A DNA stretch of 64,000 nucleotides, taken from positions 19,282,001-19,346,000 of the forward strand of contig NC_086384.1 in assembly GCF_036588685.1 (NCBI RefSeq). Direction: 5' to 3'. The position numbers were made by a program, and so were the translations under genes. This document shows, one piece after another, positions 1 through 64,000 of the stretch. Source of the stretch: Mytilus trossulus (Eukaryota). The notes under the pieces were generated by a model. It worked only from the letters and a program-made list of their open reading frames with translations, searched no databases and had not been told where the DNA came from. Numbering within the stretch: the first letter of the stretch is position 1; every line of letters begins with the position of its first letter.

Positions 1-345
1 ATTTTATAGACGCCATATAATATCCGTTACGCAGATGATAGCAGATATGTTTTTAATCTTGTATCTACTATACTATCTCGTATCCTTTTCCTCATTATTA
101 ACCTATCGAATTAGATTCATTACCGGATGTTTATTAACGTGAGCAGTACGACGGGTGTCTAATTTGGAGCAGAATCTGCTAACCCTTTCGGAGCGAATTC
201 TCCCAACGTTTTAAATAAGGTTCGTGATGCTCAGTCCTTAGTTTTTTATGTTGTGTTTTGTGAAATATTTGTTTCGACATGGCATTGTCAGTTTATTTTC
301 GACCAGTTAGTTTGAATGTCGATTTTTTATCTTTCGTCCCTCTTT
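1..345 (+). mobile_element. Penelope-like 3' end remnant (other short copies ~17775-18000 +, 18500-18675 -, 20845-21050 +, 31540-31635 +)
   Basis: Shares ggagcagaatctgctaaccctttcggagc...ggttcgtgatgctcagtccttagttttt...tgaatgtc..atctttcgtccctctttt with 41790-42022. Confidence 0.7.
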
Positions 346-1407
346 TAAAAGGTATAATACATCCACAAAAACTAAATAAAGGAGTATGATACCAAGGGAA
401 CATTTAAATTATTTAAGTTGAAGAAAATCTGTCACCGTCAAGACAAAAAAGAAAACACGAAGTTCAAGGCTACATAAGACTTAGCAACACGAAATAACAT
501 GCTTCAAGTGTTCATATTTAAGTAGAAGACAAGATACCAGGAATTATATTAAACTAGGTTAGAGCATCAAACCTCTTGTTAGTTACGGATACCTGAAAAT
601 GTCACAATGGCGTCTTTAAGAGGCTTGCCAACAGTTTATGGACGCGAGCAAACACTTTGTAGTATATGACTGAAACAACATAATTTTTACTTTTAAAATT
701 TGATAAAAATAATCAAGATACAAAATAAGAGTCCCCTTTTAACATTTTAATCTATCATGTCTGTTTGTTTTGTTCCCACATTATTGTCATTATAATGGAA
801 TTCGATGCAACTGTCATAAAAGTAAGAGGTTTAGCGAGCTATTAATCCAGGTTCAATCAACCATTTTCTTCATAAAAAAATGCCTGTACCAAGTAAGGAA
901 TATGATAGTTGTTATCCATTCGTTTGATGTGTTTTAGCTTTTGATTTTGCCATTTGAATTTTCCTCGGAGTTCATTATTTTTAGTGAATTAACTTGATCA
1001 GGAATGCTCAAAGCAAAATGATTGGAAGCTAACGATAGCCCTATTGTAACACTTAAAGAGCATTGCGATCAAAAGGAAATAAAAATATCCAAATGCAACT
1101 ACACTAGAAAAGGAAGAACCTTACTTTCATAATGCTTTATAAACAGAAAATAAGAAACAAAATGTGCTATAACACTATCTTAGAACCGACCCAATTGTTA
1201 CTTAGTTAAGAAACCGACCACAGACAGTGTTTCAATCCAGAAAACCGAAAAAGAAACACTTTATTAATAGTATGCGTCCAAAGCGCTCCTCTGGATTTGT
1301 CTTTTTTAGGAATGCTTAAGCCAAATATTTGAAAGCCAAAGCTGTACATAACATCTAACGCGGGAAGAGATATTTCATCGGTAGAGACTTGGAAAAATAA
1401 TCACAGG

Positions 1408-1990
1408 TGTAGACACAGTAAGACCCCTTTTTGTCCCCAAAATATAGCAGTTTTTATAATTGTTACAATGCAAACTTTAAGCTATTTAAAAAAAAAAAGA
1501 AGAATACTTCTGTCACATAAATATAGGAGGTTTCTGACATTATAATGCAGAGGTATCGGGTATTAGCATCATTAATTCATGCAACATTACTTAAATCTTC
1601 ACACTTTCATCATTTGAGCTAATTCGTAAATGGTTTCCGTCTTAAATGGAAGTGACCGCATTTGTGTTAGTTCTAAATACTTAAACATATGTAATATTTG
1701 ATGATAATATATAACATGTATAAAGTTTCAGACTTATGATGGATGCGGCCACTTTTTTTTTTTTTCAAGAAAAAACGTATAAAAGGGGACATTTTCTGTC
1801 ATATTTGATAGATTTTTTAATATTTAAGCTACAATTTGAGCGTTTTAAATGACCAAATCAGTCAAATCTTTCACTTCAACTAATTGCATCGAATTAAGAA
1901 GACATCTAAATATTTATAAAGTGTCTAATTTCTTTCATCTGATGTTCCTGAAAATGTAGGCCACAATTGGCCCAAATCGCACCTACTCTA
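1408..1990. mobile_element. ~580-bp MITE-like repeat (second copy inverted at ~37245-37798)
   Basis: cagtaagacccc...gtcccc, atgcggccactt and atctgat..cctgaaa match the reverse complement of 37245-37798. Termini are degenerate. Confidence 0.7.
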
Positions 1991-2641
1991 TTTATTATAT
2001 AAGGTCAGCTGTACCAAAGATAGTAGAAACCATAAAAATTATTTTTTTATCGATGGAGATTTAAACAAAGATTGTTCAAAATTGTTGCAGCACCAACATA
2101 CTGACCATTAAGATGACGATACCCTCGAGATAAAAAGCCTGTTCTAAATCTCTACATTTCTAGGTCAAAATTTCAAATTAACTTTCACTTCTATAACTAA
2201 ATCTATAATATTCGTTTTACACATTTCAGGAAAAATAACCTTAAAAAACATCACGGCCAACAATACATGTTAATATGAATTTAGATAGATATTTAAGACA
2301 ATCTATTGACGTCAGTAAATGATATTCTTAATGTTATTAATATTTATTTTTGAATAAATTGACAAATATATTTTCCTTTTATATACTTGATAATTTTGTA
2401 ACTGATAAATTCAAAGTTTATAGTTTACCTTCAATTTTCTTAACTTATTTCCATCGATCGAATTCTAATCATTAAACACAACTTTATTCTATGCTATGAT
2501 GAAAAATATTTCGAATTATTTAATTTGAGGTGATTGGGATCAGGCCATCATTCTATCAGAGTACGAATCAATCATGGTGCTTGTTAACATGTTAGTATTG
2601 GAGCAGAGTGTGAAAAGTACTGTGCTCCTAGAAATAGTATT

Positions 2642-2940
2642 ACTGCTGTACCCCTATTTTTGACATTTTTACTCTTTGAGTATGTTTGTTTTGTTCATGA
2701 ATCGTTGACAATGTAATGGAATTTGATGCGACTGTCATACAAGTGAGAGGTTTAGCTGGCTATAAATCCAGGTTCAATCCACCATTTTCTACATTAGAAA
2801 ATGCATGTACCAAGTCAGGAATATGACAGTTATTATCCATTCGTTTGATGTATTTGGACTTTTGATTTTGCCTTTTGATTTTGGATTTTAATTTTTGAAT
2901 TTTCCTCGGAGTTCAGTATTTTTGTGTATTTACTTTTTTT
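2642..2940 (+). repeat. Dispersed SINE-like repeat family (copies ~733-990 +, 19757-19882 +, 26835-27150 -, 27920-28140 -, 42306-42450 -, 42585-42670 +)
   Basis: Shared core aggttcaatcc...tgtaccaagtcaggaatatgacagtt...ttttcctcggagttcagtatttttgtg, with a B-box-like GGTTCAATCC. Confidence 0.75.
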
Positions 2941-3391
2941 CAATATATCTAACAATATACTTCACGTTTACGAAACCTACTACTAACATATATAATTATG
3001 TCGAACATTAAAACATATTTAACTTTGAGAAATGTTTAAAGATCTAACATTGCAATCCGTTTTTAATTAGAAAGCTATAACGGATACCAATAATGACTAG
3101 TATAAAATCATGCAAACAGTACAACCAACGGCCTGATCTATATATGTCAGAAATATGACAGTTGGTATTCCTTCGCTTGGTGTTTTCGAGTTTTTAATTT
3201 TTCCACTTGTTAGGGACTTTGCGATAAGATTTTTTCTCGGAGTTCATTTTTTATTTATTTTTTTTCATTTTTTATTATAAACGAGAAACGGGCAACCACA
3301 TCATTTAACGAGAAACAATTATGAAACACGTTAACAAACGAGAAACACTTATGAACCATAACAACAAACGACAACATCAGATTGCTGACTT

Positions 3392-3833
3392 ATAATTCTG
3401 GTACCTTTGATAACTAATTATGTAGACGAAACGCGCGTCTGACGAATTAAATTATAAGCCTGGCACCTTCGATAAATATTCACACTATTGGTTTGATTCC
3501 ACTGCTGGTGGACGTTTCGTCCCCGATGGTATCACCAACCAAGTAGTCAGCATTTCGAAGTTGGCGTGAATATCAATGATACGTTTTTTTTAAATAAATT
3601 TATTGTTTGCAAAAGTATGAATTATTTGAAATATTTACGATTATCCTATCCTAGGCATAGATAACCTTAGTCGTTTTGGCATAACTGTTTTGGATTTTTG
3701 GTCCTCACTGCTTTTCAGCTTTGTACTTGTTTGGCTTTCTAACTATTTTGATCTGAGCGTCACTAACGAGTCGTGTGTAGAAGAAACACGCGGCTGGAAT
3801 ATTAAACTATCAGCCTGGTACCTTTGATAAATA
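3392..3833 (+). mobile_element. Retrozyme monomer, degenerate (UAUGU-loop subfamily)
   Basis: Half hammerhead tgtagacgaaacgcgcgtctgacg at 3421 and a mutated one at ~3757-3810, 355 bp apart. Ends in cctggtacctttgataaatat. Confidence 0.8.
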
Positions 3834-5483
3834 TAAGAACAGGTTCAAACAAATGCAGTGGGTTTAAATTTTTTAATATGTACCTATTAATGCTTCTTTC
3901 TAGCGCACCATTTATTTAACCTTAATATTCAGCAAGGCGTTTTTCTAAAAAGCTCTTATTTATGTACAAATGCATCAAAGACAAATACACAGTCAATCTG
4001 CATTGTAAAATGAGTATAACGCTTTATGTATCAAAAACGTTTCTTAATTTTCTTTCATTGTTTTCTTATGCTCAAACCAAATCATTCGAAAGCCAAAGAT
4101 AAGAGCTTTCCAACCGAAAAGGGAATACAAATAAAACTTGCTTGACAATCATGTCGACCACTCGTTGTTAATGAGGACTGACCGACACTAAGCTGGTGTG
4201 TCAACAAGTGCTTGTAAATGAAAATAGCAGTTAATAAATTTCGTGCTATCGACGCGATCTTCATAATAACGAACTTAATCGTGAATTCTAAAACCAAAAC
4301 GCTTGAACGGCTATCATATCTCCAACCAAAATATGATCAAAAAGGAGTTAATAAACGTACAGAAAGTAAGAACTTTACTTTCTTTATAATTTTTAAACAG
4401 AGAATTAAAACAACAATTAGTAATAAAATTATTTTATCACCAAACCAATGGTACTGAGCTGATGATACCCTCGGGAAAACTGACCACAGGGTATCGATAT
4501 GTGCTAGTGAATTGAAAAAAATAAAAACACTTTATTAAAAACATGCGTCCACAGCACATCTCTGGTTTCCATTAATTGAGAAAACTAAAACCTAAAAGTA
4601 AAAAGGCCAAGGATTTGTAGAACCGTTACGCATGAATAGCTATAAAATCAAAAGGAACATAAATTTGTCAAATTAATCTAAGGCCAATTTCTGAGTTGAT
4701 TAAACCTTAGAATCGAAAGTCCGACAGTAGGGTTATTATTAGAAAAGTGTGGTTTTTGATAAACCACCCGCAAAGACTGAAAAAAAATATTGTTTTGATC
4801 ACGATGATTTTACTTTTCAAAGTATGATATAAGATAAAAGTGATATAATGTGAATTTACTTGTTGCCATTTATTAACATCAATATAGCCTTCACTTTCAT
4901 ATTTTAATTTATAATACCCATTTAACACCTTGCAGGGGAAATATCCTTAAAACATAGACCGTTCAGCAACTCAAGGTCATATCAATTTAGACATTTACTT
5001 AAGTCGACCCATTGACGTCAGCATATGCTATTTGTTATCGTTTTTATTTTTTGGTGCTAAATGAAATGACAAACATATTTTTCCTTTATGTAACTAAATT
5101 AAAAGAAACTAAGTTATTTTTAAGAACACACATATCAAAAAGGAAATATTTGTTTTAGACAATAGGCCTGAATATAAGAGTTCTTAGATAAAAAAAAATA
5201 CTAAGAGTAGCACTTAACTGTACATAATTATCGTCACAGTATCCAAATTGTACCGAGCACTTAAACTGCAACCATTAAGCAAAAAAGCGGCCAATGATAC
5301 GGTTTTTCATAGACTAAACAATTTGTATCATTATAATTTGAATTAAGAAACGATGATAGTACGTCGGAAGGGGATTTTACCCCTGTTAAAAGAGAGTCAA
5401 ATTTCATGCACGTAAACGACACCCTTGTAAAAATAGGAGATATTTTCAAAATATTATAGATTCTTAACTTTCATATTCTTTAA

Positions 5484-6054
5484 AGTCATAAGAAACCTCA
5501 AATCAAAAAAAAAATGCATATGTTTTTTATAACTCAATGGATAGTTTTCATTATAAAACTTATGTACACATACTTTTTTCTGACGAAAATTCTTTAATTT
5601 ATTCATATTTAGAAGAAGTTTACTTTATTTGAATTGCTTCCTTCCAGCAAGCAATTCCCCCGACATATTTTCCGTATGCAAGGTGACCTCAGTGTGACCC
5701 ATCTCGTAAAAATCCGGTGGCCACAATACGCATAGATGTTCTTAAAATAAACTATTATCTGAATTTACATGTTGAACACGTGCTCAATTTCCATGCTTTT
5801 TGTTGATTTTATATCGATTGTTGACAAACAGGTGACAATCGTTAAACTTCGGCTTCAAAACACGAACTTTAATTACCTGCCATATTTCCACAACAACACT
5901 GACCGATTGAAAAAAAATTGACGATTATACGAAATTTACACGAAAAAAATGATAAATTCGAGCACAGAAGACTAAGTTTATGATGTTTGTAATATGCATT
6001 GGTTCAAGAATTGGAAGAACATTATTTTTCACCGGTCACTCGTTTCTTATGACT
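5484..6054. mobile_element. MITE with TTAA TSD (Kolobok-type non-autonomous DNA transposon)
   Basis: Perfect 13-bp TIRs AGTCATAAGAAAC / GTTTCTTATGACT flanked by TTAA (5480-5483, 6055-6058). Confidence 0.85.
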
Positions 6055-8289
6055 TTAAGAACTTAAATTGTTTTCATTATTTTTTTCTTATCTTATTGTT
6101 TGTATTGAATCATGAAAATTATTGATGTTTTAAAGTGTATTTCCTTTGGAACCCGTAATTTGAAAACAAATTTCTTCTTCTATACAGAACTAGCACAGTA
6201 TATACATACCGACAAATAGTATTCACTGAAAAATGTAGAATCTACTAAAACTGGATCATTGGTCAACTTAAAAATTTAAGTAATAGAAATACAAATATAT
6301 GACATGCATGCATTTCTTAATAAAATAATAGTAAGCATAGGGTTTTGCTGACTTGTTCTAAATATTAGTAAAACAAAAACTAGAATTTTCGGTGAATACA
6401 ATTTGGTTATTCCTCATTAAATAATTGTAGATCATTTAGAGGTGGATTAAAACCCATTTTGTTATGATTCAATGTGGATTCAAATCAAAGTATGTTAGCG
6501 AATAAGAATACCACTAAAAAATAAACACAGAAAGGAATCTTTAGTCCGAATAACGACTTAACTTAGGAGACAAACATGTCAAAAAGGGTGCATTTGGGTA
6601 TTCTCATCTCTCACAAAGTCATTAGAACACTCATTTGCATTAACACGAAGCATTAAATACCGATCAATAATGATAAACTGTCCCACTATGAAAGTCATGT
6701 AAGATTATATCATGCTTTTTCCGGCGCAAAAATCACTTGAAAATTGAGAATTGAGTCCTTTTGTACATAATAAAGAAAACTAAAAATTCTTGTTACATGT
6801 TGTATTAATGTTTTTTTTCTAGTTCATAAACATACGATTTTCTTAGGTTTGCTTTTTGTAAATTTTTATGTTGACGAAAGAACAACGCAATCATATACAT
6901 TATTCAGTAGCATATACAATACACTACAAGTTCTTGTTTTATTGCACTAATAAATTTATTTTTGCATTTTATTTTGATGTAGCCAATGAATAGAGGGCTA
7001 ATTTCATTTTTTTCTGTATATTATATTCCTATATAAATGTTGAAGAAAGAAATCAATGAATAAAAAATGTCTATCTTTGAAAAAAATGGAACCGAAAGAT
7101 AGCCATTTTATTTTAGAATTATTATCTTTACAGACTAATTTTATTTGATGCAACTCATTAAATCTAGCTAGATAACACATGTTAACAAACAAATACAACT
7201 AATGATTATCATTGAATAAATAAACAACGCTCATTCACAAATACTATAGATACAAAGAACATAACAAAATAAGCTAAAACAAAAACAAAAACAAAAACAA
7301 AAACAAAAAATAAAAACAACAAACAAATACAAAAAATCAAAAAGATAACAACAGAACCTTTGAAGTTTTTTTTTACTTGAATGACAATATTCCAGACGAA
7401 TTATAGTAAATAAAAAAATGTCATATTTTCAACAAAAGTTGTATCTTCCTTCTTTTTTTTCGGAACCTATTTTGTTTTCATTTAAAATCAAAATACGGAT
7501 TTTGTAGGTGAACACGTTTTTTTTCATATTCGCTATAAAAAATTATATCTAATAATATCACACTAAAAAAAATAAGAAGCAAAGTGTGTCGTAATATCCG
7601 GATTAATTATATAGTGTTGTTAATCTTTCTTCGTCGCATGAGTTTTCAACCCTTGGTACCGGGCGTATTTTTAATAGTCAATTTGACCGATGTTGTACAA
7701 CAAAGGGACGTTCAATCTTATAGAAAATAAATTATTTGAAAACGGCATAAAAGACCAACAGACAAACCATTGTTAAATAAATTACCATAAAACGAAAGAC
7801 AGAGCAACACGAACCCCACCACAAGCATATATTAGCAAACAGCATGTAAGAAGTGTACACCTTTTCGTAACATTCTTCAATTTCTCAGTTAAACAAGAGC
7901 TATACTTAATTTTCAATTCATGATAAACTGGATCCTTCAGATTATGTAGGTTCTATTTGTTGAAAAGGGGATGGGATCGTTGTTTTTGTTGTGTCGTTTG
8001 TTTCCTCTCGTATTTAAGTGTGAATTCACATTACTTTAAGAAGTGTCACGATAGTTTTCTATCTCAAATTCATGTATTTAGTTCTGATGTTATATTTGTT
8101 ATTCTCGTCAGATTTTGTCTAATGCTTATTTAGTTTCTGTGTGTGTTACATTTTAATGTTGCGTCGTTGTTCTCCTATTATATTTAATGCATTTCCCTAA
8201 GTTATAGTAACCCAGAGTTGTTTATTCTATCGATTTATGAGTTTCGAACAGTGGTATTCTACTGTTGCCTTTATTAGAACATTTGGAAC

Positions 8290-8640
8290 AAATCCGCTAT
8301 CATATGTGAATCGGATATTCCACAATGAAGGGATGCTTTCAACTTCACTGCTTCGAACACTTGGTTTTATTGCTTTCTTGTAAGCAGCAACCCTCTTTCC
8401 AGGAAATCAAGATAGGAATCTTGTACTATCGTATAAAATGGGAGATATATAATCAGGCCCTTCTGGTATGTTGCTACATAGAAATAGAAAGTTTCACATT
8501 GGGAAGCTGCATCAATCATCTCGTTTGTCTTTTTGCCAACCGACCCTCATCGTTAATATATAGATGTAAGTCAAGATATGAGGCAGACTTTACTGTATGT
8601 ATTGTATCCTTTGTTGAAAAACACGGCTTCCAAACTTAAA
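8290..8640 (-). mobile_element. Degenerate Penelope-like RT C-terminal fragment
   Basis: Reverse-complement similarity to 41460-41690 (cttgacttacatcta, gacaaacgagatgat, ttctatgtagcaacat). Confidence 0.7.
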
Positions 8641-9697
8641 ACAAATGTTAAAGCATCTTGAAAATTTCAGTTTGAGAGATTTTCTTGTTACAATCATAGT
8701 AATTCTTATTTCATTGGATGCATCTTGTATTTAAGTTATTTAAGTTATATTTTTGTGATTTTACTTTTTCTCATACGCAGTTGAAATTTGTATAATGCTA
8801 CTAAAGTGGAAGAAATAATGATTTCAGAATTAAAATCGTCTCTTTATATAAATATATAAATATATATATATAAATATATTCCGGTTATGAGATACTGTGT
8901 ATATCAAATTCGAGGTTAATATCTGAAAATGACGCGGAGGAAGTCGTGTCGGTTGTTTCTTAAATTTCTAGTTCTACGGAAAGTATGAATGTCAGAAACG
9001 TTATGATTGTTAATGGAAAGAACACCATCAATATATCTGAAAGTAAAATTGAATAACCGGGCTTCTTTAATCTTTTTAATTAGAAAAATTCTAAAAATGA
9101 TAAGAGTTCGACAAGGAGATGCACACAGTTTGTTTCAATAGAAATGCCGACAATTTCTTGAAAAGTCTACATCTAAATTAAACAAATATGTTTTCAATAA
9201 AAAAAAAAACCTGCAGCATGCTATATCTCGTTCCTCTGTAAAGCAAACTTATTTTTCAAGTTCATACTTTACTCTAGGTTTTGTAAAAGTTGTGTACTAA
9301 TGTGTAAAATATTTCGAATTATTTAAATTTAGTTGATGCAGATCAGGTATGCATTCCATCAGAGTTGTAAACCGTCATATGTGAAGATTTTCAAAATGTT
9401 GGTAATGAATCAGGATGCGAATTGTACTATGTTTTCTGATATATATTGCAATACAAATATATATAAAACAATATTCTTGTTTCAAGTAAAACAAATTACT
9501 ACCAGGAACCTGCTGTTAACCTATATGTCAAACATAAAAATAAATTCGTTTACCTAAATGTTTATAGGTCTAAGGATTTTTGTATTTTGATTGAATTAAG
9601 TGATAATGATACAAACAAATGTGCTATTTTTATTGAAAAAGAAACACAGGCATTAAATTTAATTCAAAATAAAAATTAATAGGTCTTTCAAATTTCT

Positions 9698-10108
9698 AAA
9701 TAAACTCATCATAGATACCAGGACTAAATTTTGTATATACGCCAGACCCGCGTTTCGTCTACAAAAGACTCAGCAGTGACGCTCGAATCTAAAAAAGTTA
9801 AAAAGGCCAAATAAATTACGAAGTTAAAGAGCATTGAGGTCTGACAATTTGAGGACCAAAATTCCTAAACGTTTTGCCAAATCCAGCTAAGGTAATGTAT
9901 GCCTCAGGTAGAAAAGCCGTAGTAATTCAAAAATGTAAAACTTTGTAAACAGTTAATTTATAAATATAACCATATCAATGATAATTCATGTCAGCATAAA
10001 AAGTGCTGACTACTGGGTTAGTGATACCCTCGGGGAAATAATCTCCACCAGCAGTGACATCGACCCAGTGGTTGAAGATAAACTCATCATAGATACCAGG
10101 ACTAAATT
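9698..10108 (-). mobile_element. Retrozyme monomer with terminal direct repeat
   Basis: aaactcatcatagataccaggactaaatt at both ends. The hammerhead at 9739-9782 has CUGCUGA (core mutation). Confidence 0.85.
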
Positions 10109-10209
10109 AGCATTCAATTTGTTTCTTCTTCTTGTTATATGTCTAATTTAGAAACGTTTATATTTCAATCACGATTTCCGTCATACTCTGACAACTGTAG
10201 GCACCTTGA

Positions 10210-10625
10210 CTGTGTATATGTATACGGCGTATATGTCTTCAAATGGATACGATATTCGAGGGTTTGTTTTAACTTTTACAAGGAAGCTCTCTTACCAAGT
10301 GGTTACGAACAGAATCACGAGTTGGTTGAGAGTAATAGAATATCTGTTACATAGATGATATCAAATATGTTTTAATGTTGTGTCTTCAATTTCTTATTGA
10401 AACATGAATTAGCAAATTAAACTTACTACCATGAGCAGTTCGACGTGTAACTCATTTTGAGCAGTCTCTGCTACCATTTCAGAGCACCTTGTTTCCCTTA
10501 AGTTTTAAATCGTGATGCTCAGTGTTTTGTTTTATATGTTGTGTTTTGTGACCTGTTGTTTGTCTTTTTCTTTTCTTGTTTTCGATTTGTTCTCCTGAAT
10601 GTCCCATTTGCATCTCTAGTCTCTT
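10210..10625 (+). mobile_element. Degenerate Penelope-like 3' fragment
   Basis: YGVYVFKWIRYSRVC resembles YGVYISQLIRYSRAC and is followed by the family 3' tail. Confidence 0.65.
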
Positions 10626-10996
10626 TTTTTAAAAGATATTAACTAACTTCTAAATTAAAAAAAGGAGGATAATAGCAAGGGAAAATTGAAGTTTTTAAGT
10701 TAAAAAAAAATACCTGTCTATGCCAAGACAAAATAAAGAAAAAAAAACAGCACGACGAGGAAGACTAAATTAGACTCAGCAACACGAAATAACATGATCC
10801 AAATATATACACTTCAGTAGACGATGAAACACCAGAAAAGGTATTTAACTTATTGCATTACGGGATCAAATTTCTTGTTAGCTACGAATACTTGAAATTG
10901 GCAAATAACGCTTTTTGTTCAAAGTCTTGACACCAATATGTAGACATGAACAAAAACGTTATCCGAAAATACATTTCACTACACGATGTTTAAAAT

Positions 10997-11280
10997 GTAG
11001 TCAGCACATTTTGTGCTGACATGAATTGTCATTGATATGGTTCTAATATTTTAAATTTACTGCTTACACAATTTGAATTATTTTAAATACTAAGGCATTT
11101 CTACCTCAGGCATAGATTACCTTAGCAGTATTTGGCAAAATTTTTAGGAATTTTGGTCCTCAATGCTCATCAACTTCGTACTTTACTTGGCCTTTTTAAC
11201 TTTTTGTAATCTTTTGAAGACGAAACGCGCGTCTGGCATATATACAAAATTTAGTACTGGTATCTATGATGAGTTAATTT
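10997..11280 (+). mobile_element. Retrozyme partial monomer
   Basis: Reverse-complement match to the 21758-22712 unit. The hammerhead 5' half is deleted; gacgaaacgcgcgtctggc is retained. Confidence 0.8.
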
Positions 11281-12882
11281 AAATAAAGACGGGTGCCATA
11301 TGTGAATTAGGATTATATCATATAGCATGTACATTTAGTACATGATTAGAATAATATCAGTTTTACTTATAGCTGTTACTGAATATATAAATTATGAAGA
11401 TACCAAATAAAAATCACAAACCATATGATCGTTTGAAAACCCTCCTTAGAAGCACGAAAGATACAAGAGGTACAGTCAAACCCATAGATTGAAAATAAAT
11501 TGACAACACCATTTCCATATGTTAAGGTATGTAACAAGGCGTGCACAAATTCAAATCATAAAAATACAAATTGTTAAGTCTATTGAAACTTGTACTCTAT
11601 CCGTTGCTTTTTTGCTAAATGATTTCAATGTGGGTACTCGGTACAATTGGATATTTTGTCGTTAATTATATAAATATACATGTAAATGTTAGAAATCTGG
11701 ATGATTTAACAATTCTTATATTCAGGCCAATCGTTTGAAAAAAAATCATTTCTTTTTTATATGTGATTTATTTCAATAAACCTTCAGTCTATTGTATCTT
11801 TGTTATAAAAGGAAAAAATATTTTTTGTCATTTAGCACCAAAAAATAAGAAAGTTACAAATATCATATGCTGACGTCAATGGATGGACATAAATATATAT
11901 TCAATTGATATGAACTTGTGTTGTTGCAAAGGGATATGTTTTAAGGTTATTTTCTCTGAAAGGTGTTAAATGGGAAACAAAAATCAAATTATGAAAGTGA
12001 AGGCTACATTTAATATTTTTTAAAAGAAAGATTCAGATTTTATTACTGTCAGCAAACTCTGAAAAGAAAAATCATGATGAACAAAACAATTAATATGTTT
12101 TTTTTGTATTTGCAGATGATTTACAAAAAAACTTTCGACATAAAACCCTTGCTTTTGGAATTTAATCTCTAATAGATATCATCAACTCAGAAGTTAACAA
12201 GAAAATAAGGTTCCAACTTCAACTGTCAAAGTTGGCCTTAGATGAATTTGACTATTTGTTGCTTCTTTTGATCTGATACCTCTTAATGCGTTTAAGTTGG
12301 GCAAATCCTTGGCTTTCCAATTTTATGTTTTAGTTTTCCAAATCAAGGTAAATCCAGATAAGAGCTTTAGACGCATGATATTAATAAAATGTTTATTTAT
12401 TTTGGTTTTTCGATTACCAGTACACGTCACTAGATCGATACACTGTTTGTGGATTGTTTTCACTGAGGGTATAATCAACTCAATAACAATTGATTCCGTG
12501 CTTAGATAGTTTTATAACAAATTTGGGGACATCGCTTTTAAATTTCAAAATTATTAACTTTTCAAAACACTACCATCTATTAAAAGGAGATTATTAAAGG
12601 AATCAAAAGAGCAAATATATATATAGGTCACCGAGCTTAATTTCGAGATATAAGCCTTTGAAATTTTTGCGGGAAATTTTTTCTCTTGACTTTTCATAGC
12701 TTTATTACAATACAATACAATACAATACAAATATGTTTATTATAGTGACATTGTGTATAACAAATTATGTACAATATTGAAATATTTCAATTAAATTACA
12801 CCCGGCCCAATGGACCTATAAGTCACTTCAAATCGATACTATATTATTAATTCAGATTGTCATCAGGAGTTTTATATACATG

Positions 12883-15800
12883 TTAATTATTTAAATATAA
12901 GTGCTGTCTGCGTTTTGTAAATGAATGTTCTAAGAATCGAGCTGTTTTTCGAGGATATTCTGACAATAATAAATTTAACTTTTCACTGTTATTCAAATTT
13001 AATACGGTTTCACCAAGTCCAGAGAATAATTGATTACGTAGTCCATTGTAAAATTGGCATTCAATCAGAAAGTGTAGTTCATTTTCAATATGTCCGGAGT
13101 CGCACATTCTACATATCCGTTGGTATTCTGGCTCACCAACAAAACGTCCTGTTTCTAATCTTAGCGGAAGAATGCCACATCTAAACTGGGCCAGTACCGA
13201 TCTTTCTCTACGTTTTAAGTTTTGTTTAACATATGTTTCTGTTGAATATGTCGATTTAAAAGTTCTATATGTACGAAGTTTCGGAAAGTTAGATAAGTTT
13301 GTATGCCATTGTGTTGCACATATATCCATAAGTTTGTTTCTGACGCTATTAACATCACATTTTAGCATTTGTTGAAAGTTATCATCCATACCAACTAAAG
13401 ACATTATTGTTCTTACACTTGATGACCAATTGTTCGTAGATAATTCGTAGTCCCATAGGAACACCCTTTTACAAAGTCTACTACTGTCCATGTCCATCAA
13501 TCGGTTCCAATATCTAACCATATTACACCAGCGACGTTCTTTTGAAGGTAACCATCCGACATCTCCGTTGATAGCCAGCTTTGGAGCAAACTTGTGAACT
13601 CCCAAAAAGTATCTTATGGCCTTGTTTTGAATAGTGTCGATACAATTTAAGTCTTTAAAACCCCACACTGAAGAACAGTAGTCGAGTATAGGTACAATAC
13701 AAGAGACATACAGTTTTTCATAAGTCTTTATACCAAATTCTTTTAAACTGTGTATCTTAGATATAATAGCTCCGAGTGCTCTTCCACCAGCTGCAGAAAG
13801 ATTTTCAGCATTCGATGTATAGTCTTTTTTCTCGTTAAAAATTACTCCAAGGTATTTATATTTGTCTATAATTTGCAAGATGTTCCCTCCAATTCTAAAC
13901 TGAAATTCGCTCCGTTTTTTGCGAGATGCTCTGAAGTGTACAACTTTTGACTTGTCTGTATTAATTAAGACTCTCCATTTTTTACACCATTCATGTAATT
14001 TATCTAGCATCTTTTGCATATCACATTTATTCTCGGCCATCAGAACAATATCGTCCGCATATAAAAGTAAGGACAATTTCGATTCTCCAATTTTAATACC
14101 AAGTTCAAGTTGGTTGATTTCATCTACAAGATCATCAATAAAAACAGAAAATAATGTCGGAGATAAATTATCACCTTGCTTTACACCAGAGGTACATAAA
14201 AACCAATCGGACATTTTATTGTTTAATCGAATACTTGCGGTTGTTTGCACATATAAACTTTTAATAGAGTTATATATTTTCCCATCAATATTATTAAGCA
14301 ACAGTTTGTACAGCAACAAATCACGATCTACGAAATCAAAAGCCTTTTTTAGATCAATAAATGTGGCAATAACATTAGGATTGTTTTGTATTATGCTGTT
14401 AAGGGTGAATATATGATCCTCACATGAACGATTTTTACGAAAACCGTTTTGTTCCTCAGAAAGTAAATCATTGTCCTCCAGATATGAAGACACTCTATTG
14501 TTTATAAATCCACTGTACAGCTTCGAAACACACGACAACAAACTGATTCCTCGATAGTGAAGTGGAATGCGTTTATCTGATGATTTGTCTTTAAGTATCG
14601 GACAGGTGATGGCCTGGTGCCATAATGATGGTACAATGCTTGTGTCGAAAACTAGTTGAAACATAGAATATAGGACGGCGATAACGTTTTCTGTCTTCAA
14701 TACTTCATAAGGGATATAATCCATTCCACACTATTTTCCGTTTTTTTTTCTTGAGACAAGTCGCCTTATTTCATCTATAGTCATAGCTGAATTCAATTCT
14801 TCATTTTCAATTAACAAAGGATTGATCATTCTTTCTTCTAATAAGACTTTATGACTAATGGCATATTTTTGAAAATTACCATCGAATTCGTCCGCTGAAC
14901 TATCCATATTATATATATTTTCAAAATCTATTTTCCATTTTTCTAAAACGACCTTTCCATCACTAACAATTTCACCATCTTTGTCATATATTTCCATTGG
15001 AATAGAGGAATGTCTACGAGGCCCTAGCTGTTTGATTTTGTTCCAGAAATCCGTAGGATTATTCGTCGTCATAGTTTCAATGTCAGTGCACATACTTTGT
15101 TTATATTGCCTTTCATATTGGCGTAGCTTGCGGTCAAAAGTTTTTTGCGTTAACTGAAATTTTGTTCTTAGTTCATTTTTCATATTGGTACGTCCTTTAA
15201 ACTTCAAGTACTGTTTTTCTTTTAAATGCATATCATTCCATAATGTTTGTAGGTCATCGTTCGAAAATTGCTTTTTCACCTTTAGCCGTTTTTTCGAGGA
15301 TCCACTGGTGTTAAAAACTGGAATTTTATCGTTCATCTCCTGTATTATTATATCACAAAGTTCCGTGTATATATTATCTATATTTTCTTGAGTTTCTCTA
15401 GTTTGTTCAATGTGACTTATAACATTTTGCAATGCAATTTTACATATATCGGAGGAAAACATATCATTTGGCATTAATTTCAATTTAAATCGCTTCTTTG
15501 ATTGAGTAGGGTCGCCTGGCATGCTGTCGGTAAACATGGATTTTATAGATCTAAATTTTGTTACCAAGACTGAATGATCCGGAAGTTTGCTACGTTTACC
15601 AAGGAGGTTAAAAAGATTTGCCTTTTCTACAATAGATCTTGTTGTGATTGTTTCAAACGAAATACACTGGTCTAGATAATCTTGCGGGACACAGATGTAA
15701 TCTACCACGGATTTCCCTCTACCTGAAATGAATGTGAAGTTATCTTTATCTTCATCGAATCTTCCATTCAAGACGCACATTTTCGATTCGTTCAAAAATT

Positions 15801-16383
15801 CCAAAAAGGTGTTTCCATGTTGGTTAACGGTTTTATCAAGCGATAATCGTGACGGTAATTTATCAAAATCAGAATAATCCTTCAGTGATCCTATTCTTGA
15901 GTTAAAATCGCCACAGAGAAAAATAGCGTCTGTATCGCATTGTTCATATATATCAGATAAGATGTGTGCAAAATATCCTTGAGAGTCTCTTCCCCAAACT
16001 GAGTTTTCAGGAGGTAGGTAACACGAAAATACAATAAAGTTAAAATCTGTGCTTTTTGACTGAAATTTACCACAAATAACGCCATCTCGTATAATGTCAA
16101 TCGTTTCATATTTATATTCTTCAAAAATCCAGTTTTTAATCAAGAGTCCTACACCACCTGATGCCTTTGGGGCATTCCTATGTATATATTGTCTATTAAA
16201 TCCTTTCCAACTATAACCATCAACTTCAATTTCATCGATTTCTTTCAAATGCGTTTCACAGATACTAAAAATGTCTGCATTCACTTCCTTTAAAATTGCT
16301 GTACGTAATTCCTTATTATTTTGAGTCCATCCGCAAATATTTAAGTGTCCCAATCTAATAGTACCATTGTTCCGGGGGTTGTC
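12883..16383 (-). pseudogene. LINE ORF2 (apurinic endonuclease + reverse transcriptase + zinc knuckle) with one internal TAG
   Basis: APE motifs HLNICG, ICETHL, GGVG, YLPP, GDFNS, VVDY, PDH. RT motifs YRGISLL, QNGFR, FIDLKKAFD, GVKQGD, YADD, YKYLG. ORFs 14731-16353 and 12883-14724 are in the same frame, separated by TAG at 14733-14731 inside KNGK*CGMD. Confidence 0.93.
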
Positions 16384-17144
16384 CTAATCGTCCTTAGTTT
16401 CCATGTCAGTATTGTCAGTATCACTAACCGGTTCATTCGATTTTTTAAGAATTTTCCCGTTTGCGGTAACTCTGTACGATTTGCCTTGTGGTAATTCCCG
16501 TAAAATCGTACGCGTATTTGTTTCGATTAGTCGTTCAATACGGGATTTAGAGGATTGGATGTACACATGTTTGTAATAACTAACATCTTTTAGCTTGTGT
16601 TTATTTCTGAGTATAAGTATTTTCTGATCCTGACTTTGAAAACTGATTTTAACGAGACCTGGTTTGTTGTGAAATCTTGTTGTCAAGCGTTGTGTTGCAA
16701 CCACTGATATTTGAGAAGAAACTTCGCCTAAGCTGTCTATTATCTGTTGAACTTTGTCTGGGAGATTTTCGCCTTCAGTAAATGGTAAATTTTTTACTAT
16801 TACCGTTACGTCATTATCGTTTAACGGGTCTGCTGGTTGTGTATTACCTTTAACACCTTGATCATTATATTGATTGTTGAGGCCGTGGTCAGTAGGATTA
16901 GTAATACAGTTTTCAACTTGACCAACACGTACTGGAAGTGTTTGAACTGAGTTCACCAAGTCATCTAAACGTGACGATTCTTTAGCTATGTTTAAATAAA
17001 TATCATCTTTTAATATTCGAATTTTTTCGTCAATTGTAGATATAACATCATTTCTTAGCTTGTCAATTTTCGATTCAAACATCTTTTTCATACTGTCTTG
17101 ACCATCTTTAATTTCTTTAATACTTTCAACAATTGTTTTTATTG
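16384..17144 (-). CDS. LINE ORF1 fragment (coiled coil + RRM-like + C-terminal domain), N-terminus missing
   Basis: Heptad-rich segment, then VIVKNLPFTEGENL and VKISF...ILRNKHKLK...VYIQ, typical of LINE ORF1. The first few residues in the ORF track come from flanking DNA. Confidence 0.8.
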
Positions 17145-17365
17145 TTATTATTGACAAGTTAAAGTCCTCAAAAACTAATAAAAAGTGATTAAAATGTTTT
17201 AAGACTTTATCAGACAGCTAATCATTATACATGTAAAAGAATTATAAGAAAAAAAATGGGGGTCACCAGGCAAAATTTGTTAACTTCAGGCATTCAAATG
17301 GACAAAACCAGAGGATTCCGAAAATCTTACCAAAATTCCAAAACACGACAAGCGAGCTTCCGTAA
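17145..17365. mobile_element. Probable MITE remnant split by the LINE (other part ~12590-12707)
   Basis: The two flanks join across the TTATTA duplication (catagctTTATTAttgacaag) and both carry a GGTCACC motif. Family not determined. Confidence 0.4.
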
Positions 17366-19928
17366 TTCATGATGATTTGTCGTACTGATTGCTTCTGTAG
17401 AAGTAAAGTCATAACACAACCATGACATCCCTTAAGATAAATAAAACATCAAATCTCGCAAAAGGTCCCAAATGTTTAGAACTACAACATCAAGCAGAAC
17501 AAATGATTTCGATTGATGAATATTCTGCCCTTTTATTTAAAAGTTTATTTATACATCTTCTTTTATGTGTATATTTTTTGTTATAAATTATCATACATAT
17601 TTAACATTTAACAAGGGTTTGACAATGGTTAAATATTTTGTAGATCTTTTTTGTATCTCCATAATATATACTTTTTTAAAGGAAGAGCTTTACGTATGAA
17701 TTTTTAGATAAGATATCTTCTTCTGTCTGGTATGTTTTCCTGGTATTACCATCCATTCTAAAACCAAACGTTACAATACGACGGGTAACTCTTTTTGAGC
17801 AGCTTCTGTTTACCCTTTCGGAGCACCTGAGTTTTCCCTATGTTTTAAACAGGGTTCGTTGTGCTCAGTTTTTTGTTTTCTATGTTGTATTTTGTAATCT
17901 ATTGTTTGTCTTTTTCTTTTAAAGACCAAGCTTTGTTAGTTTATTTTCAACTTGTCAGTTTTAATGTCCCTTTTGTATCGATCGTCTTTTTTTTTTTAAA
18001 TGTATCATACATCTACCAAACTACAAAGATGAGGATGATATCAAGGCAGTATTCAAAACATTCAAGTCGAAGAAAACCTGTCACCGTCAAGACTAAAAAT
18101 GAAAACAGAGGGAGGCTACATTAAACTCAGCAACACAAAATAACAGATTCCAGATATTCACACTTCAGTAGAAGATGACACACCAGGAATTGTATTAGGG
18201 GATCAAACTTCTTGTTAGCTACGAATACTTGAAAATGTCAAAAACGGTATTTTGAAGTCTTACCACAAAATTTTGGACATGAGCAAAAACTTTATACGAA
18301 AAATGTCTTTCACTACAAGATGCTTTATACAAAGACCGGTGCCATATGTGAATACGAATCTTATCATAGAGCATGTACATTTAGTACATGACTTAAATAA
18401 TATAATTTTTACTTATAGCTGTCACTTTTGGAATATATAAATTACGAAGATACCAAACAAGAGCAATGAAGCATATGATAATTTTCCAAACCTTCTAAAA
18501 GGTGGACGAAGATAACAGAGGTACAGCCAAACTCATCAATTGAAAATAAACAGAAAGACAAATAATAGCACTGACGACACAACACAGAAACCCAAAGACA
18601 AAGCAACATGAATCTCACCAAAAACCTTGGAGTGATCTCAGGTGCTCCGGAAGGGTTAGCAGATTCTTCTCCACAAAACATTGCCTTATGTTTAGATATT
18701 TTAAAGTCAGACATAAATTCAAATCATAAAAATACAAATTGGTTTTTTTATCTATTGTATCCTAGTCATATAAAGCAAAAATATGTTTGTCATTAAGCAC
18801 CAAAAATTAAAAAGGCAAAACAAATCATTTTCTGACGTCATTGGATCGTCTTTAATATATATCTTAATTGATATGACCTTATGTTGTTGAACGGGATATG
18901 TTTTAAGGGTAGTAACCCTGCAAGGTATTAAATCGGTATCCAAAATCAAAATATGAAAGTGAAAGTGAAAGCTTCATTTAATATTTTTCAAAGGAAATTT
19001 TGAGATTCAGATTAAATTACTCTCAGCAGACAATTCAATTGTTAATAGACAAGAAGCATGTACCTGACAGATATCTGAAGAGCTCGTACTTTGAAACACG
19101 CCACAGCGAAGCTACCAAATATCAAGTAATTCATTTCCTTCAAAAGTGAAAAGTATGGAGTAAAATGCCAATGAAATATATACTCTACCCTTCAATGGAA
19201 ACTAGATGTTAATAATTAAGTGAGATAATCGAAATGGCATGATAGGAGCTGGCTTCACTATAATGTGATACAAATCTTCCAAAAACTAGACATATATCAC
19301 AAGACGAAAAAACAAAATGATCGCCATCACCTAAATTTGAGTATTTCGAAATATGTTTTTTTTTACAAAATAAAAGAATCTTTTTAATGATAAGTATTCG
19401 ATCGATGGAAAGTAGTTAAGAACTTTTAGAAAATATAGAGTATAGTATGCACTTTAACAACTTCTTTTAAAAAGTTATCTATCATACGTAGAAGAAAAAT
19501 ATATTTGTCCAGTTATTTCAATAAAATATTAATAACATCAAAAATATCATATACTGACGTCAATGTATGGACTAAAATATATGTCTAAATTGATATGAAG
19601 ATGTGTTGTTGGCCGTGATGTTTTTTAAGGTTAACCGAACGGTGTAAAATAGATATTGTAAATTAAGTTTAAGAAGTGAATGTCAATTTGAGGTTTTGAC
19701 CTAGAAATGTGAAAGTTCAGATCAGGCTGTTAGTCCCGCCCGAGAGTATCTTCAACATGCCTGTACCAAGTCAGGAATATGACCATTCGTTTTTATGTGT
19801 TTTGTCATTTGATTTTGCCATGTAATAAAGGACTTCCAATTTGGTTTTCCCCTGAGTCTAGTATTTTTGTGATTTTACTTTTTCTAATCACTGTGTCGGT
19901 GCTGCCATTATTGGTATACATCATTTAA

Positions 19929-20091
19929 GAAATAATTCTATCCTGCCATGCTCTATGCTCATTTTAACATGGGTAGGCATTATATTTGTTAATATCTTAA
20001 TACCGAGCGTTAGCGAGGTATTAAATGTTTACAAATATAATGCCTACCCATGTTAAAATGAGCATAGAGCATGGCAGGATAGAATTATTTC
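19929..20091. repeat. Long palindrome: perfect 61-bp inverted arms
   Basis: 19929-19989 is the exact reverse complement of 20031-20091. An inner TTAATACC/GGTATTAA stem closes a GAGCGTTAGCGA loop. Confidence 0.95.
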
Positions 20092-21795
20092 GATTCTAAT
20101 AGGAATATTTGAACTCTTTCACTTCGAAGCGGACCTATAGTAGACGCTCGGAATGTCACCATTTTGATTTCATGAGCCAAAAACGTTATAGGAAATCAGC
20201 AGTTTATCAATAAAAAAAGAACAGAAGCATTTAAACTTACTTTTAGAATGTTTCTATTTAATTTCCTAGCGAGCAACACCAACAAAAATGTCCATTTATG
20301 ATCTCTGGCGTTGTTCAAAATTCATCTGACGTTGCAATTTCAATTGTGACGTCAATCACGTGCAGCCCATGTTCTATTTGAATTAGAACACGGCTGTGTT
20401 TACAAAGCGTAATAAGGACGTCATATTAGAATTTGGTTTCAACTCCCGAAGGTAGAGTTGACCTTATCAAATTTGATTATTTTTCAAGGTCTCTTCTGAT
20501 AAAATGGTTCTTCCCGAGTTTAGGTTGGGTACAGCTTTGGCTTTCCAACATTTAGTTTAAGCATTATATATTTATTTATAAAATAAAGATGAATCAAGAG
20601 AAGCGCTTTCGACGCATGCTAATAATGAAGTGTTTTCTTTTTCGATTTTCTGGATAGAAACACTGTTTGTGGTCGGTTTTTTTGAAGGGTATCATCAACT
20701 CAGTAATAGTTGGTTCAGTTCTGTGATAGTTTTTTAACACGTTTTGATTTTCATACCCTGTTTATAAATGATATAAAAAAAGCAAGGCTCTTTCTTTTTT
20801 CTGGCAAAGTTTAATTTGTATTTTTGAGGTCACTTTTCATGTGGAACAGGTTTTGATTACCCTTCCGGAGCACCTGAGATCACCCCAATGTTTTGGTGGG
20901 GTTCGTGTGGTTTATTCTTTAGTTTTCTATGTGTGTCATGTGAACTAATATTTGTTTGTTTGCCTTTTTTGCATCTTAAGCCATGGACGGGTCAGTTTAT
21001 TTTCGATTTATGAGTTTGACTGTCCCTTTGGTATCTTTCGTCTCTTTTTTTATCGTAAAACTTTTTAAGTGTTTCGGTACTAACATTAGCTTCCAAACTA
21101 TTGTTTCTGTCTATTCATAACATCTCTTTGATTGCACGAAATTGTAAAATATTTATTTTCATTTACTAACATGTCATGGAAAATTTATATTTATTTGATT
21201 ATTTGGTAAAACAGTCTTATTTGTGTGCGCTATTTCTTACCTAATGGAAGATTTATATGTATACCAAAAATTTCATAACCTCATGGAATATTTGTATATT
21301 TGCCCTTTCGTACCTCATGGGATATTTGTATGTATAGTTACCATTTCGTACATCGTGGAAAATTTGTATATATGTATGTATACCATTTTGTACCTCATGG
21401 ACGATTTGTGTATACCATTTTGTACCACATGGAAAATTTGTATATATAGTTACCATTTCGTACCTCGTGAAAGATTTGTATGTATGTATGTTCATTATAC
21501 CATTTTGTACCTCATGGACGATTTGTGTATACCATTTTGTACCACATGGAAAATTTGTATGTATAGTTACCGTTTCGTACCTCGTGAAAGATTTGTATGT
21601 AAGTATGTATACCATTTTGTACCTCATTTGCGGTGTGTGTATTTAATTTTGTACCACATGGACAATTCGTATGTATAGTTACCGTTTCGTACCTTGTGGA
21701 AGATTTGTAAGTATGTTTGTATACCGTTTTGTACCACATGGAAATTTTGAATGTATATAAACTTATCCTAGATACCAGGACTAAATTTTGTATAT

Positions 21796-21839
21796 ACGCC
21801 AGACGCGCGTTTCGTCTACAAAAGACTCATCAGTGACGC
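21796..21839 (-). ncRNA. Type I hammerhead ribozyme, intact core
   Basis: The minus strand reads GCGUCA CUGAUGA GUCU-UUUGU-AGAC GAAA C-GCGC-G UC^ UGGCGU. Stem I, stem II, the conserved CUGAUGA/GAAA core and the GUC cleavage triplet are all present. Stem III is minimal, with palindromic ACGCGCGU. Confidence 0.92.
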
Positions 21840-22243
21840 TCGAATCCAAAAAAAGTAAAAAAAAAGGCCAAATTAAGTACGAAGTTGAAGAGCATTGAGG
21901 ACCAAAATTCCTAAACGTTTTGCCAAATCCAGCTTAGTTAATCTATGCCTGAGGTAGAAAAGCCTTAGTATTTCAAAAATTCTTAATTTTGTAAACAGTT
22001 AATTTATAAATATAACCATATCAATGATAATTAAAAAAGTGCTGACTACTGGGCTGGTGATACCCTCGGAGAAATTAATCTCCACCAGCAGTGACATCGA
22101 CCCAGTGGTTGTAAATAAACTCATCATAGATACCAGGACTAAATTTTGTACATACGTCAGGCGCGTTTCGTCTACAAAAGACTCATCAGTGACGCTCGAA
22201 TCCCAAAAAAGTTAAAATGGCCAAATATAGTACGAAGTTGAAG

Positions 22244-22332
22244 TTTAATTGCTACTTGTTTCTGGATCCTTATTGTGAATATGTGTTTATAATTTATACT
22301 TGTATTTATCATAATAAAATATTGTTTACACT
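22244..22332 (+). mobile_element. 89-bp insertion with 9-bp TSD, probably a 5'-truncated LINE 3' end
   Basis: AAGTTGAAG is duplicated at 22235-22243 and 22333-22341. The insert ends AATAAAatattgtttacact. Confidence 0.7.
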
Positions 22333-22611
22333 AAGTTGAAGAGCATTGAGGACCAAAATTCCTAAAAGTTTTGCCAAATCCAGCTAAGTTAATATATGCC
22401 TGAGGTAGAAAAGCCTAAGTATTTCAAAAATTCTAAATTTTGTAAACAGTTAATTTATAAATATAACCATATCAATGATAATTCATGTAGCAAAAAATGT
22501 TGACTACTGGGCTGGTGATACCCTCGGGGAAATTAATCTCCACCAGCAGTGACATCGACCAAGTGGTTGTAAATAAACTCATCATAGATACCAGGACTAA
22601 ATTTTGTATAT

Positions 22612-22656
22612 ACACCAGACAAGCGTTTCGTTTACAAAAGACTCATCAGTGACGCT
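22612..22656 (-). ncRNA. Hammerhead copy, core intact, stem II mismatch and stem III palindrome lost
   Basis: GCGUCA CUGAUGA GUCU-UUUGU-AAAC GAAA C-GCUU-G UC UGGUGU on the minus strand. Confidence 0.7.
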
Positions 22657-25600
22657 CGAATAAAAAAAAAAGTTAAAAAGGCAAAATTAAGTACGAGGTT
22701 GAAGAGCATTGGGTATAGTTACCGTTTCGTACCTCGTGGAAGATTTGTAAGAATGTATGTATACCATTTTGTACCTCATGAACGATGTGTGTATACAATT
22801 TTGTACCACATGGAAAATTTGTATGTATAGTTACCATTTCGTACTTCGTGAAAGATTTGTATGTATGTATGTATGTATACAATTTTGTACCTCATTGACG
22901 GTGTGTGTATTCAATTTTGTACCACATGGAAAATTTGTATGTATAGTTACCATTTCTTACCTCGTGGAAGATTAATAAGTACATGTATGTATGTATACCA
23001 TTTTGGACCTCATGGACGATTTGTATGTATATCAAATGTAAAACACATATTTTGTCGATGAGCTACCAAATGGTAGATTCATTTGCCCTAAAGGGTAAGA
23101 AACGGTAAATGTTGGGTTTGAAATGGTAAATGTTGGGTACGAAGTAATAATTTTGGGTTCGAAATGGAAGAGGTACGTAATGGTCAAAGTACGAAATGAC
23201 TAACTACCGATACATCAGCTTATGAACCGTAAGCCCCGCGGACCTCATTTAATCAGTAGCCAGTGGATCGTTGTTGACGTGATTGTAAACCATTTTTTAT
23301 TCTTCGTTTAAGATACCAAACGGAAACTATTGTTCTACCTACTTCATGCAAAATTGAATGGAATGAATGTGGCAATTCTTAGGACCATTGTTAGTTGCAT
23401 AGCTCTTAACCTGTATGGGTCTCACAAAACCTTGGCGTTCATAGTTTGGGTTTGAGCATTCATACAGAATGAAAAAAGTTTTGAAAACACTTCGGACGAA
23501 CAAAATTAAAATGCGTTATGTTCATTTGACAATTTTAGCAAACATTTATCTTTGATAAGTTTTAATATAAATAAAAAAATCATCAAATATACGTCTGCCT
23601 GAATATTGGTGTAAATTAAAATGTCCTGAAGAAAGAAGCATAAATTGCATCCCCTGGTGCCATTCGTTAGAAGAAGAATAAAAAACAACAACCAAATATA
23701 GCAGTAAACAAGTAAAAGCAGATGCATTGAAATTCATTGTTCATATTTCTTGTGTTGCAATAAAATAAAGATAACATCATATAAAAATAAAATAACTGCA
23801 TTCATCATGAAAAAATAACAATAGGTTATCGCCATAGCTCTCGAATGTTTAGAATAAAAAAATCAAACCCAACATATACTTTCGATTTAAGGATATGCTT
23901 TTCTTCTTGTTTAAAGCTCTCACATATATATTTTTTATTATCAATTATTATACAAAGCAACATAAGCAACACGACGGGTGAACAGAACGTTCATAGTATA
24001 TACCTACAGAAAACGAGTACTAAAGTATTCATGGAAACATCGAAAGTGACCATTTGTCAATTTTTTAAATCTTAGCAATGCAAATATGTTATATGCAGCA
24101 ATTTCTTTAAATAACGAAGAGTAAGCATGGGATATTGCAGATTTGTTCTAAATATTTTGAGAAGTAAAAAAAACACCATTTTGTTATGATTCAGTACGAA
24201 TCGAATCAAATTGATGGAATTTTATAGTGAATAAGGATACCACTGCAAAATAAACACAAAATGGAAACTTCAGTCCGAAAAATTGATAAAATTTGAGGGG
24301 GGGAGTCGATAGGACGCATTTTGGTACTCTCATTTTACACAAAGTCACACTTACAATTATTTTTATTAACATAAAGCATTAAATACCGATCAAAAAGGAA
24401 AACTGTACTGCTATGCAAGTCATTATATTATATCATGATTTCCTTCCGCTGAATATCACTTGATAATTGCTGTCTTTCTTTTATCTGAACCCGATACACA
24501 CTTTACTTTTGTAAAGATCATAAATTTCATAAAGTGAAGGATTTGATAAATTTAATAATTTTATGAGAATTGTGTCTCTTTTTTTGGCATAATAAAGAAG
24601 CAAGAAATCCTTGTTACATGTTTTTTTAGTGTTTTATTTCATGTTCATAAACATCCGATTTCCTTTTTTTTTTGTAGTTTATAGTTTGAAGAGAAAAGGC
24701 AAAGACGCAATCATATACATTATTAAGTAGTATGTATAATATGCAGACATATCCAAGTTCTTGTTTCACTGAACTAATAATTTTTTTTTTGTACTTGATT
24801 TTGATTTAGCCACATTGGGAAACAGTCATCGTTTGCTATACGTTACATCCCATATAAATACTGAAGAAAAAAATCAATGAACCTAAATGATATACCCTGA
24901 ACAAAACCCAATTGGAATCGAAAAAAGTCATTTTTCTTTAGAAATATTATCTTGACATATTACATGTATAAATATTAGTTAAATCTAGTTGACACATTTA
25001 AAATTCATATTTGAATTAATAAACAACGCACATTTCAATATATAATAGACAAAAAGAATATAAGAACAATAAACTCCAAAAACAAACTAAAACAAACAAA
25101 CAAAAAAATTAAATCAATCTACTCAAGTTATATTTTTTAGAATGACAATTATTGTAGACGTATTTTTCAATAATCGCAATTTAAAACTAATTTGTACATA
25201 TATGTTTTCATTCAATTTGAAGAATTGCTTTAGCCGTGTGACATGATTTTTTTATCAACTGCCTGTGGCTATTATCGCATGCTTTTCTGTAACGTTATCG
25301 CTGGACATTTCGACCTCAATCGCCAAATGACGAATAATCTAACTCAATGGTACTTCTTTTTAGTGTATAAATCTTAACAAAGATGGATAAGAAAAAATAT
25401 TAGGAATCATGAACCATGAACATGTATAATCAAAAATTGCAAAGAAAATATTACACATGCATTTTCAAAGTTTTGTCTGTATGTTTTCTGTTGAAGCTCT
25501 TTGGATGATATCATGACCTAGGGCTAATAAGGGGTCTGATATGGAAAATGCCATGGTATAATCTATATTTATCGCACGCATAAAATGGAGATGTAACGTG

Positions 25601-27156
25601 TGCCGTTATATCCGGATTGATTATGTTGCATTGTCAATATTTCTTCATCGAATGGGGTTTCTACTCTTACTATCTGCCGTTTTTCATTCAATTTCGGTTG
25701 ATGTTGAACCTCAAAAAAAAGGGGGGAGTACCAAAGGTAATGAATAAAAAATTAACTGAAGTAAAATTAAAAAAAACATGCAAAACAAACAAAGGCTATA
25801 TGCTACTGACGTTAGACAGGCGCAGAAATGAGGCGGGGTTAAAAATGTTTGGGAGATCTCAAACCTCCCCTATACCGCTAGCCAATGTAAAATAGAACAT
25901 ACACACCTCAATACGCACAGTAAAAATCAGTTTCAAAGCAGTCTAAGTCCAATGTCAGAATAGCAGAACAAACTAAGCAAAATGACAATAATACACATTA
26001 AATACATAAATAAAACAAGGTATAACTTGCATTCCAGATTCAGACCTCAATTATCTTGACAGACTAGTTTTAGTTGTAGCAACTCATTAAATCTAGATGA
26101 CACATTTTAACAAACAAATATAATCAATGAATATCATTCAAAAATAAACAAACGCACATTCACTAATATAATATATATTATCGAAAATAAGCAAAACAAA
26201 CCAAAATCAAACACAAAAACAAAAACAAAAACAAAAAAGTTTAAAATGCAGAACCATTCAAGTTATTTTTTATAGAATGACAATTATTCCAGACAAAGTA
26301 TGGAAAATAATATGTTTTCAACAAAAGTTTTATTTTCCTCCTTATTTACAATATATTCTGTTTTCAAAATACAAATTTTGAACTTTTTTTTCAATCAATC
26401 GGACACACAAAATCAAGATTCAAAGTGTGCCGTTATATTAGGGAAAATACCAAAGAGACATCCAATCTTATAAATTGAAAATTTTGAGATACTCGCAGGA
26501 ATGCGGCGGGATAAAACATGTTTGGGATATCTCAACCCTTACCTTTACCGTTAGCTAATGTGGAATAAACAACGCTACATCAATGCGCACAATAAAACCC
26601 AGTTTAAAAAAGTCCGATTTCTAAAATGTTACAGAAGAAACTACGAAAATGACAATAATTCATGCAGGAAACAATGTTTTACTTGTATAGTTAATGGCAT
26701 TTCATTCCATATCCAGAACCCAGTTATCTAGTTGCAGCACCTCATTCAATTTTGATGATACATTTTAACATATAAATAAAATCATTACAGATCATTGAAT
26801 CAATAAACAACGTTCATTCACAAATATAAAAGAATAGTAAAATTACAAAAATACTGAACTTCGAGGAAAATTCAAATTGGAAAGTCTCTAATCAATGACA
26901 AAATAAAATGATAAAGCACATCAAGCGAATGAAAAACAACTGTCATATTCTTGACTTGGTATAGGCATTCTCAAACGTAGAAAATTGTGGATTCAGCCTG
27001 GTTTTAAGCGATAAACCTCTCACTTGTATGACAATCGCATCAAATTCTAGTTTATTTACAACGATGCGTGAACAAAACTGACATAATTGTAAGTAGTCTA
27101 AATATGAGTACAGCAGTCATCAGTGTGTCACAATCTCAAAACAAACAAATATTTAA

Positions 27157-27717
27157 ATTCATATGAAACGAGTGACTGGTGAAAAATAATATTTATTCAA
27201 TTGTTGAACCAATGCACGTATATATCATAAACATAGTCTTCTGTGCACGATTTTATCATTTTTTATGCAAAAATATCGTATAATCGTTATTTTCTTTTTT
27301 CACTCTGTCTGTTATAAATTAAAAAAGTGGCCGCTCATTAATCGTCGTGTTTTGAAGCCGTAGTCTACAGATTGTAATCTAAATGTAAACAATCAACAAA
27401 AAGCATGGATATTGAGCACGTGTATAACATGTAAAATCAGATAATAGTTAATATAAATGACAGATCCATGTGTATTGCGATCACCGGATTTTCACCAGAG
27501 GGTCTACGTTAAGGTCACTTTAGATACGGAAAATATGTCGACGAATTGCTTCGTGACAGCAAGCAAATAAAAAAAGTAAACTTCTTCTTAATGTCGAAAA
27601 TTGAAGAATTTTCTTCAGAAAAAAGTATATGAACATACGTTTAAAAATGACAACCATCCATTTTGTTATTAAAAAACATATGCTTTTTATGTTTTTAATT
27701 TTAGGTTTCATAAGACT
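27157..27717. mobile_element. Second, inverted copy of the TTAA MITE
   Basis: TTAA-ATTCATATGAAAC...GTTTCATAAGACT-TTAA. The internal sequence matches the reverse complement of 5484-6054. Confidence 0.82.
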
Positions 27718-28729
27718 TTAACAAAAACAAAAAAAGCATTATGAAATTTAAAAACCACATGCATTGCTTCGCGTGTTTTACGTCATAAAATGTCAACATT
27801 ACATGGGAAGAAATATAAAATAATTTTACCATTCAATTTAAAAAAATATATATAATATTTCACATAGGATATGGTGATATACATGGTTAATGAATCAAAA
27901 GTATGTTATAACTGATTTTAGAACGAATGGAAAACAACTTATATTCCTGACTTGGTATAGGCATTCTCAAATGTAGAAAACGGTGGATCCTTCTGGTTTT
28001 GTAGCACTTAACCTCTCACTTTTATGGCAGTCTCATCAAATTCCAGTATATTTACAACGATGCGTGAACAAAACTGACATAATTGTTTATAGTCAAAATA
28101 TGAGTACAGCAGTCATCACTGTGTCACAATCTCTCATACAAAAAAAGAAGCATATTCAAATTTTAAAACCACAAGCATTGCTTCGCTTGTTTGACGTCAT
28201 GAAATGTCAACATTGCATTGAGAGAAATGTACTATAATTGTGCCGTTAATTTTAATTTAAATTATGATATTTCACATAGGGAATGGAATAGTTGTATACA
28301 TGGTTAGTAAATCAGAGATATGTTAAAAATAACTTAGGAACGGACCGAGATTTAAAATTATCCAGAAGTTCTTTACAATTTATAAGAATCTACATATGGT
28401 TAGTACCCCAACGTGAGTCGTTCAAAGTATTTTCAACTTTATAATAGTACAGTAACATAATCACATATAATAGAACAATAACACGTTGGCGGAATCTTTA
28501 AAAGTACAGAGTCAAGTAATATGAACGAAAGAAACACAAAAAGTCTCACATACAAAGTACCACAGCAAAAATGAAAGATGATATAAGGAAATTGACGGGA
28601 TGTATAAGTACCGAGCCATGTCAAATGGATACCACAGAAAGCAGACCAAACAGTAAACGTAATATTAATAACAGAACAAAGACAAATAAAGAACAAAGTG
28701 ACACGTTGTTAAGATGATCAACAACGTCA

Positions 28730-29010
28730 GTACGTAGAGTCTATACATCAAGAACATTATGTATTATTTGTAAAGTTGATACGGAATAGTTTTTCAACAA
28801 GGTCTTGGTACACTCCGATGAACTGTTTTAGAAAAGTATGAGACGTTCTTTGACATATCCCTGGTTTATCAAACTTCTGCTCAGACACTGGTGATGTTTT
28901 ACAAAGTCTGAGAAAGAGCTGCAAGCTCTTGGATACCGAATAAGTTATTAATGTATATCACATATGCAAGTAAAGTAAGTATATTGCTCCTAAGTTGGGG
29001 GGAAATTAAA
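28730..29010 (-). mobile_element. Penelope-like RT C-terminal fragment, second subfamily
   Basis: Minus strand gives NFP.L.SNI..., LIRYPRACSSFSDFVKHHQCLSRSLINQGYVKERLILF..FIGVYQDLVEK. Confidence 0.7.
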
Positions 29011-30539
29011 GCTATGAATTAAAGTCCTTTATAGCGTGCTGTTTGTTGTGCGCCAAGGCTCCATGTTGAAGGCCGTACCTTGACCTATAATAGTTTACTT
29101 TTATTAATGGTTACTAGTATTTTCCTATATCTACTATGATATCCAGAAGTAGTAAATGTATAGCGTTTGCTACCATTTTTATGTTAAAAGGCATTGAGGA
29201 TTATTTCTTTCAGGCGAGTTTTCAATTTCACATGCGGGATGATGGAATACAGGATTGAAAAATCAAAAATTTTAATAGAACTTATTTCAGTAAATGACCA
29301 AGATTTAATATAATCTAGAAGTTCTTAATTTTTTTTGAAGAATTCACATATTGTTAATACAAATACACGAGTAAACAGTTTTACGGTATTTCTAAAGACC
29401 TTCTTTCACTGCAGATAGATTTTGTAGTCCAGCAAATGGAAAATTCTTAAGTGGAACATTTTATGATGTAAACATAGAACATAGGCAAAATAAAAAAAAA
29501 AAACAGACAAAAAGACAAAAAGATGAAACAGAACCATTCAGTTATTGTTATAGAATGACAATTATTCCAGACGAAGCATAGAAAATAATATGTCATATTT
29601 TCAACAAAAGTTTTCTTTTCTTTCTTATTTACAATCTATTCTATTTTCAAAATACGGATCTTGTAAGAATTTTTCAATAAATCACACACACAAAATCAAG
29701 ATGCAAAGGGTGCCGTTATATCCGGGAAAAAATACCAAAGAAACAGCCAAAGACTAACAACAGCCAGAGGCTCAAAAATGCGGCAGGGTTTAATATGTTT
29801 TTGACAATCTCAACCCTCCCCTTTACAGTTAAACTCAGTTTAAAACAAGTACCGGTCCGTTGTCATAATACGTAACAGACGAATCTAAGCGAGATGAAAA
29901 TAATACAGAAATTAAACTATGTACTGTACACGCAGTTACTGGCATGCCATTTCTAGACTTCAACCAAAGAGATTGAAGAATACTTTAAAAACTAAAAAGA
30001 ATTAGATAGCAGAATATTTAATAATGAATATAAAAACTTACAAAAAACTGATTGATTTAATTTGGGACACAGCTTTTTATTTCAAAGAAACCAAGGGTAT
30101 CTTTTTAAAAAAATACAATGGAATCTTACTCTTGTGTTAATCTATGAGTAGTAATTTAGTACCGAGTAAAGTGTTTACTATGAGTCTTATTTGACTGCCA
30201 TACAAAAGTTAAGCCTCGAGTTGATGATGAGTTTAAGCACTCTTATATATTGGATTTCCTTTATTCATACACTTACACAATTCAGAGATAATTTAAGAAA
30301 AAATCCAAGCCAACCATTCTCCTCTTGATACTTCTATAAACAGGCCGCGACACCAAAAACGTCACAAAGCTCTATGAAAGAACGACAGGAAACCAGCCCG
30401 TCTAAGTCGTTGATTTCATTACTTTTTTCAAATTCTAGTTCACTTCCATATTCATATAAAAATTCCTTTGCCGTTTATGATGGTGTAAATGTACTAGACG
30501 TTTTTTTCTTTATAATTCTAAAATATTCTACTGAAAAAG

Positions 30540-31085
30540 AGAGGCAAAAGATAAGTCGAAAATAAACTAACAACGACATAGCTAAAACTGAAAAAGAGGA
30601 ACAGACAAACAATAGTACATAGGACACAAAATAAAAAAACAAAAGACTCAGCAACACGGCCATATAAAATGGGGTGAACTTAAATGTTCTGGGAGGTTAT
30701 GTTGATCCTGTGTCATATGTTGCTCCCATTGTTTCGCTTTTTTTTTTTTAGTAAAACCAGATAAAAATCGTTTTCGGCAGGTTCCTTTTTGAGAAAAGGA
30801 AACAGATTCGTTGTTTCCACATAAGGAACATATCCGCTATCGTCTGTGGATCGGTTCTTTTATAATGAAGGGATGATTTCAACTGCATCATTTGGCACTC
30901 TTGGTTTATAAGCTTATTTGGGAAGAGCAACCATTTATCAAGGAAATCAAGATAGGAAACACAAGCCCTCGAAAATTGTGTCAAATAGAAGATATATACT
31001 CAGGCGCTGCTGCTATGTTGCTATATAGAAATGGAAGGTTCCTCATAGGGAAGCTGCAATAATCATCTCTTTTGTCTTGTTTTCT
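30540..31085 (-). mobile_element. Degenerate Penelope-like 3' fragment
   Basis: ORF 30748-30984 (FSRACVSYLDFLDK..LL..KLINQ..LKSSL) plus the family tail at 30540-30740. Confidence 0.7.
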
Positions 31086-33269
31086 ATTTCAATAAACCCT
31101 GTACATCATGTATCCATTTGAACTTGAAATAAGGGATTGTACCGAAACTAAAACGCGTAAAAAAGAACTTCTGCTTTATATATATGATTGTTGTACCCTG
31201 ATATTGACAAGACTTCAAACAAAGATCTAGTTCAGATTTCTCTTAGTTAAGTCTCCATTCATTGTTCTGGAGAAATATTTGATCTGTATAGCCTATAAAC
31301 TTGTCAAATTCGGAAAGCAAAAATGCAGTTCATAGACTTACTTTGACCCTTTTTCTGCTCCATCTAACACGCGCTTGGAATTAATTTATTGCTGTCTTTT
31401 TCAATTAACTGAAAGTACAATGTATTAAACAATATCTCATGTTTTTTTAAATTCTTCTCGTTGCAACAAATAGTTAAACAAATAGGAATGTTTGTGTGGA
31501 TACATTAATTGATTGTTTGAGGTTCTTTATGATGATGTAGAGCAGGATCTACTTACCCTTGCGGTGCACCTGAGATCACCCCTAGTTTTTGGTGGTGGGG
31601 TTCGTGTTGTTTATTCTTTAGTTTTCTATGTTGTGCTCCTTTCGCATATGACACTAACAAGAAGGAAAACATGTGTTATTCTTCCTGATATATTTGTCGC
31701 TTTAGTTTAGGGGTATTGTTCACAATTGTACGTGTTTATGGGGTATGAGAGCCTATGAGACAACTCTCCATCCAAGTTACAATGCATGCTTTGATCAGTT
31801 GTTTGAAGACTATTTTATTATGTTCATTGCAATATTGTTGAGAAACGTATTTACACATACAAAAAGGATTTTGGAAATTTCAAGAGCCTCGACTATGGCG
31901 ATTTTATAACTTTTCCTTGAGGTCTGACACCTCACTTTGAGATAAGTAAGGAGATAATTAGTAAATTATCACCTTTACACCAAAAGAATGAAAAAATATT
32001 ATTTTGACAGATCTAAAATGATCTTTAAAATTAAATCAAGTTGAATGTCAAATGTGCATAGGGCAACTTTGCATATCTCAAACACCAAGGTCTTATGTCG
32101 CATAGTGTGAAAATTGATCAGATGATGACAAATCGGATAGATTGGTGACTCCGGTAGGTCATTAACGATTTGCGGGTAAGGTGGCAAAACCCAACAAAAA
32201 AACCAATATTTCATGCTAAAGATTTAAAATCAACGTTTTTCAATTCCTCCCTAAAATAAATATTAGGCACTTTTAATGATATATTTAAGCATTTGTACGA
32301 AACAACATCTTCCACAGAACTACAAAGGTTAAGATGGAAACATATACAACTTTTTGTTGTAACCAAGGCAACAATTTGAATATCTTTTATACCTTTTATT
32401 GCATAAAGGGGAATAATTTAACAAGTGTCCAAAAATGGTTTTCAGGAGAATTTTGTTCCAATCTTTCTTGGAGGTATTGCCATTTATCTTGAAAAAGATC
32501 AAATTAAGCAAAAAAGCATTTCTTCTCATTTTTCCATACAGTTGCAACAAAAGTTAGAAAAACATTACAATAGTATGTAAATACAATGTTCACTTGGTAC
32601 ATTAAAAAAAATTAACAATACATGCATTTTGAATACCATGTGTTGGAGATAATATGTTATATAGAAAACTTCTATGTTTTATGGTCACCAATCGGGATTG
32701 ATTGACAGATATAAGATTGGATTTGTGATCGCAGAATAGTCATCGCAACTGCAAATTAATCTATCATTACTTATTCCCTTTTGTGATATTTTGCATTCTA
32801 TTTCTTACAACAGTTATCACCTTTTTTGAAAGACGTCAGTAATATTGCCATAATTAAATTTTTAAAGGGTCTAATTCACGTAACTTTGATTTATAAAACG
32901 TTCTAGTGAGACAAATATAAATTACACGTGGTACTTGGTCATGAATAGTTCACGACTTTCGACTTTAAGGTGATTTTATTGCAAGTGTTCTATCGTGTGT
33001 CGATCGCATGGTGATTTGTTTTTAGCAATTTTTTTGTCTGATGTGTGACGTCCCATGTTTTAATGAAAGACAATTATTCAATATTTAAAGATTATCCGAT
33101 ATTTGCACAAATACGGCATTGTTAACATCTTAGCTGTTGCAAGTTTGGTCATGGTGTTTCAACGTAGTTACATCATTGACCCCCAAATGTTAAGGATTGA
33201 AAAAGAAGGGCGAAAGATACCAGAGGGACAGTCAAACTGTTGAGTCCTGATGAAGATAAATTCAGAAGT

Positions 33270-33855
33270 TTATTGGTTCTTCAATGCTCTTCAACTTTGT
33301 TCTTGTTAGACTTTATAGCTAATTTGATCTGAGCGTAACTGATGAGTCTTATGTAGACGAAATGGGTTTCTGGCGTATTTAATTGTAATACTGGTACATT
33401 TGATAATATGTACACCACTGGCCATGGGTCGAAGCCACTGCTGGTTGAAGTTTTGTTTACGAGCAATGTAGTCAGCACTTAAGTGTTGACAATATTATCA
33501 ATTATATGGTATTTTTTTTATAGTTTCCTGCTAACAACTCTTTGAATTGTTCGAAAAACTAAGGATTTTCTTATCCCAGGCATAGATTACCTTAGCCGTA
33601 TTTGCAAAACTTTTTGGAATTTTTGGTCTTCAATGCTCTTCAACTTTGTACATGTTTGGCTTCATATAGATATAAGAAGATGTGGTGTGAGTGCCAATGA
33701 GACAACTCTCCATCCAAACAACAATTTAAAAATTAAACCATTATAGGTTAAAGTACGGATAACTATTTTGATCTGAGCGTCACTGATAAGTTTTATGTAG
33801 ACGAAACGCCCGTCTGGCTTATCAAATTATAATCCAGGTACTTTTGATTACTAAT
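33270..33855 (+). mobile_element. Retrozyme ~1.3-mer with two mutated hammerheads and a ~95-bp foreign insertion
   Basis: Hammerheads at 33333-33376 (core intact, stem III broken) and ~33777-33820 (CUGAUAA). An inserted repeat-tail fragment lies at ~33665-33758. Confidence 0.8.
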
Positions 33856-35529
33856 ATAATAAGGCAAATTATTTATTTTATTAAATTAGAATTGATTTGA
33901 AAACATTTTAATGGGAATCCTTGGTGTATATTTCCATCATCACCATCCTCCTTTTGAATAAGACTTTTTACGATATAAATTCTCACCATCAACTCCTACT
34001 TTGAAAGTTATTTGTCCTGAAGTATGTTTTCGCCATCACAAGCTTCCAATTCAATCTTTAAGCTATCATCATTTAAAATCGAAAATTGTTTTCCTGTTTT
34101 TCATCGAAAATTACCCTATCATTTTTATATGAATAACAGCAATTTGCACCTTCATCTTCATTCTAACAAAAATATTATGAGGGTATAGGAATAAAAGAGG
34201 CTCGAGGGTATAAAAATTTCAGAATAAAATTAAACATTTTTTTAACACATTTAATTTATTACTTTATTAGTTGTAACTTTAGCAATTCGTACAAATATCA
34301 TTAAAAAATTCAATTCGTTTTGGCCCCAGATGACTTTTAAAATGTATATATCGTTGAAAAAGCTCCAAATTATCTCCCTTTGGTGCAAAAAAGCATTTTA
34401 TTTTGCATTTAAATTGAAATATCTTTTGTAACTAATTGGTGACCTATATTCCTTATTTTTTTTTAAATAAGATGTACTTATTTAACCTATTGTAAAATTT
34501 GAGCGATTTTTGTAATTCAGTGGTTTTTTTTTCGATATTACCACTATTTCTCCTATTAGTTCAACAGAAATAAAGTACATAAATCCCTGCACGCACTGAA
34601 CCAAACCCAAATGCTACGAACAACTGTTTCCAATCATATCAAAACTTTTTACTTGTTTTCTTCGCATTTCGAAAAGCTTAGATTACTTAATAAGAAAACA
34701 ACTCTTCCAAAAAGATAATTGTTTGCTTTTTGGGGGGTACATTTTACATTGTATTTAATGGACTACGCTAGGAAATTTTAACAAAACTAAACCTCAATTG
34801 AACATTACCAAACGCTGGAATTTGTTGGATTGAGTTGCAACATACACAGCACTCTCATAGGTCTTATATACCTTATCGTTATGCTTTCCAATGCACGACT
34901 TTTATAAATGTCAGGACGCAAAATGTTCACAAAACTACATCTATTTATTTAAAAGGTGACGAAAGCAAAGACCTTAAAGTTTTATATGTTATATTCCTTA
35001 AAATACTTTTGCGGGCCGATACCTCTATTTGGGAAGTGTTGGTCGTTGTATTACCAATTCAGAAAAAAATCCGATGTCACAAAACAGACATATAGATAAG
35101 AATATTTAAAAGTGGCTTTGTAAATATCATTATAACTATCCGCCCGATAATGAGATCCGTTGCACACAAAAACGGAACTAGAATAGGATGCACATGCATT
35201 GCATTGTCACGTTTCTCAATTATATCCGTCAGACTATAACATATGATAAAATCAAAATTATATAGAATAAGTTAAATAAGCACTGCAAACATTTAACCGT
35301 GCCAAGGTTTCTTTTTTTTTTTTAAATATGTGATAATTCATTTGTTTAGAGTTGATCAATGCATTGGTAATACCTTATTATATGATATATAACAAGAATA
35401 GATTTTAATATAAAAAGTTGGTTGGATATTAATTATTATTAAACATTTAAAAACAAAATAGAAACCTTAAAGGCGACCATTAATATGATAGAAAAAATAA
35501 TATACATAATCTTTTTCAAATGATTTATA

Positions 35530-37145
35530 TAGTTCGTTCTTATGTTATACTGTTACGCCACTGTCGTAGGTAAGGGATTGGTTGGGATCCTGCTTGCATG
35601 TATAGCACCGCCACATTTGGTTTGTATGTACCTGTCCTTAGCCGAGCGCCTGTACTTCAGTAGGTGCAGTTTGTTGATGTGTAACATATTTATTTTTCGT
35701 TCATATTTTGATAATTAATTAGGCCGTTATGTTTCGAAATTGAACTGTTTTACATTTGTCATTTCGATACCTGTTAAGGCTGACTATCCGGTAAAGGCTT
35801 TGTGCATTGTTGAAGGGTGTACGGTGACCTATAGTTGTTAGTTTCTGTGTCATTTGGTCTCTTGTGGAGACTTAACTAAATCTGTAGTATCCTTTATCTT
35901 TAGTTCGATGGGATAGATTCGTTCAACATAGTCAACAAATTTTGCATTGTTTATTGGAAGAACATCATCTATATAGCGGAACGTAAAGTTGAAGGATTTC
36001 GCGAAATTCTTATCTTTCTTCCTCAGAAATTCATGTATGAAGTCGGCTTCATAAAAATAATAAATAACAAGTCGACAAAAAGACGGGCACAATTGGCTTT
36101 CATTAGAATTCCGACAGTCTGTTGAAAAACAGGTCCTCCTAACATAACAAATATGTTGTCAATTAAAAAATCAAGCATCTTGATAATGTCATCTTCAGAA
36201 AATGTCTTGTTTGAATCAGAGTGATCTATCCCTTCCCAATTCAAGATGCTTGTATTTACGTTCGCCATTTGTTTTAGTAAAACAAAGTAATACTAATGTA
36301 AAGGAGAAGCTGGACTTCCGCTTAAACATGTACATGATTTGCAGGGTTTCAAGATAATGACAACTTAAACATTTATAATACTTTCCATACAGATTTGTTC
36401 AACCCGAAATAGGTAACATGCAAATAATATATATCTTGATAATGTCCGTGTGAGTAAATGAGAATATAACGCAACGACAAAGAAAACCCATAGTTTTTAT
36501 AGTGTGCTGTTACGCCACTGTTTCAGATTTGGGAAGGGTTAAGTGCCAACACATTGTTTAAACCTGTCACATTGTCTAAAATGTGTCTGTAGTACAGTGT
36601 TTGTCGTTGATTTACGTCTGTCATATTTCATTTGTTTCTCGGAATTATTTTGTTATTAATAAGACCGTTAGTTTTCTAATTTGAAATAATGTGTTTACAT
36701 TATTCATTTCGTGGCCATTTATATATATAGCCTTTGCGGTATGGGTGTTTATCATTGTTGAATACCGTATGGTTTCCCATAATCGCTCATATTCACAGGC
36801 ACTTTATTTGAACTTTGGTGTTTAAAAGTGTCAACTGAATCTCATAGTTCTTTCTTATGTTGTACTATAAAACAATTTTCCCATGTTAAGGGGAGGGTTG
36901 AGATCCTGCTTTCAGCTTTAACTCCGCCACATTTTATATGTAAGTCCCTGTCCCAAGTCAGGAGCCTATAATTCAGTTGTTGTCAGTTGTTGATGCGTTA
37001 CATATTTGGTTTTCGTTCAATTTTTTAAAATATAAATTTTCTCGTTTGAATTGTTTTACATTTGTCACTTCATGTTCCTTTACAGCGGACTATGCGGTAT
37101 GGGCTTTTCTCATTTTTGAAATCCGTACATTTAAGGAATAACTGT
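35530..37145 (+). repeat. Three degenerate copies of a related SINE-like repeat (35530-35870, 36490-36820, 36845-37140) around the PLE fragment
   Basis: agggttgggatcctgc..ccgccacatt..cctgtcccaagtcaggagcct..ctgactatgcggtatgggcttt is repeated. Tails also occur at ~55080-55190 and 62820-62980. Confidence 0.65.
35875..36270 (-). pseudogene. Penelope-like element reverse transcriptase fragment (frameshifted)
   Basis: Overlapping ORFs give FLIDNIFV..GGPVFQQTVGILMKANCA / YEADFIHEFL..SFNFTFRYIDDVLPINN..IYPIELKIKDTTD, a PLE-type RT core with YIDD. Confidence 0.88.
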
Positions 37146-40100
37146 ACTGTAGAGATGTCACCGTCAATTGTCGATTTGACGGCCCCTTATGCAGTTTTAC
37201 ATGTGACGTGTAGCGGAGACAGTAAAACGGACATTTGCAACCGTACGTAGAAGGGCCGAATTTTGCTTCAAATTTCAGGTTTATCTGACAAAAGAATTTG
37301 GACACTTTTTAAACACTGAAGTGTCTATGTCAGTTGATTCAATTAGTGTGTGTGAAAGATTTCAACTGACTAACTAATTAAATTCAAGCTAAAATAAGAC
37401 AAATCTATCAAATATGCCCCAAAAATGTCACTTTTTAGATGTTTTTTGTCAAAAATGAAAGTGTCCGCACCCGTGTTCATCCTTAACCTTTATATATGTT
37501 ATGTATTATCATCAAATGCAACTTACATTTCAATATTGAGAATGAACACAATTGCGACCACTTTTATTTAAGACAAAAACCGTCTAAAATTTAACTAAAA
37601 TGCTAAAATTGTGAAGATTTCAGTAACTTAGCATGACTTAATGCTGCGATCATCCGATATTTGTGGATTGTATTGTCGAACACAGTCCATAATTATGTAG
37701 CAGAAGCATTCTTCAACTAAAAGTTTTACATTTTACAATTTTGTAAAACTGCTTTTTATTGGGACAAAAAAGGGCCTTACTGGATCTATTAGTACTCCTT
37801 TGGTAAAAAAAATCACAACAAAACGGCGAAATAAAGGTATATGTTGTTTATATTTTTCGAGAATATCGTAGTAATTGGCATTTGTTAATTAAATCAAATG
37901 ATTTCAAAATGGTGGATCCTGAAGGATGCCTTCGTGTGCTGGAATTTCACGCTGCATTGAAGACCTATTGGTGACCTTCTACTGTTAACTGTTCTATGGT
38001 CGGGTTGTTGTCTCTTTGTCCATTTCTATTCTCAATTTTACATCATCCAATGTAGACTTAAAGCTGATACATTATGATTTCATTTTATTGCATTTTTTTT
38101 TATTAAAATCGTCATTCAATAATTAGTTATTACTGTTACAGAAACGTTTTGTTTATTTTAAACCGGAGAGGCACACATGAACGCGATTTAAGAAAAAACC
38201 TGCATCATTGGAAAACTCTACAACAAGGCTTTTTGGTTTTCAACAAGGCTAAATTGATGTTTATTAAACTCTCAAAAGAAGCATCATACTCAAGGATCCG
38301 TATTGTTTTATGTTCCAATCTATAAAAAATACTCATTGAAAAACTCTACATCACGGCCTCTTTATGTTACCACCTGGCTAAAATGATAATAAATTGAACT
38401 CTAAAAATAAGCGCCAAACTCGAGGATTAGTCAAGTTTTTACGAACCTTTATTATGTTCAGATCTAAACATTTTGTATAATCGCGAGTTCCCCACTCATC
38501 TCAAATATATTATACAACAGAATCGTCAACTGAACTAATAATTTGTCTCTTTTAATTCAACTCTTTTCCCCCTGGAGTGTTGTTTATTTTGATATCACAA
38601 ACGTGTGATATGCTTGTTATTAGCTTTCTTGTTATATGAATAACAAAACTGTCTTATACATTCAATGTTTGGTTTCTTATTTTAACCGTTTGACGTCATT
38701 GCTGAAGGTGACCATGCTTCTTTCGCCACAAGTGAATAGCACATTACAGATATACATGTAGAGAAAAAAATGTCAAGGTTTCCCCTACTTGTCAATATCA
38801 ATAAAAATAATGTGATTATATCACGCATTTACAAGGTGCTCTTAATAATTTGAAATTTCTTTGCACTCATCAAGAGGAAATATTGATTGTTGGTGTTTTA
38901 AACCACTTTCTGTTTTATTGTGGCATATCTCGGCAGGATAGCCAAAGTTGTCATATGTTCTTTTCATCTGCATGATTTGAGAAAACAAGGCGAAATTATC
39001 ATATTTTCACTTTGTTTTCAAGTGTTTTGATTTGGGACTATTTTGAGATGGTAAAGCAAGAAAAGCACTTCGGATGCACGATATCTATAAATGCTTTTTT
39101 TTAAATTTTGTATAAAGGAGTTAAGCAGAACAGTAAAAATTGTACTATGTAAACTTTGTCTCCTAGGGTTAAGCATAGTCGACAAAGTTTTGTCTGACGT
39201 AGTCCAATCTTTTAGTTTAAGCACAGTTTCTAACTTTCTTATTATTTTAAGTCATATTGAAATTATAATTCAAATATCATACTTAAATCAAGTTAGTTGA
39301 AACGAGAATTAACTGGAAATGTTGTGTTTAAACGTCACAACATACCGGGTAGTAGACGGTATCAATTCTCAGTCCATGAACGTCAAAGTGACGTTAATAC
39401 TGCATTTCACGGTTTCGTTAGGTAGTAAATTATTAATGAAATGACCCGTTTAAATTCTTTATAACATTTGATTGATGAAGTTAGAACGTATCACAAATAT
39501 TGTTGCTAAGGTTATTAACAAAATCATGCACTTATTGATAGTAAAGTGCTCACTCAATATTGTAACATTTCAAAGAGTAATTGTTTATCTAATCCGTTCT
39601 TGCTTGTCAGTAAGAGAATCATTGAAATACTCGATTGGTTTAACATATATAACGAGATAAAACACTTTAATATCGTCACTAAATAGAAATATTGTGTTTT
39701 GATTGAAACACAATTCATTAACTTATACTCGCAAATTGTATCCGGGGCCGACACAGCAGCTGATACTGTGGTATGCCGAAAGTACCACACAGAAGTTCTT
39801 GAATGAAATTATAAATTCTTCTATATTCAACGCATGCACTCCACAGAGAGACAAATACTAAAAAGTATGTCATATCTCATCTTCAGGCCTCCTCTAAATA
39901 AGTGAATGTCCTTACTATATATTCGCTACCTCAAGTAATTAAAACACCCTACAAATATCGTTCATCGTGCCTTCAAGTAAATGTTCTACGATTGATCTTG
40001 TTGTGCTAGTTTTCTAAGCTTACATTATTACAGAATTTGGTAATGTTTGTAATAAATCATTAATAAAAAATGATAATAATTATACATGAAGCGTGGAAGA

Positions 40101-40515
40101 CACGTTGTATGTACTGGATAAATCACGTACCGTTCAATTCGGTTGACATTTATGATTTTTAGACCCTATAAAATACACTTATACACAACTTTAACAAACA
40201 AAAGTTATCTTGTTTAATTCAATTAAATTGTTCTTTGAAAAATCGAATTGCAAATGTATTCAGTGCAACTCATTTAAAGTCTTCTTCTGTAGAATATGCT
40301 AGATACACTTACTGAAACGGTGATAAGAGTATTAAAGATGTCAATTTTCTCTCGGACATAAATATATGTACTTATTTGCAATTCACTTATCGACAGGTTG
40401 TGGGTATTCATATTGTCATAAATCCCTTTAGTATCAGTCTTGTTCCTGTGTAGTTATGGAATTCCTTTTTTTGCTAAACTCAGTAACGATCAGTCTGAAT
40501 TGCGTTTATTTGTTA

Positions 40516-41085
40516 AATAAAGGCAACAGTAGTATACCGCTGTTCAAAACTCATAAATCCATGGACAAAAAAAAACAAACATCGTGGTAACAAACTGAAA
40601 CCGATGGAAACGCATTAAATATAAGAGGAGAACAACGACACAACATTTAAATGTAATACACACAGAAACGGAATAAGCATTAGAAAAATTATGAGAATAA
40701 AAAATATAACATCAAAACCAAATACATGAATTTGGGATAGATAAGTACCGTCACACGTCTTATCGCAATGTGAATTTACACTAAAAAATAAGAGAAAACA
40801 AACGACACAACGGAAACACAACGTTAAAATGTAACACACACAGAAACGAACTATTACATAACAATGGCCATATTCCTGACTTGGTACAAGACATTTTTAA
40901 AGAAACAAATGGTGGGTTAAACCTGGTTTTGTGGCATGCCAAACCTCCCTCTTTTATGGCCATGTGAAATATAACATTGCAATGACAAGACAACATTACA
41001 GGACTATAATATAAATAAATAGGAGAACACAATTGACAAAGAAACACACGAATAAAAGCTAACAAAAGGCAACAAGTTTAAAATT
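40516..41085 (-). repeat. Dispersed repeat ending in ...ctactgttgcctttattt (copies ~7975-8276 +, 42670-42865 +, 45940-46130 -)
   Basis: Reverse-complement identity with 7975-8276 (aaattcatgtattt..gatgttatattt; gatttatgagttt.gaacag.ggtat). Confidence 0.7.
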
Positions 41086-41145
41086 TTGATACGCCAGAAG
41101 TGCATTTTGTCCACACAAGACTTACTAGTGACGCCCAGATACAAT
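41085..41145 (-). mobile_element. Highly degenerate hammerhead/retrozyme fragment
   Basis: Minus strand gcgtcactagtaagtcttgtgtggacaaaatgcacttctggcgt aligns to the hammerhead consensus of this window. Confidence 0.6.
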
Positions 41146-41369
41146 TTTTTTTTATGTTTTTTGGAATAGACAGAAAAAATATTACAGTCATTTCTTATAA
41201 TTTACTTCTAAATTCGATTTAAAACCGTAGAAAACCATGAAAAAACGTTGATGACGTCACGGTCACATGACTAAATTATGTCTATGGGCTCATAACAAAA
41301 TAACGTCAGCCAATCAGAAGACCCGTTACATCCAAAATTAAATTGTAGAAACAAAAGAAGTAAGCACTA

Positions 41370-42022
41370 TCCTTTAACTTATTTTCTGCTATTTAGATGA
41401 TGTTCTCTCACTAAAAAAATCAAAATTTGGAGACTATTTTTAACGCATCTCTGAACTAGAGATAAAGGATACAACAGATACAGGCAAGTCTGTCTCATAT
41501 CTTGACTTGTATCTTTGAAATTAACAATTATGGTCAGCACTTTACGACAAAAGAGATGATTTTAGCTTCCCAACTGTTAACTTTCCATTTTTATGTAGCA
41601 ATCATCCAGAAGCGCCTGCATACGGAGTCTCTATCTCCCAATTGATACGACATTACAGGGCTTGTATTTCCTATAATGATTTCTTTGACAGTTTCTAGGA
41701 TAATATCGTAAATGTTCCTTGTGTCGTAACTACAATCCCATTCGCTTTTCACAAATGTGACCTATCGAATTTACCGGGTTTGTGATAATATGAGCAACAC
41801 AACAACTGCCACATGTGGAGCAGGATCTGCTTATCCTTCCAAAGCACCTGATATCACCCCAGGTTTTGGTGGGGTTCGTGTTGCTTTATCTTTAGTTTTC
41901 TATGTTATGTCTTGTGTACTATTATTTTTCTGTTTGTCTTTTTCTTTTCTAGCCAAGGCGTTGTCATTTTAGTTTCGATCCATGAGTTTACATGTCCCTC
42001 TGGTATATTTCGCCCATCTTTT
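41370..42022 (+). mobile_element. Penelope-like RT C-terminal fragment plus its 3' non-coding end
   Basis: Translates YLDDVLSL..ELEIKDTTDT..SYLDL..LYDKRDDFSFPTVNFPFLCSN..PAYGV.ISQLIR..RAC, followed by the ggagcaggatctgctta...ggtggggttcgtgttgc tail. Confidence 0.85.
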
Positions 42023-43704
42023 ATTTAATGCTTTAATACTAAATTTCCACCATTTCCAAACATAGGCTTTATCAATTAAAAATTAACATACAAAATAAAA
42101 TAACGATACATACTTAGACATTAATTCAAACAAACAACTTTAAATGTCAACAAAAGGGATCTATAAAACCAGAATGTCTAAAACGTTTTACAAAAATAAG
42201 TTAAAAAGTAAATACGCTGTCGATTCGGACATTATTCTCTTTTCAGGGTTTATCATTATGTATTACCCCGAAAAATATTGTTCTACCTCTGAGATTGTAT
42301 TGATAAAAAGTAAAATCACAAAAATATTGAATTCCTAGGAAAATTCAAAATGAAAAGTCCCTAGAATCAAATGGCAAAATCAAACGATAAAACACATCAA
42401 AAGAATGGACAACAACTGTCATATTCCGGACTTGGTACAGGCATTTTCAAATTGTGATATTTCCTCTAGTCAAGGTATTGTAACATCAATCAACTTTAGA
42501 AACATTATTTTAGGATAAATACTATAAGTAGTTAATAAACTTTATGAGGACAACGTTTCAGTATATTATCATTGTCTTTAACATAAAGCGCGAGGTTTGG
42601 CATCCAAAAAGCAGGTTCAACCCATCATCGTTACTTAAAATGTCATGTACCAAGTAATGACTTTGGCAGTTGCTATTTAATAGTTCGTTTCTATGTATGT
42701 TGTATTGTCGTTTGATTTATGTTGCACTGCATTGTTTTTGTTATTTCGTTGTTTTTTCTAATACAGTTGATGTGCTTCATTAGGTTTTAGTTTGTAACCT
42801 GGGGTTGTTATCTCTCATTCGTTTTTTATTGTTTCCTTTGACTATTGACTATTGATGCCTTTATTTTTTAGCATGTAAATTAAAGCGGTTATATATAAAG
42901 AGACCAAATACATCAAGTGAAAACATAATGAAAGTTACTAGCATATACTTATCAATGATAGCAACTGTATCAAAGTTTGTTTGTTGTTGTTTGCTTTACG
43001 CCAAAGTTTGTTTGTAGACAATCCTTCAAGATTAACAGGTTATTAATTAAAGGGCAGTGTTTTGATAACTAATTTGGCGTGAAAGTATTTGTTATTAGTG
43101 ACCTTGTAGTACAAATATATTGACATGATCCGTTCCTATGTAGTAATGTGTAGGAATGTTTGTATTAATGAATTCTAAGGAAGGATTGGTGTTGTTAATT
43201 TGTTGAATGAATAAGAATATGAAGTTCCTGTTCGATAAACCCATTTTAAAACAATGTCAAAATGTAGGAGAAGAGTTAGAGGGGGAGGTAAAGATACAAT
43301 ATTATTAAAATGAATGAATGTGTCCAACCATTGCTTATCGAATGGGTCGTTTCTATGTATGTAGATGTTTGTTTTTGTAGCACTTCGGTATTCCTGTTCC
43401 TTTATTTTTCCTTATTTTCCTCTATAATTGTATGTTTCCCTCTTATAATGGATATGTTTCCCTCAGTTTTTGGTTTGTAACCCGACTTTCTTTCCTCTTA
43501 ATCGATTTATGACATGCTATTGTTGTCTTCATTTACAAGACAGTGCTCATACAAAGGACATGTATTTTAATCCAATTGGTAAAGTACTTTTACCGATTTC
43601 AAAGAGATGTGACGGTAACACATAATTTTAATAACGTTTGAAAAATAAAAATTGAAAATGTTTTTCAAATGTATAATAAAATAACGGTTTGATACTAGTA
43701 ATAG

Positions 43705-43895
43705 CGGGAACTCACTCTAGTAGAATTGGTCCAGTCCTGCTACCGAAACTAACACTAGTGATATCAGCCCAGTTCTAGTACCATCGGGAACTAACATTAG
43801 TGGAATTGGCTTAGTGCTAGTATCATCTAGAACGAACACTAGGGTATCAGCCCAGTACTAGTACCATCGGGAACTAAACCTAGTGGTATCGGCCC
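43705..43895. repeat. Short minisatellite, ~38-bp unit, ~5 copies
   Basis: cgggaactaacactagtggtatcagcccagtactagtaccat repeated with variants. Confidence 0.8.
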
Positions 43896-44369
43896 TTCTC
43901 CTCAAAAGGGTGTGCGTATTTGAATTTATCATTATCAATAACAATCAAAACCATACATTTTGATACGAAAATCCTTGAAAAATACACACGATAACAATTC
44001 TATAATTTCGTGTGTGAGTTGGGTTAATTTTTTACAATTAATATACCGGAAGTAGTTGCAGAAGACACAGTTGCTTACATTTCGTTCTGTTATAATCCAC
44101 TTTTGATTAAGACGCATTAACTAGTATTTCTTTGATGTCCGCATGTTAGTACATTGTATTAACATATACATGTAGCAACATACGAGGACCACATGATTGT
44201 GTCATAATTGAATAAATTAAACAACCAGTAAGATTTGTAACTGATCTTTAAATTTTTCGTCAATAAATTGAAAACGAACCCATATTTCTCAGATGGGCTG
44301 ATTTTCTCCTAAATCAACTATATCATTCTTTGATAAACCGGATGACCCTTTTCTATGGTCATAATATAT

Positions 44370-45760
44370 TAAACACCTTCGGTGTTAACATGAATATCAA
44401 GTACTGTGAAAGTACTTTTATTCGTGGGGTACCAATTTTCGTGGATTTCGTGGATGACTTTATCCACGAATTTAAGTGTCCAACGAAATAAAACAACCGT
44501 TGTCCAAATCAAGACATGGAAAAATCACCATCGGTAGGTTTGACTACTGAACTAGAGAATATATTGAATAACGCCAAATCTGAGAATACTTTCATATATC
44601 AGTCACAGAACTACAACCGCATGCAGGATTACCCATTTAATCTTTAATAACCTAAACTGTACAACTTCTGATCATTTAATTCTCATTAAAAATATTTTTG
44701 ATCGATGAAAGTCAGATTTCCTGTATTGCTATGCAAGTAAGATAAAGTGTTTATTTCATTTCATCATCGTTCTCGTACATATTGGAAATAATAATTTCAG
44801 GCTGGGCTTGGTTTTGATAAGAATTATTTGACAATTCAAGATACATTTATAGCATTTGTTAATGTAACTGTTTTCTATAGGTGACATGTTTATGACCTAA
44901 TTAACACCGTGGATGTTTTTAAATCTTTTTATCACTTTATCATGGGTTAATAAGTGTTATTACTACAATTTATCCGGGTCAAGGTTTACTTTGCAATTTC
45001 CTTCAATCCAGACTATTTGTAACCCTATAATTTTTTTTTATTTTTTTATTTTAAATACTAAAATCCACGAATTTAAAAACCCACGAACATGTAAATATTG
45101 CTCAAACCACGAAAATTGATACCCACGAATTAAAGTACTTTCACAGTATATGGTCATTTTATAAATTTCATGTTCACCAAAAAAATAGTTTTGGAAAAAT
45201 ACTAAACATTTTCTAATCCCAGGCATAGATTACCTTAGCCGTATTTGGTACAATATTTTAACATTTTGGGTCCTCAATGCTCTTCAACTTTGTCCTTGTT
45301 TGGCTTGATAGCTTTTTGACCTGAGTGGTACTGGTGATTCTTATGTAGACGAAACGCGCGTTTTGGTGTAATAAATTATAATCTTGAGACCTTTGATAAC
45401 TATTTACTGCACTGGGTGGATGCCACTGCTGGTGGACGTTTCGTCCACAAGGGTATCACCAGCCCAGTAGTCAGCACTTTGGTGTTGACATGAATATCAA
45501 TTATATGGTCATTTTATAAATTTCCTGTTTACAAACGTATGGATTTATTGAAATACTGAGGATTTTCTTATCCCAGGAATAGATTACCTTGGCCGTATTT
45601 GACACAACGTTTTTGTTTATGCTCATCGACTGTTTATGCTCATCGACTTTGTACTTGTTTGGCTTTATAACTTTTTGACCTGAGCGTCAATAATGAGTCT
45701 CATGTAGACGAAACGCGCGTCTGACGTATTGAATTTTAAGCCAGGTACATTTGATAATTA
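44370..45760 (+). mobile_element. Retrozyme ~1.8-mer interrupted by a MITE
   Basis: Mutated hammerheads at ~45325-45368 and ~45684-45728, about 359 bp apart. The sequence gaatatcaa..tatggtcatttt is continuous across the 44404-45146 MITE. Confidence 0.8.
44404..45146. mobile_element. MITE with TA TSD and ~40-bp TIRs
   Basis: TA-CTGTGAAAGTACTTT.ATTCGTGGG.TA.CAATTTTCGTGG ... CCACGAAAATTGATACCCACGAATTAAAGTACTTTCACAG-TA. The empty site is visible in the retrozyme copy near 45500. Confidence 0.9.
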
Positions 45761-47424
45761 ATTACCATATATTGAGTGATAGGGACTAATTTCTGGAATA
45801 GGTAACTGTTTCAAGCTTGTTAATATACAATAAGGATCAATGAGTTTAAACTAAGATATGATAAGGTTGCCGAATACAACAGTAGTTTGAGAAACTTCTG
45901 AATCAGATGGTAGTATTTGTCTCTAAGATGTGTTTAAATACAGGCATCAGTAGTATACCGCTGTTCAAAAGTCATAAAACGATTAAACGAAAACAAATCC
46001 AGGAAACATAAGATGGAAACAACGAAACAAAAACACAAAAGCCAACATACATAGAAACAAACTATTTCTGACTTGTTATATGATATTTTAAGAAAACAAA
46101 ACTGGTGTTATGTCTAGCCAAACCACACGCATATATGTCAAATGCAAACTTATTGCTAAAACTCCAATAGTACGTTACAAGAATACAGTACAAATAAACG
46201 CCAGATCACTCAAGACAAAACGCATTAGTCTGAAAACACATCAGACATTTGTTCAATCTATTTTAATTCTTCGTGAAATATAGTCGATATGATAGGAATT
46301 TAAATTTAATATTCAAAGGTGTGTAAAAATGGTCGGTACTAGATAAATTGCATCTTCCTTTCTAGGGAAACGAACACTAAAGACTGAGTAACACAACCAA
46401 AAAGTAGAATTTACCGAGTCGCAAAAACATCAATTTTGTTCCATTTTGATTTTTGCTTGGAGTTATGTAATTGTATTATTTCACTTTTAAGTATATTCTA
46501 TGTCTATGAAATAACATTTGAAAGGGGAGATAAATAATAGCTCCTTCGATATTTGCTATCTTTATCAAAATTAAGTTGTCGCCCTTTCCCTATTTGATTT
46601 GTTAAGATCTGTGTAACTATAATGTTTAAATATTTTGTGAGATAAGTGGGGTGATTTCTAACGTGTAAATATTTTTAGGGTAATTTTATTTTTATATGAA
46701 ATCTAAGTTGACATCTGTGAATTATAGACTAAGACATTCGAATGACAAATGATCGTAACATATTTTGTGTACAACCTAATCTTCGCCCCCCCCCTTTTTT
46801 TTAGAATTTTGGGTGGAACATGGTGAAGAATTTTATTCAATTACGAAAAAGGCTTCAGCTTTTTCGAATATTAACGCCTCATGTTATGCATAACCGAAAA
46901 TCAAATGATTATTTCAAATGTATATGTAATAGGGAATAAAATCAACACACATACGGGATCTTCAAAGGGGAATATGGACGAATATTCACCGTTTTTGTTT
47001 TAAATTCCCAAATTAGAAAGGTGAAGGGATGACATGGTGCATTTAATCCATATCGTCTTTTTAATCTAGAATAAAAAAAGTATAAGTGTATATGTTTAAA
47101 CATAAATCATATAAGAGAAATATTAAAAGGGGTGGTGGCATTATTGCCAATGCGACAACCATCCAGAAAGGATAAGGACGCAAGCACATTTCAAAAACTC
47201 GTAACGATTCGATAGTACAGGTACAGGATTAGCTTATACCCATTAATAATAATATATATGGATAAAAGAGTGACGAAAGATAACAAAGGGACAGTCAAGA
47301 TAGTCTTCAAAAAATGAAATGTTTCACTATTAATTAGGTATTATCGTGATGACTGCAACCTGAGTAAAAGTATTAACGACATATTCAGATCTTAGCATTA
47401 GTTGCTTTAAAAGAGTTACTATAT

Positions 47425-47510
47425 TCACTGAGTTATGAATCTTTTATAGACGAAACGTGCGTCTGGCGCATATATAAATTTCATCCTGGTGTATCTATGA
47501 GGAGTTTATT
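47425..47510 (+). mobile_element. Retrozyme 3' fragment
   Basis: tagacgaaacgtgcgtctggcgc...cctggtgtatctatgaggagtttatt. Confidence 0.7.
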
Positions 47511-48214
47511 CACTATTATCAATATTATTTATGTTCATGGTTGTAAAAGCGATTATGTATCTGGAGAGAAAAATGTTTGTCCTTAAAAAACACTCCCCCC
47601 CCCTCAAATAATCAAATCGAATAATCAGTACCTTATTTCACTAAGACCGAACAAAAGAAAGTAAGTGAAATATTTTTTCAGAAAATCTATTTTTACTCTT
47701 AACGTCTGCTATTTTAATCGAAATGTTCGCTTAAGGCGGAGAATGTAAAGACCGTCTAATCAAAACCCATCAATCTAGAAACTAAAGTACGTTTTTATTG
47801 ATTTCTTTGTACTGTAAATAACCTAAAAGGACATGCGCAGTTAAAACCATTTCATTCATGACGCATGTAAACATACATTGACCGAGATTAATTCGGGTAA
47901 TGTCTACTACAGGAATTCGGGATGGTATTTTGTTAAAGTAAACAAAAATAGTCGATTTAATGTATAAAATATGAAAGATATGAAATGAAAGATTGTTTTA
48001 ACGAATGATTAAACTTCAAGAACTAGGTCTACATTTTCAACTATTAACTGGTATTTAACTCATTGCAGACTAAAACATATTAACAAACACTAATAACAAA
48101 GATTTTATCCATTATAAAACAGAAATACGCAAATTGATTTCCGTTTAATCACGTTATCACACTCTACCTACTTAAATATTCTTAAACAAAAGAAATAAAC
48201 CACACTTTATTTAT

Positions 48215-48600
48215 AGAAATTGGTCAATGTGGGTCAATGTCTTTCACATGGCTGTGTTGACAATTTCAAGGTCTTGACGTCAGAGCTAGTAATCTCTAAC
48301 ATTAGCCACGCCTATTACGTATTTATGCTTTAATAAATGATATTTTTTCACAAAACTTGTAAATAAAAACGTAATTTAGTGATAAATATTTTTAAAAACA
48401 ATTTGAGAAACAAGCAATGGTTTTAAAAGTCGTTAAACTATATATAAATATCCTCGTCGTTTTGCTTCGAGATTATTATTTATGCAAATGAGATCGACTA
48501 TTCAAGGAAGTAGTAGAGTCAAGGTTGATTGAGGTCACAACGTGAATGGGGCAAGTGCACTTTGACGAAAGAAAAGGATATACGTTGTAGTATATTAGAA
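48215..48600 (+). promoter_or_regulatory. Putative NR0B promoter with nuclear-receptor response elements, CRE and octamer
   Basis: TGGTCA-atgt-GGGTCA (DR4, 48221-48236); TCAAGGTCT (48266-48274) abutting TGACGTCA (48275-48282); ATGCAAAT (48482-48489); AGGTTG-attg-AGGTCA (DR4, 48522-48537); TGCACTTTGA (48556-48565). Confidence 0.5.
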
Positions 48601-48604
48601 AGCA

Positions 48605-48745
48605 GTTCAGTACGATTCGAACATTGAAAGTGAAAAGGTGTGAGAAAATAAGACGGATTTTTATTTGCTATTATATTATTATAGACTGAAACTTTGTTGA
48701 AGAAAGAATATTATTTATTTGGATTTATTGATTACTCATTTATTG
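48605..48745 (+). other. Probable non-coding first exon (5'UTR) of the NR0B gene
   Basis: Inr-like TTCAGT near 48606 and a strong donor G|GTGAGT at 48746. Spliced to the 50777 acceptor it gives an in-frame upstream TAG and no ATG. The TSS position is inferred. Confidence 0.5.
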
Positions 48746-50791
48746 GTGAGTCACATTATTATTATTTATTTAATTAATTATTTCTGCATTAATTTTAATG
48801 GTTATTTTTTTTCAATATTTATTTAATATTGATAAGTGAAAAAGATAATTCAAAGTCAAATCTATATTTTGTCAACGTTAGTCTATTGAACTGCAAGAAA
48901 ATATTGTCTGCATTAATATGATATTTTTAATAGGTGTCAATTTTTACTGGTTAATTTTTGTTCTTGCAACATATTAAAATGGAGAGATTATGTATAGCTG
49001 TCATTAGTACAACTTTTTATTAAGACCAATTTGACAGATATGTGACTTTTTAATAAATTTCACATAATGTATCTCAAAAATTACGATTCTATATATATTC
49101 AAATTTCTAAGGGCAACTTTCAACTTCTTTCAACTAATATTTATTTGGAATAGAATCGAAAGTTACTTATTTGTTATTTAGTTATTTAGTTATTCATCTA
49201 TTTATTTATTTATTTAATAATTCATTTAAAGTAATATTATAACGTTATTTGAACTTGTCATCAGTGTACATGTCAGTATAGAGTAGTATTTGCCGAACAA
49301 GAGAAGACTTATCATTAGCGCATGTAGAAAAGTAAAAGTTTTAAAGACAAAGATGTACTTAAACATCAGTGTTATTTCTTGAAATGAACAAACAAACAAT
49401 ATATTGTACACTTAAAAATGATTTGTATTGTTCATATATTTGAACGAGCAAAAAATCACAAAGGTATGAGATAGACGGATATATTAGATAGATGGACAAA
49501 CATTTATTTCCATTCAGAGAACTCATGAAGTGCAATCAAATCACTACTTTCATATTTCAGTCATGACAGTGTTATTAGTATTTAATATACGCAAATAGTC
49601 CTTGAAATCTGATAAGAATGACGACCCCTAAAATGTGAAAATAGAAAATATTCGACTTATATACAACATTATCTGCAATCGAATTTAAAATACACAAATA
49701 TTAAAGAATTCTTGAGATAACGTTTACTCATTTATCAATAACCGTCTTGGCGGGCAAAACAAATAAATACATTTTGAAACTATCTAATTATATAATTTAT
49801 ATAGAATCTATAAAATTTACTAATTGAAATTTTCGACTTTGTTTTATTTTTATAAGTATATATATATTTGTTAAGGCGTACGTGACACAGACGCCGTGAC
49901 CTGACTCAGTGTGTCAGTCGTTAACCGAAATAGCATCCATACAATAATTACTGATATAAATGCACTATTGAACGCCTGAAGGTAAAGAGATGCAGTGAGA
50001 CGGAAATTCTATTTCGATTTTTTTCACATCGTATGATTAAATATAGCACAATTTAATCAAAGTTTCCTAAAATAGCGTAATCTGCAGCGCATTGATTGTT
50101 GAGGCGTACTTTGCAGACGTTCGTGTTGGAAAAGGGTCGACAGAACTTTTTGTCAAAAGAACTGGATGATTGACGCAAATATCTTATTGATTTGATAGCA
50201 GGGAATCAGCAACCGTATTCTTTGTCCTGAAATACTCCTGGCCTTGGAAGGAATGTTGATTCTCATTGGCTGATTGTTTCTCTATATAGACTGCACACTA
50301 ACTGGCGCGTGCAATGATCAGAAGATAGACAAACGACAGATGTCGATTCCTGTATTGATTTTTCAAAGTACATTAAATTGATATTGAATTAAGTATAAAT
50401 CATGCAAGGCAAATCGACCGCACGTTATTGCAATTAATCTCGTTTATATTTAACCAAAAAGAGGAATGAACTCGTAATAAGTATATCTGGAGCAGTAGGT
50501 CAAAGTCATAACTCAATTGTATCATAGGTCGATGGCGTTTATTGTTACAAATATACGCCACGTCAGCCTTGGGATAGATTATTCTTACATGATTAAATAT
50601 TATTTTAATTAAGTAGTTATAACACAATAGCTGTCGAGAAATTAGTCTGCACTGCAAAGTATGTACTACACGTACTTAGTTACTTGTGTTAAGGAATGTT
50701 ATAAAAACTTAAATCAAAAATAATTTAATGTTTGTTCACTTTGACATTTTATTAATTTAACTTGTTTTATTTTATAGATAAACGAGCAAAC

Positions 50792-51992
50792 ATGGATGAT
50801 GTCCATATCGACCGAGGTTCCATATGTGCCTGTCGTCCAGTGTCATATGACAATAGACTTCATGCTTTACTCAGCAGTCAAGAACGCACTTCATTTGGAC
50901 GATTTAATCATATTAACAGTGCACCAATGATGATTCCAAGAAGGATGGACTCTAATAATTATATACTGCCAGACGTTGATCAGAAACAGTCTAACACGTT
51001 ACAAAGTGTTCTGATGGGCGACATTCCACCGGCATATTCTCATCTTACTTCTAATCGATTATCGCCATACTCGACATCGCCGGTTCAGCGACATTCACCA
51101 AAACTTAAAGTTCCATCCCATTTCAATTCTTACTCCGTTCATCGAACAAGTCCGGTATCTCCGCATGACCATTCAAGGGGCGTTTCCCCATGTAGATCTC
51201 CATATTCATCTTCTCCTCGTTTGACGTCGTCGTCTCCGAGAATGACGTCACCACTTCAAGCCATGTCACCACCACATTCACTGTCATCGCCGAATATTCC
51301 ATCAAGTAGTCCACATTTACTGTCATCCAGTTTAGAATTACCACGATATAGTGGATTTTCCGTATCGCCGATGCCACCGTCACCGTTTTCTGATAGTTCC
51401 TTCCAAGACGAACCAATGGATCTCTCAAGAAGGTCCAAGTCAAAAGACTCTGATCTGAACATTGACGATTCGTCAAAAATTAAGAATGGCGATGTTTCAA
51501 TGCTGAGAAAACTTCTTTGTGTTGGCAAATCGTTAGGTGGTGTTGGAAGCTTTCATGATAGCGACACTGATGAATCTGACTCTGACTCTAGACATGCAAT
51601 TCATGTAACAGGAAATACTCGAGTAACTCTAGCCAAGAAAAACTTACTCCCAGTGGGTTCACGGGTATCTGATTGGTTAGTGAAAATAGTACAATTTGTT
51701 AAATCTGTACCGGAATTCCATTCTGTATCTCACAACGATAAAATAACACTGATTCTCAATTCCTGGACTAAAATAATGTTATTATATATGGCTGAGGACA
51801 ATTTTGAGTTTGTAGTGACACCCACGCATCATTCCAAACAAGATCTCGAGGAGTCGCAGGCGACTCCATCACCAGAGGAACCGACGATGAAATCTTCCGA
51901 AACTATTCAGACCTTTATTAGAAAGTTTCAAGCCATGAACCTTGACCAGAAAGAATATGCATTCCTAAGAATGGCTGTCCTGTTTAATAGTG
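50792..51992 (+). CDS. NR0B: NR0B-type (SHP/DAX1-like) nuclear receptor without DNA-binding domain, coding exon 1
   Basis: Acceptor ttttatag ends at 50777, ATG at 50792, donor G|GTAAGT at 51993. The N-terminal CAC...LHALLSS resembles SHP CPC...LYALLSS. LBD signature LVKIVQFVKSVPEFHSVSHNDKITLILNSW and helix 8/9 MNLDQKEYAFLRMAVLFNS are present. No C4 zinc fingers. Confidence 0.88.
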
Positions 51993-53763
51993 GTAAGTTA
52001 TCTTTTTCTGTTCTCGTAGTGTATTACATATTTTTTTGAAGATTTGATAGGAACTCTCACTGAGCATTCTTTTTATAATTCATTTTTAGACATTTTATAT
52101 AACTAAAAGAAAAGATGTGTTGTTTCAACAAAATGAAAAACGCAAATGTGTCACGTGATGATTGTACAAATGTTATACGATACAACATCAAGGTTCTATA
52201 ATTAATTTGTTTTATTATGGAAACTCTACATCTTGTATATTGTTCAGATCCAAAATATTGATTTAATGTAAGGTTGAACTTTCCATCAACTATTTCCATG
52301 TTAATTGCGCCTTTTTGCATGTCTGGCCTTGAATGATCGATTTGATGGACAAGCTCAATAAAATGTGCATTGCCGTTGACCTTAGAGAGTGTCATTTAGC
52401 GAACACAAGGTTGAGGTTTGAACAAAGACGTCGGATTTAACAAAGAGTAAAATGCCTGGGGGCAGGTGCTCGTCATCCGGGTCAGGCAGAGTTGGTCCGG
52501 TTATCGACCTCGATTTTAAGATTTCTTTTTCTTGGCAAAGTGCAAATTTTGTGCAATATATTTTAATGTATACAAATGCGTAGAAAAAAACGTCGATTAC
52601 GAAAAAAAATTCTGCTTGAATGAAAAAAAAAATAAAACATTCAAATTCTATTCTTAAACTTTATTGTTTTATGAATTAAACTAAATAATGTCGATTAGCT
52701 TACATTCAAATACCATATGGAGAGCTGTGACAAAATATCTATTAAAACATCATATCAATATGTGTGGGTTGTGACATAAAGAGATACATCAGTTCATATA
52801 GGGAATGTTCTATTTAAAACTTTCATTTACAAATCGCTACCTGTATTTGGGAACTAAATATACATATCTGTTGCGAAAAATAGATTTTATATTTCAATTT
52901 AAGTGATGATAATACACAGGATGTGGCTTAGTATTTCTACTTATAAGTACAACCCCAACGTGACTCAAATATAAATCATACTTCGTTACAGAACGCCCTT
53001 CAAAATGACATAAATCATACTTCGTCCTTGACGACCACCAAACTTTATAAGGCGATAACATTGAATTTGTAGGTCAAATTCTAAAAGTACGCCCTTGGAC
53101 GCATTTTCTTTTTTTAAATCGGATTTTGATATATTGCCAGTACATAAACTATTTTTATCTTAACTTGAATATTTGAAATGAAATATCGACCGTATATGTA
53201 AGATTTAATATAATGCCATTTTGTCTTTTAAATTCCACACTACATAGTCTGAACTGACAGCTTTTAATTTAAAATCAGTTTACGTATTTAAAAGACGTCA
53301 TACACATATATTTATATATGTTAAATACCATCCTCAATTAAACGTTCAAGGGAAAAGTTTAAATCTATTGAAGTTATAATTTCTTAAATGAATTAATTAC
53401 TTTTTTCACGGTCGACAATTTTATTTTAAATAAATAGTAAAGAGACGTTTTGTAAGTAAAAAGAAATTTAAAAGCAGAACCTGTTACCTGGTTTACAAAT
53501 GCACTCAGTATGACCCGTCCGTCCGATAAAAAAATCTGACGTTCATTCATGGTTCGATGTTTTGGCATCTAGCCAATCATGTGTTTATATGATTTGACCT
53601 GAAGTGGACGTTGACCTCATAAACAATTTGTTTGTTATGATGGCTAACCTGGTCAATCCCTCTTAAACGAATGTTAATATTTTGATCGATATCATTTGAT
53701 AATGTGTCATTGCTTGATTTTTGTCGAAAAAATATTTAATCTATCCTTTTTTTATCATTTCAG

Positions 53764-54005
53764 GATATGCCGGAATAGAACGACCAAGTGACGTAGAGCA
53801 AATCAATTCTTTAATACAACGTCTGCTGCAGGAGCACGTGCGAGTCTCGAGACCTAACGATCTTATGCACTATTCTAAACTGCTTCTTTGTCTGCCTTCC
53901 CTGTATGGAATCAATAGCAAAATGATTGAGAACTTGTTCTGTAAACATATCAATGGAAATATGGATATTGATGTTCTACTCAAAGAAATGTTGCAAAATT
54001 TGTGA
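53764..54005 (+). CDS. NR0B: NR0B-type nuclear receptor, last coding exon (LBD helices 9-12, AF-2)
   Basis: Acceptor tttcag ends at 53763. The phase-1 join G|GA is in frame with the previous exon (1201+242=1443 nt, 480 aa). Encodes YSKLLLCLPSL...IENLFC...DVLLKEML then TGA. The intron position after LFNx matches the single intron of vertebrate SHP/DAX1. Confidence 0.9.
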
Positions 54006-54683
54006 AACTTGCTTCATTTTACAGCATTATTTATTACCATTTGTGAAGGTGCTGTGCGCCATTTTTAAGTTGCCAATATATTGCCTCATTCCATTCATGT
54101 CAGAAATCCCTCCATTACATGGGAGTGACCAGTCAAAAAGTAAATAAACAAAAAACGGAATTTTAGCAATTATACCAAGCATTATCATTTTAAATTGTAT
54201 GAAATTCTTTTGTTTTTATTAATTCTATAGACGGCGGTCTTTTTTTTAATTCTCGGAGAAGATATTGATGGTCACTCTCAATCATTTCATTAAATATGCC
54301 ATTTTATATTTATTGAATGCATAAAACAATTCCGAGATATGTGGTGTGTTGAGGAGTGAGAGGGAATTTTGTGGCTGAATCTGTTCTTTAGAGAAAATGT
54401 AAAAATCCCAAGCATTAAGCAATAGTCTCATTTCTTTTAATTTAATTTAATTTAGTTTTTTGGCTATTATTTTTTTTAGCTGTAGAATCTTTGAAACAAC
54501 GAAACTCAGAACAGCATAGCTATTACTCTGTAAAGCCTTTTTTTAATATTCAGCGAATTATTTTTTGTGTAATTTTCATTACATTTAACTGAAAACGAAT
54601 AAATGAGTGTGGAAATACGTTGTATGGTGTGTGTAGGAATGAAGTGAGCTTTTGTAAAAATGTTGTGTAATATATATTTTGTC

Positions 54684-54745
54684 TATTTATTTATTTTGAT
54701 GCAAAATAAAACTGAAAATGTCAAAATAATTATTGTTTGTTTTAA
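54684..54745 (+). terminator. Likely NR0B polyadenylation region with an upstream AU-rich element
   Basis: TATTTATTTATT at 54684-54695, AATAAA at 54705-54710, and a downstream T/GT-rich tract. Alternative AATAAA near 54143 and 54598. Confidence 0.5.
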
Positions 54746-54924
54746 TTTTATGCAACGGATCGAATGTTGACCACCAGAAAAAAATGACATTTTTATACTT
54801 ACTATAAATTTTGTCCATCAAGCAATGAGCAATGTCTTAAAAATACTATTAGTTACATAGTGTGCTAGTGACCTTATATGGTATATATAGGGTCAGTATA
54901 TTCCATATGGGGTGAGAGCGAAAC

Positions 54925-55515
54925 ATTACAACTGAACGTTGAGCAAAAAATCAATCAATCAGTAGCCGAATCAATGAAAGTTAAGTAAGCAAAACTTATC
55001 AATTATTAAATAGCCTTACCACTGGACGTTAAGCAAACAACAAACAATCAACGAAAAAAAACTTACCACTGGACGTTTCATAATCAATCTATCAATCAGT
55101 CACCTGTAGTTGTTAATGTCTGCGCCATTTTGTTCTCTTGGGGACAGTTATCTCATTGGCAATCATACCACATCTTCTTTTTTTATATTTACCACTGGAC
55201 GTTAACAAACAGCAAACAATTAATCACTTATTTTCAGTAACCTTACCACTGGTCGTTAGGCAAACAAATAAAGCAAACAATCAGTAGCCGAACCACCGAA
55301 CGTAAAGCAAACAAAAACGTACCACCGAACGTAAAGAAAACAACCAAAAACATTGTCACTGGACGTTAAACCACCAACAGCAATCAATCAAAACATTAAC
55401 ACTGAACGTTAAGCAAAAAATAACAACTTACCACTGGATTTTTAAAAATCAACCAATAGATACAAAATTTGAGGGAAACAATTAACAATAAATCAATCAA
55501 AACTTTACCACTGGT
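54925..55515 (+). repeat. Degenerate minisatellite of accactggacgttaagcaaacaa(tcaa)n units
   Basis: About a dozen imperfect copies, interrupted at ~55083-55188 by another repeat tail. Confidence 0.75.
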
Positions 55516-57643
55516 AATAACATTTTACACTCAGCCTATTTTTAGAGAGTATCGTCCTATAAACAACATACAAGAAGAAAAAAAACTTGTGTTATATAGA
55601 CATGAATTCTATTTTTGGTTTTATAATCTACTTTAAAGTATACAAAGATGTTTATTTCTGGTGCACTAGGGTTATCAAGTTGTTGATATTTACTTCACAT
55701 TCTTCCTGATAAGACAGTCAGAGGAATATCCTTTATAAATGGAAGCCTGCATAATGATTTCATTTATATACTATTGGTAAACAACTATACAATTTTAACA
55801 ATAAAAACACAGGACAACATTTTGTTATTTTACTTTTAACAAAACAGAAATCTCGGTTAATGTTGTTCGTTACTTGGCTATTCTGGTATAGATGATGTGT
55901 AGAGAAATCGTATGTTTTATAGACTAGGAATATTAGAGATTGAGATGGGGTACCATGTTTATTAATTACATATCTTTTCATTTATAGACATAAATGATTT
56001 GCAATTTGCTACCGTCCCCTTTTATAACCAAAAAAAATGGCAACTTCGATTAACAAAAAAATCGATGTCCTTTTAGGTTCTTAGTTCTTTTTTAGTCCTT
56101 TTTGGTCCTTTTCGGTTCTTTTCTGTAAATCGTCGGACCCATTATTGATGGCTTATATTACTTTGGCCTTTAGATATATTTTGGTTATGTTCTTCTCCTT
56201 CCGAATACGGGAGTAGACTCCTAGGTAGGAGTGTAAAACTTCCCCGAACTCGTGTGCTATGTTTGGTACTGTCTCACTGAAGTATACCCTATACATTTAT
56301 TTCATGTAAATCTACCGTTTGTCACTTACATGTAACATATGATAACTTCCTAATTACAAACACTTGAAATAAAATTGAGAATGGAAATGAGAAATGTGTC
56401 AAAGAGACAACAACTAGAACAAAGCGAAGAAAATAGCCGAAGGCCACCCATTGGTCTTCTGACTGTTTATGCCGAAACTTAAAAGCTTCTAAAAAAAAGT
56501 AACTGGCTCAGTTTGTTAGTTTTTTTGATAAACGTATTCGACTTGAACAGTCACCTTGAATTCTATTAAACCAAAACAAGAACATTTAACATTTAAACTA
56601 GATTTCAGTAGTTGGAGACATAGTTGTAACCTAGGAAGCGATGTTCATTATAAAATGCATTTTCTTCTCTATTTATATAATTTTATTGTAAACCTTTCTT
56701 CCTTGTACTATTCGAGGTAAAAGGGTGAAGATTTAGTAACAACATTTGGAATTTCCTGCTGGTTCAAAGTTCCATTCATTTTTAGAGTACGTGTAGTGTG
56801 GATTTTTCCGTTTGCATATGCAGAAGTTCGGGTTAAAATCTTTTCTTGTTCAAATATTGATCAACAATTCGTGTTGATGCGAACAATTTATATATTTACA
56901 TATGTGGTATTGGCACTTGATCTCTGGACGCACTTTTTTATTTTGCTGGTGTAGTTATTCATGTTGCCAGTCGCGAAAAATGACTAAGGTTTTATTTAAA
57001 ATAGCCAGATTATTAATATTCTAACTAAATGAAATAAGATGTTAACGGAACAGTTACAAGTATGTGTGTATACTTTAACCCCAGCACGAACACATCACAT
57101 AATGACTAAATTTTCATGACATTGCAAATACGATTCGGGTTCGGTACGGACATGTACTTTATGTTGTGGCGGGCTAACCATTTAACTATGCAAACGAAGT
57201 GACCTTCTAGCGTACTTGTATATCCTTGTATACATGTCAAGAAATTTAAATTGCTCACAATGTAAATAATTTAGATATCTTTACTTATGTGCCACATATT
57301 TATATTTCCCGAAAGTAGATTAAACATGATATAGAAAGGGTTTTCAAATGTCGCCAAATTTTACATTGGTTCATGGGGTATAGAAAAATAACATTGCTAT
57401 CTCGAATTTTCAGATCCAACATTATGGCTCTTTGTTTCACGAAGATTATAATCCCGGATCTCTAAATTGATTAAAATGTAATGATTATATAAAGTTTTAG
57501 TATAATCATTTCGTACTTAAACAGATTCTAAAATCATACCGTAGACCACAAGGAAATATGTCTTGTGAACCCTCGATGCTTCCAGCTATGGTGTTTTTTT
57601 TTCGAAATACTTCTTATGGATTGATTAGTCAACGCCTTGTTAT

Positions 57644-57915
57644 TTTTTATGCCCCATTTATGGGCATTATGTTTTCCGGTATGAGCGTCTTTTCGTTCGT
57701 CGTACCGTTCATCTGTCCGTCTGTCCCGCTTTAGGTTAAAGTTTTTGGTCGAGGTAGTTTTTGATGAAGTTGAAATCAACTTGAAACTTAGTACACATGT
57801 TTCTTATCATATGATCTTTCTAATTTTAAGAGCCAAATTAGAGATTTATTCCATTTTTACGGTACAATGAACATAGAAACTGATATTGCGTGTACTTTGG
57901 ACACATTCTTGTTTT
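57644..57915 (+). mobile_element. Helentron-associated (HINE/DINE-1-like) non-autonomous element
   Basis: Starts in a T-run with atgccc-cattt-atgggcat inverted repeat, has an internal (GTCC/GTTC)n microsatellite and ends ...acacattcttgtttt. Confidence 0.65.
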
Positions 57916-59066
57916 TAATAAAAAAAAAAAAAAAAAAAAAAAAGAATGTTAAAATAAAATTATTTTGCGGTATATCATAATAAACACAATTGCTAAAACC
58001 ACAAAAAGGCAAATGTCTGGCTCTTACATTTTTTTTTAATTTGTGTAGAATACGATTAATTAATACATTGGGACAAAATTACTGTACTACTCAAATGTAT
58101 CCGGTCAAGGTGGAAAATAGTGACCCTGGACAATATGGTAATTTCAAATAATGAATTTATTTGAAACAAATTATCTTTGAATTTTCCTTGTAGGCGGTGA
58201 AAATGATATTACTCATTTTATAAATCGCCCACAAATATTTGTCAAAACATTTTTGTCAACACATCCTATACGAAGCAGGACTTTTGTATATCAAGGACTC
58301 GCACTTTACGTAGAACAGGTAAACGAATCTAATGATAAATTGTACAAATATACATTGAAGTCAACGGTTGTTGAAAAGTATGACAAATTTAAAGATAATA
58401 TACACATCTATATAAAGGTAGGTTAAAAAATAAACATAAACACGAAATACTGGAATCTCCCTTTACATATAAATTTACCTGAATATTTACCTGAAAGGCA
58501 CAAATACACGCAGTGTATATGGCCTCATCTTAAAAACCTACCTTCCTTAAACAAATACAAAATTTAACCAAAAAAATGTCAAAGAAAATTTGTATGTGTC
58601 AAGTTATCTGATGATGTATAGAGTTTTATTTTTGATTGTTGTCTATGAGAGATTAAGCGGGAAACGAAATCTGTACGTGAAACATGGATCCTTTTGTTGC
58701 CATTGATATGCGATACCAGCATCCATTATAGAAGACGTGTGGTTTACATGAAATCGACAACAACCAAACAAAGAAAACTCATGTAAGAAGTAAAAAATCT
58801 GGTTTATTTTTAATTGCTTACCCTATTTCAGCTAAAATGGTATTAAGGAACCAGTCAAATTTAAGGCAACATTATATATAGTCCAAAAATTTGGTCGTAT
58901 AGATTGGTGTTGAACGTCAATGCATGAATAAAATGATAAACACTAGGCAGAAAAAAGCTTAATATACGGAATGTTTTCAAACTTACAAGATCCAAAGGTA
59001 AAAAGTGAAAATCAAGAGCCAACTATTCTTTGCTCTTACTTAACAATGTCGCAACAGGCTGAATAC

Positions 59067-59187
59067 ACTTCATTTGGCCTTTTTAACTTTTTTGAATTGG
59101 AGCGTCACTTATGAGTCTTTTGTAGACGAAACGCGCGTCTGGCGTATATACTTAATTTAGTTGTGGTATCTATGATGAGTTTATTTT
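59067..59187 (+). mobile_element. Retrozyme 3' fragment; hammerhead with a single G5>U core change
   Basis: GCGTCA CTTATGA GTCTTTTGTAGAC GAAACGCGCGTC TGGCGT at 59102-59145, then ggtatctatgatgagtttattt. Confidence 0.82.
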
Positions 59188-59252
59188 CAAGTGTTTTTAT
59201 AGACACGGCTAGAGATGGAATCTACGACTTCTCGGGCTCTTGATAGGATGCT

Positions 59253-61411
59253 GCAACGAGACCACCGTCTAAAACAGCAGACAAGGTGCACTACAACGAG
59301 ACAAGTGTCTAAAACAGCAGGCAAGGTGCACTACAACGAGATCACAGTCTAAAACAGCTGACAAGGTGCACTACAACGAGACCACTGTCTAAAACAGCAG
59401 ACAATGTGCACTACAACGAGATCACTGTCTAAAACAGCAGACAAGGTGCACTTCAACGAGACCACTGTCTAAAACAGCAGACAAGGTGCACTACAACGAG
59501 ACCACTTTCTAAAACAGCAGACAAGGTGCACTACAACGAGGCCACTGTCTAAAACAGCAGACAAGGTGCACTACAACGAGACCACTGTCTAAAACAGCAG
59601 ACAAGGTGCACTACAACGAGACCACTGTCTAAAACAACTGACAAGGTACACTACAACGAGACCACTGTCTAAAACAGCAGACAAGGTGTACTACAACGAG
59701 ACCACTGTCTAAAACAGCAGACAAGGTGCACTACAACGAGATCACTGTTTAAAACAGCAGACAAGGTGCACTACAACGAGACCACTGTATAAAACAGCAG
59801 ACAAGGTGCACTACAACGAGATCACTGCCTAAAACAGCAGACAAGGTGCACTACAACGAGACCACTGTCTAAAACTGCAGACAAGGTGCACTACAACGAG
59901 ACCACTGTCTAAAACAGCAGATAATGTGCACTACAACGAGACCACTGTCTAAAACAGCAAACAAGGTGCACTACAACGAGACCACTGTCTTAAACAACTG
60001 ACAAGGTGCACTACAACGAGACCACTTTCTAAAACAGCAGAAAAGGTGCACTACAACGAAACCACTGTATAAAAGAGAGGACAAGGTGCACTACAACGAG
60101 ACCACTGTCTAAAACAATAGGCAAGGTGCACTACAACGAGATCATCGTCTAAAACAGCAGGCAAGGTGCACTACAACGAGACCACTGTCTAAAACAGCAG
60201 ACAAGGTGCACTACAACGAGACCACTTTCTAAAACAGCAGACAAGGTGCACTACAACGAGGCCACTGTCTAAAACAGCAGGCAATGTGCACTACAACGAG
60301 ATCACTGTCTAAAACAGCAGACAAGGTGCACTACAGCGAGACCACTGTCTAAAACTGCAGACAAGGTGCACTACAACGAGGCCACTGTCTTAAACAGGAG
60401 ACAAGGTGCACTACAACGAGACCACTGTCTAAAACAGCAGACAAGGTGCACTACAACGAGGCCACTGTTTAAAACAGCAGACAAGGTGCACTACAACGAG
60501 ACCACTGTCTAAAACAGCAGACAAGGTGCACTACAACGAGACCACTGTCTAAAACAGCAGACAAGGTGCATTACAACGAGACCACTGTCTAAAACTGCAG
60601 ACAAGGTGCACTGCAATGAGATCACTGTCTAAAACAGCAGACAATGTGCACTACAAGGAGGGCACTGTCTAAAACAGCAGACAAGGTGCACTACAACGAG
60701 ACCACTGTCTTAAACAACTGACAAGGTGCACTACAACGAGACCACTGTCTAAAACAGCAGACAAGGTGCACTACAACGAGACCACTTTCTAAAACAGCAG
60801 ACAAGGTGCATTACAACGAGGCCACTGTCTAAAACAGCAGACAAGGTGCACTACAACGAGGTTACTGTCTAAAACAGCAGACAAGGTGCACTACAACGAG
60901 ACCACTGTCTAAAACAGGAGACAAGGTGCACTACAACGAGACCACTGTCTAAAACAGCAGACAGGGTGCACTACAACGAGACCACTGTCTAAAACAGCAG
61001 ACAAGGTGCACTACAACGAGACCACTATCTAAAACAGGAGACAAGGTGCACTACAACGAGACCACTGTCTAAAACAGCAGACAAGGTGCACTACAACGAG
61101 ACCACTGTCTAAAACAGCAGACAAGGTGCACTACAACGATGCCACTGTCTAAAACAGCAGACAAGGTGCACTACAACGAGGCCACTGTTTAAAACAGCAG
61201 ACAAGGTGCACTACAACGAGGCCACTGTCTAAAACAGCAGACAAGGTGCACTACAACGAGACCACTGTCTAAAACAGCAGACAATGTGCACTACAACGAG
61301 ACCAGTCTAAAACAACTGACAAGGTGCACTACAACGAGACCACTGTCTAAAACAGCAGACAAGGTGCATTACAACGAGATCACTGTCTAAAACTGCAGAC
61401 AAAATGCACTA
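59253..61411. repeat. 40-bp tandem satellite, ~54 copies
   Basis: Consensus ACAAGGTGCACTACAACGAGACCACTGTCTAAAACAGCAG, head-to-tail, with no spacers. Confidence 0.98.
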
Positions 61412-63839
61412 CACTAAGCAAAACACTTCACAGAAAGTTAAAGATTCTGCGACACCAACTCTGTAAGTAAACGGGGATTTACTTATGTGTTTCAGCGGGA
61501 AAAGTGAGAAGTTCCTGTTAAGATATTTGCAGCTGTCGAAGTGTTTATTTTCTAAAATCTGGCGATAAGTCGATGATATAGCAATTAACAATTGTGGCAC
61601 GCAGTAGACGAGTTGTGTTTATGACAAATGTATCATATTCGTGATCATTTGTGAAAGAGATTATCCGTAACAATCAAACGAGTCACAAAAAGCGTCATTG
61701 AAATAATATATCACTTCAGTGTTTTATTAATAACCTTTTGTTCCGTAGCTAGCATAAAATCTGCAACTCCAATAAGCAAATCACGATTGGAAACACTAGT
61801 TCGGGAAATTGTTATTGGGAAATAATTGATAAAAATAAAACAGTTGAGAAAATAGAAAAAAATGGTCGAAAATTAAACAGAGAATAATGGCGTGCTAAAG
61901 ACGGTGTACTAAAGTATATATACAAATAATTGAAAATAACAGGCATATAGATAAAAGAAAAAATAGAAATGAAGAATCATCGTTCAAGACTGTTATAAAC
62001 TTTATCAATCTACACTCATTTGTCTTTCTAATTCGATTATCTTATTCATCCAACCTTCTTTCCTTTACTATCTATTCTTCCTTCCATTTTCATAGTAAGG
62101 TCCTTAAGTAAGTGTTTGTTCTGGACGTAAACAATGACGATTATTCCACTGTCACGTGCTGTCTCGCTTAAATCCGTATCATATTTACCGAGCTTATGAC
62201 GTAAGAAAAGTCGTTGATCTCTTACAGCTGTTACATATTGTGGGGTGTTGGATATGATGATGGATAACTTTCTTGCGTATTTTGAACCTGATGTCTCAAT
62301 TCATTCTAATTTAAATGTACATATATAGATTTTGAGCGAGTATTAAATTCCTTATTATGTAATCTCTGTCAGACCATCGTCAAAAAACATCATACATGTG
62401 GTAGTTTCACCAATTTAAAAGGAAAAGTACACATTTATATTTAAGTATATAGTCTAGAATTGGGCGATATATAAGATTTTGAAGAAATGATATGTTGTGT
62501 ACTTTAGAACTAGTTGAACTGCATATGTATGACTATAGCACATGCAAATTTTGTTCACGTGAAATTCACCTCAAAAGAGCTTATACGTGAAATTCACGCG
62601 AAATTTACCAAAATTACAATGTATACTGTTGTTTTCTATGTTTTAAACACAGTTTGAAAATTAAGATTTTTTTTAAATGTCTACCTCTTAAAATGCATAG
62701 AATGTAATTGGCAAAAAGCTATCATTTTTGTCTTTTTAATTTCATTTACTCAAAAATCTTTACAAATTTTGCATTTGAACAGTAATGAAATACAATTAAT
62801 TCTTTAAGTAAGTAAACATGATTTTACATTTGTCATTTGGTGGCCTTTTATAGCTGACTATGCGGTATTGGCTTTGTCCATTGTTGAAGGCATAACGGTG
62901 TCCGATAGTCGTTAATTTTTGTATCATTTAGTCTCTTGTGAAGAGTTTCCTCATTGGCAATCACAACTCCTTCCTTTTTGATAGGATTTGTTAATCTTAT
63001 TTGCTTTATTTTGTCTGTTTGTATGTTATCAATTTTTACAGGGAGGGGGTGTACACGACAGTAGCTTAGAAATACATGATTAGCAGTTGAAAATTAATTT
63101 ATAATGTAAGCTTTTAATATGTTCCCAGTTTACATAATAATAGTTGTTTGTTCATGATGTCCGGTCTAAGATATATGCCCTTGTTGTACTTGTTGACGTA
63201 AATTGTGGTTTTTCTATGTCATTCTGGTTTGGCATCATTCAAGGGAAATTTTGGCAGATACTACCATCCTTATGTACTTATACCAAGAGTTCATTAAACC
63301 AAGTCACGAACGTCATTAGAAATCATCTTTCTACTTGTACAATGTATGCAGCAAACAAAACAGTTTATTAGTGTCAGAACCGTTTTTTTTTTTAAAACAT
63401 GCTTTTTTTTTTTATAAATGTTAAGTGACATATAATATAAAGGATATCTCTATAAAAAAAATTAAGCAGACACAAAAGATTATTTTAAAATCCGAAAGTA
63501 CGTCTACCTATATACGCGGACATTGTTCTATATATTAACATCTCTATTAAAAATAGTGCGTGGGAAAAGACCGTTTCAGAACACTTCAATTTAAAAAAAT
63601 AAAGATGAAGATGTAGCTTTGGTTTGTACGCCTTGAAAACAAATAACGTCATACATTCGTTTGTCTTTTGTTTTTATCCTTTCCAGACTTCAAATATGCA
63701 TATAGTATGTATGAATACTTATTTTACAAAAAGACATAAGGCAAATAAATTTCAGAAACTAATGTCTAGTAATCGCGATGAAGTTTCTCCTCCGGGCTTG
63801 AAACTCTATAAGTTTGGGATGAAAATTTCAGGAACTCAA

Positions 63840-64000
63840 TTTTCGGCTCTCCCTTGACACCATTTGCGAGTATGGTCTTAAGGAAGCGATGATAGTCCGT
63901 CGGACGGGGACGATAAATGGCTGACCCGTGTTAAGAGAGAGCCATATCTCTTGCACGTTAAAGACACCCTTGTAGATTTCGAAAAAGAGTAGGCTAATGC
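63840..64000 (+). mobile_element. SINE with Deu/Nin-like central domain, running off the window end (degraded copy ~5347-5440)
   Basis: gtccgtcggacggggacgataaa...gcacgttaaagacaccc...ttcgaaaaagagtagg resembles the Deu/Nin SINE core. The same motifs recur at 5347-5440. Confidence 0.6.

Follow-up and report, generated by a model that had tools for sequence, protein, structure and literature searches.

Which enzyme spreads the retrozymes of animal genomes, and where on their RNA does it begin to copy? The first part of this question has been open since 2020, when the discoverers' review, in its available text, reported no conserved motif in retrozyme repeats that would indicate an autonomous partner (PMC7761336), and the mechanism of mobilization is still described as open in a recent preprint (Li, Clavereau & Pollet 2026, 10.64898/2026.07.22.740005). 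A 64-kb stretch of DNA from Mytilus trossulus (the window, meaning the whole stretch that was analyzed) gives the question a concrete form: its retrozyme insertions were predicted from the sequence to share one fixed end past the ribozyme cleavage site.

Retrozyme insertions in the window

The insertions (Table 1) are best explained as 5'-truncated copies of the mussel hammerhead retrozyme, matched to the Mytilus family by its described features. The best Rfam Hammerhead_1 match (21796-21839; 32.5 bits, E 3.4e-4) falls just below the gathering score of 34, and four further matches in the window are weaker; core motifs are visible, several of them mutated. Measured from cut to cut, the unit is 358 nt with 35.8% GC in subfamily A and 359 nt with 38.4% GC in subfamily B, and units are arranged head-to-tail, up to 2.68 per insertion. 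No ORF of at least 150 aa lies inside the copies according to the window ORF list, and shorter frames of 65–104 aa overlap them. In RNA run X22, 3948 of 8.7 million reads fall on the monomer, on both strands, a family-level figure that assigns neither strand nor locus. Joints at which the alignment "goes back" along the unit were seen with this run and with the DNA runs too, and are compatible with tandem units.

Table 1. Retrozyme insertions, junction domains and Naiad-related features of the window (+ offsets count nucleotides past the hammerhead cut).
Feature	Position	Strand	Details
Retrozyme B fragment, 30 nt	3388..3417	+	+13 to +42 past cut; nhmmer E 0.19, weak
Retrozyme B insertion	3418..3833	+	1.17 monomers; terminal cut after 3794; end ~+39/40
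Retrozyme A insertion	9698..10108	-	monomer plus 31 nt; cut after 9745; end +47
Retrozyme A insertion, 5'-truncated	10994..11280	+	hammerhead core partly deleted; end +47
Retrozyme A insertion	21757..22711	-	2.68 monomers, three hammerheads; end +44/45 (21758)
Retrozyme B insertion	33270..33855	+	split by foreign repeat at ~33667-33757; end ~+39 to +41
Retrozyme copy, decayed, ninth	41056..41144	-	nhmmer E 1e-10; end ~+41 to +43 by eye
Retrozyme B insertion	45148..45762	+	1.72 monomers; terminal cut after 45721; end +41/42
Retrozyme A insertion, 84 bp	47427..47510	+	end +47/48
Retrozyme A insertion, 121 bp	59067..59187	+	cut after 59139; end +47/48
Naiad-like junction domain, predicted bulged stem-loop	22499..22572	-	~+46 to +119; begins at fixed end
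Junction domain	22041-22114	-	
Junction domain	10005-10077	-	
Junction domain	45403-45475	+	
Junction domain	3479-3551	+	
5'-truncated Naiad	41349..42027	+	broken RT C-terminus, then 3' UTR (family X) with T-rich end
Naiad-type RT fragment, frameshifted	35868..36296	-	48% identity over 64 aa to L012 Naiad
Naiad-type RT fragments, decayed	8280..9205	-	
Naiad-type RT fragments, decayed	28330-29467	-	
Naiad-type RT fragments, decayed	30865-31118	-	
Family Z (second Naiad family) 3' end	2658..2945	+	resembles L012 3' UTR
Family Z copy	near 737-995		
Family Z copy	near 19754-19883		
Family Z copy	near 26824-27120		
Family Z copy	near 42298-42452		

Target duplications, short, AT-rich and overlapping the fixed end, were found in three of nine copies, two of which were compared with empty sites. 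The copy at 10994..11280, whose limits are set by comparison with an empty paralog of the site near 18325, has a duplication of ~6 bp (TTTAAA) that overlaps its end, the copy at 21757..22711 has one of 5 bp (TATAC) within a host tandem repeat, and the 84-bp copy has an 8-bp direct repeat, TATTCACT, that overlaps its end; the other six show no clear target duplication. The 30-nt fragment at 3388 stops at the fixed end and directly abuts the adjoining copy, with which it looks like a partial tandem. The 5' ends at 3388 and 10108 sit ~30 nt before the fixed end, and no pile matching them, indicative of a second fixed start, was seen among the rows listed for the DNA and RNA runs mapped on the subfamily-A monomer.

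Rolling-circle copying can produce tandem arrays in which one end is constant and the other varies. Movement at the DNA level from a fixed nick site, of the Helitron or Helentron type to which the distribution of retrozymes has been likened (Li et al. 2026), is nevertheless highly improbable here, given the duplications of 5–8 bp in three of nine copies, the lack, by eye, of terminal boxes outside the repeat unit, and the match to a retroelement junction described below.

A fixed end past the hammerhead cut

All eight ends of the original prediction are present in the orientation that it gave and, together with a ninth copy that it had missed, all insertions in the window end 39–48 nt past the hammerhead cut. 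The predicted distance of ~40 nt holds for subfamily B (~+41, with copies from ~+39 to +42) and is too short for subfamily A (+47). The opposite ends do vary, insertion lengths ranging from 84 to 956 bp (0.24–2.68 monomers) and exceeding one monomer in five of nine copies. For the decayed copy, local alignment lost the sequence at +19, and the end was placed by eye. Internal hammerheads served as a control and read through the fixed-end point in 5/5 cases. A profile search of the whole window (nhmmer --max, E≤1, 24 hits) showed no clear retrozyme piece that stops at another 3' point, the copy split at ~33667-33757 excepted; among the hits, six weak ones (E 1.4e-5 to 0.77) were discounted, namely four members of a repeat family, W, one antisense self-match and one unassigned. 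Under a uniform null, the probability that eight window ends (decayed copy excluded) fall within 12 nt of a 357-nt circle is ~4e-10.

Eight loci were found in metagenome contigs, of which one matched by chance, one duplicated another locus and two extended beyond the contig. The remaining four gave five measurable ends, which local alignment, with an overshoot of a few bases, placed at +42 to +52 in every case. Genome-scale counts, which cover subfamily A only, placed loose ends at 22570 (+48) in 360, 303 and 233 contigs of DNA runs X1, X2 and X9, respectively, and at 22571 (+47) in 313 additional contigs of X1, a run that may be the window's own sample. These loose contig ends had a median length of ~250 nt and an agreement of 0.38–0.39, as expected of unrelated flanks, and 205 reads of RNA run X22 had loose ends at the same fixed point of the subfamily-A monomer. 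No pile was present at the cut itself (22617/22618) among the 24 rows listed for the mapping on this monomer, with 1998 further rows beyond this listing. For subfamily A, the ends in the three DNA runs cluster at +47/+48. Read depth steps ~fourfold at the fixed end in these runs; elsewhere it varies equally with sequence likeness, and depth was given no weight.

Target-primed copying ordinarily leaves a fixed 3' end together with 5' truncation, and the fixed end seen here is a short U-rich stretch. Both features would suit an end set at the RNA level, with a transcript terminated or cut at +42 to +47 and reverse transcription starting there in a SINE-like manner, yet we consider this quite unlikely. 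Internal monomers read through the site without exception, many longer T runs in the monomer are not ends, the retrozymes carry no A-tail or simple-repeat tail, and a conserved domain 3' of the end (see below) would not be needed. In addition, X22 reads show no pile of begins or ends on the monomer, a weak test with a fragmented library, and published retrozyme RNAs are chiefly circles and cut monomers (PMC7229834).

The only near-intact RT in the window belongs to a LINE at 12883-17217 (Pfam RVT_1 E 1.2e-36, Exo_endo_phos), and short target duplications are suited to LINE-type insertion. That such an APE-type LINE moves the retrozyme as a SINE is, however, very improbable: its similarity to both monomers is not significant (16/100 and 47/100 shuffles equally good), it ends in a TGTAT repeat tail that is absent from the retrozyme, and neither the LINE-shared 3' end nor the simple-repeat or A tail of LINE-dependent SINEs was found in this comparison with one LINE family.

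Template and the upstream segment

The anatomy of the DNA copies, with a fixed 3' end, variable 5' truncation and an end away from the ribozyme cut, suggests that reverse transcription begins inside the RNA, as originally predicted, and the start site would be the one read from the DNA ends. Every copy spans the cut site, so the template was continuous there; a cut linear monomer could yield only ≤47 nt, which leaves a circle or an uncut multimer as the template, the two forms that had been anticipated. Between these we lean towards the circle. The two bodies of the 21757-22711 array are 95.4% alike, as compared to 91.1–92.6% identity to the 9698 copy; the same within-array excess is absent in the hammerhead regions and in the B arrays, and the comparison is not decisive for circle versus multimer.

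A conserved upstream segment, cctggta..tgat, had been put forward as a hairpin that serves as the RT recognition signal. This candidate was rejected on its folding z-scores (+0.45, +0.45, +0.92, -0.94 and +1.29), which are no better than those of shuffles in 5/5 retrozyme copies. Its resemblance to Naiad 3' ends is weak, with 55, 279, 119 and 1326 of 2000 shuffles equally good. An octamer, TGGTATCT, is common to the 3' ends of retrozyme A and family X, a hint only at 55/2000 shuffles.

A junction domain shared with Naiad

Immediately beyond the fixed end, on its 3' side, lie ~75 nt that match the start of a complete Naiad Penelope-like element (PLE). This element, the sole full Naiad aligned, lies on L012, a host contig of a mussel-symbiont assembly that does not come from this genome, and its 5' start is preceded by a 92-nt duplicate of its 3' end. 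L012 86-141 aligned with window 22576-22522 at 78% over 58 nt (E 3.7e-5), and under strict scoring 0/250 shuffles reached the score for each of three A copies. By plain sequence, subfamily B was not significant (10/250 shuffles as good); with loose gap costs, the A match dropped to 4/300 shuffles and the B optimum fell elsewhere. The two match in register, with the Naiad terminal TTATTT aligning on the retrozyme terminal TTATTT. The shared element occupies sequence beyond the fixed end, on the 3' side, which is absent from terminal copies.

A covariance model trained on the five retrozyme domains only and run over 117,743 bases returned nine hits. Six were retrozyme sequences, namely the five training copies and one truncated element; of the other three, one fell on L018, a tandem repeat of another kind whose core resembles a hammerhead (E 5.7e-13), one on the start of the Naiad at L012 90-163 (E 1.9e-6), and one was an antisense self-match (E 0.77). 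Within the predicted structure 90.9% of cells were paired, with two-sided changes in 7/22 pairs and 38–56% pairing when slid, counts that derive from an alignment fitted to our own structure and include one truncated and one antisense row. RNAalifold, given the plain alignment, recovered the inner hairpin only and proposed a different outer helix, and single-sequence folding z-scores of the domain were only -1.4 to -3.2.

The published Naiad_Mgal and Naiad_Bpla consensuses begin, by eye, at the same junction, and the motif can be seen near the starts of Naiad_Mcor, Naiad_Pmar and, more loosely, Naiad_Mphi (PMC8557442 supplement). Repeat family W holds a decayed look-alike (nhmmer best E 1.4e-5) that is missed by the covariance model, and 4/4 family W copies covering it read through by 100–200 nt. 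Junction-motif scans of genome and viral contigs gave 10 and 1 loci, respectively, of which one was L012 and the other ten were, judging by their titles, taken as chance, while hammerhead-pattern scans gave one chance bacterial match in the genome contigs and nothing in the viral contigs. Judged by sequence comparison, the junction and register shared with Naiad appear clear for subfamily A and are indicated indirectly, through the joint model, for subfamily B.

Naiad elements as candidate partners

The L012 element encodes a 1018-aa ORF with an N-terminal GIY-YIG domain (Pfam E 1.1e-5), CxC at 445 and DKA at 575, the features that are diagnostic of Naiads (PMC8557442 section 6), and, by eye, its N-terminus differs little from that of published Naiad_Bpla. 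Neither an Rfam hammerhead nor a hammerhead core motif was found in L012. RT pieces in the window share 35–83% identity with L012 and come without the N-terminal part; the short ones were not recognized by Pfam and were assigned by homology search. Relatives of the window RT fragment, with one match in Mytilus edulis, stop right after the RT and have no C-terminal nuclease. Family Z resembles the Naiad_Mgal 3' end by eye. A search of viral contigs for Naiad RT found nothing. All Naiad-type RT pieces in the window are broken, hence they mark the family and cannot be the active enzyme. The original nomination of the neighboring Penelope-like RTs therefore survives as a PLE partner, narrowed to the Naiad clade, and fails for the neighbors themselves, which are short and stop-ridden.

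Another mussel PLE clade, such as hammerhead-bearing Neptune or Poseidon, could share the junction domain and use the same internal start. Hammerhead-bearing PLEs have been noted in mussels (PMC7229834), Xenopus retrozymes are related to the pLTRs of annotated PLEs in a sample where Naiad occurred only in coral (Li et al. 2026), and the retrozyme hammerhead cannot derive from an L012-like Naiad because L012 has none. We still regard this alternative as unlikely, since all PLE-type RT pieces that searches with Naiad-type queries only detected in the window match Naiads, Naiads dominate the PLE content of bivalves (PMC8557442), and the retrozyme match coincides in register exactly with the Naiad junction.

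Proposed mechanism and its meaning

Read from these sequence features, the retrozymes are probably copied in trans by a Naiad RT/endonuclease that starts internally on uncut RNA. Arrays would be transcribed, self-cleave to monomers and be ligated into circles, as published for Mytilus. The Naiad protein would then bind the ~75-nt predicted stem-loop domain (+46 to +119) and its GIY-YIG domain would nick AT-rich DNA. Aided by a handful of T/A matches, the nicked 3' end would prime cDNA on the U-rich stretch that immediately precedes the stem-loop domain. The RT may then travel back across the cut site, at times for more than one round, and drop off at variable points.

A broader picture, which taken as a whole we would give slightly less than an even chance, is that retrozymes are satellite RNAs of Naiads: hammerhead circles with a grafted ~75-nt Naiad module that alone sets the RT start, on which a telomerase-related RT rolls round the closed circle and writes multimers into the nick. 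One module would then serve A, B and the L018-type repeat with their different ribozymes, as a portable start signal making any circular RNA an integration template.

The analysis thus points to a clade, to a start nucleotide and to a candidate signal of ~75 nt, which would be the first cis-signal for Naiads, no Naiad mechanism having been found in the accessible text of the literature searched. It would also explain how a ribozyme circle comes to be carried by a retroelement lacking a ribozyme and, if initiation works on a closed circle, would link a telomerase-related RT to rolling-circle cDNA synthesis. The retrozyme family, internal initiation by PLEs and the idea of a PLE partner are already published; neither the fixed end nor the Naiad link appeared in the accessible text of the literature searched.

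Comparison with known systems

The window copies resemble the non-LTR retrozyme of Mytilus galloprovincialis (Cervera & de la Pena 2020, PMC7229834), for which expression, self-cleavage and circular RNA have been published, in their type I hammerhead, tandem units of 350–390 bp, two ribozyme families, GC below 50% and, when present, target duplications >4 bp. That study proposed a circular template and a PLE or LINE partner; in contrast to the present analysis, its available text holds no map of insertion ends and names no partner clade. Such a motif as the 2020 review did not see, indicating an autonomous partner (PMC7761336, available text), is found in the window retrozymes. Li et al. (2026) likewise report retrozymes sharing PLE pLTR sequence and propose PLE enzymes, but the accessible part of their vertebrate-centered preprint names no mollusc among the groups sampled and gives no end mapping, start signal or Naiad link.

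Like Naiads (Craig et al. 2021, PMC8557442), the retrozymes have a fixed 3' end, 5'-truncated copies and partial tandems; unlike them, they encode no protein and carry hammerheads, canonical forms of which Naiads lack. The optional Naiad features of a 30–40-nt tail or an inverted 5' copy occur in 0/9 window copies. The same paper remarks that retrozymes may exploit PLEs and, in its accessible text, says no more on the point.

A mechanistic precedent is the Poseidon_Ac RT (Frangieh et al. 2024, PMC11167929), which starts internally at two sites 85–92 nt 3' of the hammerhead cut, depends on ~55–60 nt of RNA downstream of the start, favors targets rich in A and T and is unaffected by hammerhead mutants. 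Both systems would share a start inside the RNA 3' of the cut, a need for RNA beyond that start, an uncut substrate, AT-rich targets and genomic ends at the start sites. They differ in that Poseidon_Ac is autonomous and copies its own linear RNA, whereas the mussel retrozyme is a non-coding 357-nt unit with a hammerhead-free Naiad as its probable partner, and in that the retrozyme end lies 41–47 nt past the cut at one main site.

Retrozyme copies and their common 3' end

The 64-kb window is AT-rich (32% GC) and repeat-dense, and carries a type I hammerhead repeat at nine loci. The repeat falls into two subfamilies, A and B, with units of 358 nt and 359 nt, respectively, from cut to cut; the top Rfam hammerhead match (32.5 bits, E 3.4e-4) was slightly below the curated score. 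Insertions were 84–956 bp long, five of the nine exceeding one unit. In ribozyme sense, the end lay at +44 to +48 (nt 3' of the hammerhead cut) in A copies and around +39 to +42 in B copies, and the probability of eight ends falling within 12 nt is about 4e-10 under a uniform null. All five internal hammerheads read through this point, and the fixed end is therefore not an edge of alignability. Among 24 matches to a whole-window profile search, no clear fragment had another end, save a copy into which foreign sequence had inserted; six weak matches were put aside, four of them lying in another repeat family. Two 5' ends (3388–3417 and 10078–10108) precede the fixed end by ∼30 nt, the tail length of Penelope-like elements (PLEs), maybe by chance or as a preferred stop.

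A metagenome scan, using a pattern that ended at the cut and so could catch ends there as well, returned eight loci. One was a chance hit, another a duplicate, and two extended beyond their contigs; the remaining four were informative and contained five ends, which local alignment placed at +42 to +52. Contigs from three DNA runs (three different organism labels, one run possibly being the window's own sample) were compared with the subfamily A monomer. Among the matches listed, 360, 303 and 233 contigs broke at +48 into long unrelated flanks and a further 313 broke at +47 in one run, while the consensus of the remaining loose ends was retrozyme once more. Breaks at the hammerhead cut were absent from the 24 loose-end rows listed (1998 further rows). 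Window, metagenome and subfamily A contig ends agree, confirming the original prediction of a fixed end past the cut.

A Naiad-like junction at the fixed end

Pfam did not recognize the reverse transcriptase (RT) fragments near retrozyme copies. These had 57 relatives, including a Mytilus edulis match which, like the resemblance to published mussel repeats, indicates a mytilid origin; the reading frame stopped right after the RT in the relatives viewed (8 of 57). Searching with one such relative yielded 15 loci, apparently eukaryotic contigs within prokaryote assemblies. Several prokaryote records (L010–L024), many of bivalve symbionts, held eukaryotic Naiad contigs, apparently host contamination. 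One contig, L012, encodes a full 1018-aa ORF with N-terminal GIY-YIG, CxC and DKA, given as Naiad diagnostics in PMC8557442; no hammerhead was found in L012. Seven or so Naiad-type RT pieces occur in the window, and repeat family Z resembles the L012 3' UTR by sequence match. The neighboring PLEs, proposed as the source of the enzyme, were thus the right class and apparently of Naiad type, but every such RT piece in the window is broken. The window also holds a near-intact LINE, and no significant likeness to it was detected in the retrozymes; mobilization of the retrozyme by a LINE is very improbable.

The first 92 nt of L012 repeat its own 3' end exactly and run into its 5' start, forming a pLTR junction. 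The junction matched the retrozyme at the fixed end with 78% identity over 58 nt (E 3.7e-5), the terminal TTATTT of both coinciding in the alignment, although this Naiad comes from another mussel lineage. Under strict scoring, none of 250 shuffles was as good for each of three A copies, compared with 10 of 250 for subfamily B; loose scoring gave 4 of 300 for subfamily A. A covariance model trained on five retrozyme domains alone (∼75 nt at +46 to +119, a predicted stem-loop beginning at the fixed end) was searched against 117,743 bases and recovered, with rough E-values, the Naiad start (1.9e-6) and a second tandem repeat, in locus L018 (5.7e-13). The latter, at about 2050–2340 (−) in a deep-sea-mussel symbiont assembly, is a ∼250-nt tandem repeat with a junction domain; it had no Rfam match despite its hammerhead-like core (CTGATGA..GAAA), and by eye seemingly stops near the same junction. 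Judged from Naiad elements, the PLE clade covered here, an enzyme from another PLE clade bearing the same domain is unlikely.

On the fitted alignment, which is biased toward the proposed structure, 90.9% of cells were paired and 7 of 22 pairs had changed on both sides (38–56% paired in the slid control); RNAalifold on the plain alignment confirmed the inner hairpin alone. By eye, the Naiad_Mgal and Naiad_Bpla consensus sequences (PMC8557442 supplement) open at this junction, and CTGCTGGTGGA followed by CCCCGAG occurs near the starts of Naiad_Mcor, Naiad_Pmar and, more loosely, Naiad_Mphi (PMC8557442). The original prediction, sound as to initiation within the RNA and as to a PLE for partner, had misplaced the RT signal in an upstream hairpin-like segment, which folded no better than shuffles and showed weak likeness to Naiad 3' ends.

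In family W, a degenerate hammerhead-like stretch precedes a weak look-alike of this domain; the family may represent older retrozymes with a longer unit. All four copies read through the look-alike, which counts against the domain as a start signal; the covariance model did not recognize the look-alike, so the family is perhaps too decayed or uses another end.

Target sites and a proposed mechanism

Empty sites within the window exist for two retrozyme copies. Their duplications and the direct repeat of a third (see table) are all AT-rich and overlap the T-rich end; the six other copies lacked a clear target duplication. Such scars would fit target-primed copying with a few matching bases. 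The host tandem repeat of the 2.68-unit retrozyme covers 21232–21757 and 22713–23035 in units of roughly 110–116 bp.

The proposed mechanism builds on four observations: the constant 3' end, the scatter of 5' ends, copies that run across the cut, and the in-register junction match. Naiad protein would bind the predicted domain and nick AT-rich DNA, with priming on the U-rich stretch directly 5' of the domain and cDNA synthesis proceeding back over the hammerhead. Because a linear monomer, once cleaved, leaves at most 47 nt to be copied, the template would be uncut, a circle or multimer, neither being favored by within-array identity. It is doubtful that the RNA already ended at +47. Rolling-circle copying at the DNA level seems most improbable. 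Against the proposed mechanism, the window retrozymes showed no tail past the junction and no inverted copy. Reads from one RNA run fell on both monomer strands and were of no help in locating transcript ends. Judged from sequence, a Naiad-driven internal start beside the shared domain on uncut retrozyme RNA is the probable explanation.

Other features of the window

The N-terminal part of the nuclear-receptor-like gene is long and rich in Ser/Pro; a search of the exons listed revealed no zinc-finger domain, and the gene resembles the NR0B type. One copy of family Y, whose end geometry is loosely Naiad-like, sits inside a retrozyme. Locus L004 carries B-type, 1358–1563 (+), and A-type, 2301–2394 (−), retrozymes face to face, 740 bp apart, with a family Y copy between. 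The 40-bp array begins about 60 bp past the last retrozyme copy.

Coordinates of features in the window
Feature	Position	Strand	Remarks
Ninth retrozyme copy	about 41144-41056	minus	decayed; end placed by eye
Retrozyme copy	10994-11280		empty paralogue of host repeat near 18325; duplication about 6 bp, TTTAAA
Retrozyme array	21757-22711		inside host tandem unit, empty unit compared; duplication TATAC
Retrozyme copy	47427-47510		8-bp direct repeat
Naiad-type RT piece into 3' UTR	41349-42027		3' UTR recurs as repeat family X
Near-intact APE-type LINE	12883-17217	minus	ORF1 followed by endonuclease and RT, broken up by single stops; tail of TGTAT repeats near 12710-12735
Family W, old ∼1-kb repeat	11548-12523; 5344-4363; 20474-20825; 1403-1081	plus; minus; plus; minus	
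Family W fragments	2133-2542; 18751-19031; 19318-19731		
Family Y, abundant repeat	33667-33757; 35516-35873; 36831-37120; 55099-55188; 62822-62983		common T-rich end
Nuclear-receptor-like exons	50756-52039; 53718-54005	plus	ligand-binding domain, Pfam E 7e-10
Young tandem array	about 59250-61450		about 50 units of 40 bp each, mutual similarity 89-94%
Palindromic stretches, possibly MITE-like	19929-20091; 27656-27764; 37433-37589		first 91% self-complementary over 164 bp

Comparison with known systems

The window repeat fits, by description rather than clone sequence, the non-LTR retrozyme of M. galloprovincialis, with 350–390-bp units, two ribozyme families and abundant circular RNA; earlier work had already described this family and its circles and put forward a PLE or LINE as partner (PMC7229834). 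A 2020 review stated that conserved motifs indicating the partner are lacking (PMC7761336). A 2026 preprint (10.64898/2026.07.22.740005) used homology to tie the retrozymes of vertebrates to pLTRs of PLEs; its accessible text includes neither end mapping nor a Naiad link. Neither the fixed end nor the shared Naiad junction was reported in the literature we searched, though supplements or subscription papers may contain such a report. Internal initiation has been demonstrated for one autonomous Poseidon, Poseidon_Ac, whose RT starts 111–118 nt into the ORF with the cut at +26, requires the ORF's 5'-most 172 nt and prefers AT-rich DNA, hammerhead mutants being without effect (PMC11167929), and it provides a precedent for the retrozyme mechanism proposed here.

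Follow-up and report, generated by a model that had tools for sequence, protein, structure and literature searches.

A 955-bp hammerhead array in a 64-kb stretch of Mytilus DNA (the window) is best read, with rather better than even confidence, as one 2.4-unit insertion of a known Mytilus retrozyme in which a single intact ribozyme is left. On this reading the insertion was likely written into a satellite by a reverse transcriptase (RT) of the Naiad type, a clade of Penelope-like elements (PLEs), which would have bound a hairpin in the retrozyme RNA and copied from just upstream of it, and the locus likely makes no monomer circles now.

Anatomy of the insertion

The 955 bp comprise a 95-nt 5′ partial unit, a 458-nt unit A, a 358-nt unit B and a 44-nt 3′ tail (Table 1). 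The limits that a preliminary description had set for the array, 21758 and 22712, proved to be the exact edges of the insertion, lying directly between two copies of GTATA in exact register; the duplication is thus longer than 4 bp, and no LTR is present. Three unbroken sister units of the host satellite preserve the empty site, reading TGTATGTATAGTTAC across the target, and a fourth does so with one change. Units A and B differ by 5.1% substitutions (18 of 353 columns). The additional 98 bp of unit A are bordered by a 9-bp direct repeat (22235–22243 and 22333–22341) and have no second copy in the 64-kb window. The surroundings are AT-rich (GC of 0.33 in 20001–24000), and the insertion holds no reading frame of at least 120 amino acids. 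No inverted upstream copy, a typical trait of PLE insertions, was found at the 21758–22712 locus, and no tRNA was found.

In a search of sequencing runs, the right junction was spanned without a difference by a contig of run X1, with 49 and 113 letters on either side; run X1 is possibly the source sample. The left junction was crossed by 29 letters, against a bridging threshold of 31, in a contig of run X2, which carries another organism label. The empty-site joint was absent from the DNA-run matches listed, which are the smaller part of all matches. The product of a neighbouring nuclear receptor gene is 99% identical to a Mytilus californianus protein.

Table 1. Features of the insertion and its host satellite (positions in the window)
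Feature	Position	Strand	Remarks
Host satellite interrupted by the insertion	21278..23024	.	112–117-bp units, 38-bp sub-repeats
Left target-site duplication, GTATA	21753..21757	+	
Whole retrozyme insertion	21758..22712	-	955 bp, 2.4 units
3′ tail beyond the cut site	21758..21801	-	44 nt; stops at the end point common to most copies
Hammerhead 1, intact type I	21796..21839	-	Descriptor, RF00163; predicted cut 3′ of C at 21802
Unit B	21802..22159	-	358 nt, cut-site register
Naiad-like three-helix hairpin, unit B	22048..22106	-	Immediately after the shared end point
Hammerhead 2	22154..22195	-	Intact core and stem II; cleavage triplet lacks 2 nt
Unit A	22160..22617	-	458 nt = 360 nt + 98-bp insert
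Secondary insert in unit A	22244..22341	.	98 bp
Naiad-like hairpin, unit A	22506..22564	-	
Hammerhead 3	22612..22655	-	Core and GUC (C at 22618) present; stems weakened
Right target-site duplication, GTATA	22713..22717	+	

One of three hammerheads is intact

A descriptor search bore out the minus-strand type I hammerhead proposed at 21796–21839, with its full core, GUC site and 2-bp stem III; the window gave two matches, compared with a mean of 0.03 per shuffle (1 match in 30 shuffles). Hammerhead 1 combines CUGAUGA, a stem II of GUCU/AGAC, GAAA and a GUC with C17 at 21802. It thus has the type I core, namely CUGANGA and GAAA, the G10.1–C11.1 pair and an NUH triplet with A15.1–U16.1. Its helices I, II and III have 6, 4 and 2 bp, with helix I open and the 2-bp stem III within ACGCGCGU. 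The suggested Infernal check gave a match of cmscan to RF00163 (positions 1–45) at 32.5 bits (E = 3.4e-4), a score 1.5 bits short of the gathering score of 34, and a scan at the gathering score returned no matches for that reason; intact relatives of hammerhead 1 score 31–33 bits on the same model. Fold prediction favours an inactive rod over the active fold by 7.7 kcal/mol, compared with 4.4–7.9 for intact relatives. Self-cleavage after the C at 21802 is plausible. The preliminary description also held that such ribozymes can cleave as dimers; this is possible but not required, because the published mussel ribozyme cleaves in monomeric form, at a rate of about 0.1 per min.

The same description had each monomer, of about 360 bp, carrying a hammerhead, which does not hold here: the units measure 358 and 458 nt, the middle ribozyme has no GUC and the third is weakened. 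Hammerhead 2 reads GAAACGCGC-C, a 2-nt loss, known from the assembly alone, that removes the GU of GUC and with it U16.1 and the NUH triplet at helix III. As a monomer it is predicted to be unable to close stem III; it could still provide the enzyme half for cleavage of a different strand. Hammerhead 3 has a C·A mismatch in stem II, a non-palindromic stem III (ACGCUUGU) and an extra G·U in stem I; its active fold is predicted to cost 17.3 kcal/mol, as against 7.7 for hammerhead 1, and it is predicted to be weak or inactive. One of the three hammerheads is therefore fully intact.

RNA output of the locus

Release of a monomer RNA between ribozymes, as had been proposed, would take two cleavable sites in succession, and of the three sites here the middle one is lost; judged from the sequence, the locus is likely unable to release a monomer of about 360 nt. 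Its largest possible product is at most an 816-nt piece, and that only if hammerhead 3 still works. Read-through of the minus strand today would yield an RNA cut once, at 21802. Predicted circular folds are no more stable than those of shuffled sequences (z of 0.15 for unit B, 1.63 for unit A and 1.07 for the 816-nt piece), so a highly self-paired circle is unsupported for this copy.

In RNA libraries (4 runs, 3 studies), contigs lie over the repeat, but the satellite flanks have no cover and the 98-bp insert has hardly any. Because many letters differ, the listed pieces derive from other loci or species, and their cover says nothing about expression of the 21758–22712 locus; such contigs cannot show ends, strand or circles, and the libraries may contain DNA.

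Family assignment and related copies

By its sequence, the insertion is a decayed ordinary copy of the known Mytilus non-LTR retrozyme family, as the preliminary description had it. Compared by eye with the published 375-nt M. galloprovincialis unit (PMC4918200, Additional file 11), it matches 44 of 45 letters over the hammerhead and is collinear in the body. A related mussel genome carries about 5,000 hammerheads of this family; family members undergo transcription and self-cleavage, and their RNA builds up in circular form (PMC7229834). The preliminary description counted about a dozen related motifs of two subfamilies in the window; we found 14, which sort by eye into 7 with a UUUGU-type loop and flank and 7 of the UAUGU type, hammerhead 1 being the only one fully intact. 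A 25-nt hammerhead pattern was present at 8 loci in metagenomes, and absent from viral contigs and prokaryote genomes; an exact 37-nt pattern had no match in the metagenomes.

Copying of all units from a single template is partly supported by sequence comparison. The 5.1% divergence between units A and B is lower than the 7.4–9.0% that separates them from the nearest other copy, and they have in common 3 substitutions and one short gap that are absent from 6 other rows. In the hammerhead regions, the three copies differ by 8.8–13.3% from one another, versus 7.4–12.5% from an independent copy.

A shared 3′ end precedes a Naiad-like hairpin

Eight of the nine hammerhead-bearing insertions in the window end 37–52 nt beyond the cut site, just before the hairpin (binomial 2.6e-11, for a 13-nt range picked after seeing the data). 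This count omits a hammerhead-less match at 20650–20705 and three weak hairpin-region profile matches without a hammerhead (2071–2130, 4390–4479 and 12409–12485); with the three weak matches included, the end is shared by 8 of 12. Outside the window, 5 of the 6 informative elements at the 8 metagenome loci, of which L002, L005 and L008 reach contig ends, also end 37–52 nt past the cut. Across these 15 elements in all, the 3′ ends are spread over 37–52 without a second cluster (the optional tail of PLEs is 30–40 bp), and the 5′ ends are scattered across unit positions 15–337. The copies thus combine a 3′ end set at one internal region with 5′ truncation of varying extent, the pattern expected of a PLE partner. 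Only 2 of 11 elements have a well-registered target duplication, and copy ends show no poly(A) or microsatellite tail.

The hairpin that follows the shared end has 91.7% of cells paired (18 pairs, 8 retrozyme rows), compared with 34–52% when the pairing is slid, and two pairs are changed on both sides between the subfamilies. Covariation is modest: 11–13 of 500 shuffles reach it and 305 of 500 reach the pair count, and RNAalifold returned only 4 pairs when given a looser alignment of 11 rows. By eye, the hairpin resembles the first ~70 nt of Naiad consensus sequences. Of the 11 occurrences of CTGCTGGTGGA in the supplement of the Naiad paper, all fall within ~190 nt of the start of a Naiad consensus. 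Naiad_Mgal itself starts with the letters that follow the retrozyme end point, and the differences in its outer helix are paired changes. In this by-eye comparison, the retrozyme and the autonomous Naiad therefore have a cis element in common at the end point.

A second mussel family (locus L145, one copy; not found in the 64-kb window) has a different minimal hammerhead, the same order of parts and a stop before the hairpin, and locus L115 is a 74-bp tandem array of the hairpin alone. All of the best 20 matches of a hairpin profile lay in L115. A 19-base hairpin pattern matched 11 viral and 120 prokaryote loci; the other listed contexts from these pattern and profile searches are apparent chance matches in GC-rich DNA. 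Short protein motifs did not confirm a Naiad identity for RT relics, because long runs of sequence are shortened in the supplement text, and Pfam was blank.

Origin of the insertion and alternative readings

The position of the shared end before a Naiad-like hairpin points to internal priming by a Naiad RT on a circle or an uncut multimer. The template would have run unbroken through the cut site, which would make it a ligated circle or an uncut multimer and not a cut linear monomer. A Naiad protein would have made a nick at the AT-rich site, begun synthesis about 45 nt beyond the junction and continued for 2.4 rounds; site 2 would then have been lost, site 3 weakened and the 98 bp gained during later decay. 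There is precedent for such a start, in that a PLE RT nicks AT-rich DNA and begins inside its own RNA at an AC-rich stem-loop (PMC11167929).

We consider it rather unlikely that a Naiad-type enzyme primed on an uncut linear multimer from another tandem array, with circles a by-product. In its favour, the one PLE studied in vitro needed no hammerhead cleavage and used uncut RNA as its main template (PMC11167929), the three hammerhead regions are as divergent from one another as from other loci, and the UGACGU variant in stem I of site 2 also occurs in other copies. Against this, units A and B are mutually closest and carry letters absent from other rows, and mussel retrozyme RNA is mostly circular (PMC7229834), although a multimer from a homogeneous array remains compatible with both observations. 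A different driver, be it a hammerhead-bearing Penelope, Neptune or Poseidon element or a LINE, would reduce the Naiad likeness to a relic of origin, and we judge this improbable. Xenopus retrozymes do group with the pLTRs of hammerhead-bearing elements (10.64898/2026.07.22.740005), Naiads are described as without canonical hammerheads (PMC8557442), and a LINE is present in the 64-kb window; hammerhead-bearing Penelope or Neptune elements of mussels may also carry the hairpin. Yet the shared end lies precisely where the Naiad start has its counterpart, and a LINE is disfavoured because the ends have no poly(A) or microsatellite tail.

Very improbable, in our estimate, is that the locus still serves as a source of circles, site 2 being an assembly slip or slowly cut so that a monomer of ~358 nt is released. 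This reading has in its favour the intact site 1, the preserved core and stem II of site 2, and a double hammerhead of the two that comes at little predicted cost (−28.4 versus −30.6 kcal/mol free); hammerheads can also cleave slowly at non-NUH triplets. In the double hammerhead, however, site 1 alone has a cleavable triplet, the site 2 monomer is predicted not to close stem III, and further changes around site 2 fit decay.

Comparison with known systems

We return to the reading of a Naiad-copied retrozyme. The M. galloprovincialis retrozyme (Cervera et al. 2016, PMC4918200; Cervera and de la Peña 2020, PMC7229834) belongs to the same family, with a 350–390-bp tandem unit, and like this copy has a type I hammerhead, two subfamilies, AT-rich composition (GC below 50%), a duplication longer than 4 bp and no coding capacity. 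The present copy differs in lying in another Mytilus genome, in its decay, with one of three ribozymes intact, and in its 98-bp insert. In their available text, neither paper describes a shared 3′ end or names a driver family.

Naiads (Craig et al. 2021, PMC8557442) resemble the retrozyme in their start hairpin, tandem or partial-tandem layout, 5′ truncation and AT-rich targets. They are 3.4–4.4 kb long, encode an endonuclease and RT and are reported without canonical hammerheads, whereas the retrozyme is non-coding with one hammerhead per unit; unlike the retrozyme, Naiad_Mgal and Naiad_Mcor have an extra stem of ~23 nt within the hairpin. The Poseidon element of Anolis (Frangieh et al. 2024, PMC11167929) likewise starts internally on AT-rich DNA, at an AC-rich stem-loop past the hammerhead cut, and its genomic ends mark start sites. 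It differs in being autonomous and of another clade and in starting ~85–92 nt past the cut, as opposed to ~45 nt here; its internal start was seen in vitro, while that of the mussel retrozyme is inferred. Vertebrate retrozymes (Li, Clavereau, Pollet, bioRxiv 10.64898/2026.07.22.740005) are also said to derive from and be moved by PLEs. That preprint deals mainly with vertebrates, and its main text has no mussels or molluscs, initiation site or Naiad link; by its definition of two consecutive complete hammerheads, the array here is not an active retrozyme.

Implications for mussel retrozymes

The locus itself is of little weight, being one decayed copy of a large family. All that goes beyond the published literature we found is the shared end just before the hairpin that opens Naiads, and that Naiads likely copy these retrozymes; we did not find the shared end or the Naiad link in print, and the supplement of PMC7229834 (Figures S4, S5 and S9) and the tables of the 2026 preprint may bear on both. 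A 2020 review states that animal retrozymes show no conserved motif identifying their autonomous partner (PMC7761336), and the 2026 preprint links vertebrate retrozymes to PLEs without a priming site (10.64898/2026.07.22.740005); the shared end and the Naiad hairpin bear on the missing motif.

The chances seem to us evenly balanced that mussel retrozymes are chimeras in which a hammerhead is joined to the start hairpin of Naiad, a clade without a ribozyme of its own. The hairpin would then be an RT-loading signal that sets where copying starts on an endless circle, would keep its structure from bivalve to hemichordate Naiads and would suffice for amplification alone, as in the L115 array. If true, this would identify both what drives an animal circular-RNA retroelement and where it is primed, and the hairpin would be a tag of ~60 nt for RT-driven insertion, making the mobilisation step directly testable in vitro.

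A single insertion of a published retrozyme family

The element itself is already known. By eye, its unit is collinear with the 375-nt M. galloprovincialis retrozyme given in Additional file 11 of PMC4918200; across the hammerhead stretch the two match at 44 of 45 letters. The accessible text of PMC7229834 puts the number of such hammerheads at approximately 5,000, split between two families, and describes repeats of 350–390 bp, cleavage at ~0.1 per min and abundant circular RNAs, and together these features make the insertion a member of that published family. A nuclear-receptor frame elsewhere in the window shares 99% identity with a protein of Mytilus californianus.

The limits given in the preliminary description, 21758–22712, coincide with the boundaries of a single 955-bp insertion: GTATA lies on both flanks, and the empty site is visible in uninterrupted units of the surrounding satellite. 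The right junction is spanned with 0 differences by a contig from sequencing run X1, possibly made from the source sample. Short inverted copies of the satellite motif in its right flank suggest, on a reading by eye, the interior of a non-autonomous DNA element.

Features of the insertion and of the surrounding window
Feature	Position	Strand	Description
Host satellite	21278–23024; 23093–23210		112–117-bp units, 38-bp sub-repeats
GTATA flanks	21753–21757; 22713–22717		
5′ partial unit (transcript direction)		minus	95 nt, ends in hammerhead 3 (22612–22655)
Unit A	22160–22617	minus	458 nt including a 98-bp insert between 9-bp repeats, ends in hammerhead 2 (22154–22195)
Unit B	21802–22159	minus	358 nt, ends in hammerhead 1 (21796–21839)
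3′ tail		minus	44 nt, past hammerhead 1
CCUGGUA motif	21775–21781	minus	~22 nt beyond cut site, as are its equivalents
Short copy of 3′ tail	3389–3418		directly upstream of a 5′-truncated insertion
Retrozyme insertion	33273–33853		split at 33660–33757 by ~95 bp of another repeat
Hairpin relics without hammerhead	2071–2130; 4452–4485	minus	old, different upstream sequence
Hairpin relics without hammerhead	12427–12484; 20650–20705	plus	old, different upstream sequence
Broken reverse-transcriptase pieces and high-copy repeat	9003–9204; 35862–36276	minus	
Broken reverse-transcriptase pieces and high-copy repeat	20851–21055; 41349–42025	plus	
LINE	12883–17217	minus	nearly intact; first frame of 277 aa, followed by endonuclease and reverse-transcriptase frames that share a reading phase, with single stop codons between
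Nuclear receptor exon	50756–52039	plus	ligand-binding domain only; relatives named Dax1/NR0B1-like or dissatisfaction-like
40-bp repeat array	59254–61413		54 copies, 92% identity; begins 64 bp past a retrozyme fragment

One hammerhead of the insertion is intact

Read from the sequence and with a descriptor, hammerhead 1 is the complete type I motif that had been noted: CUGAUGA and GAAA are both present in the core, stem I has 6 bp, stem II pairs GUCU with AGAC around a UUUGU loop, the 2-bp stem III lies inside ACGCGCGU, and the GUC triplet places C17 at position 21802. The descriptor gave 2 matches in the window, against 1 in total over 30 shuffles. In the covariance-model scan that had been proposed, Rfam RF00163 matched hammerhead 1 over 45/45 model positions (E 3.4e-4) with 32.5 bits, a score beneath the gathering score of 34; intact relatives from metagenomes reach 31–33 bits. 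The estimate of about a dozen motifs in two subfamilies agrees with the 14 that we found, seven in each, among which hammerhead 1 alone retains core, stems and triplet. CCUGGUA is kept in both subfamilies although the rest of the tail has diverged and, with its upstream GUC/AUC, has a likeness to the Rfam hammerhead substrate strand.

The description of ~360-bp monomers, each with a hammerhead, is not confirmed: unit A is longer, and hammerhead 2 is missing the GU of GUC (a 2-nt loss as read in the assembly). Hammerhead 3 carries a C·A mismatch in stem II, its stem III is non-palindromic, and forming the active fold is predicted to take 17.3 kcal/mol, versus 7.7 for hammerhead 1 and 4.4–7.9 for four intact relatives. 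Double hammerheads are predicted to be cheaper to form, both for two copies of hammerhead 1 (−31.5 versus −36.6 kcal/mol free) and for hammerhead 2 as enzyme on hammerhead 1 (−28.4 versus −30.6 kcal/mol free), with site 1 the sole cleavable site in either fold. Because a monomer requires two consecutive cuts and site 2 lacks GUC, the locus likely gives no monomer. The proposal that the array could release one between ribozymes is thus not borne out, with the middle triplet lost and hammerhead 3 weakened, and the largest possible product is at most an 816-nt piece. Predicted circular folds of the units were no more stable than those of shuffled sequences.

Most insertions share a 3′ end, followed in the unit by a Naiad-like hairpin

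The last unit halts 37–52 nt beyond the cut site in 8/9 hammerhead-bearing insertions of the window (8/12 if three weak matches to the hairpin region alone are included), and 5′ ends are scattered along the unit; the exception, at 41081–41134, is heavily decayed. Among eight metagenome loci, three of which reach contig ends, five of six informative elements end at the same point. Of the 32 contig pieces listed for four RNA libraries, 6 depart from the repeat at 21750–21759, several of them continuing into long unrelated sequence, as expected of other copies ending there. A 3′ end beyond the cut site would imply a template unbroken across that site, whether a circle closed by ligation or a multimer that had not been cut. 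The arrangement at 3389–3418 looks as if copying had restarted at the shared start point.

The 59 nt following the shared end fold as three helices, with 91.7% of cells paired over eight rows compared with 34–52% when slid. Two pairs are altered on both sides between subfamilies; the covariation score was matched by 11/500 shuffles, and a looser alignment recovered only one helix. In the PMC8557442 supplement, the hairpin core motif occurs at least 11 times, a count from which line breaks may conceal more and which is not a fraction of all Naiads, a clade of Penelope-like elements. Each of these 11 lies in the opening ~190 nt of a Naiad consensus sequence, 10 of them within the first ~60 nt, and the bearers come from bivalves, hemichordates and others. 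By eye, Naiad_Mgal starts with the letters just past the retrozyme end point; in the outer helix the two differ by paired changes.

Two loci from a deep-sea mussel symbiont assembly also carry the hairpin. L145 (2060–2330, minus), apparently contaminating host DNA, holds a single copy from a second family whose unit is ~250 bp long. It has the order hairpin, spacer, minimal hammerhead and ends just before the next hairpin; the contig also carries a reverse-transcriptase fragment at 427–813. At L115 (L146 12346–14086; contig G001:C10), probably host sequence attached to bacterial genes, a minimal hammerhead-like motif precedes ~20 tandem 74-bp copies of the hairpin alone at the contig end. The hammerhead-less relics in the window likely represent another non-autonomous or truncated Naiad-type family. 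The broken reverse-transcriptase pieces there resemble the L145 fragment, and a high-copy repeat seems, by eye, to resemble Naiad 3′ ends.

A probable route of insertion

A link between retrozymes and Penelope-like elements was proposed for animals in 2020 and is supported for vertebrates by a 2026 preprint (10.64898/2026.07.22.740005), the available part of which mentions neither molluscs, a start site nor a Naiad link. Neither the shared end nor the hairpin was found in the openly accessible papers searched. The accessible part of PMC11167929 shows a Penelope-like protein that nicks DNA rich in AT and begins reverse transcription within its own RNA. The start is an AC-rich stem-loop situated downstream of the hammerhead; genomic ends mark start sites, and hammerhead cleavage is dispensable.

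Units A and B are mutual closest copies, differing by 5.1% compared with 7.4–9.0% for the nearest other copies, which argues against an uncut multimer; the three hammerhead regions differ by 8.8–13.3% mutually, a divergence like that from an independent copy, so that a multimer rather than a circle keeps a minor share of the probability. A well-registered duplication is present in only 2/11 elements. A driver other than Naiad is improbable beside the Naiad course, and it is more doubtful still that the locus, with its single intact hammerhead, is an active monomer source.

Taken with the Penelope-like precedent, the most likely course, which we hold to be somewhat probable, is that a Naiad protein acted on a retrozyme circle. 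It would have bound the hairpin, nicked the AT-rich satellite site, primed internally ~45 nt beyond the junction and copied 2.4 rounds, after which the insertion would have decayed.
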